From Syntrophorhabdaceae bacterium (GTDB lineage: Bacteria > Desulfobacterota > Syntrophorhabdia > Syntrophorhabdales > Syntrophorhabdaceae): a DNA stretch of 64,000 bases. Where the stretch lies: positions 96,001-160,000 of the forward strand of contig CAXXUO010000002.1 of assembly GCA_963666485.2 (NCBI GenBank), in the 5' to 3' direction. Below, piece by piece: positions 1 to 64,000 of this stretch (its first letter is position 1; the number at the start of each line of letters is the position of its first letter). Under the pieces are notes generated by a model. It had not been told where the DNA came from. It saw only the letters and a list, made by a program, of their open reading frames with translations, and ran no database searches. A program made the position numbers and the translations under genes.

Positions 1-767
1 AGTATCATCACTACGGTTCGGGATAATATCGCTACGATCACCCTCAACCGCCCTGACAATATGAACACTTTTACCACACTTATGGCGACAGAGCTCAATC
101 ATGCCCCTTCGCACGCTTGATAATGAGGATGCTGTCCGGGTGATCATCCTGAAGGGCGCCGGAAAGGCCTTTTGTGCCGGGATCGACGTCAGTGAATTCC
201 CCGGCAAGACGGCGATGGAATACCAGGAATGGATCGGGATGATGGGAAAAGCCATGATCACCATGAACGACCTGAAAAAACCCGTTATCGCCGAGGTACA
301 GGGGATCGCCGCCGCGATAGGGGCGGGACTTGTGGCTGCAGCGGACCTTGCCATCGTGTCGGAAAGGGCCCGTTTTGGCCTGACTGCGATCAATGTCGGC
401 CTCAATTGCATTGGCCCCGCCATCCCCGTCTCGCGCTGCGTCGGGAGAAAGAGGGCCCTCGAACTCCTCTTCTTTGGGGACATGATAGATGCGGCCGAGG
501 CGCTCCAAATGGGGCTTATCAACCGCATTGTCAAGCATGACGAACTGGACGGCAAGACTCATGAATGGGCGCAGCAGTTGGCCGACAAGAGTCCCCTTGC
601 GATCGAAACGGCAAAGAAGGCATTTTTATACCGCCGCCGACATGGAATACCATAAGGCCTTCGAGCATGTGACCTCGGCGCTCGCGCGCCTGTGCACCAC
701 CGAAGATGTCGGTGAGGGCATTGCGGCCTTCTTTGACAAGAGAAAGCCAAGCTGGAAAAGACGTTAA
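1..767 (+). CDS. Enoyl-CoA hydratase/isomerase family protein; 5' end outside window, frameshifts at ~105 and ~622
   Basis: Frame 1 reads IATITLNRPDNMNTF; ORF 101-655 has GAGKAFCAGIDV and KPVIAEVQG..GAGLVAAADL; ORF 489-767 ends EDVGEGIAAFFDKRKPSW. Confidence 0.9.
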
Positions 768-782
768 TCGGGGAATCCTGCC

Positions 783-1461
783 ATGACACAAACCAAGGCC
801 TTGCTTTTTGCATCGATCTCATTCGTTATCTGGATCATCATGCCCGGTATCTGGACATCAGGGAATGCCCATGAGAACACCATCGCCAGCGATACGCGAA
901 GCCTTATCAACCTCAAAAAGTTTCCCGAGCGCCCGTCGGATTTCAACCGCAAGCTGAAGCCGTACGTCGCGAGGATCATTCAAAGACACGGGCACGAAGA
1001 ATGGAAGGCCGTGGTGCTGACAAATGAACTCCACCATCACATGGGGCTGCACTCGATCGTGGGCGCGAAAATGGGTATCAGGGCGCGTGAATTGCTCAGG
1101 GCGCCGTTTGATACGATCACCGTTGTCCTCGTATGCGGGCCTCAAAACCACCTGGCAGCTGCCTCAACGACGGCATCCAGGTATCTACGGGCGCAAGCCT
1201 CGGCAGGGGGGCAATCCTGGTGATATAGATTGGCCCACGACGACCCCCGTGCCGATTTCATATCGGGAAAAAAGAAAGTCACTTTGAAGCTCAGGGAGGA
1301 GATAGTCAGCGACATTAATAGGATGATCAAGGAATGTTCCGAAAAGCATACTTTTCAATCACAACAGTATTTTAATGAACTCGACAGGCTAATCTATTGA
1401 GTCCTGGTTACAATGGGACAGGGCATTTCTCTTTGAAGAGACCATGGGAGTTTTCCCATAA
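783..1461 (+). CDS. FmdE-family protein with N-terminal signal/TM; frameshifted, 3' end approximate
   Basis: TNELHHHMGLHSIVGAKMG motif; CLNDGIQVSTGASLGRG continues in another frame after ~1140. Confidence 0.65.
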
Positions 1462-1602
1462 TTCCGAAATTGTCAACTGAGTACCGGATATCAACGTACA
1501 CACGGTTCACTACAGCTATAACCGGTAGGGGGGGCTTTGTGTTTATCCGGACTATACCCCCTTTTTCTAAAAAGAATGCTTTTTCAGGCATTCGCCACAA
1601 TG

Positions 1603-1732
1603 TTGTAACTATTTTGTAACTAACGACCCCTCAAATACCCTCTCAGAATCCAAACATAACCCAAAGATGAGAAATTTTAAAAAGCCTGTAATGTGTTGAT
1701 ATTAGCGCATTTATAGAATTTGGTATAGTGTA
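1603..1732 (+). mobile_element. Putative island right arm (attR arm) copy 1
   Basis: TTGTAACTATTTTGTAAC paired repeat; 1689-1701 is the reverse complement of TATCAACACATTA (IHF consensus WATCAANNNNTTR); homologous to 8202-8329; abuts a tRNA fragment. Confidence 0.75.
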
Positions 1733-1776
1733 CTACGAATCCAAAGGTTAGAGGTTCGATCCCTCTCGGGCGCGCA
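1733..1776 (+). repeat. tRNA-Arg(NCG) 3'-half fragment, att-like copy 1
   Basis: CTACGAA-TCCAA-AGGTT-AGAGG-TTCGATC-CCTCT-CGGGCGC-GCA = anticodon loop, stem, variable loop, T-arm and acceptor 3' strand; no 5' half upstream. Confidence 0.9.
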
Positions 1777-1981
1777 TTTTACTTCGATAAGTTACAAACC
1801 ACACTGAAATTTCACAACCTTGTCGTGCTACCTTATAGCTACCCTTTGAATGTTTTTTGGTTCTGTTGAGACGAAGACAGGATCTTCTGAAGATTGAGGT
1901 AAATCCTTATTAATTCTCATCATCGGACGGGCAGCTCTCTTCCATGCGCCAGGCGGGATACACCGAGACGACCGTGCCGGG

Positions 1982-2009
1982 TGAAACAGTCTGTCTCAAC
2001 ATTGAAACA
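1982..2009 (+). promoter_or_regulatory. Putative sigma-54 enhancer (bEBP UAS)
   Basis: TGAAACA-N3-TGTCTCA-N4-TGAAACA; same arrangement at 53305-53333; ~65 bp upstream of a -24/-12 site. Confidence 0.6.
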
Positions 2010-2073
2010 CATTTCTTTTGGTGTATGGATACAATACGTAATACTTTCGAGGCATTATCAGGATGTTTACGTG

Positions 2074-2089
2074 CGGCATGGTTATTGCT
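2074..2089 (+). promoter_or_regulatory. Sigma-54 -24/-12 promoter
   Basis: CGGCATGGTTATTGCT: GG-N10-GC with TTGC. Confidence 0.65.
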
Positions 2090-2193
2090 CTTTTTATTAT
2101 GGCTATATCTCTGTTAAGATGGAAACAACGGCTTTGCGGTCCGGGTGATCGAAAAGCGCAACTGCCCACGATCGAGATGAAAGGAATCTTTCA

Positions 2194-5100
2194 ATGTCCC
2201 ACAAAAAGATTCTCCTTGTAGAGGATGAGGCCCCTTATAGCCGTTGCCCAGAAGAAGGTCCTCGAGAAGTACGGGTATGCGGTCGTAACCGCTCACTCCG
2301 GAAGAAGAAGGCCATAGAGGACGGTCCGTTCCACCCCGGGCATCGACCTCATCCTCATGGACATCAACCTCGGGAAGGGGAAGATGGACGGCACGGAGGC
2401 CGCGGAGGTCATCCTCAGGGACCACGACATTCCCGTCCTCTTCCTGTCCAGCTACACACAGCCCGAGATCGTCGAGAAAACAGAAAGGATCACCTCCTAC
2501 GGCTATGTCGTCAAGGATTCTGGCGAGACCGTCCTCAACGCATCGATAAAGATGGCGTTCAAACTCTACGAGGCGCACCAGAAGGTCACGCAGAATGCGG
2601 AACAGTTCCGCGCCGTCACCAATACCGTCGATCGACGGCTTCTGGCTCATCGATACGGAAGGCCGCATCCTGGACGTCAACGAGGCTTACTGCCAGATGA
2701 CCGGCTACGGCCGCGACGAACTCCTCGCAATGTACATCCCCGACCTTGACGCGGGTCGAAGACGCCGACATGGCCAGGGAGCACATGGCGAAGGTCATTG
2801 AAAAGGGCTCCGACCGTTTCGAGAGCAGGCACCGCTGCAAGGACGGACGGACAATCGACGTCGAGGTGAGCACAATACTGACGGGGGAACAGAAGCTCCT
2901 TGTCTTCATTCAAAACATCACGGACCGGAAGAAGGCACAAAAGGCCCTGGAGCTGCAATCGGCCATTACGGAAACGGTGGGCGAAGGCATCTTCCTGATA
3001 GGTGTCGAGGACAACATCATCAAGTGGGCGAACTCGAAATTCGAGAAGATGTTCGGCTACGGTCCGGGCGAGATGACGGGGATGCATGTCGACAGGGTGA
3101 ATGCGCCCACGGACAGGACACCGACGGAAACAAGGATATCGATCGTCGACGTGCTTCTCGAAAAAGGGGAATGGCACGGGGAAATAAAGAACGTAAAGAA
3201 GGACGGGACGCATTTCTGGTGCTATATCCGTGTCTCCCTGTTCGACCATCCCGAGTTCGGACGGGTCATGGTATCGGCGCATACGGACACCACGGGGCTC
3301 AAGCAGGGGGAGCAGGAACTGCGGGAAAGCAAAGAGACGTTCCGCGCAATTGCCGATTACACATACGACTGGGAAAACTGGGTTGGACCGGATGGCAGGC
3401 TGATCTGGATAAATCCCGCCGTCGAGCGTTTGACCGGGTACAGCGTAAAAGAATGCCTTGCCATGAAGGATTTCCCTCTGCCCATCATCGAAGACACCGA
3501 CAGGGAGCGGGTTGCTGTTGATTTCTCAGAAGCGGTTAAGGGAGCCTCTGGCGATGGGGTCGATTTTCGTGTCCGCTGTAAAGACGGCACGGTTAAATGG
3601 TTCTCTGCATCGTACCAGCAAATCTACGATTCAGCAGGAAAACATCTTGGCCACCGATCGAGCATACGCGACATTAACGACCGGAAACATGCGGAGGAGA
3701 CAGTTCAGCGGGATCTCGAGGCCATGATGGTTTTGCACAAACTCAGTTTGTCGAGCGCCCTTCCCGGAACCCTGTCAGAGTTGCTCACCGGGATTGTCGA
3801 TGCCGCGATCGCAATCACCTCGGCCGACTTCGGGAACATCCAGCTGTTGGACCCTGAGACCGGCCGTCTCCGGGTCGTTGCGCACCGCAACCTCCCGGAC
3901 TGGTGGCTTGCGTTCTGGGAGACGGTCAGCGAAGGAGAGGGGGGTGTGCGGCACGGCGCTTCAGGACGAGGAACGGGTCATCGTTCCGGACGTGGAGCAG
4001 AGCCCGATCTTTGTCGGAACGCCGGCACTCGAGATCCAGCTGCGGGCCGGCATCAGGGCGGTCCAGTCGACCCCGCTCAGGAGCAGGGATGGCAGGATCA
4101 TCGGCATGTTCTCCACGCATTTCAAAAAGCCGCTCAGGCCGGACGACCGCCAGATACGACTGCTCGATCTGCTCGCCCGACAGGCTGCCGACCTGGTCGA
4201 GCAGGGCCGGTATGAGGCGGATCTCAAGCAGAGCGAGGAAAGGTATCGCACCCTGTTCGAGGCTGCTGCGGACGGCATCGTTATTCACGACACCCGGGGC
4301 AGGAACATCGCTGCCAATCCACGTGCCTGTGAAATGCTGGGATACAGCCGTAACGAACTGCTGGCCATGTCATTATCCGACCTGATCCCGCCGGAAGAGC
4401 TTCAACAAAATCCGCCGCGGCTGAGCGATGCCCTCGCGGGTCGGCCTGTATGTTACGAACGTAAACTGCGGCGAAAGGACGGAACCCTTATCGACATCGA
4501 GATCAGGGCTGGTCGGGTCATGGAAGACAAAATACAGGCTTTCTGGCGGGGACATCACGGAACGCAAACGCGCCGAGAAAGCCTTGCGCCTTGAGCAGGA
4601 ACGTCTCGCAGGGCATCTTGAGAGGAACCAATACCGGGGACATGGGAATGGAATCTGCAAACCGGGGAAGTCGTGTTCAATGAACGATGGGCCGAGATCA
4701 TCGGCTATACCCTGGAGGAGATCTCTCCCCGTTTCCATCGAGACCTGGGAAAAGTTCTGCCACCCGGAGGATCTTAAGGTCAGCGGTGGACCTGTTAGAG
4801 AGACATTTTCCGGGGCGATCTGGATTATTATGAGTGCGAAGCACGGATGCGGCACAAGAGCGGCGAGTGGGCCTGGGTGCTGGACCCGGGGGCAGGTGAT
4901 CACATGGGCGAGCAACGGCAGGACCGCTCATGATGATGGGCACACACCAGGAGAATCACCGGCCCGCAAGCAGGCCGAGGATGACATCAAATCCTCCCTC
5001 CATGAGAAAGAGGTCCTCTTAAAAGAGATCCACCACCGGGTGAAGAAACAACCTCCTGGTCGTCTCGAGCATTTTGAACCTCCAGTCGGATACGATCATG

Positions 5101-5611
5101 GACAGGAAGGCAAAGGACCTCATTGAGGACTGCCGTCAGAGGATACATGCCATGTCCATCATCCACAACAGACTGTATAGTTCTGAGAGCCTCTCCCGCG
5201 TCAGCTTCAAGGGGTACACCGAGGAGCTCCTCGCAGACATTGCCCGCTCCTACGGGACCCGCCCCGGGGATGTCGCTCTCGTGACCGGACGTCGGTGACA
5301 TCACATTCGACATCGAGACCGCGATACCGCTCGGGCTCATCATGAACGAGCTTGTCTCGAATGCCATGAAGCACGCCTTCTCCGGGGAGAGAAAGGGTAC
5401 CATTAGGGTGAACATCCATGAACACGAGGGCAGATTCCTTCTGACGGTCAGGGATAACGGCGTAGGCTTCCCGGAAGGGATCGATTTCACCGCCACCGAA
5501 TCCTTAGGGATGCAGCTCGTCGTCACCCTCGTGGAACAACTCGACGGGAGCATAGATCTTATAAGGGGCAACGGGACGGAGTTCAGGGTTACCTTTGGGG
5601 CCGGGGCATGA
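2194..5611 (+). CDS. REC-PAS(n)-GAF-PAS-HisKA_2/HATPase sensor kinase, multiply frameshifted (pseudogene or assembly error)
   Basis: [10 protein letters not shown] and [12 protein letters not shown] receiver motifs, PAS/PAC repeats, GAF (DFGNIQLLD), [28 protein letters not shown] split across ORFs 2194/2357/2595/2746/3794/5074/5342; paralog of 54086-58489. Confidence 0.85.
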
Positions 5612-5659
5612 GGCACAATACAACGCAAAGCATAACGGCGGAAATCCCGTTAAGATGCT

Positions 5660-8143
5660 ATGAAATATTCATTTTTCAAATCCATACGCACCACACCTTA
5701 TCTTGCTGGTTTTGATAGCGGTCCTTCCGGCCCTTGTCATTCATTGTCTACAACGGGGTAATACAAAAACAACACGACATACGCGAAACAGAAAGCAATG
5801 CCATGCGCGTCCTGACAGGCCTTGCATACGCCCATGAATATGCGGTCGAGAGCACCCACCAGTTCCTCTCTATCCTCGCCCAGATGCCCCGATGTACAGA
5901 ACCTGAACCTCCCCGCGTGCAACCGGCTGTTTGGCAAACTTCTCAAAGATAACCCGCTGTACTCGAACATCTTCCTGGCAAATGATAGGGGAATGTTGGT
6001 TGCCAGTGCCAAACCGTTTACCCCTTTCAGCGTGGAACACCGGAAATTCTTCCGGGACACGATGCAATCACGACGCTTCTCGGCCGGAGAGTATGTGAAA
6101 GGCGTTATCGTGAGGCGTTCCGTGTTCCACTTTTCTTATCCCGTCCTCGATGCGCACAAAAACATGAAAGGTCTTGTCGCGGTAGCTGTCGACCTTGCAA
6201 GCTACGGCAATGTCTTTGCCATGGCAAAATTGCCTGAACACTCCGTCCTGGCAATCTCTGACCATAACCACACGATCCTTTACCGGTACCCTAATCCCGA
6301 AAAGTACATCGGCTCAAAGGCCCTGCAGGAAAATGTAAAGTCTTTTGCCGGGGAAGAGGAACAAGGTCTCTTCAGAGGCACCGGGTTTGAAGGGGTGCCC
6401 CGCCTGTTCGCCTTTAAACAGTTTCGCCTCGGGCCCGGTCAGCCGTTCTACATGGTCATGCGCGTAGGTATCTATGAGAAAGAGGCCCTTGCCTCCATGA
6501 AACGCAATTTCCTCATAAACATCGCCCTCCTGTGGTTTGCATTCATCGCCGCTTTGCTGCTGTCCTGGGTACTCGGCAGCGCGATTATTACCCGGAGGAT
6601 GAACAGAGTCATAGAAGCATCCACGCAGCTTGGACATGGCGACCTATCGGCCCGCACCGGTTTGCACCATAGCGAAAGCGAATTCGGCCAACTCGCCGCT
6701 GCGTTCGACGGGATGGCGACGGCCCTGGAGCAAAAAGAAGCGGAACGTTTGTCTTCCGAACAAGCCCTCAGGAGGAGTGAGGAAAAGTTCCGTTCCCTCG
6801 TCGAACACCTGCCACAGAATGTCTTCATAAAGGACAGCTTTTCCCGGTATATCACCTGCAACCGGCATTACGCCCGGGGGCTCGGGCTGGAGATAGAAGA
6901 CATAGTCGGGAAGACGGACTATGAATTCCATCGAAAAGAACTGGCGGATGGGTACCGGGCGGATGATCGGAAGGTTATCGAATCCGGCAAGGCCATCTCC
7001 CTCGAGGAGAAGTACGTCCGCTCCGGTGAAGAGCGCTGGGCATGGACAACGAAGGTCCCGTTCCGCAACCAGCAGGGAGATGTCATCGGGGTGATGGGCA
7101 TATTCGAGGATATCACGGACAGGAAGACTCTTTCGGAGAAACTCTTTCACGAACAGGAGCGCCTCCGCATCATCTTCGACGCCTCGCCCTCGGGCATTAT
7201 CCTCGTGGACCCGTCCGGTATCATCACCTTCGCTAACCAGAGGATGGCCGACATGTTCGGTTGTGCCCTGGATGAGCTCGTCGGCTCCTCGTATCCGTCC
7301 CATGTCCATCCGGACCAGCGGTCCACGGGTGACGCAAGGATGCGCCAGCTCATACGGGGAGAGGTGGACAGCGTCAACACAGAACGGTATTACATCCGCA
7401 AGGACGGTACCGGTTTCTGGGGATATTTGAGCGGCCGCCGCCAGGCTGACGAGAGCGGAACCTTTGTTAATCTCGTCGGCATTATCATGGACATAACCGC
7501 GCTCAAACAGGTCGAAAACACCCTCAAGGCCTCCCTCAAGGAGAAGGAGTCCCTCCTCAAAGAAATCCACCACCGGGTGAAGAACAACCTCATGGTCGTA
7601 TCGAGCATCTTAAGCCTCCAGTCGGGGACCATCAGGGACCAGAAGGTCAGGGACCTCATCGAGGAGTGCCGCAGACGAATACAGGTCATGTCCCTCATAC
7701 ACAACAAGCTCTACCGTTCAGCCAATCTCGCACATATCGGCTTCAGGGAATACACGGAGGACCTCCTTGGGGACATTGCCAGTTCGTACGGAGACCGCGC
7801 GGGAAATATCGCCCTCGTGACCGACGTCGGGGACATCTCCTTCGACATCGAGACCGCCATACCGCTGGGTCTCATCATGAACGAGCTCGTCTCGAACGCC
7901 ATGAAACATGCCTTCCCCGCAGAGAGGAAGGGCACCATCACGGTCAACCTCAATGAACAGGAGGGCAGCTTCCGGCTCACGGTCGGCGACGACGGCGCGG
8001 GGTTCCCGGAAGATCTCGATTTCACCGCCACCGAATCCTTAGGGATGCAGCTCGTCGTCAGCCTCGTGGAACAGCTCGACGGCACCATAGAACTCATCAC
8101 GGACAACGGGACGGAGTTCAGGGTAACCTTCGGGGCGGGATAA
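5660..8143 (+). CDS. dCache-HAMP-PAS-PAS-HisKA_2 sensor histidine kinase; frameshifts in first ~250 bp
   Basis: ATG 5660 MKYSFFKSIRT matches paralog at 49845; ORF 5822-8143 has Cache, TM, HAMP (EFGQLAAAFD), PAS, EIHHRVKNNL and HATPase. Confidence 0.88.
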
Positions 8144-8201
8144 GAAAATGGAGGATTTGACCCGTATATGGACCAGTATTGTGGTAAAACCACGCAAGGG
8201 A

Positions 8202-8329
8202 TTGTAACTATTTTGTAACGAATGACCCCTCAAATACCTCTCAGAATCCAACATAATCCAAAGATGAGACATTTGTAAAAGCTTGTAATCTATTGATATT
8301 AGCGCCTTTATAGGAATTGGTAGAGTGTA
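8202..8329 (+). mobile_element. Putative island right arm (attR arm) copy 2
   Basis: Colinear homolog of 1603-1732; TTGTAACTATTTTGTAAC; IHF consensus at 8286-8298 (reverse complement TATCAATAGATTA). Confidence 0.75.
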
Positions 8330-8374
8330 CTGCGAACCCAAAGGTTAGAGGTTCGATCCCTCTCGGGCGCGCCA
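8330..8374 (+). repeat. tRNA-Arg(NCG) 3'-half fragment, att-like copy 2
   Basis: CTGCGAACCCAAAGGTTAGAGGTTCGATCCCTCTCGGGCGCGCCA, ends in CCA. Confidence 0.9.
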
Positions 8375-8669
8375 ATAAAAGCAATATGTCACTCTCAGTA
8401 TTCACATTCTCCGCCGAAAATACCCAGCAATATACCCGGCAGACTGATGACTTTGTCCTTGACGTAGTCCTTATTATATACCCAAGCCGAAAAGGACCAG
8501 CATTCTTTGTTCCCCGATTTGTTCCATAGTCAAGAAGTTGAAAATTCTTAATACTGTTCATCTTTCCCCGTCGAATTCCGCGTCCTGAATTTTATAATTG
8601 TAAAAAGAAAACTGACTCTATATAATCGAACGAGCACAATTAAATTCAGAGTGGCAGGGAGGAGCGTCT

Positions 8670-8933
8670 ATGAAGAAAACATTCATCGTATTGTTCGCGG
8701 GATTTATTGTCCTTGTGTTTGCCTGCAATCCTGCTGTGTCTGCTGATACCCCGGTCAAAGCTGACGCAACGAAAATGGATTCTCCTAAGAAAAAGAACGA
8801 ATCGAAGGAAATAAAAGGGAAGACAGAGAAGAATGTACCCAAAAAGACCGGTGACGCTTTAGGGGAAACTGCACCAAAATCCTCGGCACCAGTTGGTAAG
8901 AGCACAAATGCCTTGAAACAAAATACGAAGTAA
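8670..8933 (+). CDS. Small secreted Lys-rich protein
   Basis: GGAGGAG RBS, MKK signal peptide, low-complexity K/T/S body. Confidence 0.7.
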   Translation: MKKTFIVLFAGFIVLVFACNPAVSADTPVKADATKMDSPKKKNESKEIKGKTEKNVPKKTGDALGETAPKSSAPVGKSTNALKQNTK

Positions 8934-9237
8934 CTCCTGACTTTATTGCTCATATAGTGCGCCGCCCTTTGAAGATTCGTGGTGCATGGCCGAGCATGAT
9001 AAGCTTGTCGAATTGGTCAGAGAAAAGACCAACGGGTTGAACGCTGACTCCTGGAATCAGAAGGGATGCTATCACTTTCATTCTCCAACCAGGGAGGGGC
9101 GTTGAGGGAATACAGGATGTGATCAGGGAATCGAAAAGCGATTGATCTATCAAGCCAATTATTTGAAATCCGACGGCATCGTCAGCTGCATTCATTAAAC
9201 CCGCACCTCCAGGGCACCACAATCAATCTGACGCTCG

Positions 9238-10809
9238 CTATTCCCGCAGCGTTGATCCCGGTACCGGATATTTATTTATCAGCGGTTGATACAGGGGAAT
9301 ATTGCGGACAAAAATATTGGCCACCTTGTCGTCATAAATCAGTCGCCAGCCATTGCAGCGCCGCAAATGGCGTGACAACGGCGAGTCGGCATCAAAAATG
9401 ACCCAGTTCATGTCATATTTTCTCATAACTGATTCCCAGTCTCTCTCGATGTTTTTGATCTTGAAGTATTCCTTGATCCGGTCAGCACCGTACATATCCA
9501 CCCTGCCGTCAATAAATACGCGGTATTGAGGCCAGGCTGCATATATGACATAATCTCCGAATTCGTCGTTATTGAACATGTTGCCCGGTATTCTCTCCCG
9601 TTTCAGGAATTCAACCGCTGCCACAGGCTTTATTGTTTTATCAAATGTGATCACAGTGTCACTTTGCGCCAGAAGAAACGAAACCATCAAAGCTGTGGCT
9701 ATTGGCCATAGAAAGCCGCGTGCCCGACCATCAATTTCCGCAATTTTGACATCTTGACAACGCAGCCAGGCAATTGTCCTCCCGCCCAAATTTTCAGTAT
9801 ATCCATTCGCCAAACGAGCTGCTACAGGTGATGCTATGATGGCAAATAAGGCGATATAGCGCTCCGAATAGAGGGCCATATTGAGAAAGAATAGCAGAAG
9901 GCCCAGTTCAATAATGTTTGGCTTTCGGCGTGAGATTGCCAGCAGGGCCAGGATAGATAGCAGGAATACCCTGAAGGGGAAAACCCCCATATCGTGGAAA
10001 TTCGGTGACGCCCATTCCACGATATGATCCATGAGGTAGCTGTCAAAAACCAATCTGAAAGGGAAGAAGAAGATATCGAAGCCAAATGGGTTGCAAAGCG
10101 CAGCTGCCATGCAGAGGACGGTGATCTTGAGAATGAACCGCCATTTTCGTTTCGCTGCCTCTCTGAGAGCCTTCTCACCTAAACGGGACAATATAAGATT
10201 GCCGGCGCCATAGAGGCCAAGAAGGATAAAGCCTGCGATGAAGCCGCCATGCAAATTGACCCAGAGAAGCATCAGAGGAGGTAAAAAATAGAGTGGGCCG
10301 CTGTCGTCGTGCTGGTAACGGTCCAGCAAGTCGTACCAGACGACCATCATCAATAGTGAGAAAATATGCGGGCGGGCCAGCCAGTGCAGCATAGAAGAAG
10401 CTGCTGCAAGCATAACCAGGATCAGCGGGATCAGGACGCGACCGTTGATCCGATGTAGCATCCGGAGCAGCAGGTAATAGACCAGTGCGATAAGTCCCGC
10501 GAAAAAAACGACAATACCCGTGAGGCCGGATAGATTGTGCACGGCGGCCATAATGACCTCGGAAAGCCACTCATGCGCTGTCCAGGAAAGCGGCGGTTCA
10601 ATAAAGGAAAACAGGTCCTGGTGTGGAATAGTGAACGTTTTAATAATATATTCGCCAGTCCGGATATGAAAGCCTGTGTCGCCGTCATTTAGGAGCCTTT
10701 GCCCGCAAGTAATGGTCAGAAACAAAAAGAGGATCGCAAAGAACATATCAGCAATCCTGGGTATCAAAAAACGTTGTATTTTGATCGCGCTTATATTCCG
10801 GACGGTCAT
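9238..10809 (-). CDS. Multi-pass membrane protein, probable GT-C glycosyltransferase; start uncertain
   Basis: LNDGDTGFHIRTG, W..HEWL, ARPHIF, LWVNLHGGF and VFIDGR motifs; many TM segments; divergent from a polyprenol-P-sugar synthase. Confidence 0.65.
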   Translation of the reverse strand: MTVRNISAIKIQRFLIPRIADMFFAILFLFLTITCGQRLLNDGDTGFHIRTGEYIIKTFTIPHQDLFSFIEPPLSWTAHEWLSEVIMAAVHNLSGLTGIVVFFAGLIALVYYLLLRMLHRINGRVLIPLILVMLAAASSMLHWLARPHIFSLLMMVVWYDLLDRYQHDDSGPLYFLPPLMLLWVNLHGGFIAGFILLGLYGAGNLILSRLGEKALREAAKRKWRFILKITVLCMAAALCNPFGFDIFFFPFRLVFDSYLMDHIVEWASPNFHDMGVFPFRVFLLSILALLAISRRKPNIIELGLLLFFLNMALYSERYIALFAIIASPVAARLANGYTENLGGRTIAWLRCQDVKIAEIDGRARGFLWPIATALMVSFLLAQSDTVITFDKTIKPVAAVEFLKRERIPGNMFNNDEFGDYVIYAAWPQYRVFIDGRVDMYGADRIKEYFKIKNIERDWESVMRKYDMNWVIFDADSPLSRHLRRCNGWRLIYDDKVANIFVRNIPLYQPLINKYPVPGSTLRE

Positions 10810-10958
10810 TTCGATTCTGTAACATATTATGTCAAAGGTTGACAAGCTGGACATACAAAGAAAAGAAGGACGTATCCGGGGGCCTGTCATGGCCCTGCTG
10901 GCGCCGCGGGGCTTGACATCGGAGGGAAATTGTGTGTGTTAATTGTTAAGGAACAACG

Positions 10959-11684
10959 ATGATCTCCGTGATTATCCCCACCTACAGAGAAGCCGAAAAC
11001 CTGCGCCTCATCCTGCCGCGGGTGTTTCACGTCCTGGAACAGGCCGGCATGGAAGGCGAGGTCATCGTTGTGGACGACGATTCACCGGACGGAACGGCGG
11101 AAACGGTGCGGGAACTTGCCCGCGATTACCCCGTGCGGGTGCATGTCCGCAGGGACGAGAGGGGGCTGGCAACCGCGGTCATGAAGGGTTTTGAACTTGC
11201 CGGGGGCGACATCGTCGTCGTGATGGACGCGGATCTGAGCCACCCCGGCGAAAAGATCCCCGAAATGGTGCGGCCGATCCTGGAGGACAGGTGCGATATA
11301 ACCGTCGGCAGCCGCTACGTGAGCGGCGGGGGCTGCGACCACTGGCCGCTGTCGCGAAAGCTGATCAGCAGGTCTTCGGGGCTTATGGCCAGGGGGGTGA
11401 CGAAGCTTTCCGACCCGACCAGCGGTTTCATGGCGGTGCGGAAGGCCGTCCTCGACAAAACGGTGCTGGACCCGGTGGGGTGGAAGATAGTCCTCGAGGT
11501 CGTTGTCAAGACCGGGCAGAGGGTTGAGGAGGTCCCGATCGTTTTTGCGGACAGGGAAAAAGGGCAGAGCAAGCTGAACTTGAGGGTGCAGGCCGAGTAC
11601 ATGGCACACCTCATGAGGCTCTACCATTTCAGGTACCGGTCACTTTTCGAGTTCGTGAAATTCTGCATCACCGCCAAAGGTTAG
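10959..11684 (+). CDS. Polyprenol monophosphomannose synthase (GT2, DPM1-like); C-terminal GtrA-like domain apparently truncated by tRNA fragment
   Basis: ISVIIPTYRE, VVDDDSPDGT, VMDADLSH, GSRY, DREKGQSKL; ends FVKFCITAKG* with the stop inside the tRNA fragment. Confidence 0.88.
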   Translation: MISVIIPTYREAENLRLILPRVFHVLEQAGMEGEVIVVDDDSPDGTAETVRELARDYPVRVHVRRDERGLATAVMKGFELAGGDIVVVMDADLSHPGEKIPEMVRPILEDRCDITVGSRYVSGGGCDHWPLSRKLISRSSGLMARGVTKLSDPTSGFMAVRKAVLDKTVLDPVGWKIVLEVVVKTGQRVEEVPIVFADREKGQSKLNLRVQAEYMAHLMRLYHFRYRSLFEFVKFCITAKG

Positions 11685-11710
11685 AGGTTCGATCCCTCTC
11701 GGGCGCGCCA
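11674..11710 (+). repeat. tRNA-Arg 3' fragment, att-like copy 3
   Basis: CCAAAGGTTAGAGGTTCGATCCCTCTCGGGCGCGCCA, identical to the corresponding 37 bp of copy 2. Confidence 0.9.
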
Positions 11711-11785
11711 ATGACATCGAGGGTTCAAGAGCAACACTCAGAAAAAGGCTCTCTCTCCTTCAACAGTGTCCCGAGCATAAAGCCA

Positions 11786-11810
11786 GAAAAAGCCCCGGAT
11801 GAACCGGGGC
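11786..11810 (-). terminator. Rho-independent terminator of the pentapeptide gene
   Basis: GCCCCGG-ATGAA-CCGGGGC hairpin followed on the minus strand by a T-run. Confidence 0.7.
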
Positions 11811-11822
11811 CTTTCATTATTC

Positions 11823-12278
11823 CTAGCGACAAACACCGATCGAATTCGGACCGCACTTTTTTCCGTCCGTCCATGTCGCGCCCGTTAAAACCGCATCAGT
11901 CAAATCTGCAGTACCCAGGAGAGCACCTGTTAGGTTTGCCCCGGTCAGAACAGCCCCCCTAAATTTTGTTTGGTTAACCATGGCACCGGCCAGGTTCGCG
12001 TTCATCAGGGCTGCGCCGCTGAAATCTGCTCTGTCAAGCTGTGCATTCTGGAAACTTACATTCATCAGGGATGCCCCTTTGAGGTTTGAATTAGCCATAC
12101 TGTTGGTGCCAAAATTCAAACCAACCAGGCATGCCCCGCTCAGGTCACAGTTCAGGCAGGAAGTGCCACCCCTTTTTACTTTGTCGAAATCGGCCTGATT
12201 AAATGCCATCGTCTTTGTAGCAGCCATTGCCATTACCACTAATGCTAAGACAACCAGTACAAATTTTTTCATCCGCAC
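11823..12278 (-). CDS. Secreted pentapeptide-repeat protein
   Basis: Signal peptide; CLNCDLSGA followed by A(N/D)L.G repeats; GATWTDGKKC terminus. Confidence 0.9.
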   Translation of the reverse strand: MRMKKFVLVVLALVVMAMAATKTMAFNQADFDKVKRGGTSCLNCDLSGACLVGLNFGTNSMANSNLKGASLMNVSFQNAQLDRADFSGAALMNANLAGAMVNQTKFRGAVLTGANLTGALLGTADLTDAVLTGATWTDGKKCGPNSIGVCR

Positions 12279-12398
12279 CTCCCTGATTCCGATTATGGAT
12301 CATCTCGTTACAGAGGCCAATAGAATTCGGGCCATTGACGCATACCATCCTCCGTCTTTTTTGGGCTTCTGCCGGTTGTCACACGGTCTGTCTACCAT

Positions 12399-12446
12399 GT
12401 AATCAGACTTAACATAATTATCAGATAACATGTTAAGTATGATTAC
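12399..12446. repeat. 48-bp AT-rich inverted repeat
   Basis: GTAATCAGACTTAACAT...ATGTTAAGTATGATTAC, 17-bp arms with 1 mismatch; inner TTATC-A-GATAA palindrome. Confidence 0.8.
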
Positions 12447-12467
12447 GGGACATGCGGGATCTTATGC

Positions 12468-12762
12468 ATGACCGATCTCAGGAGCGCGATGGCGGATGCT
12501 TCGCTTCAGCGTATCCTGATAGCAAAGGATCTGGCGACAGCAGGAATCGTTTCGGTCACGATGGATGACACCCTGAACACCGCGCTGAAGCTGATGGCTG
12601 AAATAAACGTACGGGAACTCCCCGTCGTCAGCGGCAAAGATTCCCTGAACATCGCTGCGATGATCAGCAGAAAAGACATCACCCGCGCATATCACATCGA
12701 AATAGAGCGGAAAAAATCCGTAGCCGGATTATCGGACCAATATTTCCCTCTTTCTCGTAAGC
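12468..12762 (+). pseudogene. CBS-domain C-terminal fragment (chloride-channel-like tail) running into tRNA fragment copy 4
   Basis: ILIAKDLAT..VSVTMDDTLNTALKLM..ELPVV..MISRKDITRAY; single CBS remnant without the rest of the gene. Confidence 0.65.
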
Positions 12763-12802
12763 CGAATCCGAAGTTTAGAGGTTCGATCCCTCCCGGGCGT
12801 GC
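12763..12802 (+). repeat. Degenerate tRNA-Arg 3' fragment, att-like copy 4
   Basis: CGAATCCGAAGTTTAGAGGTTCGATCCCTCCCGGGCGTGC, 4 substitutions relative to copy 1. Confidence 0.85.
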
Positions 12803-12840
12803 TTGATCTTACGAGTTCAAAGAAAACATTTCCGTAAGGG

Positions 12841-13344
12841 TCAATTTTGCTTTGTCAGCATGAAGGTGCGGTGCTTGGGCAGGCTTGGGTCCCGACGCCT
12901 CTGGGAAGCCCAATGAATCACGGCAATACAGATGTAAAAGAAATAGAATATCACAGTCATAAGTATCCGGCTGTCCCTGAATTCGAAAAGATCACCATTG
13001 CTATCAAAATAGATATTCACGGGAACATTCATATCGAGAACCTCTTTTATGGCAACAATATTCTTGAATGACCTGTTCACCTCTGCATTAATTTTATCGA
13101 TCCCTCCGCTGGTTGCTGATCTGGGGTACGCAATATATGTCACCGAAATGCCGCCACCCGATACGGCGGTATCCTTACATATGACTTCCGCTATCATGGC
13201 CTTCCGAATATATTTGATCTTTTCGCGAGCATCAAACTCCGGCCCAACGATCTGTCCCAATATGGCCAGGCCGATTATAACCAACCCGTGGTTTATTATA
13301 CGTTTGGTCCCGGGTGTCATGGTGTGAAACACCTGAAAGAGCAC
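12841..13344 (-). CDS. Hypothetical membrane protein (2 TM)
   Basis: 167-aa ORF with two hydrophobic segments. Confidence 0.5.
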   Translation of the reverse strand: MLFQVFHTMTPGTKRIINHGLVIIGLAILGQIVGPEFDAREKIKYIRKAMIAEVICKDTAVSGGGISVTYIAYPRSATSGGIDKINAEVNRSFKNIVAIKEVLDMNVPVNIYFDSNGDLFEFRDSRILMTVIFYFFYICIAVIHWASQRRRDPSLPKHRTFMLTKQN

Positions 13345-13678
13345 ATATACGTTTTTACGAAACGCCCCGCGTATGTAACCAGGCCTTTCCCGGTTAATAT
13401 ATCACAATGATCTGTTTAGAAAATGATATATATATTCAAATATTACGTCAACAGTTTTATGGAGTTGACGCCGCAAAAGTGGTTTCTTTGCCTGGCCGGT
13501 CGGGATAGTTTCTCCTTGCCGCATCCCTTTATTTCGGGCAAACTTTTACCGTGTAAGACTGTCGGGGAACGCAACCCTCGCCGGCCCCCGTCACCGATGC
13601 CAAAGGACGCTGCATGAAACGGAAAGTACCGGAGGAACCAAAGTCAATGTGCGAAGAAAGGATCAGGAGCCTGTTGCA

Positions 13679-14008
13679 ATGTGGACAATAAATGAGAAAA
13701 CGTGCATCATACTCATCCTTCTCGGGTTAACAGTGGTCGCTGTTTCCATTCCTCTTTACCTGGGAAAGGTAAAGCGGAATGCCGCTTACGGGTTCAGGAT
13801 ACGGAAAGCCCTCGAATCTGATCAGAATTGGTACCGGATTAACCGGTACGGCGCAATATCACTTATTGTATGGGCGATATGCCTCATGGCCGCCGGGATC
13901 ATTTGCCTGTCCGTTCCTCCGGACTATGTGTTGATGGCGGCAAAGGCCTGCTTTGTCTCCATCATTGTCCCGATACTCCTGACGATAGCCTTTGCCAGGA
14001 GGATGTGA
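13679..14008 (+). CDS. SdpI/YhfL family membrane protein
   Basis: VKRNAAYGFRI..ALESDQNWYRINRYG signature, 3 TM segments; AGGAG RBS. Confidence 0.8.
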   Translation: MWTINEKTCIILILLGLTVVAVSIPLYLGKVKRNAAYGFRIRKALESDQNWYRINRYGAISLIVWAICLMAAGIICLSVPPDYVLMAAKACFVSIIVPILLTIAFARRM

Positions 14009-14166
14009 CTGTGAGGTTTTTGTACATCTAACAGGAGAGAGCGAAAGGTAATACCGTAGAAGATGTCACGCCCCTTCCCCGGGGTCCAACGGCCGTGAGG
14101 ACGCGGTCCGGGAAGTATTAATTTATTATTTTTCTCTCAGTATTTGAAAGTATAGTAATATTAAAA

Positions 14167-17100
14167 ATGGGGGAAGGCGGGACATTGATCGCTGACAAGG
14201 CCAAAACGAAAAAGCAGCTGCTCGATGAGATAGCGGAGTTGCGCCGGCGCAATGCCGAACGGGAAGCGGCGAACTTTCAGCTTCAGCGGTCCGAGGAACG
14301 CCTCCGGCGTGTATCGGACGCGGGCCGCATCGGATTCTTTGAGTGGAACGCCACTACGGACACGTCGTACCTGAGTCCCCAGCATTATGACATTTTCGGC
14401 TGGGAACCGGGAAGTCCGGTAGATTTTGAACGATGGCTCAGCACGGTCCATCCCGATGATCGTGAACGGGTAACCGTGAACGCGCGGGAGCGGCTCGAAC
14501 AGGCGAGGGCCGGCGGCCGCACTGAAGTACAAAGGGACGAGTACCGCATACTGCGCGATGACGGCGGGCTGCGGTGGATGGAAGCTGAGTATGATGTCGA
14601 ACTAGTTCAAAATGAGATCATCCTGCGGGGTGCTGTCCGGGATATCACCGAGCGGAAGCGGATGGAAGAGACTGTCCGGCGCGAGAGTGACCTGCTCCGG
14701 TCCGTAATGAACGGTACCCGCAACGTACACCTTGTCTGCCTTGACACGGAATTCAATTTTGTCAGGGTCAACGAGGCCTACGCTTCGACCTGTGGTTTCC
14801 GGCCCGACGAAATGATCGGCAAGAACCACTTTGCCCTCAATCCGAATCCCGAGATCGAGGCTATATTCGCCCGGGTCAGGGACACGGGGGAACCTTTCGA
14901 GACCCGCGACAAGCCCTTCATCTTCCCCGACCAACCGGAGAGGGGGGTAACCTACTGGGACTGGACCCTTACCCCTGAGACGGACACGCAAGGCGGGGTG
15001 ACCGGCCTCGTCTTCGCCCTGGTGGAGACAACGAACCGCAAGCGGACCGAAGAAAAGCTTCGCGAAAGCGAGGAAAAATACCGCAGGCTGTTTACGGAAG
15101 CCGGACTGGGAATATTCCATTCAACCTTCGACGACCGGTTCATCGATCTCAACCACGCCCTGGCGCAGATGCTGGGGTACAACTCGCCCGAAGAGGTTAT
15201 GGAGGCTATTCACAGTATTTCCGAACAGATCTACGTCGACCACCCGCGCAGAGATTCTATCCTCGAGCAGGTCCTTGCGGAAGGGAAGACGGTAACCACC
15301 GAGAACCGGTATTACCGTAAATCCGGGGAAATTTGGCCGGCCCGCCTTCACGTCCGGCAGGTATCCGATGATACCGGAAAGCCGGCGTACCTCGAAGGGT
15401 TCGTGGAGGATATCACGGAATATAAGAGGATGGAGCGGCAGTTGAGGGAACAGGACCTTTTTCTTTCGTCCGTCGCGAAAACCTCTCCTGCCATCGTGTA
15501 CGTATATGACATGGAAACGGGAAGCAATGTTTACATCAGCGAGGCAATAGAATCAATACTGGGTTATTCGCCCGCCGCGGTACAGGCCCTGGGCGGTGAG
15601 CTGTTTGCCCGTATCATACATCCTGAGGACCTTCCCCCGGTGATCGACTTCCAGTCGAAGGTCGAACGTGCCAACGACAACGACATACTGGAGAACGAAT
15701 ACCGCGCACGACACGCGGACGGGTCGTGGCGTGTCCTGCGTTCCCGCGAACGGCCCTTCCTGAGAAATGCGGACGGTTCGGTGAAGCAGAAGATCGGCAT
15801 TGCTGTGGATATCACGGAACACAAACGGGCAGAACAGGCGCTGCGTGCAAGCGAGGAAAACTGGCGGAGGCTTGTCGAGGTCTTCCCTGAATGCATTTTG
15901 GTGCATGGGGAAGGAGTCGTTCGCTACGTGAATGCTGCCGGCGCCCGCCTCCTCGGATGCACCTCACCCGACGAGGCCGTAGGCCGCTCAATATGGGATA
16001 TCGTACCGAAGGACAGGCTGGCAACGGGAAAAGCGCGCGTTCGCTCCGTCGAAAGGGACGGGGTTCCAACGCCGCCCATGGAGTTGGATTTTGTTCGTTT
16101 CGATGGCAGCACGTTCATGGGAGAGATATGTTCTCCGGGACATTACCGAGCGCAAGCAGATGGAGGAGGGCCTCCGCAGGTCCCGTGACGAACTGGAGAG
16201 GCGCGTAACCGAAAGGACGGAGGAAATAAAACATCTCGCCGAGGCGGTGAACAATGCCCTCGACGGCGTTATCCTCGCGCACGGCTATACGATCTTCTAT
16301 GCCAACCCGGCCTTTACGAGGATCACCGGGTACTCGGAGCAGGAACTGATGAATAAAAATGCCTCCCTGTTCAGGAGCGACGAGGTCCCTGCTTCATTCT
16401 ACGAGGACATCAGAAAGCGCATAGTGGCGGACAAGGCGTGGACCGGCATATACCCGTCAAAAAGAAAGGATGGGACCCCGATCTATCTTCAGCTCCAGGC
16501 GTCGGTTATCGAGGCCACTTCGGTAACCGTATTCATATGCCATGACGTGACCGAAAAATTGCAGCTCGAAGAAAAGCTCCGCCAGGCCCACAAGATGGAG
16601 GCCATCGGTACCCTCGCGGGGGGCATCGCCCATGACTTCAACAACATCCTGGCCGCCATCATCGGTTTTACCGAGATGGCCATAGAGGACGTGCCCGACC
16701 GGCCGCTGGTCGGGAAGAACCTCCAGAACGTCATGACATCCGCCATACGGGCACGGGACCTGGTCAAGCAGATCCTTGCCTTCTCGAGAAAGGCCAGCTA
16801 CGAAAGGATACCGGTCGCCCTGTCGCCCATCGTGCAGGAGACGATCAAGCTCCTTCGGGCATCCATTCCCGCCACCGTGGACCTGACACTCTCGATGACG
16901 GCCTCGCGCGACACGGTCATCGCCGCTCCCGTCGAGGTCCAGCAGATCGTCATGAACCTCGCGACGAACGCCCTGCTCGCCCTCCAGGACCGGCAGGGTT
17001 CTCTCGAGATCGCCGTGTCCAACATCGATTTTGAGCCGGATGGCACAACCTGGGGCCGCGTGTCGCGGGAATATATCCAGATCACGATAAAAGACTCCGG

Positions 17101-17704
17101 GGTGGGCATGGCCCCCGGCGTCATGAAAAGGATCTTCGACCCCTTCTTCACCACCCGGGAGGTGGGCAAGGGCTCCGGCATGGGACTCGCGGTCGTCTAC
17201 GGGATAGTGAAAGACTTAGGAGGCGCCATCACCGTGGAGAGCGAGCCGGGAAGGGGCTCGACGTTCAGGGTTTTCCTGCCCGGGGCCGGGGACGCAGTCA
17301 AAGATGAGGGGAAGCAGGCCTCCCTGGTCCGCGGAAACGAACACATCCTTTTTGTCGATGATGAGGCCCTCATTGCTGATTGGGGCAGAGAAGCCCTCAC
17401 GAGACTCGGCTACACGGTGACCACCGTAAAAGACGGCAGGCAGGCCCTTGAGATCTTCTCGGCCAACCCTTCCCTTTTCGACCTCATCATCACCGATCAG
17501 GCCATGCCGCAGATGTCCGGGTCGGACCTCTGCGTCGAGCTCCTGCGCACCAGGAACGACATCCCCATCATCCTGTGCACCGGTCACTCGGAGACGACAT
17601 CGGCGGAAAAAGCCGAACAGTTCGGCGTCCGGGAATTCCTCATGAAGCCCCTCACCCGGCATGAACTGGCATCCGCGGTCCGCAGGGTTCTAGACGCAGT
17701 GTAA
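14167..17704 (+). CDS. Multi-PAS hybrid histidine kinase (HisKA-HATPase-REC); one frameshift near 16130
   Basis: ORF 14167-16188 holds PAS repeats; ORF 16091-17704 has GTLAGGIAHDFNN, FDPFFTT..GSGMGL and receiver ILFVDDE. Confidence 0.9.
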
Positions 17705-17893
17705 AAACAACCTTTCCTTTTGGTGCTGTTTTCCTTGAGTTGACTTAATCAAGAAAACCCGATAAATGCTCCGGCGTTATGCCCGATGGCGGGACAAGAA
17801 GTGAAAATGCGGCAGCCGGTGATATAGACCATCGGAGACCCATGAACATTCCTGAATAGCAACAATATTACCCCGTATTGTCATTCACGATCG

Positions 17894-20446
17894 ATGTCCG
17901 ATTTTATCGTGAATAATCTTCTGGGCAGATCCTTTCAGCTTATATATACTATTCGGAAACAGGCAGATATGATCGTTCTGATATTCGCTCTGATCTTGAT
18001 TATAGCCTTGCTCGCCGGAATTCTGGTCCGCCGGAGGTCCGCCATGCTTTCTGTCCAAAAAGCCCTGACGGAGCATGCGGTCTTCGAAGAGATTCTCGAG
18101 AAGTTATCCCGGACTTTCGTCAATATTCCCCCGGAAGAGGTGGATGGCGCTATCGACGGAGCGATCCAGATGACATGCGACCGCCTGGGTTTTGATATCG
18201 GCCTCCTGTGGGAATGGACCGGAGACGAACCGGGATTTCTCACGCCAACGCACATTTACCGGCCATTCGGGGGGCCTGATGTACCCCCGGGAATGGATGC
18301 CGATGTTGTCTTTCCCTGGTGCCTGGGTGAAATGAAGGCAGGCAGAACCGTCGCGATATCCGCGGATAGATCGCCTCCCGAAGCATCACGGGACCGGGAG
18401 TCCTGGAAGCATTACGGCATCAAGAGTACACTGGCCATCCCCTTGTCCACGGGGAACAGCCCTTTCGTCGGGGTCCTGAGCTTCAATACGACGCGGGATG
18501 ATCATCCGTGGTCCGCGGACATCATGACGAAGCTTCAGCTTGTGGCAGAAATATTCGCCAACGCCCTTGTCCGAAAGATCTCGAACCAGGCCCTGCGGGA
18601 GAGTGAGGAAAGGCTCAGTGTCGCGTCCGCCGCCGCAGGGGCCGGTTTATGGATCCTGGACTTGAATACCGGGATCTTTTGGGTTACGCCGAAGGTCATT
18701 GATCTGTTCGGTTTTCCCCCGGGCCTTCCGGTCAGCCTCGATAGTTTCCTGTCGACGGTACATCCCGAGGATCGCACGCGTCTATCGGAGGTGGTGCGCA
18801 ATCTGGCCATGTCGAACGAGGATACACAGGTTGAGTACCGCATCGTCCGTCCCGGCGGCGCCTTACGCTGGGTCTCATCCCGGGGGCGCAGGCAGCTTGG
18901 CCCGCACGGTGAAGCCGTTCGATTGATGGGCATATCGCTTGATATTACCGAGCGAAAAGAGACTGAATCGGCTGCAGAAGAGATCCAGTCCACGATCACC
19001 GCGATCATCGAAAGCACGGAAGACCTGATCTGGTCGGTGGATTGCGAACGATTCGGGCTTTTGACCTTCAATACCGCCCTCGCGGAGTATTTCCGCCGGG
19101 GGACCGGTTTGTCCATCGAGCGGGGCATGAACCCCGATGACCTGGTGAGTGGGAGTTTCACGCCGGCGTTTGCCGCGAAATGGCGGTCGTTCTACGAACG
19201 GGCCCTTCGGGACGGGCCCTACAGTGAAGAATACAGGGTAAGCTCCGCCGACAAGACGCTGCTTCTCTCTTTCTCGATCCTCAAGAGAGAGGGAAAAGCG
19301 TTAGGTGTGTCCGTGTTCGGCAGAGATATCACCGAACGAAAGCGGATGGCCGAGAAGATAGCCGCTGCATCGCGGGAATGGCAGGCCACATTCGACTCGA
19401 TCCCCGATCTCGTCATGATCCTTGACCGGGAACACACGGTGCTGCAGGCCAACAAGGCCGTCAGCTCGTTCCTCGGCATTTCGCCCGAGATGATCATCGG
19501 GCAGTATTGCCACGCATTGATGCATGGAAAGGATCATCAGTCCTGCCCTGTCAAAGTGGTAAACGAAACGAAAAAACATGAAGAGAGAATGATCTACGAG
19601 GAGAGATGGAAAAAATGGCTCGATATCTCCGTCGACCCGATTCTCGACCCGACAGGAAATATTGTACGCATCGTCCATACCATCAAGGATGTTACCGAAC
19701 AAAAAAAGATCGAAGCCGAAGCCCTGGATTCACGCAGGGAAATGCTCAGGATGGAAAGGGTCCTCCGCATGGGAGAACTGACGGCATCGCTCGCCCACGA
19801 ACTCAACCAGCCTCTTACGTCTATCCTGAACAATGCCCGGGCGGCTTTGAGATTTATGGATTCAGGCAACCTGGCCGAGGAAGAGCTCAGGGATATTCTG
19901 AACGATATAGCGCACGACGACAAAAGGGCCGGGGAGATCATCAGAAGCATACGTTCCATGGTAAAACACGAGGATACGGAGAGAGTGTCTGTACCGCTCA
20001 ATGATATCCTGCGGCAGGTGATTTCCCTCTATAACAGTGAAGCCATTATCCGGGGCATTACCGTCGAAGCTTTCTTGACGGATGACCTGCCCGACGTGAA
20101 CATCGATGCAGTTCAGATCCAGCAGGTGCTGACCAACCTCCTGATGAATGCCGCCGAATCTATGCTCGATAAGGATGGCGAGAGAAAGATCTCCTTGAGA
20201 ACCGGCCCCGGCGAAGGCAACAGCGTCCGTCTTGCCCTGAGCGATACCGGGCCGGGAATAGAAGAGAAGAACCTCCGCAGGATATTCGAGCCTTTCTTTA
20301 CGACCAAGCGGTCCGGGCTGGGAATGGGCTTATCGCTCAGCCGCTCGATCATCGAGGCGCACGGGGGTCATATGTGGGCCGAAAACAATACGGACCGGGG
20401 GATGACGTTTTATTTCGATCTTCCCTCCCGCGAAGGTGGAGCATGA
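17894..20446 (+). CDS. GAF-PAS sensor histidine kinase (FixL/NodV-like)
   Basis: TM, GAF, three PAS, MGELTASLAHELNQPL, FEPFFTTK..GLGMGL. Confidence 0.92.
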   Translation: MSDFIVNNLLGRSFQLIYTIRKQADMIVLIFALILIIALLAGILVRRRSAMLSVQKALTEHAVFEEILEKLSRTFVNIPPEEVDGAIDGAIQMTCDRLGFDIGLLWEWTGDEPGFLTPTHIYRPFGGPDVPPGMDADVVFPWCLGEMKAGRTVAISADRSPPEASRDRESWKHYGIKSTLAIPLSTGNSPFVGVLSFNTTRDDHPWSADIMTKLQLVAEIFANALVRKISNQALRESEERLSVASAAAGAGLWILDLNTGIFWVTPKVIDLFGFPPGLPVSLDSFLSTVHPEDRTRLSEVVRNLAMSNEDTQVEYRIVRPGGALRWVSSRGRRQLGPHGEAVRLMGISLDITERKETESAAEEIQSTITAIIESTEDLIWSVDCERFGLLTFNTALAEYFRRGTGLSIERGMNPDDLVSGSFTPAFAAKWRSFYERALRDGPYSEEYRVSSADKTLLLSFSILKREGKALGVSVFGRDITERKRMAEKIAAASREWQATFDSIPDLVMILDREHTVLQANKAVSSFLGISPEMIIGQYCHALMHGKDHQSCPVKVVNETKKHEERMIYEERWKKWLDISVDPILDPTGNIVRIVHTIKDVTEQKKIEAEALDSRREMLRMERVLRMGELTASLAHELNQPLTSILNNARAALRFMDSGNLAEEELRDILNDIAHDDKRAGEIIRSIRSMVKHEDTERVSVPLNDILRQVISLYNSEAIIRGITVEAFLTDDLPDVNIDAVQIQQVLTNLLMNAAESMLDKDGERKISLRTGPGEGNSVRLALSDTGPGIEEKNLRRIFEPFFTTKRSGLGMGLSLSRSIIEAHGGHMWAENNTDRGMTFYFDLPSREGGA

Positions 20447-21066
20447 ACGAAGAAGGACCGACCATTTTCATTATTGATGACGACGCTTCGGTACGTAAAA
20501 GCCTCTCAAGGCTCCTCAAGTCACACAGGCTGGCGGTAGAGACCTTCGCTTCGGCGGAACAGTTTCTCGGGCGCGAGGTGTACGGCGGGAACGGCTGCAT
20601 CATTCTCGACGTCAGAATGCCGGGATTGAGCGGCATTGCCCTCAGGGACGAATTGACGAGAACCGGCTGCCGGATGCCCATCATCTTCATAACCGGCCAC
20701 GGCGATATCCCCATGGGTGTGGATGCAATGAAAAAAGGGGCGTACGATTTCCTTGCGAAGCCTTTCGAAGAGGAGCAGCTCGTGGACGCCGTGCGTGGCG
20801 CCCTCGAAAAAAATGCGCAGGACATGGCCAGCCGTATTGAATCGGAAACCGTGAAAAGCCTCACCGACCGGCTGACCCCGAGGGAAAAAGAGGTTCTCCC
20901 CTATATTATCGCCGGTTTTCTGAACAAGCAGATCGCCTTCAAGCTCAACATCGCCGAAAAGACCGTCAAGGTCCATCGGGGCCATATCATGGAAAAGCTT
21001 GGCGCGGGCTCTGTTGCGGAACTCGTTCGTCTTACCGACAAGGCAAATATCAAGCCAATTGAATAG
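20443..21066 (+). CDS. FixJ/NodW-like response regulator (REC + LuxR HTH)
   Basis: IIDDDASVR, LDVRMPG, FITGHGD, LTPREKEV, LNKQIA..TVKVHRG; ATGA overlap with the kinase. Confidence 0.93.
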   Translation: MNEEGPTIFIIDDDASVRKSLSRLLKSHRLAVETFASAEQFLGREVYGGNGCIILDVRMPGLSGIALRDELTRTGCRMPIIFITGHGDIPMGVDAMKKGAYDFLAKPFEEEQLVDAVRGALEKNAQDMASRIESETVKSLTDRLTPREKEVLPYIIAGFLNKQIAFKLNIAEKTVKVHRGHIMEKLGAGSVAELVRLTDKANIKPIE

Positions 21067-21081
21067 ATGGCCGTAAAGGGC

Positions 21082-21164
21082 CGTAAGGCGTAAGGCGTGA
21101 GCGCGTAAGGCGTAAGGCGTGAGCGCGTAAGGCGTAAGGCGTGAGCGCGTAAGGCGTAAAGGCG
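21082..21164 (+). repeat. Tandem repeat, 22-bp unit CGTAAGGCGTAAGGCGTGAGCG x3 plus partial
   Basis: Units start at 21082, 21104 and 21126, partial at 21148; built from CGTAAGG heptamers. Confidence 0.95.
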
Positions 21165-21185
21165 CCCAGCCCCTCGCTCATCGCC

Positions 21186-21212
21186 GTCATCCCGGGCTTG
21201 ACCCGGGACCCA
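21186..21212. repeat. REP-like palindrome
   Basis: GTCATCCCGGGCTTGACCCGGGACCCA hairpin in intergenic DNA. Confidence 0.6.
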
Positions 21213-21281
21213 AGGTTCTGCCCTTTTGTAACATCGGTATCAACCTCTAACCCTTCAGGATTCTGCGTCTTTCCCCACGTG

Positions 21282-21304
21282 TACGACCAAGGTCCAATAG
21301 ACGA
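21282..21304 (+). promoter_or_regulatory. Putative operator copy 1
   Basis: TACGACCAAGGTCCAATAGACGA, 22/23 identical to 24529-24551; both copies lie upstream of operon starts. Confidence 0.6.
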
Positions 21305-21367
21305 CTGCGTTCCCGTTATTTATCATACATATACAAATGAGAAGCCTCTCCCTAAATAAGGACAGGA

Positions 21368-21757
21368 ATGGATAGAAGAATAAAAAGCATGGTCTATGTT
21401 ATCGACGACGATGCGTCGGTCAGGAAGGCTTTCGGCAGGCTTATGCGGTCGGCAAATATCCGGGCCGAGATATTTTCATCCCCTGATGAATTTTTCCGCA
21501 CGGACAGGAAAGAGGGCACTGCCTGCATTCTCCTGGATATCAGTATGCCCGGGATAACAGGCTTCGAATTTATGCAGGTCATGGCGGCGGAAAAGATAGA
21601 TATGCCCGTCATCGTTGTCTCCGCAAGCGACGACGTGCGCATCAGGGAACGCGCAAAAGAGTTGGGGGCCGTGGCCTTTTTTCGAAAACCCGTCGATGAT
21701 CAGGCCCTTCTGGATGCTATCTGGTGGGCCGTTTCAGGAGCGAAGGAAAGGGCATGA
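21368..21757 (+). CDS. Single-domain response regulator
   Basis: VYVIDDDASVR, LLDISMPG, FFRKPVD. Confidence 0.9.
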   Translation: MDRRIKSMVYVIDDDASVRKAFGRLMRSANIRAEIFSSPDEFFRTDRKEGTACILLDISMPGITGFEFMQVMAAEKIDMPVIVVSASDDVRIRERAKELGAVAFFRKPVDDQALLDAIWWAVSGAKERA

Positions 21758-21784
21758 CCTTCCGGTTTTCATAGGAACGAAACA

Positions 21785-22297
21785 ATGAGTATGATGCAAA
21801 AACTGAAAAACGAGATCAAAGAGGTCGGATTGGCGGCCGTCTACTTTTTGACCTGGATCGGTTCCCTCGTTCTGATCAAGACCCTTATCCTGGACGAATA
21901 CAGGATAGAGTTCCACGGGCTTTCCCTTGCCATTCTCGGCGCACTTATCCTGGCGAAAGTTGTCATCGTGCTGGAATATGTTCCCGTGGGCAACTGGACC
22001 CGGGATAAAGCCGTGATCTGGGACGTCCTTCTCCGTACGCTCCTCTACAGCGCGGGCGTGTTCCTCGTTATCGTCCTGGAAAAATCGTTTGAAGGCCGCC
22101 GTCTCCATGGCGGTTTCATTCCCTCTCTTATCTTCGTGTTCCGATCCGCCAATATGCCCCATGTTTGGGCGAACGTGGTCTGTCTCTCGGGGGCTCTCCT
22201 CGGGTACAACATACTGTCTGTACTGCGCAACCATCTTGGAAGGGCCGGACTTATCAAGATCTTTACAAGCCCGGCACAATGGAATGAATACAAATGA
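21785..22297 (+). CDS. Conserved hypothetical membrane protein
   Basis: Four hydrophobic segments, operonic spacing. Confidence 0.7.
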   Translation: MSMMQKLKNEIKEVGLAAVYFLTWIGSLVLIKTLILDEYRIEFHGLSLAILGALILAKVVIVLEYVPVGNWTRDKAVIWDVLLRTLLYSAGVFLVIVLEKSFEGRRLHGGFIPSLIFVFRSANMPHVWANVVCLSGALLGYNILSVLRNHLGRAGLIKIFTSPAQWNEYK

Positions 22298-22365
22298 GGT
22301 TGAGGCTCAAACTTCAGCATGAAAGAAGAAAACCCCATAATTTTATTTAATACAGGAGGCATGCC

Positions 22366-23181
22366 ATGAAAATGAGAAAGGCGCTATGTATGATGTTCTT
22401 CCTGCTGTTTATGCTTTCTGCGGGATGGGTGCACGGGCAGACAACCGCCGCACCGGTTCAAAAAACGCCGGGGGACCAATGGAAATTCACCATAGCGCCC
22501 TTTCTGTGGGCGAGCTCGATCAACAGCACGGTCACGGTGGGCGGGTATGATGTCGACACGAGGACGTCTTTTTCCGATATCTGGCGCGACCTGAACGGGG
22601 CCTTCATGATCCACATGGAGGCGCAGAAGGAGAACTTCGGGCTCTTTCTCGAGCCCATGTATTCGAGGATACGGGCCGATTCCACCTTCAACCGCCAGCG
22701 CGATCCGAACCTCCCGGCCATCCCGCGAGACCTTACCCTGACGTATACTCAGTGGATCGTGGAAGGCGGCGGGTTCTACCAGGCAGGCAAATGGCGAACC
22801 GGGGAAAACAACGATGAATGGACGACGCTTGACATTCTCGCCGGTGCCCGCTACTGGTCGGTCAAGACAGACCTTGATACAAGCACGGTGATAAACCCCG
22901 GCAGGTCGAGTTCGTGGGTAGACCCCATTGTCGGTGTCCGTTTTACCGCCGACCTGTCGAAAAAGGTCCTCGTGAATCTGAGAGGCGATATTGGCGGATT
23001 TGGAGTGGGATCTGATTTTACCTGGAATGCACTGGCCCTTTTTGGCTATCGATTTAACGAGCATATCACGGGGCTCATCGGTTATCGGGCCCTTTACGTC
23101 AATTATAAGGCCGGGACAAGCCGGGAAAGGTTCGAAGAAACATTTTATGGACCTGTCCTGGGACTGGCGTTCAGTTTCTGA
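22366..23181 (+). CDS. Outer-membrane beta-barrel protein
   Basis: Signal peptide, WKFTIAPFLW, WVDPIVG, GDIGGFGVGS, C-terminal GPVLGLAFSF. Confidence 0.8.
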   Translation: MKMRKALCMMFFLLFMLSAGWVHGQTTAAPVQKTPGDQWKFTIAPFLWASSINSTVTVGGYDVDTRTSFSDIWRDLNGAFMIHMEAQKENFGLFLEPMYSRIRADSTFNRQRDPNLPAIPRDLTLTYTQWIVEGGGFYQAGKWRTGENNDEWTTLDILAGARYWSVKTDLDTSTVINPGRSSSWVDPIVGVRFTADLSKKVLVNLRGDIGGFGVGSDFTWNALALFGYRFNEHITGLIGYRALYVNYKAGTSRERFEETFYGPVLGLAFSF

Positions 23182-23220
23182 TGATCCGGCCGGTCGTGAG
23201 AATATTCAAGGAGGAATAAC

Positions 23221-24489
23221 ATGTTCTGCAGGAAAATGATCGCTTTCGCCGGTATCACAGTGCTCCTCGTTCTCTGCTCCGTCTTCTTCAATGCCGAGGT
23301 CTCCTCGCAGGAACTGCGTACTCCGCCCTTTACATTGAAGGCATCGGAAATCCTTCCACAAGGACTCATCCGGGGCGAAAATTATACCGTTAAAGAAACA
23401 GTCAGCAATGACGGGCTGATCAATACATACGAACTCGAGACGAAATACGGCCCGACCACCGTGGAAAGTACGGTGTCCCTCCTCAAAAGGATCAACGAAC
23501 TGAAAGCGCTTGACGCCATGGAAAAAATGCAGGGGACCGACACCTTTGTAAAAGCGGCCCAGGATGCTGCCACCGGACCATTGGCGACGGCACGGGACCT
23601 GGTCGTGAACCCTGTCGGCACTGTCAAGAATATCGGCAGCGGCATCAGCCGTTTTTTCAGCAACGTCGGGCAGGCGATATCCAGCAATAGCCCGGACCAG
23701 CCCAACATAGCCAAGGCGGCCCTTGGCCAGGCGGTGAACAAGAGGGGCTTTGCCTATGAATTCAAGGTCGACCCCTATTCAAGTTATAAACCGCTCCAGG
23801 ACACGCTTGACAAGATAGCCTGGACAGCGACCGCCGGCAGCCTCACCGTCAAGGCGGCCTTCTCGGCCATACCCGGGGGCGCCGGTACAGTCGTGTCGCT
23901 CACCAGTACGTCCGACAGCCTCCGTTCCCTGGTCCGCGACAATACCCCGGCCGCCCTTGAACAGATCAACAGGGACAAGCTTTCCGGAATGGGCATCCCG
24001 GACCGGGTGATCAACGCCTACATGAATAACAGGCATTACAACGCGTTCGAGCAGACGATCCTTGTGGGTGAACTGGACGACATGCGGGGCATAAAGGGCC
24101 GTGATGCCTTTATCTATGTCGCATCCATGGCAAACGAGGAAACGGTTGCCATTTATATGCGCGGCACTGCACAGCTCATGGCGCTATTCAATAAGCGTGT
24201 AGCACCCGTCGACCACATGGTCGAGATCAGCCGGCTCGTGTTCCTCAAAACAAAAAATGGCCGGATGGTCGGGATATTCCCCGTCGATAATGTTTCATGG
24301 ACCGCAAATCTTCTTCAGCGCGAAAGAGACATCTCGCAGGCGATGCGCAAGATGAGGGGTGTCCGCGGCAAAGAACTGTGGTTTGGGGGTCCCGTGGACC
24401 GTGCCGCCCGGGAGGCCCTTGAAGCAAGGGGATGGAAGGTCGTCGACCGCTTCCTGGAACGGGCTTTCAAAGAACTGGTAAAACAATAA
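23221..24489 (+). CDS. Secreted hypothetical protein
   Basis: GGAGG RBS, signal peptide, 422-aa ORF. Confidence 0.75.
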   Translation: MFCRKMIAFAGITVLLVLCSVFFNAEVSSQELRTPPFTLKASEILPQGLIRGENYTVKETVSNDGLINTYELETKYGPTTVESTVSLLKRINELKALDAMEKMQGTDTFVKAAQDAATGPLATARDLVVNPVGTVKNIGSGISRFFSNVGQAISSNSPDQPNIAKAALGQAVNKRGFAYEFKVDPYSSYKPLQDTLDKIAWTATAGSLTVKAAFSAIPGGAGTVVSLTSTSDSLRSLVRDNTPAALEQINRDKLSGMGIPDRVINAYMNNRHYNAFEQTILVGELDDMRGIKGRDAFIYVASMANEETVAIYMRGTAQLMALFNKRVAPVDHMVEISRLVFLKTKNGRMVGIFPVDNVSWTANLLQRERDISQAMRKMRGVRGKELWFGGPVDRAAREALEARGWKVVDRFLERAFKELVKQ

Positions 24490-24528
24490 CCAGGCTGCTG
24501 ATCCAGGGAAATATGGATAGGACGTATC

Positions 24529-24551
24529 TACGACCAAGGTCCCATAGACGA
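24529..24551 (+). promoter_or_regulatory. Putative operator copy 2
   Basis: TACGACCAAGGTCCCATAGACGA. Confidence 0.6.
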
Positions 24552-24671
24552 GATTTTTTCGTTCACCTAGACTTCTACGGAACATCGGCCGGTGCGGGTC
24601 GATCGATGAGTTAAGGATAGAGGCCCAAGGACAACTCCGATACGGGTCCTTAAACCAGGGAGGGAGAGCTC

Positions 24672-24974
24672 ATGATGAAACATGTGTGCATGAACGTGGT
24701 AGCTGTGATCGTATTTACCTTTGTCTTCACGGCAATTGCCGGGGCCCAGCAGTTTCCCCTGCTGGATGACGTGGCGAATAAGGTTGTCCAGAAATACCAG
24801 CAGTCCACCTGCCAGCAGTTGTGGCAGGAGAAGGCCTCGCAAAAAGCGAAATCCGAAAGGGAAGAAAGGCTCGTACAGCTGCTGCGGGACGACCCGGCGA
24901 TGCGCGCCGAATTCTTCAACAGGGTGTCCGTGCCCATCGCCACGAAAATGTTTGAATGCGGAATGATCCCATGA
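24672..24974 (+). CDS. Small secreted conserved hypothetical protein
   Basis: Signal peptide; KYQQSTCQQLW...KMFECGMIP with a Cys pair. Confidence 0.75.
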   Translation: MMKHVCMNVVAVIVFTFVFTAIAGAQQFPLLDDVANKVVQKYQQSTCQQLWQEKASQKAKSEREERLVQLLRDDPAMRAEFFNRVSVPIATKMFECGMIP

Positions 24975-25903
24975 TGCGGCTCCGCGGACCTCAAAAACAA
25001 CCTCATTATATCTCAGGTGTAGCATGGCGGCGGGGTTTGCTTTTCCTGCTGGTGCTGATTGTGCTTACCTTTGCATGCGCGGCACATGTTCATGCCGGGC
25101 AGCCGGGCAAATCAACTCAGGGTAAGAAAGCTGCAAAAAATCAGGTCGATGCGCCATCATCGCCGGCGAGGCTGGAGATAGAGCCGAAGGCGGTCGAAAT
25201 CGTCAAAGCAGCGTGCGAACGGCTGGCTACCGCCAAAACGGTGCGCTTTACGGCAATCGTCGAGTACGAGTACCCGAGCCTTCTCGGCCCCGCATTGGTC
25301 TACACGACGAGATCCGAGGTGGCCATGCAGCGGCCTGACAAGCTGCGGATAATCACGCCGGGGGACGGTCCTGCCACCGAATTCTACTATGACGGCAAGG
25401 CAATTTCCGCCCTGTCACCCGCGGAAAAGATGATCGCCGTGGCCGAGGCCCCTCCCACAATAGACGCCGCGCTGCAGGCCGCTTACGACCTGGCTTCGAT
25501 CTACTTTCCTTTCACCGACATCCTTGTTGCCGACCCGTACAAGGACCTTTCGGAAGGCCTGAGGATCGCGTTTTATATCGGGCAGTCCCGTGTGGTTGGC
25601 GGCGTGACGACCGATATGGTGGCCCTGGCGAACGATGCCGTCTTCCTTCAAATCTGGATAGGAGCGGAAGACAGGCTGCCGCGCATGGTCCGCGCGGTCT
25701 ACCGTGATGATCCGTCCCGGCTGCGGCACGGGCTCACGTTGTCAAACTGGAAACTCGATGACACCCTTCCGGCAGACACATTCACCCCGTCTGTGCCGGC
25801 GGATGCCATTTCCGTGTCTTTTGCCCGGCCTGATCCTCAACTCCCTCCCGCTCCTACCCCTGCCAGATTCAAGGAAAAGCCCAAAGCCACACCGGGAAAG
25901 TAA
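24971..25903 (+). CDS. DUF2092-family periplasmic protein
   Basis: MQRPDKLRI, FYYDGK, LQIWIGAEDRLPR, LSNWKLD. Confidence 0.75.
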   Translation: MMRLRGPQKQPHYISGVAWRRGLLFLLVLIVLTFACAAHVHAGQPGKSTQGKKAAKNQVDAPSSPARLEIEPKAVEIVKAACERLATAKTVRFTAIVEYEYPSLLGPALVYTTRSEVAMQRPDKLRIITPGDGPATEFYYDGKAISALSPAEKMIAVAEAPPTIDAALQAAYDLASIYFPFTDILVADPYKDLSEGLRIAFYIGQSRVVGGVTTDMVALANDAVFLQIWIGAEDRLPRMVRAVYRDDPSRLRHGLTLSNWKLDDTLPADTFTPSVPADAISVSFARPDPQLPPAPTPARFKEKPKATPGK

Positions 25904-26195
25904 GGAGATACCAGATGAATATCAAAAAAGCGGTCAACCAATGTATCCCGGTTATCGCCATTTTTTTGGTACCGCTCTTCGCGTGCGGGCAGGCGTTTGC
26001 CTTCGCACATGCTAACATCTATGGCGGCCGGACGGCCGGAACAAGCAGTTCATGGAGTCATACCGGGCGTTACGGCGGTACAGCATCGGGCGGCGGGGGT
26101 TCATGGAGCGGTACCGGGGCGCGCGGCGGTACGGCCTCGGGCGGAGGCGGCTCGTGGAGTGCAAAGGGTGAGTACGGGGGGCACGCATCCGGCAG

Positions 26196-27554
26196 GATAG
26201 TGTCAAGAATCTTTCGCACTTTCCATAGCAACCCCACTAATCCGGTTATGCCTTAATGCTCTCGATGATCTCCTGCTCAAGCCGGTCCATTTTCAGGTAC
26301 TGGCTCATTCCCCATTTGGTTCCCGCTATGTGCCTTAGCCGGGCAGCCACGAGCATGAGTGCCGACCTGCCGTCAGGGAACGACCCGACGACCCGTGTGC
26401 GCCGTCTGATCTCCTTCATGATCCGCTCCAGGGGGTTGTTGGTCCTGATCCTCCTCCAGTGCTCGCGGGGGAACCCGTAATAGCCGAGCGTCTCGTGGAT
26501 CCCCTCGTTCAGCATGTCCGCGGCCCTGCCGAGTTTCATCTCCTTGAGCTTCTTCACCACCGCCTCCGCTTTCTTCTGCGCTTCTTTCCTGTCCTCCTGG
26601 GCATGGATCGCCGTGAGCATGGCGACGACCTCCTTGATCTTCCCCCTGGGCACGACGGTGAACACGTTCCGGTAGAAGTGGACAACGCACCTCTGCCATG
26701 AGGCGTCGGGGTAGAACAGGGCGAGACTCTCGACGAGGCCCAGGCACTTGTCGGATATGAAGAGCTCCACACCCTTGAGCCCGCGCTCTTTGAGGTAGCG
26801 CAGGAAGGATGTCCAGCTGTCCTTGTCCTCCCGCGCACCCTCGGCCACACCCAGGATCTCCCGGTAGCCTTCGCGGTTCACCCCTATCGCTACAAGGACC
26901 GATACGCTCCTGACCTCCCCGCCCCAGGTCCTCTTGAGCGCTATCCCGTCGAGGTAGACGTAGGGATGCTCACCTTCGATGGGGCTTAATCTCCACTGCT
27001 CGATCGTGGTGTATATCTTTGCGTTGAGGTTCGAGACGGTGCCGGGGCTCACCTTCGTGCCCCAGAGGGCCTCCGTGATGTCCTCGACCCTCCTTACCGA
27101 CACCCCGGCCAGGTACATCTCGACGAGGGCCTCTTCCACGGATGATTCCCTTCTTTTGTACCGTTCGATGATCGCGGTCTCGAAGGGAAGCGACCTCAGC
27201 TTGGGCATCTTGATGTCCACCTCCCCCGCCTTCGTCTGGAGGGTTCGGGTATAATGGCCCGCCCGTGTGTCCCTGCGTTCCTCCGTGCGCTCGTACCTCT
27301 GTGCGTTGCACAGGCGGGACGCCTCTTCATCGAGAAGTGCATTGAGCGTCTCCTGCACCGTTCCCCTTACGATCTCTCCCAGGTGGTCCTTTATCTGCGC
27401 CTCATTAATCTGGATTATCGTGCCGCCTTCTGTGGTAGACTCTTTCTGGGCCATGGTTCTTCCTCCCTCTGGTTTTTGTTTTGTGTGGTGCTTAACACTA
27501 CCAGATTCGAGGTTGCCATGGCTCTTAAATGTGCGAAAAATATTTTACGTTATC
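26196..27554 (-). mobile_element. IS256-family insertion sequence, 1359 bp
   Basis: Imperfect 28-bp terminal inverted repeats (GATAGTGTCAAGAATCTTTCGCACTTTC / GATAACGTAAAATATTTTTCGCACATTT); 8-bp duplication TCCGGCAG at 26188-26195 and 27555-27562. Confidence 0.95.
26246..27454 (-). CDS. IS256 transposase
   Basis: EMYLAGVSVRRV, YVYLDG, WQRCVVHFYRN, RTNNPLERIMKEIRRRT. Confidence 0.97.
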   Translation of the reverse strand: MAQKESTTEGGTIIQINEAQIKDHLGEIVRGTVQETLNALLDEEASRLCNAQRYERTEERRDTRAGHYTRTLQTKAGEVDIKMPKLRSLPFETAIIERYKRRESSVEEALVEMYLAGVSVRRVEDITEALWGTKVSPGTVSNLNAKIYTTIEQWRLSPIEGEHPYVYLDGIALKRTWGGEVRSVSVLVAIGVNREGYREILGVAEGAREDKDSWTSFLRYLKERGLKGVELFISDKCLGLVESLALFYPDASWQRCVVHFYRNVFTVVPRGKIKEVVAMLTAIHAQEDRKEAQKKAEAVVKKLKEMKLGRAADMLNEGIHETLGYYGFPREHWRRIRTNNPLERIMKEIRRRTRVVGSFPDGRSALMLVAARLRHIAGTKWGMSQYLKMDRLEQEIIESIKA

Positions 27555-28289
27555 TCCGGCAGCGGCGGATCGTCGAGCGGGACATCTGCCTATGGAGGCA
27601 GTTACTCGCACACAACGGGACAAGGGACAACTGCTGCAAACCGTTATGGCACGACTGCCACCCATACCTACGGTTCGGGCTCAACCACTGCCACAACTCA
27701 GTCGGGCGCGACTGCGACGCATTACTACGGCGCCGGGACAGTTGCAACGAGTCCGACCGGCGCGACGGCTTACCGCCCGCCCGTTCCGCCACCGACCCCT
27801 TACTATGGCGCAGCCTATCCGGCGTCCTATCATCCGCCTGTTGTCGTCAATACCTATGGCAACGGGTGCTACAATTGTGGAGGCTGGTCACCGGCCGGTG
27901 CAGTTGCTGCAGGAGCAGTAGTCGGCGTGGCCGTAGGTGCGGCTCACGCATCCTCGAACACGGCCGACGCAACAACCAGCGCCTATAATGCGGGAGTTGC
28001 AGCAGGCAGCGCGAACACTGCTGCCGCGACAACGAAAGCCTACAACGCGGGTGTCGCGGCAGGCACGGCGACAAACTATGCGGCGGGGGCTATTTATCCC
28101 ACGCTGCCGGCAGGCGCCACTCCGATCAAAAAGAATGGGACAACCTACTACCTCAGCGGCAACACGTGGTTCCAGCCTTCCTATGGGGCAAACGGGGTTT
28201 ATTACCGCGTGGTACCGACGCCTTAAAAAGATAGAGAAAACTGATCCACTGCTTAGCTAAACGGAGAACGGAATATGCGATAAACCTAG

Positions 28290-28330
28290 CGAATCCAAAG
28301 GTCAGAGGCCCGATCCCTCCCGGGCGCGCA
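28290..28330 (+). repeat. Degenerate tRNA-Arg 3' fragment, att-like copy 5
   Basis: CGAATCCAAAGGTCAGAGGCCCGATCCCTCCCGGGCGCGCA. Confidence 0.85.
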
Positions 28331-28345
28331 TTTAATATAAAGGAA

Positions 28346-29572
28346 TTATTCATATCGCAATGCATCGATCGGCTCTTGTCGTGAGGCCTTTAATGCCGGA
28401 TACAATCCGAATATGGCTCCCGTTGCGCCTGCAAAGCCAAATCCGACAACTATATCCGAGATATGCGTGACAACATGCATATCATATAATTTGGATATTG
28501 CCGCACAGCCCACCACTCCATAAAAGATTCCCATCATGCCGCCCGTCATGGAAAGCACAGCCGCTTCCATTAAGAATTGAATACAAATATTTGCCGGGGT
28601 AGCCCCGGCGGCCATTCTTATGCCTATTTCCCGCGTCCTTTCCGTTACCGAAACCAGCATAATATTCATAATACCGATTCCACCAACCAAGAGTGCTATT
28701 CCGGCTATGAAACCGAATATCATTTTCAAGGAATAACTCATATAATCCATGATACGTAGGACATTGGCCAGATTCCGGACATCGAAATCCTTTTCACGCT
28801 TGTATGTTTTGTGCCGCTGACGCAAGAGATTGTTGATTTCTTTTTCGGCAGAATCCATTATCTCGTGCCCTTTTGCTTTGACCATAACCCAGTGCACCAT
28901 ACCGGGAAAGCTATTGCCCAATAATTTTTTCTGAGCCGTTGTTATGGGAACATAGATCATATCATCCTGGTCCTGGGCTGTTAACGATTGACCCTTTTTA
29001 AACAGCACGCCCTTAACTTCGAAAGGGACCCTGTTGATCCGAATTATCTTATTAACAGGATACGTTCCGGGAAATAGTTTTCGTGCAACCGTGTTTCCTA
29101 TGACGCATACTTTGTTTGAATTCCGTACATCTTCGGATGTAAATGGCAAGCCGATCTCTAATTTCAAATCCTGTATGTTAAAGATTCCAACATCCGAACC
29201 GGTAACGGATGTTGTCCAATTTACATTACCAAATACAACCTGGGCCGCACCTCCCATCATGGGGGTAGAATCCGCTACTGCGGGACATTCTTTTTTTATG
29301 GCCTCGGCATCTCCCAGTGTAAGCGTGGGCTGCGTCCCCATTGCCATTTTAGCGCCCCGAGACGATGAATTGCCCGATATAACAATAAGAATATTACTCC
29401 CCAGGCTGGAGAATTCGGCCCGTATCATCTGTCCCACATAATTCCCGAATGAGAGCATCAGAACAATTGAAAATACCCCGATGACAATACCGGTCATAGT
29501 CAGACTCGAACGCATTTTATTAGCGAACAATGATTTGACCGCCGTCCGGAATATCCAAAGATAATTATTCAA
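28346..29572 (-). CDS. MacB/FtsX-type ABC permease
   Basis: NKMRSSLTMTGIVIG, VGGIGIMNIMLVSVTERTREIGIR, PIDALRYE; probable TTG start at 29572. Confidence 0.93.
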   Translation of the reverse strand: MNNYLWIFRTAVKSLFANKMRSSLTMTGIVIGVFSIVLMLSFGNYVGQMIRAEFSSLGSNILIVISGNSSSRGAKMAMGTQPTLTLGDAEAIKKECPAVADSTPMMGGAAQVVFGNVNWTTSVTGSDVGIFNIQDLKLEIGLPFTSEDVRNSNKVCVIGNTVARKLFPGTYPVNKIIRINRVPFEVKGVLFKKGQSLTAQDQDDMIYVPITTAQKKLLGNSFPGMVHWVMVKAKGHEIMDSAEKEINNLLRQRHKTYKREKDFDVRNLANVLRIMDYMSYSLKMIFGFIAGIALLVGGIGIMNIMLVSVTERTREIGIRMAAGATPANICIQFLMEAAVLSMTGGMMGIFYGVVGCAAISKLYDMHVVTHISDIVVGFGFAGATGAIFGLYPALKASRQEPIDALRYE

Positions 29573-29573
29573 A

Positions 29574-30290
29574 TCACATCCCGTAAACGACTTGTTTCTT
29601 CCGAGATTCAAGGATCTTGTCAAACACGATTGCGCCGTCCAGAAATCGTATTAACCGCTTGCTATATCCGGCAACACTTTCATCATGGGTTACCAGTATT
29701 ATGGTCGTTCCCGACTCCTCGTTGAGACGCGTGAATATATCCATTATTTCCCGGCTGGTCTTTGTATCAAGATTACCTGTTGGCTCATCGGCAAGCAGAA
29801 TAGGGTTGCCGGCTGCTATTGCCCGTGCAATAGCGACACGTTGCTGCTGGCCAATAGACAATTGGTTAGGATGGGCAGTTTCCCGCCTGTCAAGGCCCAC
29901 AGCCTCAAGGGCTATCCGGGCTTTTTCCCGCCGCTCGGCAGCGGGAACACCCCGATAAAAAAGAGGCATCCCGACATTATCCAGCGCAGAGGTGCGCGGC
30001 AAGAGGTTAAAACCCTGAAATACAAAGGAAATTTGCCGGTTGCGAATATTGGCCCTTTCGGTTCTGCTCAGGTGGCTGAATTCTTTCCCTGAGAGATAGT
30101 ATTGGCCTCCCGTAGGAGAATCAAGAAAGCCGATGATGTTAAGCAACGTAGTTTTGCCTGATCCCGATGGACCCATAATGGAAATAAACTCCGATCTCCC
30201 GATAGATAAAGAAACATTATCCAGAGCTCGCAATTGCACATCTTCGTTTATTTGATATATCTTGGTTATATTTCTGATTTCTATAAACAT
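29574..30290 (-). CDS. ABC transporter ATP-binding subunit (MacB/LolD-like)
   Basis: GPSGSGKTT, LSIGQQQRVAIARA, LADEPTGNLD. Confidence 0.95.
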   Translation of the reverse strand: MFIEIRNITKIYQINEDVQLRALDNVSLSIGRSEFISIMGPSGSGKTTLLNIIGFLDSPTGGQYYLSGKEFSHLSRTERANIRNRQISFVFQGFNLLPRTSALDNVGMPLFYRGVPAAERREKARIALEAVGLDRRETAHPNQLSIGQQQRVAIARAIAAGNPILLADEPTGNLDTKTSREIMDIFTRLNEESGTTIILVTHDESVAGYSKRLIRFLDGAIVFDKILESRKKQVVYGM

Positions 30291-30297
30291 ATCTCGA

Positions 30298-30450
30298 TCA
30301 CCAGCCCCCTAAAGGCAAAGTTGGGTCAGTGAGCGGATTATAAACGGCAAGAACTGGCACCGCAGCGGGCCAGAGCGAAAAAACAAGGCCCATTGTGCAT
30401 CCGATGATCAGAACTGCTCCAACTAATATCAAGATAGTAGACAATCTCAT
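30298..30450 (-). CDS. Small hydrophobic peptide C (50 aa)
   Basis: MRLSTILILVGAVLIIGCTMGLVF..., first 24 aa nearly identical to 30519-30710. Confidence 0.7.
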   Translation of the reverse strand: MRLSTILILVGAVLIIGCTMGLVFSLWPAAVPVLAVYNPLTDPTLPLGGW

Positions 30451-30518
30451 TTTAATTTCTTTAATGAATTCATCACGGAATATGTCAAGAACAATCCCCA
30501 AATTGTAATGGCGCTGAC

Positions 30519-30710
30519 TCAATCAGAAGGAAAAGGGACATCAGTCTGCTGCACAATCGCACCATTACTGAGCTGTAGCGCTGGATGAAATTGGCCGATC
30601 TGAGCGGCGATAACCGGCGCGGAGGCAGGTGATAATGTAAAAACAAGACCCATCGTGCATCCGATGATCAGGACTGCTCCAACTATTATCAGGATAGTCG
30701 ATAATCTCAT
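30519..30710 (-). CDS. Small hydrophobic peptide B (63 aa)
   Basis: GGAGA RBS; MRLSTILIIVGAVLIIGCTMGLVF... Confidence 0.75.
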   Translation of the reverse strand: MRLSTILIIVGAVLIIGCTMGLVFTLSPASAPVIAAQIGQFHPALQLSNGAIVQQTDVPFPSD

Positions 30711-30719
30711 AAATATCTC

Positions 30720-30890
30720 CTATCCACCAATGATCGGGTCCCATTCGGGATACCAGTACCGTAACACCACGCCTGAAACTACCGCTGCCACACCCACGAC
30801 AATTCCTACCACCAACAGGATTACTAAAATTGAGCCTTTATCCCGGTACAGCGGTGCCAACAGATGGTTCTTTATTTTTGTCAAACTCAT
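30720..30890 (-). CDS. Small hydrophobic peptide A (56 aa)
   Basis: GAGGAGG RBS; RDKG followed by a ~22-aa hydrophobic helix, then RYWYPEWDPIIGG. Confidence 0.75.
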   Translation of the reverse strand: MSLTKIKNHLLAPLYRDKGSILVILLVVGIVVGVAAVVSGVVLRYWYPEWDPIIGG

Positions 30891-30916
30891 AGCCAACCTC
30901 CTCGTATTCAAGTATT

Positions 30917-32146
30917 TCATCTCGACGGTAATTCCAAAACTTTTTTCTTTTTTGCCACATCAACTATAACGCTCTGACCATCGTATAATTCCCCGCTTTT
31001 CATCTCAGTGTATTGATTATCGCTTAGCCCGGTTTTAACCTCGATCCTTTGTAATTTCCCTCCTTCCAGAATCCAAACGCCCGGCTTACTGTCGGAATTC
31101 TTCCATGCCATATCCTGGCCCGCAGGAATAAAACGAAGCGCGGCGTTTGGGATTCGAAGAGCATTGTCAGACCTGTCAATCTTGAATTTTACGTTCGCCG
31201 TCATGCCCGGTCGTAATTTTTTTTCCTTATTGTCTACTTTGATTACCACGATATACGTCACGACATTCTGCACCGTAATCGGCTCGATCCTGACCTGGGA
31301 TACTTTTCCGTGGAATATGGTGTCTTGGTAAGAATCGACGGTAAAATCCACATTTTGGCCCGGAGCAATCAGGGATATGTCGGACTCATCGACATTCGCT
31401 TCGATCTGCATTTGATCGAGGTTTTCGGCAATGCTGAACAAATTCGGTGTCACGAAGCTGGATACGACTGTTTGGCCGACATCGATGCTCTTCGAAATAA
31501 TGGTTCCGTCTATAGGCGACACTATACGCGTATATCGAAGATTAGCCTCGGCGGCCTTCACCTGTCCCATAGCCTGAGCTGCCTGGGCTCGTGCAGCATC
31601 AAGCTGGGCCAGACAGGATTCATAATTCGTTTCGGCTGTATCCAATTCCTGTCTCGCAATCAGATCCTGGGACCATAGTTCCTTGTATCTACCCCTGGTC
31701 CTTTTGCTATCCAGGAGAGCAGCATTACATTTTGAAATGTTGGCCCGGGTTGAAAGATGATTTGCTCTGGCCTGTTCCAATTGGGCCTCATACGTAGATG
31801 GATCTATCTGTGCCAATAACTGTCCTTTTTTCACGGGACTGTTATAGTCAACAAAAATCCTGCTGATAGTCCCGGTCACCTGAGCACCAACCTTGACCGT
31901 TGTCACTGCGTTCAACGTTCCGGTTGCAGTTATTACCTTTTCAATACCTCCCCGCGAAATAGATTCGGTTATATAGTGTGGTTTATCTTTAGCGGTAAAT
32001 AAATGCATTGCGGCTAATGTGGACAAATTTCCAAATAGTATGAAGCCTACTATCGCTATGTAGAGATTTCTTTTCCTCTTGATGATCTTTGTAATTATCG
32101 CCTTATATTTTTTGTCCTTCATAAATTGCGTTAAGAATTGTTTCAT
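30917..32146 (-). CDS. MacA-like periplasmic adaptor
   Basis: ATGTLNAVTTVKVGAQVTG, IVSPIDG, VDESDI, LRPGMTANV. Confidence 0.93.
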   Translation of the reverse strand: MKQFLTQFMKDKKYKAIITKIIKRKRNLYIAIVGFILFGNLSTLAAMHLFTAKDKPHYITESISRGGIEKVITATGTLNAVTTVKVGAQVTGTISRIFVDYNSPVKKGQLLAQIDPSTYEAQLEQARANHLSTRANISKCNAALLDSKRTRGRYKELWSQDLIARQELDTAETNYESCLAQLDAARAQAAQAMGQVKAAEANLRYTRIVSPIDGTIISKSIDVGQTVVSSFVTPNLFSIAENLDQMQIEANVDESDISLIAPGQNVDFTVDSYQDTIFHGKVSQVRIEPITVQNVVTYIVVIKVDNKEKKLRPGMTANVKFKIDRSDNALRIPNAALRFIPAGQDMAWKNSDSKPGVWILEGGKLQRIEVKTGLSDNQYTEMKSGELYDGQSVIVDVAKKKKVLELPSR

Positions 32147-32154
32147 TTCATTTC

Positions 32155-33480
32155 CTAATTTCCTACGGCTTTTTCCAGGCCTATATAGGCAATTTTATAA
32201 TCATAGATTGCCCGATTATGAGACATCATCGCCTTGCTGTACTCGGTGAGCGCATTAACGACGTCTGTTGAATTTCCTACCTGATGTTCATACCGTTTGG
32301 ACGCAATTTCGTAATTTTCCGAAGCCTGACAAATCATTAATTTGGTCAAGGCTATTCTGTCCTTTGCCTGAGTCAGATTGACAAAGGCTTCCTGCACATC
32401 CTTGACAATATTGTTACGCAATGCATTTTCATTTTCGTTTAAAGCATTCAAATGAGCGATCGCTTCACCGAGATCATTTTTCTTATAAAAACCATCGAAA
32501 ATATTGAAATTCATGTTTATCCCCAGCATCCAATTCTCGTTGTTAAAGGAAAAACTGTCGCCATACCAGCCATATTTCGCAGTCCCTGAGATGCTTGGGA
32601 AGTATTCGCGCTGCTTTAATGTGACGCTTTGCCTGGCCGCTTCTTTCTGCGCCAGAAGAGATTTAAGGTCGGGCCGATTCGCTAATGCCTTTTCGATAGC
32701 TTCTTCTTCACGGCCTGACAATTCATTTATTTCGATGTCTTCTTTGATTATAAATTCGGGGAGATAGGAAAACCCCATGGCATTGTTGAGCTTGATCCGG
32801 GCAATTCTTACGGCGTTTTCGGTAATAAGTAGGCGATGTCTTGCATCCCCTAATTCAACCTCCGCCCTGGTGACATCGATACGGGCCTTTAAGCCAACCT
32901 TGTAAAAACCGGTGGCATGCTTGAGGTGGTGGCTCGCTTGAGCGACAACCTCCTGCGCAACTTTCCGGTCTTTTTGTGCGAGGTATAAATCAAAATAGGC
33001 CTTTTGAACGTTGAATTTGACCTGGATCCTTGTATTCATCTCGCTGGCACGGGCTGCCCGGGCATCGTATTTGGAAATATCGACCCGGGCCGGAGTTCTG
33101 CCAAAATCGAAGACGTTCTGGTTGAGAGAAAATGACGATATATATTGATCGCTCGCCTTCTTTGAGGCTTCCTGGAAATACAAGTTGCCATTTCCATCAA
33201 TATTGATGCCCATAGAAGGCTTGGCATCAGGATATACATGTGCATATTCTGAAGACAGCCCAATCTGAGGATAATAGGCGGATTGTGTTTTTCCAACTCT
33301 TCTTTCAGCGACTTGCGCATTATATCCTGATTCGCCAATGCTGGGATTATATCTCATTGCAATTTCGACGGTTTGGTCAAGGCTGAGAATTTGCCCGGCC
33401 TTTACGACATCCATTGCTTGCAGTATGATCGGGAAAAGCAAACTAAAAACGAATGAATAAACTAAATTGCGAAGTATCAA
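32155..33480 (-). CDS. TolC-family outer-membrane efflux protein
   Basis: LSLDQTVEIAMRYNP, VFDFGR, ALANRPDL, NIFDGF. Confidence 0.9.
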   Translation of the reverse strand: MILRNLVYSFVFSLLFPIILQAMDVVKAGQILSLDQTVEIAMRYNPSIGESGYNAQVAERRVGKTQSAYYPQIGLSSEYAHVYPDAKPSMGINIDGNGNLYFQEASKKASDQYISSFSLNQNVFDFGRTPARVDISKYDARAARASEMNTRIQVKFNVQKAYFDLYLAQKDRKVAQEVVAQASHHLKHATGFYKVGLKARIDVTRAEVELGDARHRLLITENAVRIARIKLNNAMGFSYLPEFIIKEDIEINELSGREEEAIEKALANRPDLKSLLAQKEAARQSVTLKQREYFPSISGTAKYGWYGDSFSFNNENWMLGINMNFNIFDGFYKKNDLGEAIAHLNALNENENALRNNIVKDVQEAFVNLTQAKDRIALTKLMICQASENYEIASKRYEHQVGNSTDVVNALTEYSKAMMSHNRAIYDYKIAYIGLEKAVGN

Positions 33481-33895
33481 TTTTGGATGTATCTCCTTTT
33501 AGGATAGGGGAAATACAAAAGCAACATGTGTTAATGGTTGCGTCAAGATACTATGATTCGACTTCTTTATCTGTCACACAACAATTGAGTTTTATATGTA
33601 TTGTCATTTAATTGACGATAAACGAATGTCTATATGGGTCCCGAATGACCACAAGAATGATAATAATATAGTATTCTTTTTCATTAAACCTGCGTCTATT
33701 TCCCCTATTTGAACTACAGACAACTTTTCGAACAATCGAGTACTCTGTAAGAGCTACAGGAAATAAAACGGGCGGAACTAGAGCGAATTCTCGATATTTT
33801 CCATTCAGGACCTCTTCTCGAACCTACAGCAGCAGACATTACCGATACAAGAAATGAATACGATCAACAATCACCGCATGAGAAGGAGGAATGCC

Positions 33896-34039
33896 ATGGA
33901 TCTTTTGAGGCGAAGCGGAGGTAGTGCAATAGTGTCTATTATAGTTGGCTCGACGGCGATAGTAATTTTGCTTATGGGAGTTCTTGCGATGGATGCAATG
34001 CTGGGATGGGGAGTATGGAAGTGGCTCGCGGGTCATTAA
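33896..34039 (+). CDS. Small hydrophobic peptide D (47 aa)
   Basis: AAGGAGG RBS; MDLLRRSGG-hydrophobic-GWGVWKWLAGH. Confidence 0.75.
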   Translation: MDLLRRSGGSAIVSIIVGSTAIVILLMGVLAMDAMLGWGVWKWLAGH

Positions 34040-34068
34040 CACAATCAAACAAAAAGGAGGGTATTGAT

Positions 34069-34221
34069 ATGAATTTTTTACTGAACATGAAAGGAGTCGT
34101 AAATATTGCTGTTGTAAGCCTTATTATGGTGGGATCGCTGGTAATTACCGCCTTGGGAGTCCTGGCCATCGATGTGGTGTTCGGGTTGGGTATCTGGAAA
34201 TGGGTTACGGCGGGCCATTAA
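34069..34221 (+). CDS. Small hydrophobic peptide E (50 aa), paralog of D
   Basis: AAGGAGG RBS; MNFLLNMKG-hydrophobic-GLGIWKWVTAGH. Confidence 0.75.
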   Translation: MNFLLNMKGVVNIAVVSLIMVGSLVITALGVLAIDVVFGLGIWKWVTAGH

Positions 34222-34278
34222 AAGAATCTCAGTATACAAATACCTGCGCCATAAATATCCTAACAAAAGGGGGCAATT

Positions 34279-34485
34279 GTGAACGTTAAAATGAAGTGGA
34301 AATTTGTCCAAAACGGGATAAGGAAAATAAACGGTTCATCGAACATCCTGCTCAAACATACGGGATCGGCAGCAACCAGCCTTCTTATCATTCCGGCTGC
34401 CGCAGGCATAATATTTGTTGCCTTGACGATACTTTCTTCGTTCTTTAGGCTGCCTCCCATTCCGCTCTGCCCGTATTGCATATAG
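34279..34485 (+). CDS. Small hydrophobic peptide F (68 aa) with C-terminal CxxC
   Basis: AAGGGGG RBS, GTG start; KHTG-hydrophobic-RLPPIPLCPYCI. Confidence 0.55.
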   Translation: MNVKMKWKFVQNGIRKINGSSNILLKHTGSAATSLLIIPAAAGIIFVALTILSSFFRLPPIPLCPYCI

Positions 34486-34561
34486 TTGAACAAAACAGTC
34501 GCCTTCATGGGATACGAGGGAAATGATTCCTCATTAAACGTGTAATAATGACGGGTAACAG

Positions 34562-34597
34562 AGAACGGGGGACCGAAAAAAGCCTCCCGTTCTTTTT
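34562..34597 (+). terminator. Rho-independent terminator after peptides D-F
   Basis: AGAACGGGGG...CCTCCCGTTCT followed by a T-run. Confidence 0.65.
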
Positions 34598-34649
34598 ATT
34601 CCGGAGTTGTAACCGGATTTGTAACTCCCCTGACCACGAAAGTTGAGAA

Positions 34650-34890
34650 TCCGACATTTACCTGCCGAATCAGCAACGATGTCAGGGATTTCGACCTGTT
34701 CTATGCCCAGATGTATGTCCCTCATATCCAGAAAAGGTTTCAGGACCTTGCCACACTCTGGATTCGTACGAGCACCTCAGAACGGTTTGTCAAAAAGGAT
34801 TCCTTCTGCTTATCGAAGAACACGAGAAAATTGTCGCCGGGGGGGGTCCTGTGCACCGTCGAAAATAACACTCTGTTCTTCAGCTCAGCC
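34650..34890 (+). pseudogene. Possible GNAT/FemAB-like gene remnant
   Basis: DFDLFYAQMYVPHIQKRF and LLLIEEHEKIVAGG in shifted frames; no intact start or end. Confidence 0.35.
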
Positions 34891-34999
34891 GCCTCTCCAC
34901 GGTTGACCGGTCTGAAGAAGTTGCTCAATGTCGGCAAAGCTGTACTTTCAAGCGGGGAGAGCCGACGGGCAGGATTGGGAGATGAAGTTCTGAACCGGC

Positions 35000-36490
35000 C
35001 TATCGCGGAACTACCTGTTTGCGAGCCTTCTTCGCCTCTTCTATCGCATCGAGTTGGAGCCGGTAGGCGCTGTAGTACTTGAAGATGTTGCGTACATATG
35101 TTGTGGTCTCCATACCGACCTTTTCGGCTGTGACGACCTCGACGTTGTTGAGCCACTGGTTCGGGTCAAACCCGCGGCGCTCGGCCTCCTTGCGCATCGC
35201 CGCGATCTTTCCCGGGCCGCAATTATAGCTCGCAAAGGCAAACAATGTACGGTTGTTCCCGGTGAATTTGGCATCCGGGAAGTACTTCGTCATGAGGCGG
35301 TCCATGTACTTCGCACCGGCGTGGATGTTGGGCTCGGTAATGCTGATATCACCCACCTTCAATTCCTTGCCGGTGGACGGCAGGAGCTGCATGACGCCGA
35401 TGGCCCCCGAGCGGCTCTTTGCCTTCTGGTTGAGCTGTGACTCCTGGTAGCCCTGCGCTGCCAGCATGAGGGGGTCGAAATCGTATTGCTGCCCGTACTT
35501 CCGGAAGAGAGCAAGGATCTCCTCGAAACGCTTCCACTCCGAGGCACCCGTCGGGTCTTTTATCTGTTTCACCCGGGACATGTACTTTTTCAGCCGGATG
35601 GCCACGAGACCCTGCTTCTGGAGATGGTTCTGCGCGAAGTCGAGGATCTCCGCTTCCAGTTTCGGGCTCCCCTTTCGAATGGCCCAGCCCGTCTTGCCGC
35701 TTTCCCTGGCAACCGCCTGCTGGTTCACCTTGATCTTCGGAAGGATCTGTGCCCACATCTTCGCTTTCCAGTCATCTACCACGATGATCTCGAGAATGCC
35801 GGCATTGACCATCTCCATCAAGTCCTCGTCTTCCAGTGCATCGGGCACAAGTACCAGTTTCACGGCGGACTTGCGCTCCTTCTTAAAACGGGCGTTGAGC
35901 TCGTTGAGGCTCTCATAATAGCTCGATGCCTTCCGGACGTGGACTGTCTTGTCGGCAAGGTCGTCCGTGGAGGCGATCGCGGGGGACTTCGGCCCGGTGA
36001 CGATCAATTCTCTTATACCGGGCTGTTTGGCCGGCGCGACAAAATCCACCGTCTTGAGGCGCTCGGCGGTCATGGTGAGGTTGCCCACGGCAATGTCGCC
36101 CAGGCCGCTTACAACCTCCGGCAGCAGTTTGTCCCGGGTCGTGGGGATGATGAGGACGGTGACCGGGCGCCTGGCCAGCGTCTTCGCATACTTCCTGTTG
36201 ATCCACCGCTCGAAATCGCGGACGTTCTCGGCGGTAATTCCCATCTCGTGCCCGTTGTCGTTAAAATAGAGAGACCGGCTGTACGGCACGAGCACCCGGA
36301 TCACGCGGCGCTCCAACATCTGATCGAAGTCTTTCGTGAAGGGCGTACGGGATATGTCCAGCTGGCGCGCACTTTGCTTCGCGCCCGGTTTGGACGAGGC
36401 GGCGGCGCATTCGCCGGATAAGCCCATGATCAGAACCAGAAAAAAGATGAACCCGATCATAAGCTCCAGCATCCGGTATTTGGCCTTCAT
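35000..36490 (-). CDS. MltF-like lytic transglycosylase (solute-binding + SLT domains)
   Basis: DIAVGNLTMT, AAQGYQESQL, GAIGVMQL, ASYNCGPG, ETTTYVRNI. Confidence 0.9.
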   Translation of the reverse strand: MKAKYRMLELMIGFIFFLVLIMGLSGECAAASSKPGAKQSARQLDISRTPFTKDFDQMLERRVIRVLVPYSRSLYFNDNGHEMGITAENVRDFERWINRKYAKTLARRPVTVLIIPTTRDKLLPEVVSGLGDIAVGNLTMTAERLKTVDFVAPAKQPGIRELIVTGPKSPAIASTDDLADKTVHVRKASSYYESLNELNARFKKERKSAVKLVLVPDALEDEDLMEMVNAGILEIIVVDDWKAKMWAQILPKIKVNQQAVARESGKTGWAIRKGSPKLEAEILDFAQNHLQKQGLVAIRLKKYMSRVKQIKDPTGASEWKRFEEILALFRKYGQQYDFDPLMLAAQGYQESQLNQKAKSRSGAIGVMQLLPSTGKELKVGDISITEPNIHAGAKYMDRLMTKYFPDAKFTGNNRTLFAFASYNCGPGKIAAMRKEAERRGFDPNQWLNNVEVVTAEKVGMETTTYVRNIFKYYSAYRLQLDAIEEAKKARKQVVPR

Positions 36491-36620
36491 CCGCTCCCCT
36501 CCAAAATGGACTTACTTGTGTCTTACCACACTTAAACCGTGGACACAACCCGGAAACACCCATTATAGACCTCTGTCGGAATACTCGAAAATCGAAGCCG
36601 CCGATAAGCGCCCGGCGAGA

Positions 36621-38774
36621 TCACTTGAGCGAGAGGAGGTGGGTGCGAAGGTTGGCTTTTTTGTTGTTCAGGCCAAGTTTCTTCCGTATGTTGTCCCTGT
36701 GGGAATCGACAGCGCTTGGCGCCACGCCCATTAACCGTGCTATATCCTTCGTCGTCTTCCCCTCCCGTATGAATGACACCACCTCGGTCTCCTTCGGCGT
36801 CAGGCCAAACTGTTTTATCATGTTCAAAAAGGGTGACAGTATCTCGGCGAGGTTCGCCTCGACGACGTTGAGATAGGCCTCATGGCGGGGGGTTAGCTGC
36901 TCTTTTCTTATCTTCCGTATATGGGGCAGGATCATTGTCCTGATGTTCGACACGAACTGGACTTCGAGCTCTTTCCTGTCCTCTTCCCTCTGCTTTAACA
37001 ACACCCTGAGGGCGGTGTTGACCTCTTCGAGGGTTTTGGATTTGACCGACAATTCGTTCTCCCGGTCCTCTCTCCTGGCAATTTCCTCGCGAAGTTCGGC
37101 CGTGCGCTCCGCCACAAGCTGTTCAAGGTGCTCGCGGGATGCTCTTAATTCCTCCTCCATCTTCTTCCGTCCGGTAATGTCCCGATCGGTACCCCGATAC
37201 CCTTTGAGGTCTCCGGCGGCATCGTAAAAAGGAAGGCCATCCGTTTCCAGAACGACAAGGTGTCCGTCTTTATGAACGTTGACATTTTCCAATGCGACCA
37301 ACGGTCTCTCTTTCTTTGCGAATACGGCGAATACTTCCGTCATCCGTTTTGCTTCCTCCGGGGCCATGAGATCAAACGCTGTCTTGCCGAGGACCTCTTC
37401 CGGTTCATATCCGAGTATGTGTTTGATCTGCGGGCTGACGTAGGTATACCGTCCCGCGCGGTCAACCTCCCAGACCCAGTCATACACGGTCTCGACCAGG
37501 CCCTGGAATTTCTGTTTACTCTCCCAGAGCTCTTCTTCGGCCTGCTTGCGGGCCGTTATGTCCTCCGTGAAGCCTTCGTACACCGCCGGTTTGCCCTGAT
37601 CGTCGTAAACCGTCCTGCAGTTCGTGGAGACCCACGCAATGCTTCCGTCTTTCCTGTATATCTGAAATTCAAAGTCGTCGAGCTTCCCTTCCCTGTCCAG
37701 GATGGAAAGGGCCTCCTGCCTTTTGGCCGGGTCAACGTAACTCTGGGTCCCGATATCCGTTATGGAGCCCATCATCTCTTCCGGTGAGTCGAACCCGCTG
37801 ATCCTGGCAAATGCCGAATTAATGGTGAGGAGCCTGCCGTCGGGGGATGACCGGAATATGCCCTCCAGCGCGTTGTCGAAGATGGAGCGGTACATGGCCT
37901 CGGCCCTTCTGCGGTCGGTAACGTCCGTCCCCACGCCGAAAAAATAATCCGGGCTGCCATCGGGTTTTTTTATGGCCCTGCCATGCCATTCCACCAGGAC
38001 CTCTTTTCCGTCTCTTGTAAGGACCCTGTTCTCGTTGAATGTAGGCTGCGCCAGGGTTATCAGTCTGGAGAAAACCGGTGAAAGCCTTTCTCTGTCGCTC
38101 TCGGGCACCAGCCTCATATAGTCCTTGTTCTTCACTTCCTCCAGGTTGTATCCAAGGGCCCCGAGCATTGATGCGTTCATATGCCTGACCGTACGATCGG
38201 CATTGATCGCTACGAAAAAAGCCGGGGACGATTCGACAAGGGTCGAATTGAACGCTATTTCTTTGAGCAGGGCCTCTTCCATTCGTTTTTGCCGGGTTAT
38301 GTCGCGGACGACGGCTTGCAGGAGAGGTCTGCCGTCTATGATCATAGGGCTCAAAAACACTTCCGATGGAAATACCTCACCCGTATCTGCCCGCTTATGC
38401 GCCCATTCAAATTGCTGTGGCCCCGTTGTCAATGCCATAGCTATGTGGCGATCGCCCAACACCCTCGATTCGGTACCGCAGGCCTGAACGGGCGGGGACA
38501 GGTCGGCGGGGTGTATCCCGCACAACTCTTCCCGTGTCGCACAGCCGAACAGCCTGACGGCGGCACCGTTGCAGTCGAAAAAGTGATCCCGGTCCATGAG
38601 CAGCACCGCGTCGCTGGTAGAATCGTAGAGGGTGCGGAACTTCATTTCGGAACGCTGCAGCGCCTCCAGGGTTTTCACGTGCGCCGTTTCCGACTGTTCC
38701 AGTTCACTGATCCTCTGTTTCAGCAGTGATATTTCCTCGACTATTTCCTCGCGTGTCCGGGACGGTTCTTTCAT
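36621..38774 (-). CDS. Multi-PAS LuxR-family transcriptional regulator
   Basis: Four PAS/PAC units; LTPKETEV..GKTTKDIA..VDSHRDNIRKKLGL. Confidence 0.9.
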   Translation of the reverse strand: MKEPSRTREEIVEEISLLKQRISELEQSETAHVKTLEALQRSEMKFRTLYDSTSDAVLLMDRDHFFDCNGAAVRLFGCATREELCGIHPADLSPPVQACGTESRVLGDRHIAMALTTGPQQFEWAHKRADTGEVFPSEVFLSPMIIDGRPLLQAVVRDITRQKRMEEALLKEIAFNSTLVESSPAFFVAINADRTVRHMNASMLGALGYNLEEVKNKDYMRLVPESDRERLSPVFSRLITLAQPTFNENRVLTRDGKEVLVEWHGRAIKKPDGSPDYFFGVGTDVTDRRRAEAMYRSIFDNALEGIFRSSPDGRLLTINSAFARISGFDSPEEMMGSITDIGTQSYVDPAKRQEALSILDREGKLDDFEFQIYRKDGSIAWVSTNCRTVYDDQGKPAVYEGFTEDITARKQAEEELWESKQKFQGLVETVYDWVWEVDRAGRYTYVSPQIKHILGYEPEEVLGKTAFDLMAPEEAKRMTEVFAVFAKKERPLVALENVNVHKDGHLVVLETDGLPFYDAAGDLKGYRGTDRDITGRKKMEEELRASREHLEQLVAERTAELREEIARREDRENELSVKSKTLEEVNTALRVLLKQREEDRKELEVQFVSNIRTMILPHIRKIRKEQLTPRHEAYLNVVEANLAEILSPFLNMIKQFGLTPKETEVVSFIREGKTTKDIARLMGVAPSAVDSHRDNIRKKLGLNNKKANLRTHLLSLK

Positions 38775-39039
38775 CTCAATCTTCCTGTGGTTGTGATTCA
38801 CGATACGGGCCAAAAGGCCGAGCCTGCAATGCTGCGGCTGCACCGGCCTTCGTCGCCTGCCCGTCACATTTTCCTGCACTTTCATTCAATTTGCAAGGGG
38901 TAATCCCGGGATGGGATCATCGAAATCAGGATCCGGGCCACGTCTTGCATTATCGCATTTCACCTGTGCAAGATTGCCGGTCGCGCCGGGAAAGCTTAAA
39001 AGGTCTGCCGATAATTAGCTCAAGAAAGATTCCTTGACG

Positions 39040-39255
39040 TCAGGACTTCCCGATAAGAATATCGTGCAAATTGATGACCGCCATGGCGATCTGGGAGTTG
39101 TCGACGAGAAAGGCGATGTTTATTTCGGATGCGCTCTGGGAAACCATCCCGGCCTTGATCCCCGCTTTCCCGAGAGCGGCGAAGATATCGACTAGGCCTT
39201 TCGGGTTCCCCTTCAGCTCTTCCCCGCAGAGACCGGATGAGCCCGGTACGGTCAC
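39040..39255 (-). pseudogene. Aspartokinase-type ACT domain fragment
   Basis: GEELKGNPKG..IFAALGKAGI..MVSQSASEINIAFLV; no kinase domain. Confidence 0.6.
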
Positions 39256-39400
39256 TTTTCACATCTTTCGTATATCCAATATCCCGGCGATATGCAATAT
39301 AAATGTCCGGGAAACGTATCGAACATCTGCCAAATAAGAAAGGCAACCGTCTCCGGCTGCCTCCTTTGTTGTCAGATGAAATGATCTCGCGCTGACGGCC

Positions 39401-39856
39401 CTACTCCTTGTAAACGCCGCATCCGAACACGTAGTCACCGACTTTTTCAACGTAGGTGGTTTTCGCGTCTGTCTTTTTCGTCACCGGATTCGCCCATTTA
39501 TAGTCTACCCAGCCGGTGCCTTTTTCAGTTGCGGTCTTGATGATCTCCTGCATGAAGAGCTTGCCGTCGGCGTCTTTCAACCCCGACACGTCCTTGCCGA
39601 CAAGCTTGGGATTCCCGCCATGGGCAAAGACCATACCTTTCGCATCGATGACAAAGATATAGAGATCGCCTTTCACAAACTGCCCTTTCGGGTCTGAGAA
39701 TTCAGCAAACGCCTTGTCCTTGCCGTTGGCCTTGTAGAACGCCACCCCTTTTTCTATGAGGGCCTTCGCTTCGGCCTGGGTCCCGGCACAGAACCCCGTC
39801 CCTACGAGACCGAACAGAAATAAACCTGCCAACATCATCACTACAAGCTTTCTCAT
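39401..39856 (-). CDS. Single Cache (sCache_2) periplasmic protein
   Basis: Signal peptide; DLYIFVID, LKDADGK, GWVDYKW.NP. Confidence 0.9.
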   Translation of the reverse strand: MRKLVVMMLAGLFLFGLVGTGFCAGTQAEAKALIEKGVAFYKANGKDKAFAEFSDPKGQFVKGDLYIFVIDAKGMVFAHGGNPKLVGKDVSGLKDADGKLFMQEIIKTATEKGTGWVDYKWANPVTKKTDAKTTYVEKVGDYVFGCGVYKE

Positions 39857-40005
39857 TCCAAAACCTCCCCTTTGATTGTTTTGTGTTCCCTGTCAGAGGC
39901 CGAAAGGCTGCAACGCCATCCGGATAAAGTTATAGACAGGGTCCCAATAAACGATGTTATCATACTCGCAGTATAAAACAAACCGTTATCCCGTCAGGAG
40001 GTGCC

Positions 40006-40275
40006 ATGAAAAAATTATCATGTGGGGCTGCTGCATTCTTGATCGCTTCGGCCTTTGCTGTCGCCGCACCCGTAGTAGAGAAGCCGCTTTTTGGGGCGGA
40101 GGAAAAGGTGCCCGTCTCGACCGGGGCCCCCGTCAAGGCAATGAAGCAGCAGCCTCCCAAAACCCAGGGGGCGGCCGGTGCCGCGGCAAACACCGACGCA
40201 GCGAAGAACAAGGCGCAAGGCGGTAAGAAGAAAGATACGAGGATTGAGGACGATCCGATAGGGACAAGGAGATAA
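40006..40275 (+). CDS. Small secreted low-complexity protein
   Basis: AGGAGG RBS, MKK signal peptide. Confidence 0.6.
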   Translation: MKKLSCGAAAFLIASAFAVAAPVVEKPLFGAEEKVPVSTGAPVKAMKQQPPKTQGAAGAAANTDAAKNKAQGGKKKDTRIEDDPIGTRR

Positions 40276-40329
40276 AGCGGGGACGTCCGATGTTCCGTTC
40301 GAACATCCGCCGGGTAAACGAAGGCTATT

Positions 40330-41073
40330 TCATCCCTTCTGTTTATCAGCCGCTTCCGACGCCTTCTTGAGAGCGTTAAGGAATGCCCCGTAATACTTTT
40401 CCGCCGTGTCGCCGGGCAGCGCCTCGTCCTTATCACGCAAGGCATATATGTCTTTCAGCGCGTCCCCGTCGAGACCGAATACGCGGGCCGAGGCCTCGAT
40501 GATCTGCGAATGCCCTGTCACGCCGTTCCCTGTGACCGCGAGGAGGAACCCCAGCGTTTCGACAAAGCGCTTTACCTGCTGAGACATCATCACGGTGAGC
40601 CGCTGCCCCCCGTTCAGGATGTAGTGCCTGCGCATCTTGAGAAGCATGTTGCTCAGGCGCTGTCTCAAGCGGACCATGACGTTCTGGCTGTCTATGCTCA
40701 GGCCCGCAAGGGGATCCTCACCGTAGAGCACCCGGTAGCCGTCCCTGATCGCCATGAATTTCAGGGGGAATATATCCACGCTGGCGGCGATATCGTCAGG
40801 CGTCAGGAAGAGCGGCGCGATGCCCGACCGTCTTCCCTTGAAAACGGGGTCGAGAAGAGAGTGCAAGGCTGAGATGTCGGCATTCCCGACGACAACGAGA
40901 AGATTGATGTCGCTCTTCCCGGGACGGTAGTCGTCACGCGCGGCGCTTCCGTACAGAACGAGCGACTCGAGTGATATCCCGGGGATCTTCTGAATATCCT
41001 CGAGGAATGATGCGACCGCGGTCTTTTCCTCTGTACCCAATTGTGTTCCGGACAGGTCTATGTCTTTGCTCAT
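40330..41073 (-). CDS. Nucleotidyltransferase-domain protein
   Basis: LVLYGSAARDDY..SDINLLVV; the second catalytic Asp position is N. Confidence 0.8.
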   Translation of the reverse strand: MSKDIDLSGTQLGTEEKTAVASFLEDIQKIPGISLESLVLYGSAARDDYRPGKSDINLLVVVGNADISALHSLLDPVFKGRRSGIAPLFLTPDDIAASVDIFPLKFMAIRDGYRVLYGEDPLAGLSIDSQNVMVRLRQRLSNMLLKMRRHYILNGGQRLTVMMSQQVKRFVETLGFLLAVTGNGVTGHSQIIEASARVFGLDGDALKDIYALRDKDEALPGDTAEKYYGAFLNALKKASEAADKQKG

Positions 41074-41082
41074 CTTAACCTC

Positions 41083-42138
41083 TCACGTAAATATCTGCGG
41101 GGCCTTCCCGGTACCCGCAGGTTCCGGGGCGTATGCCGTCACCGCTGCCTCAACATAGCAGCCCGGGTCTTTCCTGAAGGGGTCCCCGGTGAGCGCATAG
41201 GAAAGACACCTCAGGCCCCCTCCACATAACCGTTCGTAAAAACAGCCGCCGCATCCTTGGGCCGCTTTTTTCCTGTCCCGCAGCGCAACGAAAAGGGGGC
41301 TTTCCCTGTAGATCTCCGTAAGGGGCCGGTCGAGAACGTTTCCCGTGCGGACGGGCATGCGCCTGCAGGGAACGACATCACCGTTGGCCATGACAGTGAT
41401 CAGCGTGTCACCTGCTGCGCACCGGTAGGGCTCGCCCCCTCCCGCGAGGAACTGCAGGGCCCGGTCCATGGCGATCTCAGTGCGGCACATGGGGTTCCTT
41501 CGGGCCTTCTCTTTAATCTTGAGGACTGCCGAAAAAAAGTCACGGACCTCGCCGGGGGAAAGGACCTCATCCTCGAGCGGCGCACTGCCGCCGCAGGGGA
41601 TGAAACGGTCCGTCCAGACCTTCGACACGCCGAGTTTCATTCCGAGCTTCGCAACATCGCCGAAGCACCGGTAGTTCCGGCGCGTAGCCGTGAAAGATAT
41701 CAGCGTCCTGGTCCCGTTGTCACCAAGATGGCCTATCGCGCGGGAGATCCTCTTGAAGTCGCCCGGCCCCCGTATGCTGTCGTGGGTAGCCTCGTCACCG
41801 TCGATGCTCACCTGGACGAACCTCGGCCCGAGGGACGCAAGGCGCCGGGCGGCTTTCGCATCGAGAAAGCTGCCGTTTGTCAGGACGGCAAAGCTGAATG
41901 CGTCCCTGCGGGCATGGAATTCCTCGAGGAGCTCCCAGATGTCGTCCCGTACAAAAGGCTCCCCACCCGTGAGGTTGATGTGCCCGGGGGGCCCGTTGCC
42001 GGCCGCTGTCAGGTCGCAGAACTGGTCCGTTATCGCGACAAGTTGTTCGCCGTTTAGCTCCTGCGCTCCGTCCCGGTCCTGGTAGCAGTGAATGCACCTG
42101 TTGTTGCACCGCTCCGTTATGTGCCACTGGAGGAGCAT
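41083..42138 (-). CDS. Radical SAM protein with SPASM domain; start uncertain
   Basis: CNNRCIHC, TGGEP, VQVSIDG; SPASM C..G...GDVVPC...CGGC..LCGGG..C...DPGC. Confidence 0.92.
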   Translation of the reverse strand: MLLQWHITERCNNRCIHCYQDRDGAQELNGEQLVAITDQFCDLTAAGNGPPGHINLTGGEPFVRDDIWELLEEFHARRDAFSFAVLTNGSFLDAKAARRLASLGPRFVQVSIDGDEATHDSIRGPGDFKRISRAIGHLGDNGTRTLISFTATRRNYRCFGDVAKLGMKLGVSKVWTDRFIPCGGSAPLEDEVLSPGEVRDFFSAVLKIKEKARRNPMCRTEIAMDRALQFLAGGGEPYRCAAGDTLITVMANGDVVPCRRMPVRTGNVLDRPLTEIYRESPLFVALRDRKKAAQGCGGCFYERLCGGGLRCLSYALTGDPFRKDPGCYVEAAVTAYAPEPAGTGKAPQIFT

Positions 42139-42197
42139 TCTGCGACCCGGCGGACGGCCTTTCGCCCGGGCCGCCTTTAAGCGGTCATGATACGCTT

Positions 42198-43103
42198 TTA
42201 CCCGCCGCATCCGCCGCACCCCCCGCATCCGCCACCGCCGCCGCTGCATCCGCTGCCGCCGCTGCATCCGCCGCAGGCACTTCCCGAGGACGATTTCTTG
42301 AAGGCGGCATGAATTTCTTCGTACATAGGGGTGCCCGTCAGGGCGGCCGCGCCGAATATGGCGACCGCATAGGCCGGGTCTATCCCCTCCGGCGCGCTTC
42401 TCGTTCGCAGCCAGTCAAAGTGTTTTTCCAGTTTCGCGAGATACTGTCTGCCGAGCCAGCTGGCCCTGCCCCATGGCTTGAGCATCAGGGGGACGAGAAC
42501 GAAAGAGAAGACCATCAGCATGAAGAGGAAGAACACCGGTTTTCCGAAAGAAATACCGAGTACGAATTTCGAAACACCGGTCACGACAAGAATGATCATA
42601 AGGACCCAGAAGATCAGCCAGCCCTGTTTCTCCTCCGATGCGTTCTTGACGAGCCGGTTCTGCGCAAGCTCCTGGTAATTGTACAGGGACAGTCTTTCCA
42701 CGTCCTTGCGTATCTCCTCAAGTTTAAAGAGGTTCCTCGTATACAACTTCATCTTTACATGATCATAGACGGAGCGGGGAACGGGCTTCAATGTCTGGAG
42801 CCTGGCCAGGCGGTCCGGCTCGCTGAGGCCTGTCCTCTTGACGGAGGCCAGGTCCTTCTCGCCTTCGATCTCCACGAGCCCCTTGTTCAGGAGATCGAAA
42901 ACTGCCGTCTTGACGGCCTCCTTCCAACCCCCTTTCAGGAACGATATCGTCACGGGGTCGAACCTCGTCAGGTTGGGCATGGGCGCGCCCCTGCTGCTGT
43001 CGGACCCCATCATCACCCGGCCGACAAGGACGCATGCCGCCGCCAGGCACACGTAAAGAAAGAGAAAGGTTGGTCCCGGTATGGATCGCAAGAATTCAAG
43101 CAT
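42198..43103 (-). CDS. TIGR04222-like membrane protein with Cys/Gly-rich C-terminal tail
   Basis: GPTFLFLY, ISFLKGG, GKPVFFL, VAIFG; tail SSSGSACGGCSGGSGCSGGGGGCGGCGGCGG. Confidence 0.82.
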   Translation of the reverse strand: MLEFLRSIPGPTFLFLYVCLAAACVLVGRVMMGSDSSRGAPMPNLTRFDPVTISFLKGGWKEAVKTAVFDLLNKGLVEIEGEKDLASVKRTGLSEPDRLARLQTLKPVPRSVYDHVKMKLYTRNLFKLEEIRKDVERLSLYNYQELAQNRLVKNASEEKQGWLIFWVLMIILVVTGVSKFVLGISFGKPVFFLFMLMVFSFVLVPLMLKPWGRASWLGRQYLAKLEKHFDWLRTRSAPEGIDPAYAVAIFGAAALTGTPMYEEIHAAFKKSSSGSACGGCSGGSGCSGGGGGCGGCGGCGG

Positions 43104-44814
43104 TGCCCGATCTTCCTCCCGCGGAGATATAATATACGGTGTCGCCCGGGTACACTGCCGCGTGGCCCCGTCCGAACCTGATGCCCCCTTCCCTTCCCTT
43201 GACCATGAGCACCCTGTCCCGCAATCCTTCGAGGACAGTTTCGAAGGCCCCGGCGTCACCAACCTCGGTGCCCGAAATAAAGATCTTTCCCGCAGGACTG
43301 TCGAACGCGTTCATGACATCGCTGTTCAATGCCGCCGATGCGAAGGCTGCGGCCGCAATGTAGGAGGAACTGACGGCGTCGTCTATCGCAAAATTTTTCC
43401 GTATCATGCGGGCGAAATCCTCGTCGAAGATCCTCAGGACCGTCCTGATGCCGCCGTTCGTCGCCGCCGCGTTCAGCCCGGCCTCGAGGTTCGTGAGATC
43501 GTTGTCGGTGGAGCATATTATCGCTTTCGCGCGCCCTGTGCCGGCATGGGCCAGGGAATCCTCCAGCACGGCGTCTGACACGATGAACGGGATGCCCATG
43601 TTCCTGAGTCTCTGGACGAACCTGTTCTGCGGGTTCTTCTCGACGACCACCACATTCTCCCCGAGTTCGACAAGATTCTCGAGTATCCTTGCCCCGACAT
43701 CCCCGAGGCCGCAGAGGATGATATGGTCCTTGACGTGCATCTTCCGCCTGCCCATCAGCATTTCGAGACGTTTCTTGATCATGCTGTCCGTGATGAAAGC
43801 GAACAATATGGCCATAAGCATGGCCCCGGAGAGCATGAGGACGATTCCGACGATCTTGGAAATGGTCGATGAGTCGCGCAGGCTGATATCGCCGAAGCCG
43901 ACGGTTGTGAGGACGGTCACGACAAAGTAAACGGCATTGATGAAGCTCAGTTTCTCGACTGCGGCGAAGAAGAAGACGCTGAAAATGAGTATGCCCAGGA
44001 GAGTGACGAGGGTAGAGAAGAGCACCTTGTCCGACAGGAGAAGGTGCGGCCTGAACCTGAATTTCTTCTTTGTCCCGTTGCTTCTTTCGTCCGGACTGCG
44101 CGGACTAATGCCGTTGAGCGTCTTCGCCCCCGCAAAGGATGAGAAGCACAGGACCCGCGCGTCGTTCCCTATTTCCGCGTCCCTGCCGGGACAAGCGGCC
44201 CCGTCGATAGCGACTACCCGGACAGCGTGTACGGCTTCAACCTCGCCGGCACTTCTTTCGCTTCCCCCGGTCAAGGCCACGCCTTTCACCTCGTAAAACG
44301 TGTATGTCTCTTTGTCGACTTTGAACGACAGAACGGAATCCCGGACCAATGCGGAAACCGCGAAGCTCGGCGTCGCGACCTGCGACACGCTGATAGCGCG
44401 CACGCCGGGAATCCTCTTTTCAAGCTCCCCCGCGAACTTCATGTTGAAGACCCGCACGACGATCCTCATGCCGGGATTGATTTCGTTGACCCTCATTGCC
44501 GCGTGTATATTGAACTGGTCATCCTCGGAGGGAAATATGATGGACCCCGCTGAACGAAGGTCCAGGTGGTTAAGGGTATCGAGGCTGTTCGTGTCGGCCG
44601 TGACGACGAGGACCCCGGATAACCTCGTCTCCCCGAGAAGCCGCGAATGTTCCCGCGCGACGACGGTGACAGGCACCCCCGCCTCGACGAGGAATTCCAT
44701 GATCCTGAACCCGGCATTGGAAAGGCCGTAGATGATGACACGCCCGTGCCCTTCCTTGCCGGCGCCGGATGCCGCTTTGCCGTCAACCGCGTTTTGGTCC
44801 AGTATAACCCCCAC
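43096..44814 (-). CDS. Potassium channel family protein (TrkA-N x2 + 2-TM pore)
   Basis: TTVGFGD selectivity filter; IILCGLGDVG Rossmann motif; TDNDLTNLE. Confidence 0.88.
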   Translation of the reverse strand: MGVILDQNAVDGKAASGAGKEGHGRVIIYGLSNAGFRIMEFLVEAGVPVTVVAREHSRLLGETRLSGVLVVTADTNSLDTLNHLDLRSAGSIIFPSEDDQFNIHAAMRVNEINPGMRIVVRVFNMKFAGELEKRIPGVRAISVSQVATPSFAVSALVRDSVLSFKVDKETYTFYEVKGVALTGGSERSAGEVEAVHAVRVVAIDGAACPGRDAEIGNDARVLCFSSFAGAKTLNGISPRSPDERSNGTKKKFRFRPHLLLSDKVLFSTLVTLLGILIFSVFFFAAVEKLSFINAVYFVVTVLTTVGFGDISLRDSSTISKIVGIVLMLSGAMLMAILFAFITDSMIKKRLEMLMGRRKMHVKDHIILCGLGDVGARILENLVELGENVVVVEKNPQNRFVQRLRNMGIPFIVSDAVLEDSLAHAGTGRAKAIICSTDNDLTNLEAGLNAAATNGGIRTVLRIFDEDFARMIRKNFAIDDAVSSSYIAAAAFASAALNSDVMNAFDSPAGKIFISGTEVGDAGAFETVLEGLRDRVLMVKGREGGIRFGRGHAAVYPGDTVYYISAGGRSGNA

Positions 44815-45023
44815 TCTCGTACCGGAGAATCGATGTGTCAGCGAGCCAATTGTATCACACTGCTTTCATTTGTTGAACGGATAATTTTGAAGGCAGGAAA
44901 ACCCCGGGGGCGCATACTGATAATGCCCGCGCGCCCCTGTTAACACAGGCGATCATCGCTCTTTACTTTTTCACCCGTATGATGTAATAATCCTCGACTT
45001 GATGTGGAAGGTGAACAGAACAA

Positions 45024-45920
45024 ATGACGTTATCAGCTAAAGTAAAAAATATTTTCATCTCTACAAGGCCATGGTCATTCACCATGTCCCTCATATCGGT
45101 TTCCATCGGTACGCTCCTCGCTGCCCAGGAGGGCCCCGTTTCCTGGTTCTGGTTTGCCCTCGTTTGCATAGGAATAGTGTCGTTTCACGCAACTGCGAAT
45201 GTCCTGAACGATTATTTCGATACGAGATATAATGTAGACCAAAAGGATTCCCCGACCGCGCGCTACAGGCCTCATCCGTTGATCGGCAATTTACTCACGC
45301 CCCGGCAGCTCCTCGTTGAAGCGTTTATCCTGTTGGCCATTACACTCGGCATAGGGTTCACCATCTCCGGGATGCGGTCGATCACCGTGTTGTGGATCGG
45401 GCTTATCGGTGTCGCAACAAGTGTTTTCTATACCGGGTGGCCGATAAAATTTAAATATTCCGGCTGGGGCGAGATATTCGTCTTTCTCATGTGGGGCCCC
45501 CTGATGTTTGAGGGAGCCTACGTCGTTCAGCGCCAGGTATTGTCCGGCAAGGTATTCCTCGTATCGGTCCCGTTCGGGGTGCTCGTGGCGCTTGTGCTGC
45601 TGGCGAATAACATTCGGGATATCGCATATGATTCGCGGCAGCGCATACGAACTGTCAGTATATTGCTCGGCCCTCGCCGGTCGATCATGCTGTATGCGGC
45701 GCTCATTGTGACCGCGTACGTATTTACGGCTCTCATCGTTGCTATCGGCGTCCTGAGCCCCTGGGCGCTCCTGGTCCTCATCTCTTTACCGAAAGCGATC
45801 AAACTGCTCAGGGAATTCATGAAGAAAGTGCCGGAAGCAGCCGATGCAAACACCGCGCAGTTGAACACAATTTTCGGCATTCTCCTGATCATTGCCCTCA
45901 TCCTGGAGAAGGTGCTTTAA
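45024..45920 (+). CDS. menA: UbiA-family prenyltransferase, MenA-like
   Basis: RPWSF, NVLNDYFD, GWGEIFVF, ANNIRDIAYD. Confidence 0.8.
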   Translation: MTLSAKVKNIFISTRPWSFTMSLISVSIGTLLAAQEGPVSWFWFALVCIGIVSFHATANVLNDYFDTRYNVDQKDSPTARYRPHPLIGNLLTPRQLLVEAFILLAITLGIGFTISGMRSITVLWIGLIGVATSVFYTGWPIKFKYSGWGEIFVFLMWGPLMFEGAYVVQRQVLSGKVFLVSVPFGVLVALVLLANNIRDIAYDSRQRIRTVSILLGPRRSIMLYAALIVTAYVFTALIVAIGVLSPWALLVLISLPKAIKLLREFMKKVPEAADANTAQLNTIFGILLIIALILEKVL

Positions 45921-46528
45921 TGGCGGTCGTCGGCGCAATCGTTCTTGCATTCGTTTGCTGGGCTTTTACCTTTGGCCTGCCGCAGGGGAATTTCTGGGTC
46001 AAGATAGGCCTGTCCGTGGTAATTGTGACCGCATATTCTCTCTGGTGGCAGCGTCCCGTGATCGCACTGCGCTGGCGCTCTTTTCTGCTCGGGGCGATCT
46101 CTGCAGTCATACTCTATTTTATATTCTATGCGGGCAACATTCTCTCCGCGTTTATTTTCTCGAATGCCGGCCGCCAGGTAGGCGGCATCTACGGTCTCGG
46201 GCACGGGACGAACCATCTTTGGATATTCCTTTTGCTGCTCTTGGTCACCGGGCCCGGCGAAGAGATATTCTGGCGCGGTTTTCTCCAATCAAAATTGATG
46301 GACCGCTTCGGAAAATGGCCGGGTTATTGTATCGCGACAGGGGTCTATGCGGCCGTGCACGTATTTTCGGGGAATATCATCCTCATCGGGGCCGCATTGG
46401 TAGCGGGAATGTTTTGGGGTGCAATGTACATGTGGCGCAGGGACCTGTTCATGCAGATCATCTCACACTCTTTGTGGTCGAGTTTTATATTCGCAGTCAC
46501 TCCCATCACACCGGCTATACATCAATAA
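45920..46528 (+). CDS. CPBP/CAAX intramembrane glutamic protease
   Basis: EEIFWRGFLQ, YAAVH, ISHSLW. Confidence 0.88.
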   Translation: MAVVGAIVLAFVCWAFTFGLPQGNFWVKIGLSVVIVTAYSLWWQRPVIALRWRSFLLGAISAVILYFIFYAGNILSAFIFSNAGRQVGGIYGLGHGTNHLWIFLLLLLVTGPGEEIFWRGFLQSKLMDRFGKWPGYCIATGVYAAVHVFSGNIILIGAALVAGMFWGAMYMWRRDLFMQIISHSLWSSFIFAVTPITPAIHQ

Positions 46529-46559
46529 AATTCAAACCGGATAACGGATCGCATGGTTA

Positions 46560-48674
46560 TCAGAAATTACTTTCGCGGAGGATGACGTCGTATATCCTTT
46601 GAAGAAAGCCCGCCATGGCGCTTCTTCGCTTGGCTTTTATGCCGGCAACGCCTTTCAGGCGCAGCGCCGGGACGCCCGGGGGATCGCACGAGGCGAGGCG
46701 CACGCGGAAAACGGGCTGCAGCGGCCGGATAAGGCCCTTTGGATCGGCCTGGGCGGGGATCGGCCCCGAATACGGTGAAGCGAGGGAGGGCTCCTCGAGG
46801 GCGGCCAGGTTGACTTTATCGATTGCCGCAACGCGGCAGGTGAACGTCCCGAAACCGGCGCCGTCCGGGATAAAAGTGGCTTTGTTGCCTATCGCGATCC
46901 TCTGGAGCTCGGAGCCGTTGACGAATGCGTCGACCTTGTTCTCGGCCGGGTCTACAAGCACATAGAGCTGCTCGCGCGCCGGGATGAAAAGGCCCGGCCT
47001 GATCTCGTCGTTGCGCGTCAAAATATTACCGTCGAACGGGGCACGCATCATCAGCTTCAACCATTCTTTTTCCAACCCGTCAAGGTTCGCCTTCGTTTCC
47101 TCGAACCTGTGCCGCAGGACCTCGCCCACGGCGAGCGCTTCCTCGTTGAAGGGCTGATGTTCCAGGTCCCAGCGGGACTGCGACTCGGACACCCGCGCCT
47201 GCCGGACCTTGTATTCGAGCTCCTGCGAGCGAAGGACCACCAGCACATCCCCTGCCCTCACACGGCCCCTGCCCTGTGCGGGCTCTTCCACGACCTCCGA
47301 CGGGTACGCGGCATAAAAGCCCTGTTCACGTGCCGCAGACATCATGGCCGGTGCCGTTATCCGGCCCGACCAGGGGATGAGGAAGACGATGATGAAGGCA
47401 AGGGTGGCGCACGCCGTCCTGAAGATCGTGTAATTGAGCTTCATGCGGAAACGAAGGTCGACCCATGTTCTCACCTCGCGATACACGGGCTGCAGGATAA
47501 ACCACCACATCTCGACTGAAAAAAGGATGATCCCGAGCATTTTGAAAAAATACCGGTAGACGAGGATGGCGATCCCCAGGAAGATAAAAAAACGATAGGC
47601 CCAAACGACATAGGAAAAGACAATGAGGAACTTCCGGTATGCGTCGGGCATGGGTTCCGGCGGCGGGTCGTCGAACCCGAAAAGTATTTCGCGGAGCCAC
47701 CACCTGCCGAAGGCAAAGGAACGTGCATGCAGGTTCGCTATCCCCAGGAAGTCGGACAGGATAAAATAGCCGTCGTAGCGGAGAAAGGGGCTGGCGTTCA
47801 GAAGAAGCGTCATGACCCATGACGTGGTGGCGAGGACGAACGCGCCCGACCGCAGCACCCCGTCAGGCAGGAACACCCAGGCCCAGGTGGCAGCCACGGC
47901 AAGCAGGAGTTCGGTCGCCATGCCGGCGGCCCCGACCGCCAGGCGCTTATGCCTGTCCTGAAGTTTCCACACCTCGTTGGTGTCCGTGTAGAGCATGGGG
48001 AACAGAACGACGAACACGATGCCCATCGCCGGGATCTTGCACCCGTACCTGTGCGCGGTCACTGCGTGCCCGAACTCGTGCGCCGTCTTGGCGATGGACA
48101 CCGCGACCGCCGTTGCGGCGATGCCTTCCCACGTCCTGTATATGGCAAGCGAGTGGCGGAATACGTCCCACTGGCGCGAAATGACATAGAGGGCGAGCAC
48201 TGCGGCCGCCAGGGCGAGGGTAAGGAACCACTGGCTGTACATGAAGGTGACGCGACTGGCGAATGCATCGAGGACCTTCTGGGGCTTAAGCAGCGGGACC
48301 CGGAAAAAAAGATAGTTCTTGAGCAGCGTCATCATCCAGGAAACACGCATTGCCCGAAGCCCTGCGAGGGCCCGGATGCTTCCTTTCGTTTCGACCAGGT
48401 AACTCTGCTCCAGGAACAGTGCTATGTGGGCTATGTCTTCATGGGTGACCGTGAGGGTCGTTTCACGCGCGAGGGCACCGACAACGAGGTCGGACCTGCC
48501 GAGGTCCCATCGCGAAAGGATCTCGAAGGCCTGCCAGTTCAGCTGGTAAAACCTGTTTGCCGAGGGATCGTGGAGCGTCCATGTCCGGCTTCCGTCGGCC
48601 GCGGACGGCGCGGGGTAAATGGCGAGTTCCTGCCGCAAAGGGGGGAGATTGAAAGGTTTCACCAGCCTAACCAT
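46560..48674 (-). CDS. Peptidase M50 / HlyD-adaptor fusion protein
   Basis: WTLHDP, HEFGH, YTDT, NASPFLRYDGY, C-terminal RAPFDG hairpin. Confidence 0.85.
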   Translation of the reverse strand: MVRLVKPFNLPPLRQELAIYPAPSAADGSRTWTLHDPSANRFYQLNWQAFEILSRWDLGRSDLVVGALARETTLTVTHEDIAHIALFLEQSYLVETKGSIRALAGLRAMRVSWMMTLLKNYLFFRVPLLKPQKVLDAFASRVTFMYSQWFLTLALAAAVLALYVISRQWDVFRHSLAIYRTWEGIAATAVAVSIAKTAHEFGHAVTAHRYGCKIPAMGIVFVVLFPMLYTDTNEVWKLQDRHKRLAVGAAGMATELLLAVAATWAWVFLPDGVLRSGAFVLATTSWVMTLLLNASPFLRYDGYFILSDFLGIANLHARSFAFGRWWLREILFGFDDPPPEPMPDAYRKFLIVFSYVVWAYRFFIFLGIAILVYRYFFKMLGIILFSVEMWWFILQPVYREVRTWVDLRFRMKLNYTIFRTACATLAFIIVFLIPWSGRITAPAMMSAAREQGFYAAYPSEVVEEPAQGRGRVRAGDVLVVLRSQELEYKVRQARVSESQSRWDLEHQPFNEEALAVGEVLRHRFEETKANLDGLEKEWLKLMMRAPFDGNILTRNDEIRPGLFIPAREQLYVLVDPAENKVDAFVNGSELQRIAIGNKATFIPDGAGFGTFTCRVAAIDKVNLAALEEPSLASPYSGPIPAQADPKGLIRPLQPVFRVRLASCDPPGVPALRLKGVAGIKAKRRSAMAGFLQRIYDVILRESNF

Positions 48675-49573
48675 TGCCTGAGGGCGGTCAGGGGGCGGCG
48701 GAAAATATAGTACGCCAGTATCACCCTCTTCCCGTAGATCTTTGCGATACCCGTTAATCCGACGCGGGGCGGAGCCGACCCGTCCGCGAGAAAATCAGCT
48801 TTGAGGCGATACGCGACAAGGCCCGCCGGGGTAACCTCGGATTTATACGAGGCGTACGTGAGCCGGCCGTCCCGCGGCCGCTGCGGATCGGAGGTGAGAT
48901 AGAGTGTCACCTTTGTCCCCTGCTGAAGCGCGATAGCGTCGGCCACCGGAAGGAAGATGAGCATCTCGACATTCGCCGGGTCGGCGATGACGACGATCCT
49001 TTCTCCGACGGACACGCTTTTCCCTATCCAGTCATTGGCGTCCGCGAATACGGCGATGCCGTCGCGGGGCGCCTTCACCTCTATCTTGTCGAAGAGGTTC
49101 CGGGAAAACGCAAGCTCGGCTTCCCTCCCCTGCATCTTGCCCTGGCTCGACTCTATCGAGGACCGCGCTTTTTCGTCCTCGATCGCCATCTGTGACGTTT
49201 GCCTGTATACCTCGGCCGCGACCTGGTATGCCTTCGAGGCGACCTGCAGGCGCGTCTCGAGGTTCGTCCTGTCGAACTCGAACAGGACCTGCCCTTTTTT
49301 CACCTCTTCGTTCGGACGAACACGGAACTTGAAGATGATCCCTTCGAGGGGCGAGCGGACGACGAGAGGGTCCCTCGGGGCCACCTCCGCGGGGGCCTGC
49401 ACGGATAGCCGCACGGGGAGCAGAAAAAAGACCAGGATGGCAATGGCGACAGCCGCCTTGCGCTTTGGCGTTCCCAGCTTCTCTTTCACCACCCGGATAT
49501 ATTTGCGGGGAGGCGCGAGGGCCTTGAAGCCGTGTGCATAGATGGAGGCAAGTTCCCTGTAACACATAAACAA
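48659..49573 (-). CDS. HlyD-family periplasmic adaptor, probably 5'-truncated
   Basis: PVRLSVQAPAEV, SPLEG, APRDG, W.GK.V.VGE, RRPLTALRQWLG; lacks the N-terminal GAF-like part usual in this family. Confidence 0.75.
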   Translation of the reverse strand: MFMCYRELASIYAHGFKALAPPRKYIRVVKEKLGTPKRKAAVAIAILVFFLLPVRLSVQAPAEVAPRDPLVVRSPLEGIIFKFRVRPNEEVKKGQVLFEFDRTNLETRLQVASKAYQVAAEVYRQTSQMAIEDEKARSSIESSQGKMQGREAELAFSRNLFDKIEVKAPRDGIAVFADANDWIGKSVSVGERIVVIADPANVEMLIFLPVADAIALQQGTKVTLYLTSDPQRPRDGRLTYASYKSEVTPAGLVAYRLKADFLADGSAPPRVGLTGIAKIYGKRVILAYYIFRRPLTALRQWLGW

Positions 49574-49844
49574 AGATCGTGCCTGATGTCAATAAGACTT
49601 TGGTCTCACATGAAGGTTAGGATTCCCGCAGTCTTTTCCTCACAATTCTTGATTATCATTGACATTTGCGGCCCATAATATAACATTGAAGCAATTGTTT
49701 GCGTTTACAGGCAGGTAGAGCAGAAGGAGTGCGTTGAATAATCGGGCAAAAACAGGTTCTACCAGGCTCAGGGCCTGTCCCGCATCGATGTGCCCGATTA
49801 CACGGTATCGCCTTTCGGCCAGAAAAGGGTAATATCACAGGGTC

Positions 49845-52711
49845 ATGAAATTCTCTTTCTTCAAATCGATCCGTACTCACCTCATTTTACTGGTCCTTCT
49901 GTCCATCCTGCCGGCACTCGGGATAATCCTTTATTCGGGGTTTGAACGTCAACTCAACGACAAAAGGGAAGCGGAAAAGGCTTCAGCGAGGGTCCTGCAC
50001 GACCTGGCGGAAGACCATGAAAACGCGGTGCAGAGCACCCGGGCGCTCCTTGCCACTCTGTCCAGAACGCCTGAGGTCCAGAACCAGAACGGTCCCGGAT
50101 GCGGCAAGATCCTTGCCGATCTTCTCAAACAGAACCCTCTGTATGCCCAACATTGTTGCAGCCAGAGCCGACGGGATGGTGTATGCCAGCGCAGTGCCCT
50201 CTCCCGCCTTCAGCGTACGTCATCGAAAATTCTTCCAGGACGCGGTGAAGTCGCGTGATTTCTCTGTGGGGGGAATATGTAAAGGGCATCGTCGTGCAAA
50301 GGCCCGTGCTGCACCTCGCGTACCCTGTCATAGACGCAAAGGACCGTTTGACCCGGGGTGCTGGCAGTTGCCCTCGACCTCGCCCGCTACAAGAACATAT
50401 TCCTGGGGGACACATCTGCCCGAAGGCTCGGTATTTGCCATTACCGACCACAAGCATATCCGTCTGTTCCGATACCCTTACCCGGAAAAGTACATGGGGG
50501 ACGCCGATCTTCCCGACATGATCGCGACCATATCGGCCGGGGGAAAAGAAGGGATTTTCACCGCCCCGGGGGTTGACGGCATCAGGCGTCTTTATGCCTA
50601 TGAAAAAGATATATCTCAAGGGAAGCCCATCACCGTATCTTTACATGCGCGTCGGCATACCCGAGGCGAAGGTCCTCGCCGGCGTCAGAAAAACGTTTTT
50701 CATCAACATCCCCCTTCTGTGCCTTGCTGTACTTGTTGCCCTCATACTGGCGTGGCTTATTGGAAATATGGTCGTCACCCGGAGATTGACGAGGCTCGTC
50801 GACGCATCCCTGGAACTGGCCCGGGGCAACCTTAAAGCCCGCAGCGGCCTCAGGCACAGCGAAAGCGAGCTTGGCCAGCTTGCCGCCGCCTTCGATGAAA
50901 TGGCCCAGGCCCTTGAGGACGAGGAAAAAGAGCGGGAGCTTGCAGAACAAAACCTCAAGCTGAGCGAGGAAAAATACCGCGACATCTTCGAGAACGCTAT
51001 CGAAGGCATTTATCGGACCTCCCCGGAAGGCCGGTTTCTCACGGCCAACCCCGCCGCGTGCACGATCCTGGGGTATGATTCCTCACAAGAGCTCGTCGAT
51101 ACCGTAACAGACATACGCAGCCAGATCTACGCCGATCCCGCCGACCGGGACGAGGCGCTCCGGCTGATGAATGAACAGGGCTTCATCAGGAACTTCGAAA
51201 CGCGGTTCCGCCGCAAAGACGGAAATGTTCTCTGGGTGTCGCTGACGGCCCGCCCTGTCTACGATGAAAAAGGCAACCTCCTTCATATAGAGGGGACAAG
51301 CCAGGATATTTCCGACCGCAAACAGGCAGAGGATGCGTTGCGGGAAAGCGATGAACGCTATCGGGTCCTGGTGGAAACGTCCAACGAAGGCATCTGGGTG
51401 ATGGACGGGGACCACGTGACGACGTACGTCAACCAGGCGATGGCCGACATGCTCGGGCACACCCCCTCGGAGATGACCGGGAAAAAGGTCGAGGATTTCT
51501 TTTTCCCCGAGGACATGGAATTTCACCGGGACCGCATGACGGCCCGGCATTCGGGGAAGGACGAAATATATGAACGCCGTTTCAGGAAAAAAGACGGTTC
51601 GGTACTCTGGACGCTGGTTTCAGCCAAGGCGCTCCGCAATGATCAAGGCGGGTTTGCCGGCTCCTTTGCCATGTTCATAGACATTACCGAGGCCAAGTCG
51701 TCACAGGACGCATTGCGACTGAGCGAAGAGCGCTTCCGGGCCCTGACGACAGCTACCAGCGATGTCGTGTATCACATGTCCGCGGATTGGAGGGAAATGC
51801 TCTATCTCGATGACCAGGGCTTCATTCCCGGTACTGAAAAGTCGAGTGCCGGGTGGCTTTCAAAATATATCCATCCTGATGACCGGGACCGCGTAACGGC
51901 GGTCATCAAGGAGGCCATCCGGAGCAAAAGGGTCTTTGAGTTTGAGCACCGGGTCATCAGGGCGGACGGCAGCCATGGCTGGGTCTTCTCCCGCGCAGTC
52001 CCTCTTTTGGATGACAGGGGCGAGATCATCGAATGGTTCGGTGCGGCCAGCGATATCACCGGCCGCAAGCAGGCGGAGGAGGACATAAAGAATTCCCTCC
52101 ACGAGAAAGAGATCCTCCTGAAGGAGATCCACCATCGCGTGAAAAACAACCTCATGGTCGTATCGAGCATCCTGAACCTTCAATCGGAAACGATCAGAGA
52201 CAGGAAGGCGAGAGACCTCATCGAGGACTGCCGCAAGAGGGTACAGGCAATGTCACTCGTCCACAACAGGCTCTACCGGTCGTCAGACCTCGCCCACATA
52301 AACTTCAGGGAATACACGGGGGACCTCCTCGCAGACATTGCCCGATCGTACGGGGACCGCGCCGGGAATATTGCCCTTGTGACCGACGTCGGGGACATCA
52401 CCTTCGATATCGACACCGCAATGCCGCTCGGCCTCATCATGAACGAACTCGTCTCGAATGCCATGAAACACGGCTTTTCCGGGGAGAGGAAGGGCACCAT
52501 TACGGTCAGCCTCCACGAAAACAGGGAACACTTCCTGTTCGCCGTCAAAGATGACGGCATAGGTTTTCCCCGTGATATGGATTTTACCGGAACTGAATCA
52601 CTTGGCATGCAGCTCGTCGTTACCCTCGTGTCACAGCTCGAAGGAAGCATAGAGCTTGTGAGGGACAACGGGACGGAGTTCAGGATAACCTTCAGACCGG
52701 AACAAATTTAA
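49845..52711 (+). CDS. dCache-HAMP-PAS3-HisKA_2 sensor kinase; several frameshifts between ~50140 and 50610
   Basis: ORFs 49845/49942/50255/50573 tile a paralog of 5660-8143; EIHHRVKNNL. Confidence 0.88.
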
Positions 52712-52729
52712 AACAGAGCGGGAAGGATT

Positions 52730-53172
52730 GATGGGGTCCCGGGTTCCCTGTCAGGGGGGTGACGGGAATCGCCCTCGTCCAGCCGCCCGGGCAGTTCGGG
52801 ACGGTGGGATAATACCCTTCCGGGTTGCGGCAGTAAAAAAAGGTACGCCTGCGGTGCCGGCCCGGCGTAGGGCACGGGTCCGTCATACACGTACGGGTAA
52901 TAGGGGTCACGGTACCCGTAATAGTACGGCGCGTAATAGTAGGAGGGTCCGTAGTACCTCCCCGGGTAATAGACACGGACCGGTCCCCCGCGGTAGTACT
53001 GACCTCCCCCGTGGTAGTAACCCCCGCCGCGGTAGTGATGGCCCCCGCCATGATAGGAATGGCCCCCGCCGCGATGGCCGCCCGAGTGGCCTCCCCGGGC
53101 ACACAACCCGATCGATGCGAGGCTGAGGAAAATGAGTACGGCACTACCGATAATGAGAACCCGGTTTTTCAT
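52730..53172 (-). CDS. Secreted Gly/Tyr/Pro-rich protein; frameshift near 52835, 3' end approximate
   Basis: Signal peptide, GGGH/Y repeats, then YCRNPEGYYPTVPNCPGGW in the adjacent frame. Confidence 0.7.
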
Positions 53173-53304
53173 CTCGCGCCTCCCTGCCTGTTACATATAC
53201 TGCAAAACACTTCCTGTCAACAGACATTTTCGGGAGGCTTCAATTTTTGTTCTTCGTCCCGGCGGCCTCATTCATGCGCCGGTGATGTGCGAATTTTGTA
53301 TCCA

Positions 53305-53333
53305 TGAAACATTACTGTCTCATGTGTGAAACA
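53305..53333 (+). promoter_or_regulatory. Putative sigma-54 enhancer (bEBP UAS)
   Basis: TGAAACA-N4-TGTCTCA-N4-TGAAACA, matches 1982-2009. Confidence 0.6.
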
Positions 53334-53393
53334 CAACTTTGTCCTCGCAGAAATAACAGTCAATGATCTTTAATGGTTATCCGTACATTATTA

Positions 53394-53410
53394 TTGGAAT
53401 ACTTATTGCA
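53394..53410 (+). promoter_or_regulatory. Sigma-54 -24/-12 promoter
   Basis: TTGGAATACTTATTGCA: GG-N10-GC. Confidence 0.65.
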
Positions 53411-53489
53411 ATAATATATAACAGTTAAATTCATACTCGACCAAAACGGCTTCGCGAGAAACAAGGGGGGTGTCATAAAACCTTCATTC

Positions 53490-54093
53490 ATGCGGTCCAT
53501 ACGGGTCAAGCTCGTCCTGCTGGTCCTCATTTCAATGATACCGGCGCTGGCGGTGGTCCTCTATTCCGAACGGGCGCTGCGGGATGCCCTCGTCCGGGAT
53601 GCACACGAAAAGTCGCTTCATGATAGTCCTCGGGGTTGCGTCGGAACACGAGCGCACGGTGGAATCCACGCGCAAGCTCCTGTCCGCCATAGCGAAAAAC
53701 CCGGATGTACTGGCGGCGAACGTACCCCGGTGCAACAGGCTTCTTGGCGACATCCTCGCAGAGAATCCCATCTACGCGAATATCTTCCTCGTGCATTCGG
53801 GAGGAGAGGTTTTCGCTTCCGGTCTGAAACCCTTCAAACCGCACAGTGTCACAAACAGAAAATACTACAAAGACGCAACGAACACGGGGAAATTCTCCGC
53901 CGGCGAGTATGTTATGGCCGTCACGGCGAAAATACCCGTCATTCATTTTGCCCACCCCGTGCATACCGGCTCCGTCGGACTGCAGCTGGTCATTGCGCTG
54001 GCTGAACAGTTGGACGGACGCCTCGAGATTGACAGGGATCGAGGCGCCGCCTTTACCCTGACCTTTCCCGGAAAGGAGGGCCGTAATGGATAA
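53490..54093 (+). pseudogene. Internally deleted dCache/HisKA_2 kinase
   Basis: Cache N-terminus (..IHFAHPV) fused in frame at ~53962 to the last HATPase strands (SVGLQLV..EQLDGRLEI..FTLTF); frameshift near 53620. Confidence 0.8.
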
Positions 54094-57000
54094 CAGGAAG
54101 ACCATCCTCCTCGTGGAGGATGAAGCGCTCATCGCGATCGCACAGAAGAAGACCCTCGAGAAATACGGGTACGCGGTCGTTATGGCCCATTCCGGGGAGA
54201 AGGCCATGGAGACGGTCCGCACCACGGCGGGCATCAGCCTCATCCTCATGGACATAAACCTCGGGAGGGGAAAGATGGACGGCACCGAAACCGCCGAACG
54301 CATCCTCGAGGACCACGATATCCCCGTCCTCTTCCTTTCCAGCTACACCCAGGCCGAGATCGTCGAGAAGACGGAAAAGATCACGTCCTACGGTTATGTC
54401 GTCAAGGACTCCGGCGAGACGGTCCTCAATGCCTCGATCAAGATGGCGTTCAAGCTGCACGAGGCCCACCGTGAACTCAAGGAAACCAAAGATGTCGCGC
54501 AGAGATACCTCAACGTGGCCGCCGAGATCATCGTTTCCCTGGACACACGGGGGAGGATCACCCTGCTCAACGACAGCGGGCATAAGCTTCTCGGATATGA
54601 GAACGGTGAGCTCATAGGAAAGGGCTGGTTTGATACGTGCACCCCTGAAAGGCTTAAGAACGAGCTGAACCAGGTCTTCGCGGCACTGGCGGAGGGAGGG
54701 TGTGAACAGACAGACGTCCTGACCTACGAGAACCCGGTCGTCACGAAGAACGGGGAGGAACTGACCATCCTGTGGCACAACACGGTCATCAGGAACGATG
54801 AGGGAAAGATCATTGCCGTGCTGAGCTCGGGCGAGAATATCACGGAACGTAAAAGGGCCGAGGAGGCGCTCCGGGAGAGCGAAAAGGCCATGCGGGCCTT
54901 TTTCGATGCCGTGCACGAGACGGTGGTCCTCATCGACACGGAAGGGACCATAATCCTGGCGAATACCGTCGTGGCCGAGAGGCTGGGCACAACGGTCGAA
55001 AAACTTGCCGGCACCTGCCTGTATGACCATTTCCCCCCCGATGTGGCATCGTACAGGAAGGAACGGTACGACAGGGCCATGGAAACGGGCCTGCCCGCCT
55101 TTTTTGAAGATACGAGGGGGCCACGGAGCTTTGAGCATCATTGCCAGCCTGTCCTGACGGCGGACGGAAAGGTAGCGGGCCTGACCATATTTGCCTACGA
55201 GACAACCTCGCACAAGAAGACTGAGACCGCGCTTCGGGAGAGTGAGGAGAAATATCGCTCGCTCTTTGAAAATGCCATAGAGGGGATCTTCCAGACGACC
55301 CCGGAAGGGAAGTACCTGTCCGCTAACCCCGCACTGGCGAGGTTTTTCGGCTATGACTCACCCCAAGAGCTCATGGAGGCGACCATCGATATCGGTACCC
55401 AGCGCTACACAGACCCCGGGGAGCGCCAGAAGTTTATGGATGCCTTCGAGGCTCAGGGTGTGATCAGGGACTTCGAGGTACGGCTCGTCAGGAAGGACGG
55501 GAACCCCGTGTGGACGTCGATGAACGCCCGGGCCGTCAGGGACGAACAGGGCGCGATACTGTACTACGAAGGCACCGTCGAGAACATCACCACCCGCAAG
55601 ATGGCCGAGGAGGAGGCGACCAGGGAAAGGGAGAAACTGAGGACCCTTTTCGACAACGCCCCTTTCGGGATGGTCCTTATCGATGAGGCCGGACGTTTCA
55701 TCTACGTCAACGCCAGATTCACGGAACTCCTGGGGTATGACCTGTCCGATGTCCCCGACGGCAGGGCATGGTTCAGGAAAGCTTACCCTGATGCCGAATA
55801 CAGACATTCCGTGGTCGCCGCGTGGAAAGAGGACCTCGGGAACGCCGGGCCGGGCGAACGAAGGCCGCGGACCTTTACTGTCGCCTGCAAGGACGGCTTG
55901 CGAAAGATAGTCAACTTCATCCCTTCCCGGCTCAGCACCGGGGACAACCTGATGACCTGCGAGGACATCACGAACCGCAAGCGCGTCGAAGACGAGTTGA
56001 AGCGGCTGAAGACATTCCATGAAGAGATCACCGAATCGATCGTCAACGGGGTATGGGTGTCCGATAAGGATGACGTTCTCATATACTGCAACCGCGGTAT
56101 GGGGGTCATTGCCGGTGTATCCCCTCACTTGATGGTGGGGACACACCTGTGGCGGGGTTTTTCCGAAGAGACGGTGGCAAAGTTCAAGGAACATTACATG
56201 TCGGCCAAAGAATCGCTGAAACCGGTACCCTATGACGCCGTCCCCGTCGTGACCCCTGCCGGACGGTCCACCTACCAGTCAGGCTGGCTCATCCCCCTCG
56301 TCGAGGAAGGACAATTCCACGGCATGATCTGTACGGTGGAAGACATCACGGAGAGGAAGCAGGCCGAAACGGTGCTGCGCGAGAGCGAAGAGAAGTTCAG
56401 GCTTCTCGTTGAAAATTTACCGCAAAGGATCTTCCTCAAGGACCGCCTCTCCAATTACATGAGCTGCAACCGCCACTATGCCCGTGACATGGGCATCGAG
56501 CCCGAGGCAATAACCGGCAGGACCGATTACGAGTTTTACCCCCGGGAACTGGCGGAGAAATACCGGGCAGACGACAGGGAGGTTATCGAGTCCGGCAGGG
56601 CAATCTCTGTGGAAGAGAAATACCTGTCTTCGGGCAGGCAGCAGTGGATATGGACGACCAAGGTCCCCTACCGTGATGCGAACGGCGATATTTCAGGTGT
56701 CATGGGCATTTTCGAAGACATCACGGAACGGAAAAACATTACCGAGAAACTCTTTAAAGAACAGGAGCGCCTCAGGATCATCTTCGACGCATCGCCTGCA
56801 GGCATTATCATTGTCGACCGCGCGGGGACCATCACGTTTGCCAACGAGAAGACGGCCGAGATGTTCGGCTGCACGCTCGCTGAACTCATCGGTTCCGCGT
56901 ACCCGTCCCATGTTCACCCGGACCAGAGGTCCATCGGCGACACAAGGATGCACCAACTCATAGAAGGCACGGTGGACAGCGTCGATACCGAACGGTACTA

Positions 57001-58489
57001 TGTCCGCAAGGACGGTACCGGTTTCTGGGGATATTTGAGCGGCCGCCGCCAGGGTGACGAGAGCGGGACCTTTGTCAACCTTGTCGGGATCATCACGGAT
57101 ATTACATCCCGCAAAGAGGCCGAGACGGCCTTGAAAGAGAGCGAGGAAAAGTACCGCCTTATCTTCGAGAACGCCCTGGAAGGCATATTCCGTACATCCC
57201 CGGAAGGGCGATATCTCGCTGCCAACCCCACCCTGGCCGGCATCCTGGGATATGATTCCCCGCAGGACCTCATCGGGTCTGTTACTGACATCGGCGGCCA
57301 GGTATACGCCGACGCCGGTGATCGCGAAAAAGTTTTCAGGCTCATGCGGGACAATGGTCATATCAAGGGCTTTGAAACACGGTTCCACCGGAAGGACGGG
57401 AGCATTATCTGGGTATCGCTGAACGCCCATCCCGTTTACGACGCACATGGCGGCCTGCTCTACTTCGAAGGGACTGCTCAGGACACCACGGACCGCCACC
57501 GGGCAGAAGACGCCCTCAGGGCAAGCGAAGAAACGATAAGAACACTCCTGAACGCGACATCTGACGCGGTATTTCTTTTAGACAAAGACATGGTCTACCT
57601 CGCTGTAAACGAGATAACTGCACGGCGCCTGGGTAGGAAGGTCGATCAGATCGTGGGCACCAGCGTTTTTGAACTCATCCAGGGGGAGGTTGCCGAGAAA
57701 AGAAATACAATGTTCAGCAAGGTTCTCGACACGGGCAAGCCCGTCGCTTTCACCGATGAAAGGGACGGATTATCGCTCGAGAACACCTTATACCCCGTGT
57801 TCGGTGCCGGGGAGAAGGTCAGGATGGTCGCCGTGTACAGCCGGGATATAACGACAGCCAGGCACACCGAGGAGGCGCTCAGGACCTCTCTCCGCGAGAA
57901 AGAGGTCCTTCTCAAGGAGATCCACCACCGGGTGAAAAACAACCTCATGGTCGTGTCGAGCATCCTGAACCTCCAATCGGAGACGATCGGGGACAGGAAG
58001 GCGAGGGACCTTATCGAGGATTGCCGCAAGAGGATACATGCAATGTCCCTCGTCCACAACAGGCTGTACCGCTCGGCGGACCTCGCCCGGATCAGCTTCA
58101 GCGAATACACCGGGGACCTCCTTTCAGATATTGCCCGCTCGTACGGGGACCGCCCGGGCAATATCGCCCTCGTGACCGACGTAGGGGGCGTCGCCTTCGA
58201 CATCGATACGGCGATACCGATCGGCCTCATCATGAACGAGCTCGTCTCCAACGCTATGAAGCATGCCTTCCCCGGCGAGAGGAAGGGCACCATCGCGGTC
58301 AGCCTCCACCAGGAGGAGGGCGGCTTCAGGCTCTCGGTCAGGGATGACGGGATCGGCTTCCCGGAGGACCTCGATTTTGCCTCCACGGAGTCGTTAGGGA
58401 TGCAGCTCGTCATCACCCTCGTGGAGCAGCTTGACGGAAACATAGAGCTCGTCAGGGGCCACGGGACAGAGTTCAGGATCACCTTCTGA
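54086..58489 (+). CDS. REC-multi-PAS-HisKA_2/HATPase sensor kinase, 1467 aa, intact
   Basis: ILLVEDE receiver, about nine PAS units, [22 protein letters not shown]. Confidence 0.95.
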   Translation: MDNRKTILLVEDEALIAIAQKKTLEKYGYAVVMAHSGEKAMETVRTTAGISLILMDINLGRGKMDGTETAERILEDHDIPVLFLSSYTQAEIVEKTEKITSYGYVVKDSGETVLNASIKMAFKLHEAHRELKETKDVAQRYLNVAAEIIVSLDTRGRITLLNDSGHKLLGYENGELIGKGWFDTCTPERLKNELNQVFAALAEGGCEQTDVLTYENPVVTKNGEELTILWHNTVIRNDEGKIIAVLSSGENITERKRAEEALRESEKAMRAFFDAVHETVVLIDTEGTIILANTVVAERLGTTVEKLAGTCLYDHFPPDVASYRKERYDRAMETGLPAFFEDTRGPRSFEHHCQPVLTADGKVAGLTIFAYETTSHKKTETALRESEEKYRSLFENAIEGIFQTTPEGKYLSANPALARFFGYDSPQELMEATIDIGTQRYTDPGERQKFMDAFEAQGVIRDFEVRLVRKDGNPVWTSMNARAVRDEQGAILYYEGTVENITTRKMAEEEATREREKLRTLFDNAPFGMVLIDEAGRFIYVNARFTELLGYDLSDVPDGRAWFRKAYPDAEYRHSVVAAWKEDLGNAGPGERRPRTFTVACKDGLRKIVNFIPSRLSTGDNLMTCEDITNRKRVEDELKRLKTFHEEITESIVNGVWVSDKDDVLIYCNRGMGVIAGVSPHLMVGTHLWRGFSEETVAKFKEHYMSAKESLKPVPYDAVPVVTPAGRSTYQSGWLIPLVEEGQFHGMICTVEDITERKQAETVLRESEEKFRLLVENLPQRIFLKDRLSNYMSCNRHYARDMGIEPEAITGRTDYEFYPRELAEKYRADDREVIESGRAISVEEKYLSSGRQQWIWTTKVPYRDANGDISGVMGIFEDITERKNITEKLFKEQERLRIIFDASPAGIIIVDRAGTITFANEKTAEMFGCTLAELIGSAYPSHVHPDQRSIGDTRMHQLIEGTVDSVDTERYYVRKDGTGFWGYLSGRRQGDESGTFVNLVGIITDITSRKEAETALKESEEKYRLIFENALEGIFRTSPEGRYLAANPTLAGILGYDSPQDLIGSVTDIGGQVYADAGDREKVFRLMRDNGHIKGFETRFHRKDGSIIWVSLNAHPVYDAHGGLLYFEGTAQDTTDRHRAEDALRASEETIRTLLNATSDAVFLLDKDMVYLAVNEITARRLGRKVDQIVGTSVFELIQGEVAEKRNTMFSKVLDTGKPVAFTDERDGLSLENTLYPVFGAGEKVRMVAVYSRDITTARHTEEALRTSLREKEVLLKEIHHRVKNNLMVVSSILNLQSETIGDRKARDLIEDCRKRIHAMSLVHNRLYRSADLARISFSEYTGDLLSDIARSYGDRPGNIALVTDVGGVAFDIDTAIPIGLIMNELVSNAMKHAFPGERKGTIAVSLHQEEGGFRLSVRDDGIGFPEDLDFASTESLGMQLVITLVEQLDGNIELVRGHGTEFRITF

Positions 58490-58516
58490 GCCTGCCTGCG
58501 GCGGCTCATTCAGGTT

Positions 58517-59077
58517 TCAAACATCTTTTTCTTTGTCCCATATCGTGCGCAAAATAGGGATCATAACGGCAAATATACATGAGAGCAGGAAATATAAGAC
58601 GATAGCTATCAGGGGGCTGGAACTGGCGCCGAGGAAGATAAAAAGGATCGAGATTCCCAGGAAGGCATACAAGACGATCAGTTTGATCGCGAGGGCCTCG
58701 TATTTCAGGAAACCCCAGCCTAAGTTCGCCACGAGGCCGACGGCATACGTCAAAAAGCCGGGGTATAGGAAAAACAACGCGATCGAAGCAGCTGTGACAA
58801 TTATTCTCGCCTTTTTATCTTTGGCCTTTTGTTCCTGTCTTGCCAGCTTCGCTTTTACACGATTATTGAGCACCTCCCAGTTCCGGCAGACCTCTTTGCA
58901 CTCCTTGCATATTGCCGTGTCCTGGTAGATCCTTCCCAACGTGCTCGGCAGCGGCGCGATCTCACCAAAACGGTACCTGGCCCCGCAATGGTCGCAGACC
59001 CACGCGTACCCTTCGGCCACGTCCTTTTCATGGTAAAGAGAGAGGGTATCGTCTTCCATAACATTTTTTACGGGCAT
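58517..59077 (-). CDS. Hypothetical membrane protein with N-terminal CxxC...CxxC
   Basis: CDHC and CKEC pairs, then hydrophobic helices; start uncertain. Confidence 0.6.
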   Translation of the reverse strand: MPVKNVMEDDTLSLYHEKDVAEGYAWVCDHCGARYRFGEIAPLPSTLGRIYQDTAICKECKEVCRNWEVLNNRVKAKLARQEQKAKDKKARIIVTAASIALFFLYPGFLTYAVGLVANLGWGFLKYEALAIKLIVLYAFLGISILFIFLGASSSPLIAIVLYFLLSCIFAVMIPILRTIWDKEKDV

Positions 59078-59351
59078 GGGCTTCCCCCGTCCCGCCCTCA
59101 AAGATAGGGCCTTATTTGGTTTTCGAGAGATCGCGTTTGCCTGTGTTCGCTCGCCCGGCAAGCCTTAACTGATCATATCCGTGAGAAATGATTGAATACT
59201 CGTATGATATCAGTCAAAAAACGTCAAGGCAATATCATTTTAGCAACTCCTTTGTCTCTCTGGACATTTCCGAAGAGACACACTATGATAGTCTCAACAT
59301 ATCTCAGGCGCCCATTTCGAAAAAAATATGTGATCCCACGGGGGGAGATCA

Positions 59352-60374
59352 GTGACGAACGATACGTACATTGTCGAGCCGTTCAAGCCGGCTGATGCCG
59401 AAGGAGTGTCGCGGCTTTTTTCCGAGGTCTACGGCGACAGGTATCCTGTCAGGACGGTGTACGAACCGGACCAGTTGATCGCTGCCAGTCGCGGGGGGCG
59501 GTATTTTCCCTTTTGCGTTCATGACAGGTCGGGAAAGGTGATAGGGTACGGGGCACTCAACTCTTCCGCCCCCTTCCGGGGGATATACGAGTTTGTCCAG
59601 GGCGTGGTCTCTCCCGATTGCCAGGGAGGGGGCATCGGCACACTCCTCTTTGAGTTCGTTGAAAAATACATGCCCACCCTGCCCCACTGTGAGGTGTATT
59701 TCGGTGAGGCGGTCTGCAACCACATACACACGCAGAAGGCCGGGGCCCTGATCAAGACCATAGAGACCGGGATCGAGGTGGACCTTTTGCCGGGGAACCA
59801 GTATGGCAAACGCGACGATGCCCCGGTACGGGTGGCGGCGGTCGACATGTTCAGGACGTTCGTCCCGAAACCGCAGGTCGTATACGTACCGGCCGTCTAT
59901 GACGAGATCGCCCGTTATATTTACGGCGGCTTTGACGATAGCCGCACGATCCGCAACGCGGCAGGGCCCGAAACCGGTACCGGCCCGCTGACGCAGATGT
60001 CCGTCAGCGCATTCGAATCCGCGCATGTGGCCCGCATATCCGTCCCGGTCGTTGGTCCTGACTTCATGGAGCAGTTCAACAAAGAACAGGAAATGCTCGC
60101 CGGCCGGGACATCCGGGTCATCCAGGCGTGGCTCAATATTTCACGGCCTGTGGCCGCCGCAATGACGGAGGAGTTGAGAAGGCACGGGTATTTCTTCGGG
60201 GCCTTCTGCCCCCGGTGGTTCGATGAAGATTGCGTGCTCATGCAGCGCATCATCGGTGACCCTGACTGGGACCATATCCATCTCTATTCCGGAAGGTCCG
60301 GGAAGATACTGGAATTCATTCGCTCCGATTGGAAAGAAACCGCCGGAACGGAACGTGAGGCCCCTCATGAATAA
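59352..60374 (+). CDS. GNAT-family N-acetyltransferase
   Basis: VSPDCQGGGIG acetyl-CoA motif; FGEAVCNHIHTQK. Confidence 0.78.
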   Translation: MTNDTYIVEPFKPADAEGVSRLFSEVYGDRYPVRTVYEPDQLIAASRGGRYFPFCVHDRSGKVIGYGALNSSAPFRGIYEFVQGVVSPDCQGGGIGTLLFEFVEKYMPTLPHCEVYFGEAVCNHIHTQKAGALIKTIETGIEVDLLPGNQYGKRDDAPVRVAAVDMFRTFVPKPQVVYVPAVYDEIARYIYGGFDDSRTIRNAAGPETGTGPLTQMSVSAFESAHVARISVPVVGPDFMEQFNKEQEMLAGRDIRVIQAWLNISRPVAAAMTEELRRHGYFFGAFCPRWFDEDCVLMQRIIGDPDWDHIHLYSGRSGKILEFIRSDWKETAGTEREAPHE

Positions 60375-61209
60375 TGTGCAGAAGCCGCTTCAGGGCATTA
60401 AAGTCCTGGCATTCGCCTTCAACCTGCCCGGCCCTGTGGCGGCCGCCGAGCTCCAAAAACTGGGGGCTTCGGTGACCAGGGTCGAATCCCCCGCGGGAGA
60501 TACCTTCGCGACATGGTGCCCGTCCTGGTACAAGGCACTGTGTTCAGGGCAGAGGGTCCTTCGCATAGACCTGAAGACGGCAGAAGGCCTTGCCGCAATG
60601 GAAGGGCTTCTCGCAGAAAGCGATCTTTTTCTTACATCCTTTCGCCTGTCCGCATTGCAGAGGCTGTCTCTCGACCGCGGGAGCGTCGAGGCCCGGCATC
60701 CCGCACTCTGCCAGGTTGCCATAGTCGGATACCCTGCACCCCTGCAAAATCAGGCGGGCCATGACATCACCTACCAGGCCGCCCTCGGCCTCGTCACACC
60801 CCCGCACAATCCGCGCACCTTCGTCGCTGACCTGTCCGGGGCACAAAGGGCCGCGATAGCCGCAGTTTCCCTGCTCTACGCACGGGAGCGGGGCCTCGGG
60901 GCAGGATATGCCGAGATCTCCCTTTCAGAAAGCGCCGAAGAGTTCGCCGAACCGCTGCGCCACGGGATCACGAGCCCCGGCTCCCTATTCGGAGGCGGAT
61001 TGCCGGAATACGGGCTCTACGAATCACGCGAGGGATGGATAGCCGTGGCGGCCCTCGAGAAGCACTTCCGGGATGACCTCGGCACATCTCTCGGCATAAA
61101 TGGCGAGATAAGCCGGGAAAAACTGCAGGTGATATTTCTCACCCGGACGGCCCGGGAATGGGAAGAGTGGGCGACAGCGAACGATCTTCCCATAGCCGCC
61201 GTGCGGTGA
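60367..61209 (+). CDS. CoA-transferase family III (CaiB/BaiF)
   Basis: PLQGIKVL, NLPGP, LGASVTRVESPAGD, AGHDITY. Confidence 0.88.
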   Translation: MNNVQKPLQGIKVLAFAFNLPGPVAAAELQKLGASVTRVESPAGDTFATWCPSWYKALCSGQRVLRIDLKTAEGLAAMEGLLAESDLFLTSFRLSALQRLSLDRGSVEARHPALCQVAIVGYPAPLQNQAGHDITYQAALGLVTPPHNPRTFVADLSGAQRAAIAAVSLLYARERGLGAGYAEISLSESAEEFAEPLRHGITSPGSLFGGGLPEYGLYESREGWIAVAALEKHFRDDLGTSLGINGEISREKLQVIFLTRTAREWEEWATANDLPIAAVR

Positions 61210-61212
61210 ACC

Positions 61213-62901
61213 CTATTCGCCGGGTTTCTTGGCAGGGGATGCGTACCAGCGTTCCTTCGGGACGATCTTCGGTTCGGCGGGGTCTGAACGGTAGGACGGG
61301 GACATGATCTGGACATCGTATTCGTTGAATGCGTCCTGTATGTTCCGGTGCAGGTCGGCATAGGCCACCGTCATCCTTTGCGGGTCATCGCAGTACACGT
61401 TCAGTTCGTAGGCAACGTAAAAATCGTCGAGGGATGTCTGGAGTATGAACGGCGCCGGCTCCCTGAGTATCCCCGGGGTCCTTTCCGCAGCCACGAGAAG
61501 GAGCGCCTCCACCTGCCGCCAGGGTGCGTCGTACCCTATGGTGATCTTCGTATGCAGTATGAGGCCCGCCTCTTTCGCGAGCGTGCTGTAATTAACGACA
61601 TTGCTGTTGACGATGACGGAAGACGGCACAACGATCACCTCGTTCTTGATCGTTCTCAAGCTGACCACCTGGAGCCTCATCTCGATGACGTCGCCCACAA
61701 ACTCACCTATCTTCACACGGTCCCCGATCTTGAACACCCTTCGGTAGGTCAGTGAATACCCTGCAAGGATATTCGCGACGGCGGACGTCGAGCCCAGGGA
61801 AAAAAGAACGCCCAGAAAAATGGAGACCCCTTTGAAGGCCGGGGACTCGGACCCGGGGATATAGGGGAAGGCAACAATAGCGGCAAACGCAAGGACCAGT
61901 ATGCGGCAAAGCTTGTATGTCGGAGCTGACCATTCGGGATAAAATCCCTCGAACTTTATGACCCCGGCCTCCAGGCCGTTGAAGAGAAATTTCATCACCC
62001 TGAGAACGACAAAGGCAAAAAAGCCAATGACCACCACAAACAACAGGTTGGGGATCGCCCGCCAGACGGCGCTTCCTATCGTGCCGACAGGAGATGTCAC
62101 GTATCCGAGCAACGTACCCGCTATCGGACGCGTCCAGGGGAAAAAATGAAGGATAAGGTCGGCATAGGCATAAAATACCAAAAGCAGGATGATGAAACGG
62201 ACGATCCTGATAAGCCACGCCAGGATTGCCTGACTCCTTTCCGCGCTGATAATATCGAGGGACCTTGCATGGGCAGCGGACATCTTGGCATGGGCCCACT
62301 CGCGGAGCCTCAAGGTCAAACGCCGGTAGATCCTCAAGACCACGTAAACAATGAACAGAAGGGCGAAGGTCGTCAGTACGGAATAGACAATTCCCAGCAG
62401 GATCTGTTTCCGGCTGTGATCATGGCGGTACTGCGTGATGGCGGCCCGCAGGACTTCGATGCGCTTCTGCGCCAGTTCGTCGCGCGTCATTTTCTCAGCC
62501 CGCGCATCCTGGTCAAATACGGATAACAGGAGCTTGTCCCGGGCATTGATCGTGGTTATGGGTTCATTGAAATCCTGAATGGAAACCGAATCAACGGGGA
62601 TCGTATAGTCCCGGGCAACTGACTGCAGCCGCTGGGTCAGCAACAATGCCCTTTCCTGCGCGGAGAAGCCTTTTACATCATCCTTGATATAAAAGAGGAC
62701 CTTGTCATCGAGCATCACGGGGTAGCCAACCTTGCTGCCCTGCACAGCGCCGCTGACTGCCGTGTCCCTGCCGGGGGCCCTGTCGGGCCCGGCCGCAGCG
62801 AACGCTCCATGAATGCCGGTTATGGCCAGGAAAGAGAAAATTAAGATCCACACAAGCGATCTCTTTACTGAACTTTTTTCCCGGCGCTGCTTTTCTGTCA
62901 T
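61213..62901 (-). CDS. MscS-family mechanosensitive channel
   Basis: FSLGSTSAVANILAG, FKIGDRVKIG, ITIGYDAPW, IQDAFNE..VQIMSP. Confidence 0.9.
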   Translation of the reverse strand: MTEKQRREKSSVKRSLVWILIFSFLAITGIHGAFAAAGPDRAPGRDTAVSGAVQGSKVGYPVMLDDKVLFYIKDDVKGFSAQERALLLTQRLQSVARDYTIPVDSVSIQDFNEPITTINARDKLLLSVFDQDARAEKMTRDELAQKRIEVLRAAITQYRHDHSRKQILLGIVYSVLTTFALLFIVYVVLRIYRRLTLRLREWAHAKMSAAHARSLDIISAERSQAILAWLIRIVRFIILLLVFYAYADLILHFFPWTRPIAGTLLGYVTSPVGTIGSAVWRAIPNLLFVVVIGFFAFVVLRVMKFLFNGLEAGVIKFEGFYPEWSAPTYKLCRILVLAFAAIVAFPYIPGSESPAFKGVSIFLGVLFSLGSTSAVANILAGYSLTYRRVFKIGDRVKIGEFVGDVIEMRLQVVSLRTIKNEVIVVPSSVIVNSNVVNYSTLAKEAGLILHTKITIGYDAPWRQVEALLLVAAERTPGILREPAPFILQTSLDDFYVAYELNVYCDDPQRMTVAYADLHRNIQDAFNEYDVQIMSPSYRSDPAEPKIVPKERWYASPAKKPGE

Positions 62902-63057
62902 CCGCGTCCACCCCTCTTATCGATCGAATGCCATAAAAAAGACTGTTTTGATTTTCTATTAGAATATAATTTTTTACAAGCAAAAGTCACCGGGTGCCTC
63001 ACCCGGCGCACACACTTTGAACTTGTCACGAAAAACCCGGTATTGTAGATTACACGC

Positions 63058-64000
63058 ATGAATGACTCGCGAAAAGAATTGATGATCGTGTTGACCATCG
63101 CATTCGCCTCTTTTCTCGCCCGGCTCAACCTCTACACGGTCAATATATCGCTTCCCACGATCTCCCGTGTCTTCGGCATCGGTTCCTCCGATGTATCGCA
63201 GATCGTGACGTCGTACCTCTTGATCATCACCAGTTCCCTCGTTCTGTTCGGGAAGCTCGGTGACAGCCTGGGGTTCAAGCGGATGTTCATTGCCGGGTAC
63301 GCCGTGTTCATGGCGGGCTCTCTCTTGTGCGGCATATCGCCCGGGATCTATTCGCTTGTCGCGTCACGATTTGTCCAGGGCATCGGCAGTTCCATGCTTC
63401 TCGCAACGAGTTTTGCACTGATCGCGCAGGCGGTCCCGCACGGGAGGCTCGGCTGGGCCTTCGGGATAAATGCCACCGCAAACGCGCTCGGAGTGGCCGC
63501 CGGGGCACCCCTGGGGGGCATCATTGCCGGTTACCTTTCCTGGAGGTTCATCTTCCTTATCAACATCCCTCTCGGGATCGCAGCTGTTTTCTTTGCGGTG
63601 CGGTACCTCCCCTCTTCCTTTGTCCCCGGCCGGAAGACCGTTCGCCGACAGGGTCCATTCGACATCCCGGGGGCGGCACTCAGCTTTACGGTCCTCGCCG
63701 CATTTCTCTACGTTATGAACTGGGTGGATGTGAAGGGATGGACCTCCCCGGCTGTTCTCGCGTCCGCCGCACTGTGTATTGTATCGTCAATTGTTCTCAT
63801 CGCCTGGGAAAAGAGGTGCCGGGACCCTCTCCTCGACCTGGCCATGCTCAAGGACCGCGGGTTTATCTATGCGCTCGCCGCAACGACCGCCGCCTACATG
63901 CTCATTGCGGGGAACGGGTTCCTGCTGCCTTTCTACCTCGAACTCGTGAAGGGCCTTGACGCAGCAAAGACGGGGATGGTCCTGCTCATCTATTCGCTTA
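63058..64000 (+). CDS. MFS drug:H+ antiporter (DHA2-like), runs off the window
   Basis: Own translation: TVNISLPTI, FGKLGDSLGFKR, SRFVQGIG, WRFIFLINIPLG; open to the window end. Confidence 0.88.
   Translation, partial: MNDSRKELMIVLTIAFASFLARLNLYTVNISLPTISRVFGIGSSDVSQIVTSYLLIITSSLVLFGKLGDSLGFKRMFIAGYAVFMAGSLLCGISPGIYSLVASRFVQGIGSSMLLATSFALIAQAVPHGRLGWAFGINATANALGVAAGAPLGGIIAGYLSWRFIFLINIPLGIAAVFFAVRYLPSSFVPGRKTVRRQGPFDIPGAALSFTVLAAFLYVMNWVDVKGWTSPAVLASAALCIVSSIVLIAWEKRCRDPLLDLAMLKDRGFIYALAATTAAYMLIAGNGFLLPFYLELVKGLDAAKTGMVLLIYSL

Follow-up and report, generated by a model that had tools for sequence, protein, structure and literature searches.

Gene content around the tRNA-Arg copies

The window, which is the whole 64,000-nt stretch of DNA that we analyzed, lies on the 669-kb contig C2 and holds five copies of the 3' part of a tRNA-Arg(ACG) gene, all on the plus strand. 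These copies bound the segments that we call A to E, and an efflux operon follows on the right flank (Table 1). The segments are 1.05-16.7 kb long, contain several genes each, and carry genes on both strands; GC content does not distinguish them.

Table 1 Features of the tRNA-Arg array, in window coordinates.
Feature	Position	Strand	Description
Segment A, right tail	1-1602		Segment A is 16.7 kb, from the intact tRNA-Arg(ACG) to copy 1
P-arm-like repeat upstream of copy 1	1603-1731	+	63-nt dispersed element, then degenerate tRNA 5' half; shared with 8202-8328
Copy 1	1732-1775	+	tRNA-Arg(ACG) 3' part, anticodon loop to discriminator; identical to parent
Segment B	1776-8328		Two PAS/HisKA_2 sensor kinases; 188-aa protein of a multi-copy family
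Copy 2	8329-8376	+	Two changes in anticodon-loop part, rest exact; followed by CCAAT, like parent
Segment C	8377-11673		550-aa protein of no known family (-); family-2 glycosyltransferase (+)
Copy 3	11674-11712	+	Short form lacking the anticodon-loop part; overlaps last codons of glycosyltransferase ORF
Segment D	11713-12762		Pentapeptide-repeat gene (11823-12278, -); ClC stub (12453-12722, +)
Copy 4	12763-12802	+	Degenerate, 4 mismatches in 34-mer; within read-through tail of ClC stub
Segment E	12803-28289		SdpI-like gene, PAS hybrid kinases, response regulators, LuxR-type regulator, DUF2092
P-arm relic	14008-14075	+	Hairpin part of a ~140-nt module found ahead of fragments in congeners; not followed by a tRNA fragment here
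IS256/Mutator-family insertion sequence	26187-27557	-	Transposase 26249-27454; three more genomic copies at 99.9-100% identity
Copy 5	28290-28333	+	Degenerate, 4 mismatches in 34-mer; T-stem broken
Right flank, MacB/ABC/HlyD/OEP efflux operon	28346-33480	-	Accessory, GC 48%

The contents of the segments differ in how they relate to the rest of the genus. Window positions 1-767 close a block of NifU/Mrp/rhodanese genes that the whole genus conserves, and much of segment E is kept in congeners at 72-81% identity, but at other loci there. In contrast, congeners lack a syntenic counterpart of segments C and D, of the RND part of segment A, and of the right flank, and the efflux operon has no DNA match among 19 of them. 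Within segment C, positions 8589-11651 match a locus of congener G012 at 95-96% identity, whereas flanking core genes are about 72-75% identical; this difference indicates that segment C has recently been transferred between species. The 16 kb fetched around the G012 copy contain no tRNA or att fragment. That copy adjoins an ORF whose end, by eye, resembles an IS-type transposase.

Segment D contains a truncated gene: only the last 90 codons of a ClC-type channel gene remain, including the second CBS domain, and this stub abuts copy 4. Other apparent lesions cannot be read in the same way. Given that the apparent frameshifts in the first kinase gene of segment B fall at homopolymers and are absent from independent contigs, we do not count apparent pseudogenes as decay. 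The AcrB gene left of the window, which is in three pieces, is open to the same doubt about homopolymer indels.

Boundaries and distribution of the copies

A 32-mer covering the T-arm and acceptor end occurs exactly at 1743, 8340, and 11676, against an expectation of zero from 100 shuffles. A repeat search added further copies at 12768 and 28295, so that the start-to-start spacings are 6597, 3336, 1094, and 15,527 nt. The five same-orientation copies reported in the initial annotation are thus all where it had placed them, on the plus strand. Searching the 3.77-Mb assembly with a profile of the copies, we found only seven places: the parent tRNA, the five copies in the window, and an exact copy on contig C3. 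The next-best match is an unrelated tRNA-Arg(CCG) (E=0.04). Genome-wide dispersal of the fragment, which had been named as a check on the array, is therefore not seen.

The repeat is 39-45 nt long, counted from the anticodon loop. Identity to the parent starts in or at this loop in four of the five window copies (1, 2, 4, and 5) and in the C3 copy, and the same 5' boundary is common to fragments from congeners and metagenomes. In copy 3, identity begins at CCAAAGG, 3' of the anticodon loop and about 5 nt later than in the others; the 90 nt downstream of it are similar to the parent tRNA trailer. Indeed, the trailers behind the tRNA and behind the copies are related to one another. Both the positions and the anatomy of the copies support the earlier reading of them as att-type tRNA 3' fragments in a single orientation. 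The accompanying statement that there is no 5' half needs correction: copies 1 and 2 carry a degenerate, in-register 5' half, with alignment scores of 27 and 33 compared to shuffle means of 17-18 (sd about 3). About 170 nt upstream are common to copies 1 and 2, at 90% identity.

The intact tRNA gene, recombinases, and use of the site in relatives

ARAGORN finds no tRNA in the window. The intact parent gene, the only tRNA-Arg(ACG) isoacceptor gene in the genome, lies at C2:80898-80974(+), 15.1 kb left of the window start and 16.7 kb left of copy 1. An intact tRNA-Arg to the left had been predicted, together with an integrase; the tRNA is there and the integrase is not, either in that flank or anywhere on the contig. 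A six-frame search of the genome for PF00589 returned six matches, none of them on contig C2, and a Pfam scan of 64 ORFs from C2:76-132 kb found no integrase in the bounded segments, in agreement with their initial description as integrase-free. The broader claim that no recombinase is visible is correct for integrases and fails for the IS256/Mutator-family transposase in segment E. Serine recombinase (PF00239) matches are found only on C3 and not on C2. The large serine recombinase element next to the C3 copy ends inside a tRNA-Ser gene, as a second remnant ends inside another tRNA-Ser; the enzyme therefore goes with tRNA-Ser.

In relatives, elements that carry an integrase have used this att site. 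Among eight left-flank loci examined, all seven congeners with the tRNA behind the conserved left flank differ in the DNA that follows it, which bears out the description of the locus as a variable hotspot. In G009, an 8.7 kb mobilizable element sits between the tRNA and a displaced fragment; it encodes a 399-aa tyrosine integrase adjoining the fragment, a MobA-type relaxase, a NikA-like protein, and a restriction-modification pair. The working tRNA of G009 has five T-arm changes and the displaced fragment retains the genus sequence, showing that the 3' half now in use came from the element. In two metagenome contigs, L139 and L142, integrases lie immediately behind the same tRNA and are unrelated to that of G009 (24-30% identity). 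Using tblastn with these three integrases, we detected nothing in the array, not even a remnant; in the whole 99%-complete assembly there were only generic matches, none above 31% identity, to integrases that are Xer-like or lie beside other tRNA genes, and no close homologue. Congeners also hold bounded segments free of an integrase, one of them in G015.

Formation of the array and its alternatives

Tyrosine-integrase elements of tDNA islands cross over in the anticodon loop; each element brings its own tRNA 3' half and trailer, pushing the previous 3' half downstream. With this in mind, we think it likely that the array is a decayed, partly rearranged tandem of genomic islands, built by repeated site-specific integration at the single tRNA-Arg(ACG) gene. 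Its members would have retained their att-type ends while their integration and transfer genes were lost or never present, which would make them equivalent to cis-mobilizable elements (CIMEs). Deletions, IS insertion, and rearrangements would then have mixed foreign and genus-typical DNA between the att copies. Consistent with addition at the tRNA end, the degenerate copies 4 and 5 are the most distal; copies 1-3 are exact and so give no signal of age. Signs of decay include the ClC stub, the P-arm relic, the short copy 3, and the IS256-type copy. We infer the sequence of events from this arrangement, as well as a separate integration at the origin of each segment. This genome has no cognate integrase, and for that reason the array in it is most likely static. 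Several observations sit uneasily with a decayed array: all six bounded segments are integrase-free, which requires many independent losses or another origin, and the genus-conserved blocks in A and the genes of core-like identity in E are not obviously foreign, nor does GC content set the segments apart.

Arrays of this type have precedents. In the parts of PMC5704250 that bear on ICE and IME accretion (ICESt1/ICESt3 of Streptococcus thermophilus), attL/attR-type repeats of a target-gene 3' end bound segments that stand in tandem at one site; CIMEs, flanked by attL and attR, lack integration and transfer genes, as we found here, and tandems with CIMEs are proposed to arise by decay and accretion, one integrated element decaying before the next integrates. 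The present array differs in having six members in a row, in a genome that lacks both a resident helper ICE or IME and a cognate integrase, and in that part of its content is genus-conserved. As far as the account in PMC3146451 extends, Dehalococcoides has 15 ssrA islands without an integration module, proposed to be CIMEs; these are strain-variable, arranged in tandem arrays, and marked by numerous direct repeats of a small-RNA gene's 3' end, up to 100 kb downstream. That locus gathers one gene class, rdhA, as the tRNA-Arg array holds sensor kinases. The Dehalococcoides arrays involve tmRNA, a 20 bp repeat, and a CcrB-like serine recombinase (same source, same extent), whereas here tRNA-Arg is the target, the repeat measures 39-45 nt, relatives use tyrosine integrases, and the contig has no serine recombinase.

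The Islander/TIGER islands, in the portions of PMC4383910 that describe them, share the regenerated tRNA and displaced 3' fragment at their ends as well as an anticodon-centered class of crossover. Their catalogue of 3919 islands includes 125 tandems with at least two members and 4 with at least three, accepted only if each member has its own integrase. Our locus has an intact tRNA on the same strand and a shared crossover boundary, but no integrase for each member, so this array would be filtered out or merged; finders that require one integrase per member would miss it or report a single island. The initial annotation had called the array integron-like, and we rejected this reading: the contig has no PF00589 match, and there is no IntI, attI, attC, or Pc promoter. 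The repeats are tRNA halves, and the units are multi-gene, 1-17 kb, and on both strands; genus-conserved blocks, a gene stub, an IS copy, and a copy lacking the crossover region lie among them. Such content is in keeping with accretion, decay, and rearrangement and does not fit promoterless cassettes, and the resemblance to integrons is limited to the general idea of genes gathering between repeated recombination sites. The array is real and unusually long, with six integrase-free segments behind one tRNA gene in a poorly studied lineage of anaerobes (syntrophic deltaproteobacteria), yet scar arrays of this kind are known, and it is no new integron-like machine. It adds a case of a tRNA hotspot that gathers and keeps cargo long after the delivering elements decay, and opens no new mechanism.

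It is very improbable that the exact 39-45-nt repeats simply joined unrelated pieces in a false order during assembly. Segment order across the exact repeats does come from this assembly alone, since short-read contigs (runs X20 and X22) break inside copies 1-3 and cannot confirm it, and homopolymer indel differences are present at 1000-7424. No reads of X24, the only run of raw reads, aligned to the stretch. However, repeats with both flanks exist in independent contigs: one reaches from copy 2 into copy 3 (8348-11703), and a second covers 11683-16606, making copy 4 the only copy that such contigs span. Copies 4 and 5 are unique in sequence, all copies lie on one strand behind the parent tRNA, an arrangement not expected from a chance misjoin, and smaller versions of this architecture exist in congeners. 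We also consider it improbable that the DNA between the copies is for the most part native chromosome, a few integrations having left att copies and homologous or site-specific recombination between these, and between IS copies, having carried genus-typical segments in. The NifU/Mrp block is single-copy and in three congeners (G013, G018, and G012) adjoins homologues of C2:611-624 kb; IS256-type copies identical to each other are found close to copy 5 and to the C3 copy. In G003, the ClC gene matching the stub at copy 4 directly neighbors the CoA-disulfide reductase gene that here lies left of the NifU/Mrp block, so that C2:87981-108722 resembles the G003 order after circular permutation. Such recombination would account for the content of A and E, but not for the origin of the att copies, nor for the parts without syntenic counterparts; moreover, a 150-aa ORF and this reductase gene are adjacent both here and in G014, and part of the gene order is therefore old.

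The remaining alternative is that the segments, with working att ends, were excised, shuffled, and stacked by the integrase of a visiting mobilizable element acting in trans, making the tRNA-Arg locus a gene-accumulating platform, notably for sensor kinases. We regard this as unlikely, though less so than native DNA. The six integrase-free segments here and the one in G015, the related trailers, and the recent movement of segment C between species speak for it, as do the kinase genes beside fragments in this genome, G007, and G014. So does a P-arm module of about 140 nt, kept at 74-89% identity upstream of fragments in G014 (two loci), G007, G015, and two metagenome contigs with differing cargo; it hints that integrase-less units may still be moved, and so counts against decay as the whole explanation. 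On the other hand, the copies in this genome do not match the conserved P-arm profile, one relic excepted, and the module could be conserved simply because elements spread recently and then lost their integrases. A 99%-complete assembly without a cognate integrase also argues against it, as do the missing crossover region of copy 3, the degeneracy of copies 4 and 5, and the truncated gene abutting copy 4. The same holds for the G012 copy of segment C, with its att-free 16 kb and transposase-like neighbor. Stacking by an integrase in trans is a possible, CIME-like behavior that needs no new principle. We give a similarly low chance to a genus-wide family of integrase-less modules bounded by tRNA-Arg att sites, restacked in trans by integrases of unrelated visitors, with the locus as an exchange platform for sensor-kinase and envelope genes; of such modules, one conserved end may consist of a two-hairpin P arm of ~140 nt together with the tRNA half, and the other of a P' arm resembling the tRNA trailer. 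While a decayed island tandem remains the reading that we prefer, the P-arm module kept beside integrase-free segments in several species is the one lead that merits pursuit.

The tRNA-Arg(ACG) gene and its partial copies

The source assembly is bacterial and comprises 3.77 Mb in 10 contigs, with tmRNA and tRNA-Sec genes present; the window corresponds to C2:96001-160000. ARAGORN finds no tRNA gene in the window, and no Rfam family reaches its gathering threshold there. A 32-mer covering the T-arm and acceptor end of tRNA-Arg(ACG) occurs exactly at three window positions (0 expected from 100 shuffles), and a repeat search of the window added two diverged copies. These five same-strand copies, with start-to-start spacings of 6597, 3336, 1094, and 15527 nt, reproduce the coordinates and segment sizes of the initial annotation, which was also right to predict an intact tRNA-Arg to the left: the sole tRNA-Arg(ACG) gene of the genome lies 15.1 kb left of the window. 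Together, the parent gene and the copy positions therefore define an array of six segments: A to E plus the right flank.

Coordinates of the array and associated features (window positions unless a contig or locus is named)
Feature	Position	Remark
Parent tRNA-Arg(ACG)	C2:80898-80974	same strand as copies
Copy 1	1732, +	32-mer exact at 1743
Copy 2	8329, +	32-mer exact at 8340
Copy 3	11674, +	32-mer exact at 11676
Copy 4	12763, +	diverged, found at 12768
Copy 5	28290, +	diverged, found at 28295
Sixth copy	C3:171978	exact
Segment A		16.7 kb, mostly left of window
Segment B	1776-8328	
Segment C	8377-11673	
Segment D	11713-12762	
Segment E	12803-28289	
63-nt element	1603-1668; 8202-8265	before copies 1 and 2
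188-aa ORF	2117-2680	no family match
ClC-type gene stub	12453-12722	last 90 codons
P-arm relic	14008-14075	68 nt, without fragment
22-nt repeats and palindromic element	21073-21230	
IS256/Mutator-family transposase	26249-27454	sole transposase among 64 ORFs (Pfam)
PF00589 matches, two		Xer-like
PF00589 match		adjoins tRNA-Arg(TCT)
PF00589 match		adjoins tRNA-Arg(CCT)
PF00589 match		near tRNA-Cys and tRNA-Gly
PF00589 match	C3	fragment
Locus of large serine recombinase, HTH gene, and sixth copy	L002:7566-10018 (C3:169566-172018)	recombinase of 555 aa; Resolvase, Recombinase, and Zn-ribbon domains

Copies 1-3 match the 3'-terminal 34 nt of the parent without a difference, and copies 4 and 5 have 4 differences each. 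A copy-profile search of the genome returned seven places (the parent, the five window copies, and the exact copy on C3) and nothing else below E=0.04; the genome-wide dispersal named at the outset as evidence against an array was not seen. Identity to the tRNA starts in the anticodon loop, after ACTA and at CGAATCC, in copies 1, 2, 4, 5, and the C3 copy; in copy 3 it starts ~5 nt later, at CCAAAGG. The earlier statement that there is no 5' half has to be amended for copies 1 and 2, which also carry a degenerate 5' half in register; in copy 2, this half agrees with the tRNA at about three quarters of the 35 positions, interrupted by gaps of 1 nt and 3 nt. These two copies share ~170 nt of upstream sequence at 90% identity. 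The ~90-130 nt 3' of the parent tRNA, copy 3, and the C3 copy are mutually related, and these trailers include a GC hairpin resembling a tRNA terminator; in the congener G011, the trailer of the intact tRNA is homologous to the stretch 3' of copy 1. Such a make-up is expected for attL/attR hybrids of elements with an attP that includes a tRNA-like stretch and its trailer; the established knowledge of tDNA islands behind this reading is summarised in PMC4383910.

Upstream of both copy 1 and copy 2 lies a 63-nt element (TTGTAACTATTTTGTAAC…), which recurs at C1:822697 (95% identity), at C3:177808 (85%), and in G012, another congener (97%); at least one occurrence is just 3' of a kinase gene.

Contigs from X20 and X22, sequencing runs holding this genome, run through copy 4 but stop within copies 1-3; the repeats and flanking sequences are confirmed by them, the segment order is not. 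Among the listed matches of contigs from these runs and from X1, a sediment metagenome, there are no att-copy joints, and the contigs break at exact repeats; in X24, the one run of raw reads, no read matched this stretch. The X20 and X22 contigs also have many 1-nt deletions relative to the window between 1000 and 7424. Of the differences listed, 12 were inspected; each falls in a homopolymer, and two would restore the reading frame of a kinase across 4428-5611. The kinase frameshifts are therefore probably assembly errors, with uncorrected indels artificially splitting genes in 1000-7424, and the same caution applies to the AcrB gene that lies in three pieces left of the window. Because the differences sit in homopolymers, we dropped these pseudogenes as a sign of decay.

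Use of the site in relatives

Seven of the eight congeners whose left-flank locus was fetched have the fumarase/symporter flank followed by tRNA-Arg(ACG), and the DNA behind the tRNA differs in each of the seven; a displaced fragment lies within the fetched stretch in two. In the 8.7 kb behind the tRNA of G009, a 399-aa tyrosine integrase is encoded beside the fragment, and further genes specify a MobA-type relaxase, a NikA-like protein, and a SmaI-type restriction-modification pair; this insert is a complete integrative mobilizable element. The working tRNA of G009 has five T-arm changes and the displaced fragment retains the genus sequence, so the element gave the 3' half now in use. In G015, a bounded segment of 2.9 kb holds a TPR protein and small ORFs without an integrase.

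An exact-match scan of metagenome contigs yielded 19 loci: 13 with an intact tRNA, 5 with a fragment, and 1 truncated where its contig ends. An integrase lies directly behind the tRNA in L139 and L142, and DUF932 or polyvalent-protein genes come after it in three other contigs (based on 16 of the 27 ORFs listed; L136, a duplicate of L137, was set aside, as were the ORFs further away in L127 and L137). Around the five fragments, none of 27 ORFs is an integrase. The integrases of G009, L139, and L142 are only 24-30% identical to one another; their best matches in the studied genome reach at most 31% identity, to Xer-like or other-tRNA integrases, and none lies inside the array. Relatives of the G009 integrase in a species-representative collection were uninformative about this site, being at most 34% identical (48% for one partial match) and located beside many different tRNAs.

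When up to 3 mismatches are allowed, the 34-mer matches five times in the studied genome and, in the other 19 of the 20 genomes of the genus, twice in three, once in ten, and not at all in six; these counts are lower bounds because many of the genomes are fragmented MAGs.

Mobility enzymes, element ends, and the history of the array

A Pfam scan of 64 ORFs from C2:76 kb to 132 kb found no integrase, resolvase, or relaxase. The initial annotation saw no recombinase in the window, and this stands for integrases and resolvases; the window does, however, contain the transposase of an IS256/Mutator-family element, which is present four times in the genome (99.9-100% identity). Its prediction of an integrase to the left failed: a six-frame PF00589 search of the genome gave six matches, none on C2. 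PF00239 matches are confined to C3, PF03432 (relaxase) has no match in the genome, and none of 19 Pfam-blank ORFs shows a recombination or transfer function in NCBIfam or PHROGs.

The large serine recombinase beside the sixth copy was rejected as the missing enzyme, because the 3' ends of this gene and of a second remnant overlap tRNA-Ser genes. The C3 gene ends inside the 3' end of tRNA-Ser(TGA), followed by an HTH gene and the exact tRNA-Arg fragment; at the end of contig C7, the remnant (89% identical) overlaps tRNA-Ser(GGA). The two look like a family of serine-integrase elements that targets tRNA-Ser genes.

A module of ~140 nt, the P arm, precedes the fragment at two loci of G014, in G007 and G015, and in two metagenome contigs. 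It consists of two hairpins and then …GTTGATATCATTGGATAyAyCTA, and is 74-89% identical between loci with differing cargo; no integrase lies near these loci in up to 11 kb. Trans-mobilized elements would show this picture of conserved ends with no enzyme, which makes the P arm a lead towards such elements, but recent spread followed by integrase loss would leave the same picture. In the studied genome, the C3 copy has only the last ~12 nt of the module in common, and the congener P-arm profile finds one partial relic only; copies 1 and 2 look like a P-arm variant with more tRNA-like sequence. The motif ATATCAA occurs 0.54 times per 150 nt upstream of 13 fragment sites versus 0.077 in low-GC background; we gave this no weight because the motif was chosen post hoc and the sites are related by descent.

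The best explanation of the array is tandem accretion at tRNA-Arg(ACG), then decay and rearrangement. Mobilizable elements of several integrase types would have accreted in tandem at this gene; mobility genes would then have been lost, with deletions, IS insertion, and rearrangement. The array members are CIME-like (CIME, cis-mobilizable element). Accretion with CIME-like members has been reported in streptococcal ICE/IME tandems (PMC5704250) and in the Dehalococcoides ssrA arrays, 15 of whose islands have no integration module (PMC3146451). Islander, as outlined in PMC4383910, demands an integrase for each member, so the present array would go uncalled. The likeness to integrons proposed initially did not hold up; every defining feature tested was absent.

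Cargo of the segments

Segment GC is 0.47-0.58 versus a genome mean of 0.545 (sd 0.038); without separation from the genome, GC was rejected as a mark of the segments. Segment A opens with an RND efflux operon, for which none of 30 relatives has matching DNA. It continues with a single-copy block (CoA-disulfide reductase, TrmO, NifU, Mrp, rhodanese) that is kept across the genus at 71-85% identity and adjoins homologues of C2:611-624 kb in G013, G018, and G012. Segment B contains two PAS/HisKA_2 kinases with ~80% identical paralogues elsewhere in the window. The 188-aa ORF has paralogues (~75-83% identical) in at least four places in the studied genome and several in G007, usually near sensor kinase genes.

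Positions 8589-11651 of segment C are 95-96% identical to contig C6 of G012, where core identity is ~72-75%; the segment has been transferred recently. No tRNA fragment lies near the G012 counterpart within the 16 kb fetched; it adjoins an ORF whose end, read by eye, resembles an IS-type transposase. A contig of the X1 run matches 9455-11673 at ~98% and diverges precisely where copy 3 begins, at its first base; another organism therefore carries segment C, and the right-hand junction there is different.

Segment D comprises a pentapeptide-repeat gene and the stub of a ClC-type channel gene. Because the studied genome has no other copy, this truncation is real. In G003, the full-length gene directly adjoins a reductase gene homologous to that of segment A. 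The stub adjoins copy 4, with the reductase gene (L001:11981) 20 kb further left, and the two are immediate neighbours in G003:C4; thus the order in C2:87981-108722 resembles that of G003 after circular permutation.

Segment E contains kinases and regulators, with congener counterparts of 72-81% identity at other loci, as well as the IS copy and the P-arm relic. Right of copy 5, an efflux operon of 48% GC has no match in 19 congeners and is accessory too. Within segment E, a 22-nt unit (CGTAAGGCGTAAGGCGTGAGCG) is repeated in tandem ahead of a GC-rich palindromic element of ~37 nt; many further occurrences of both, 90-100% identical and spread over several contigs, make them look like a dispersed REP-like repeat family.
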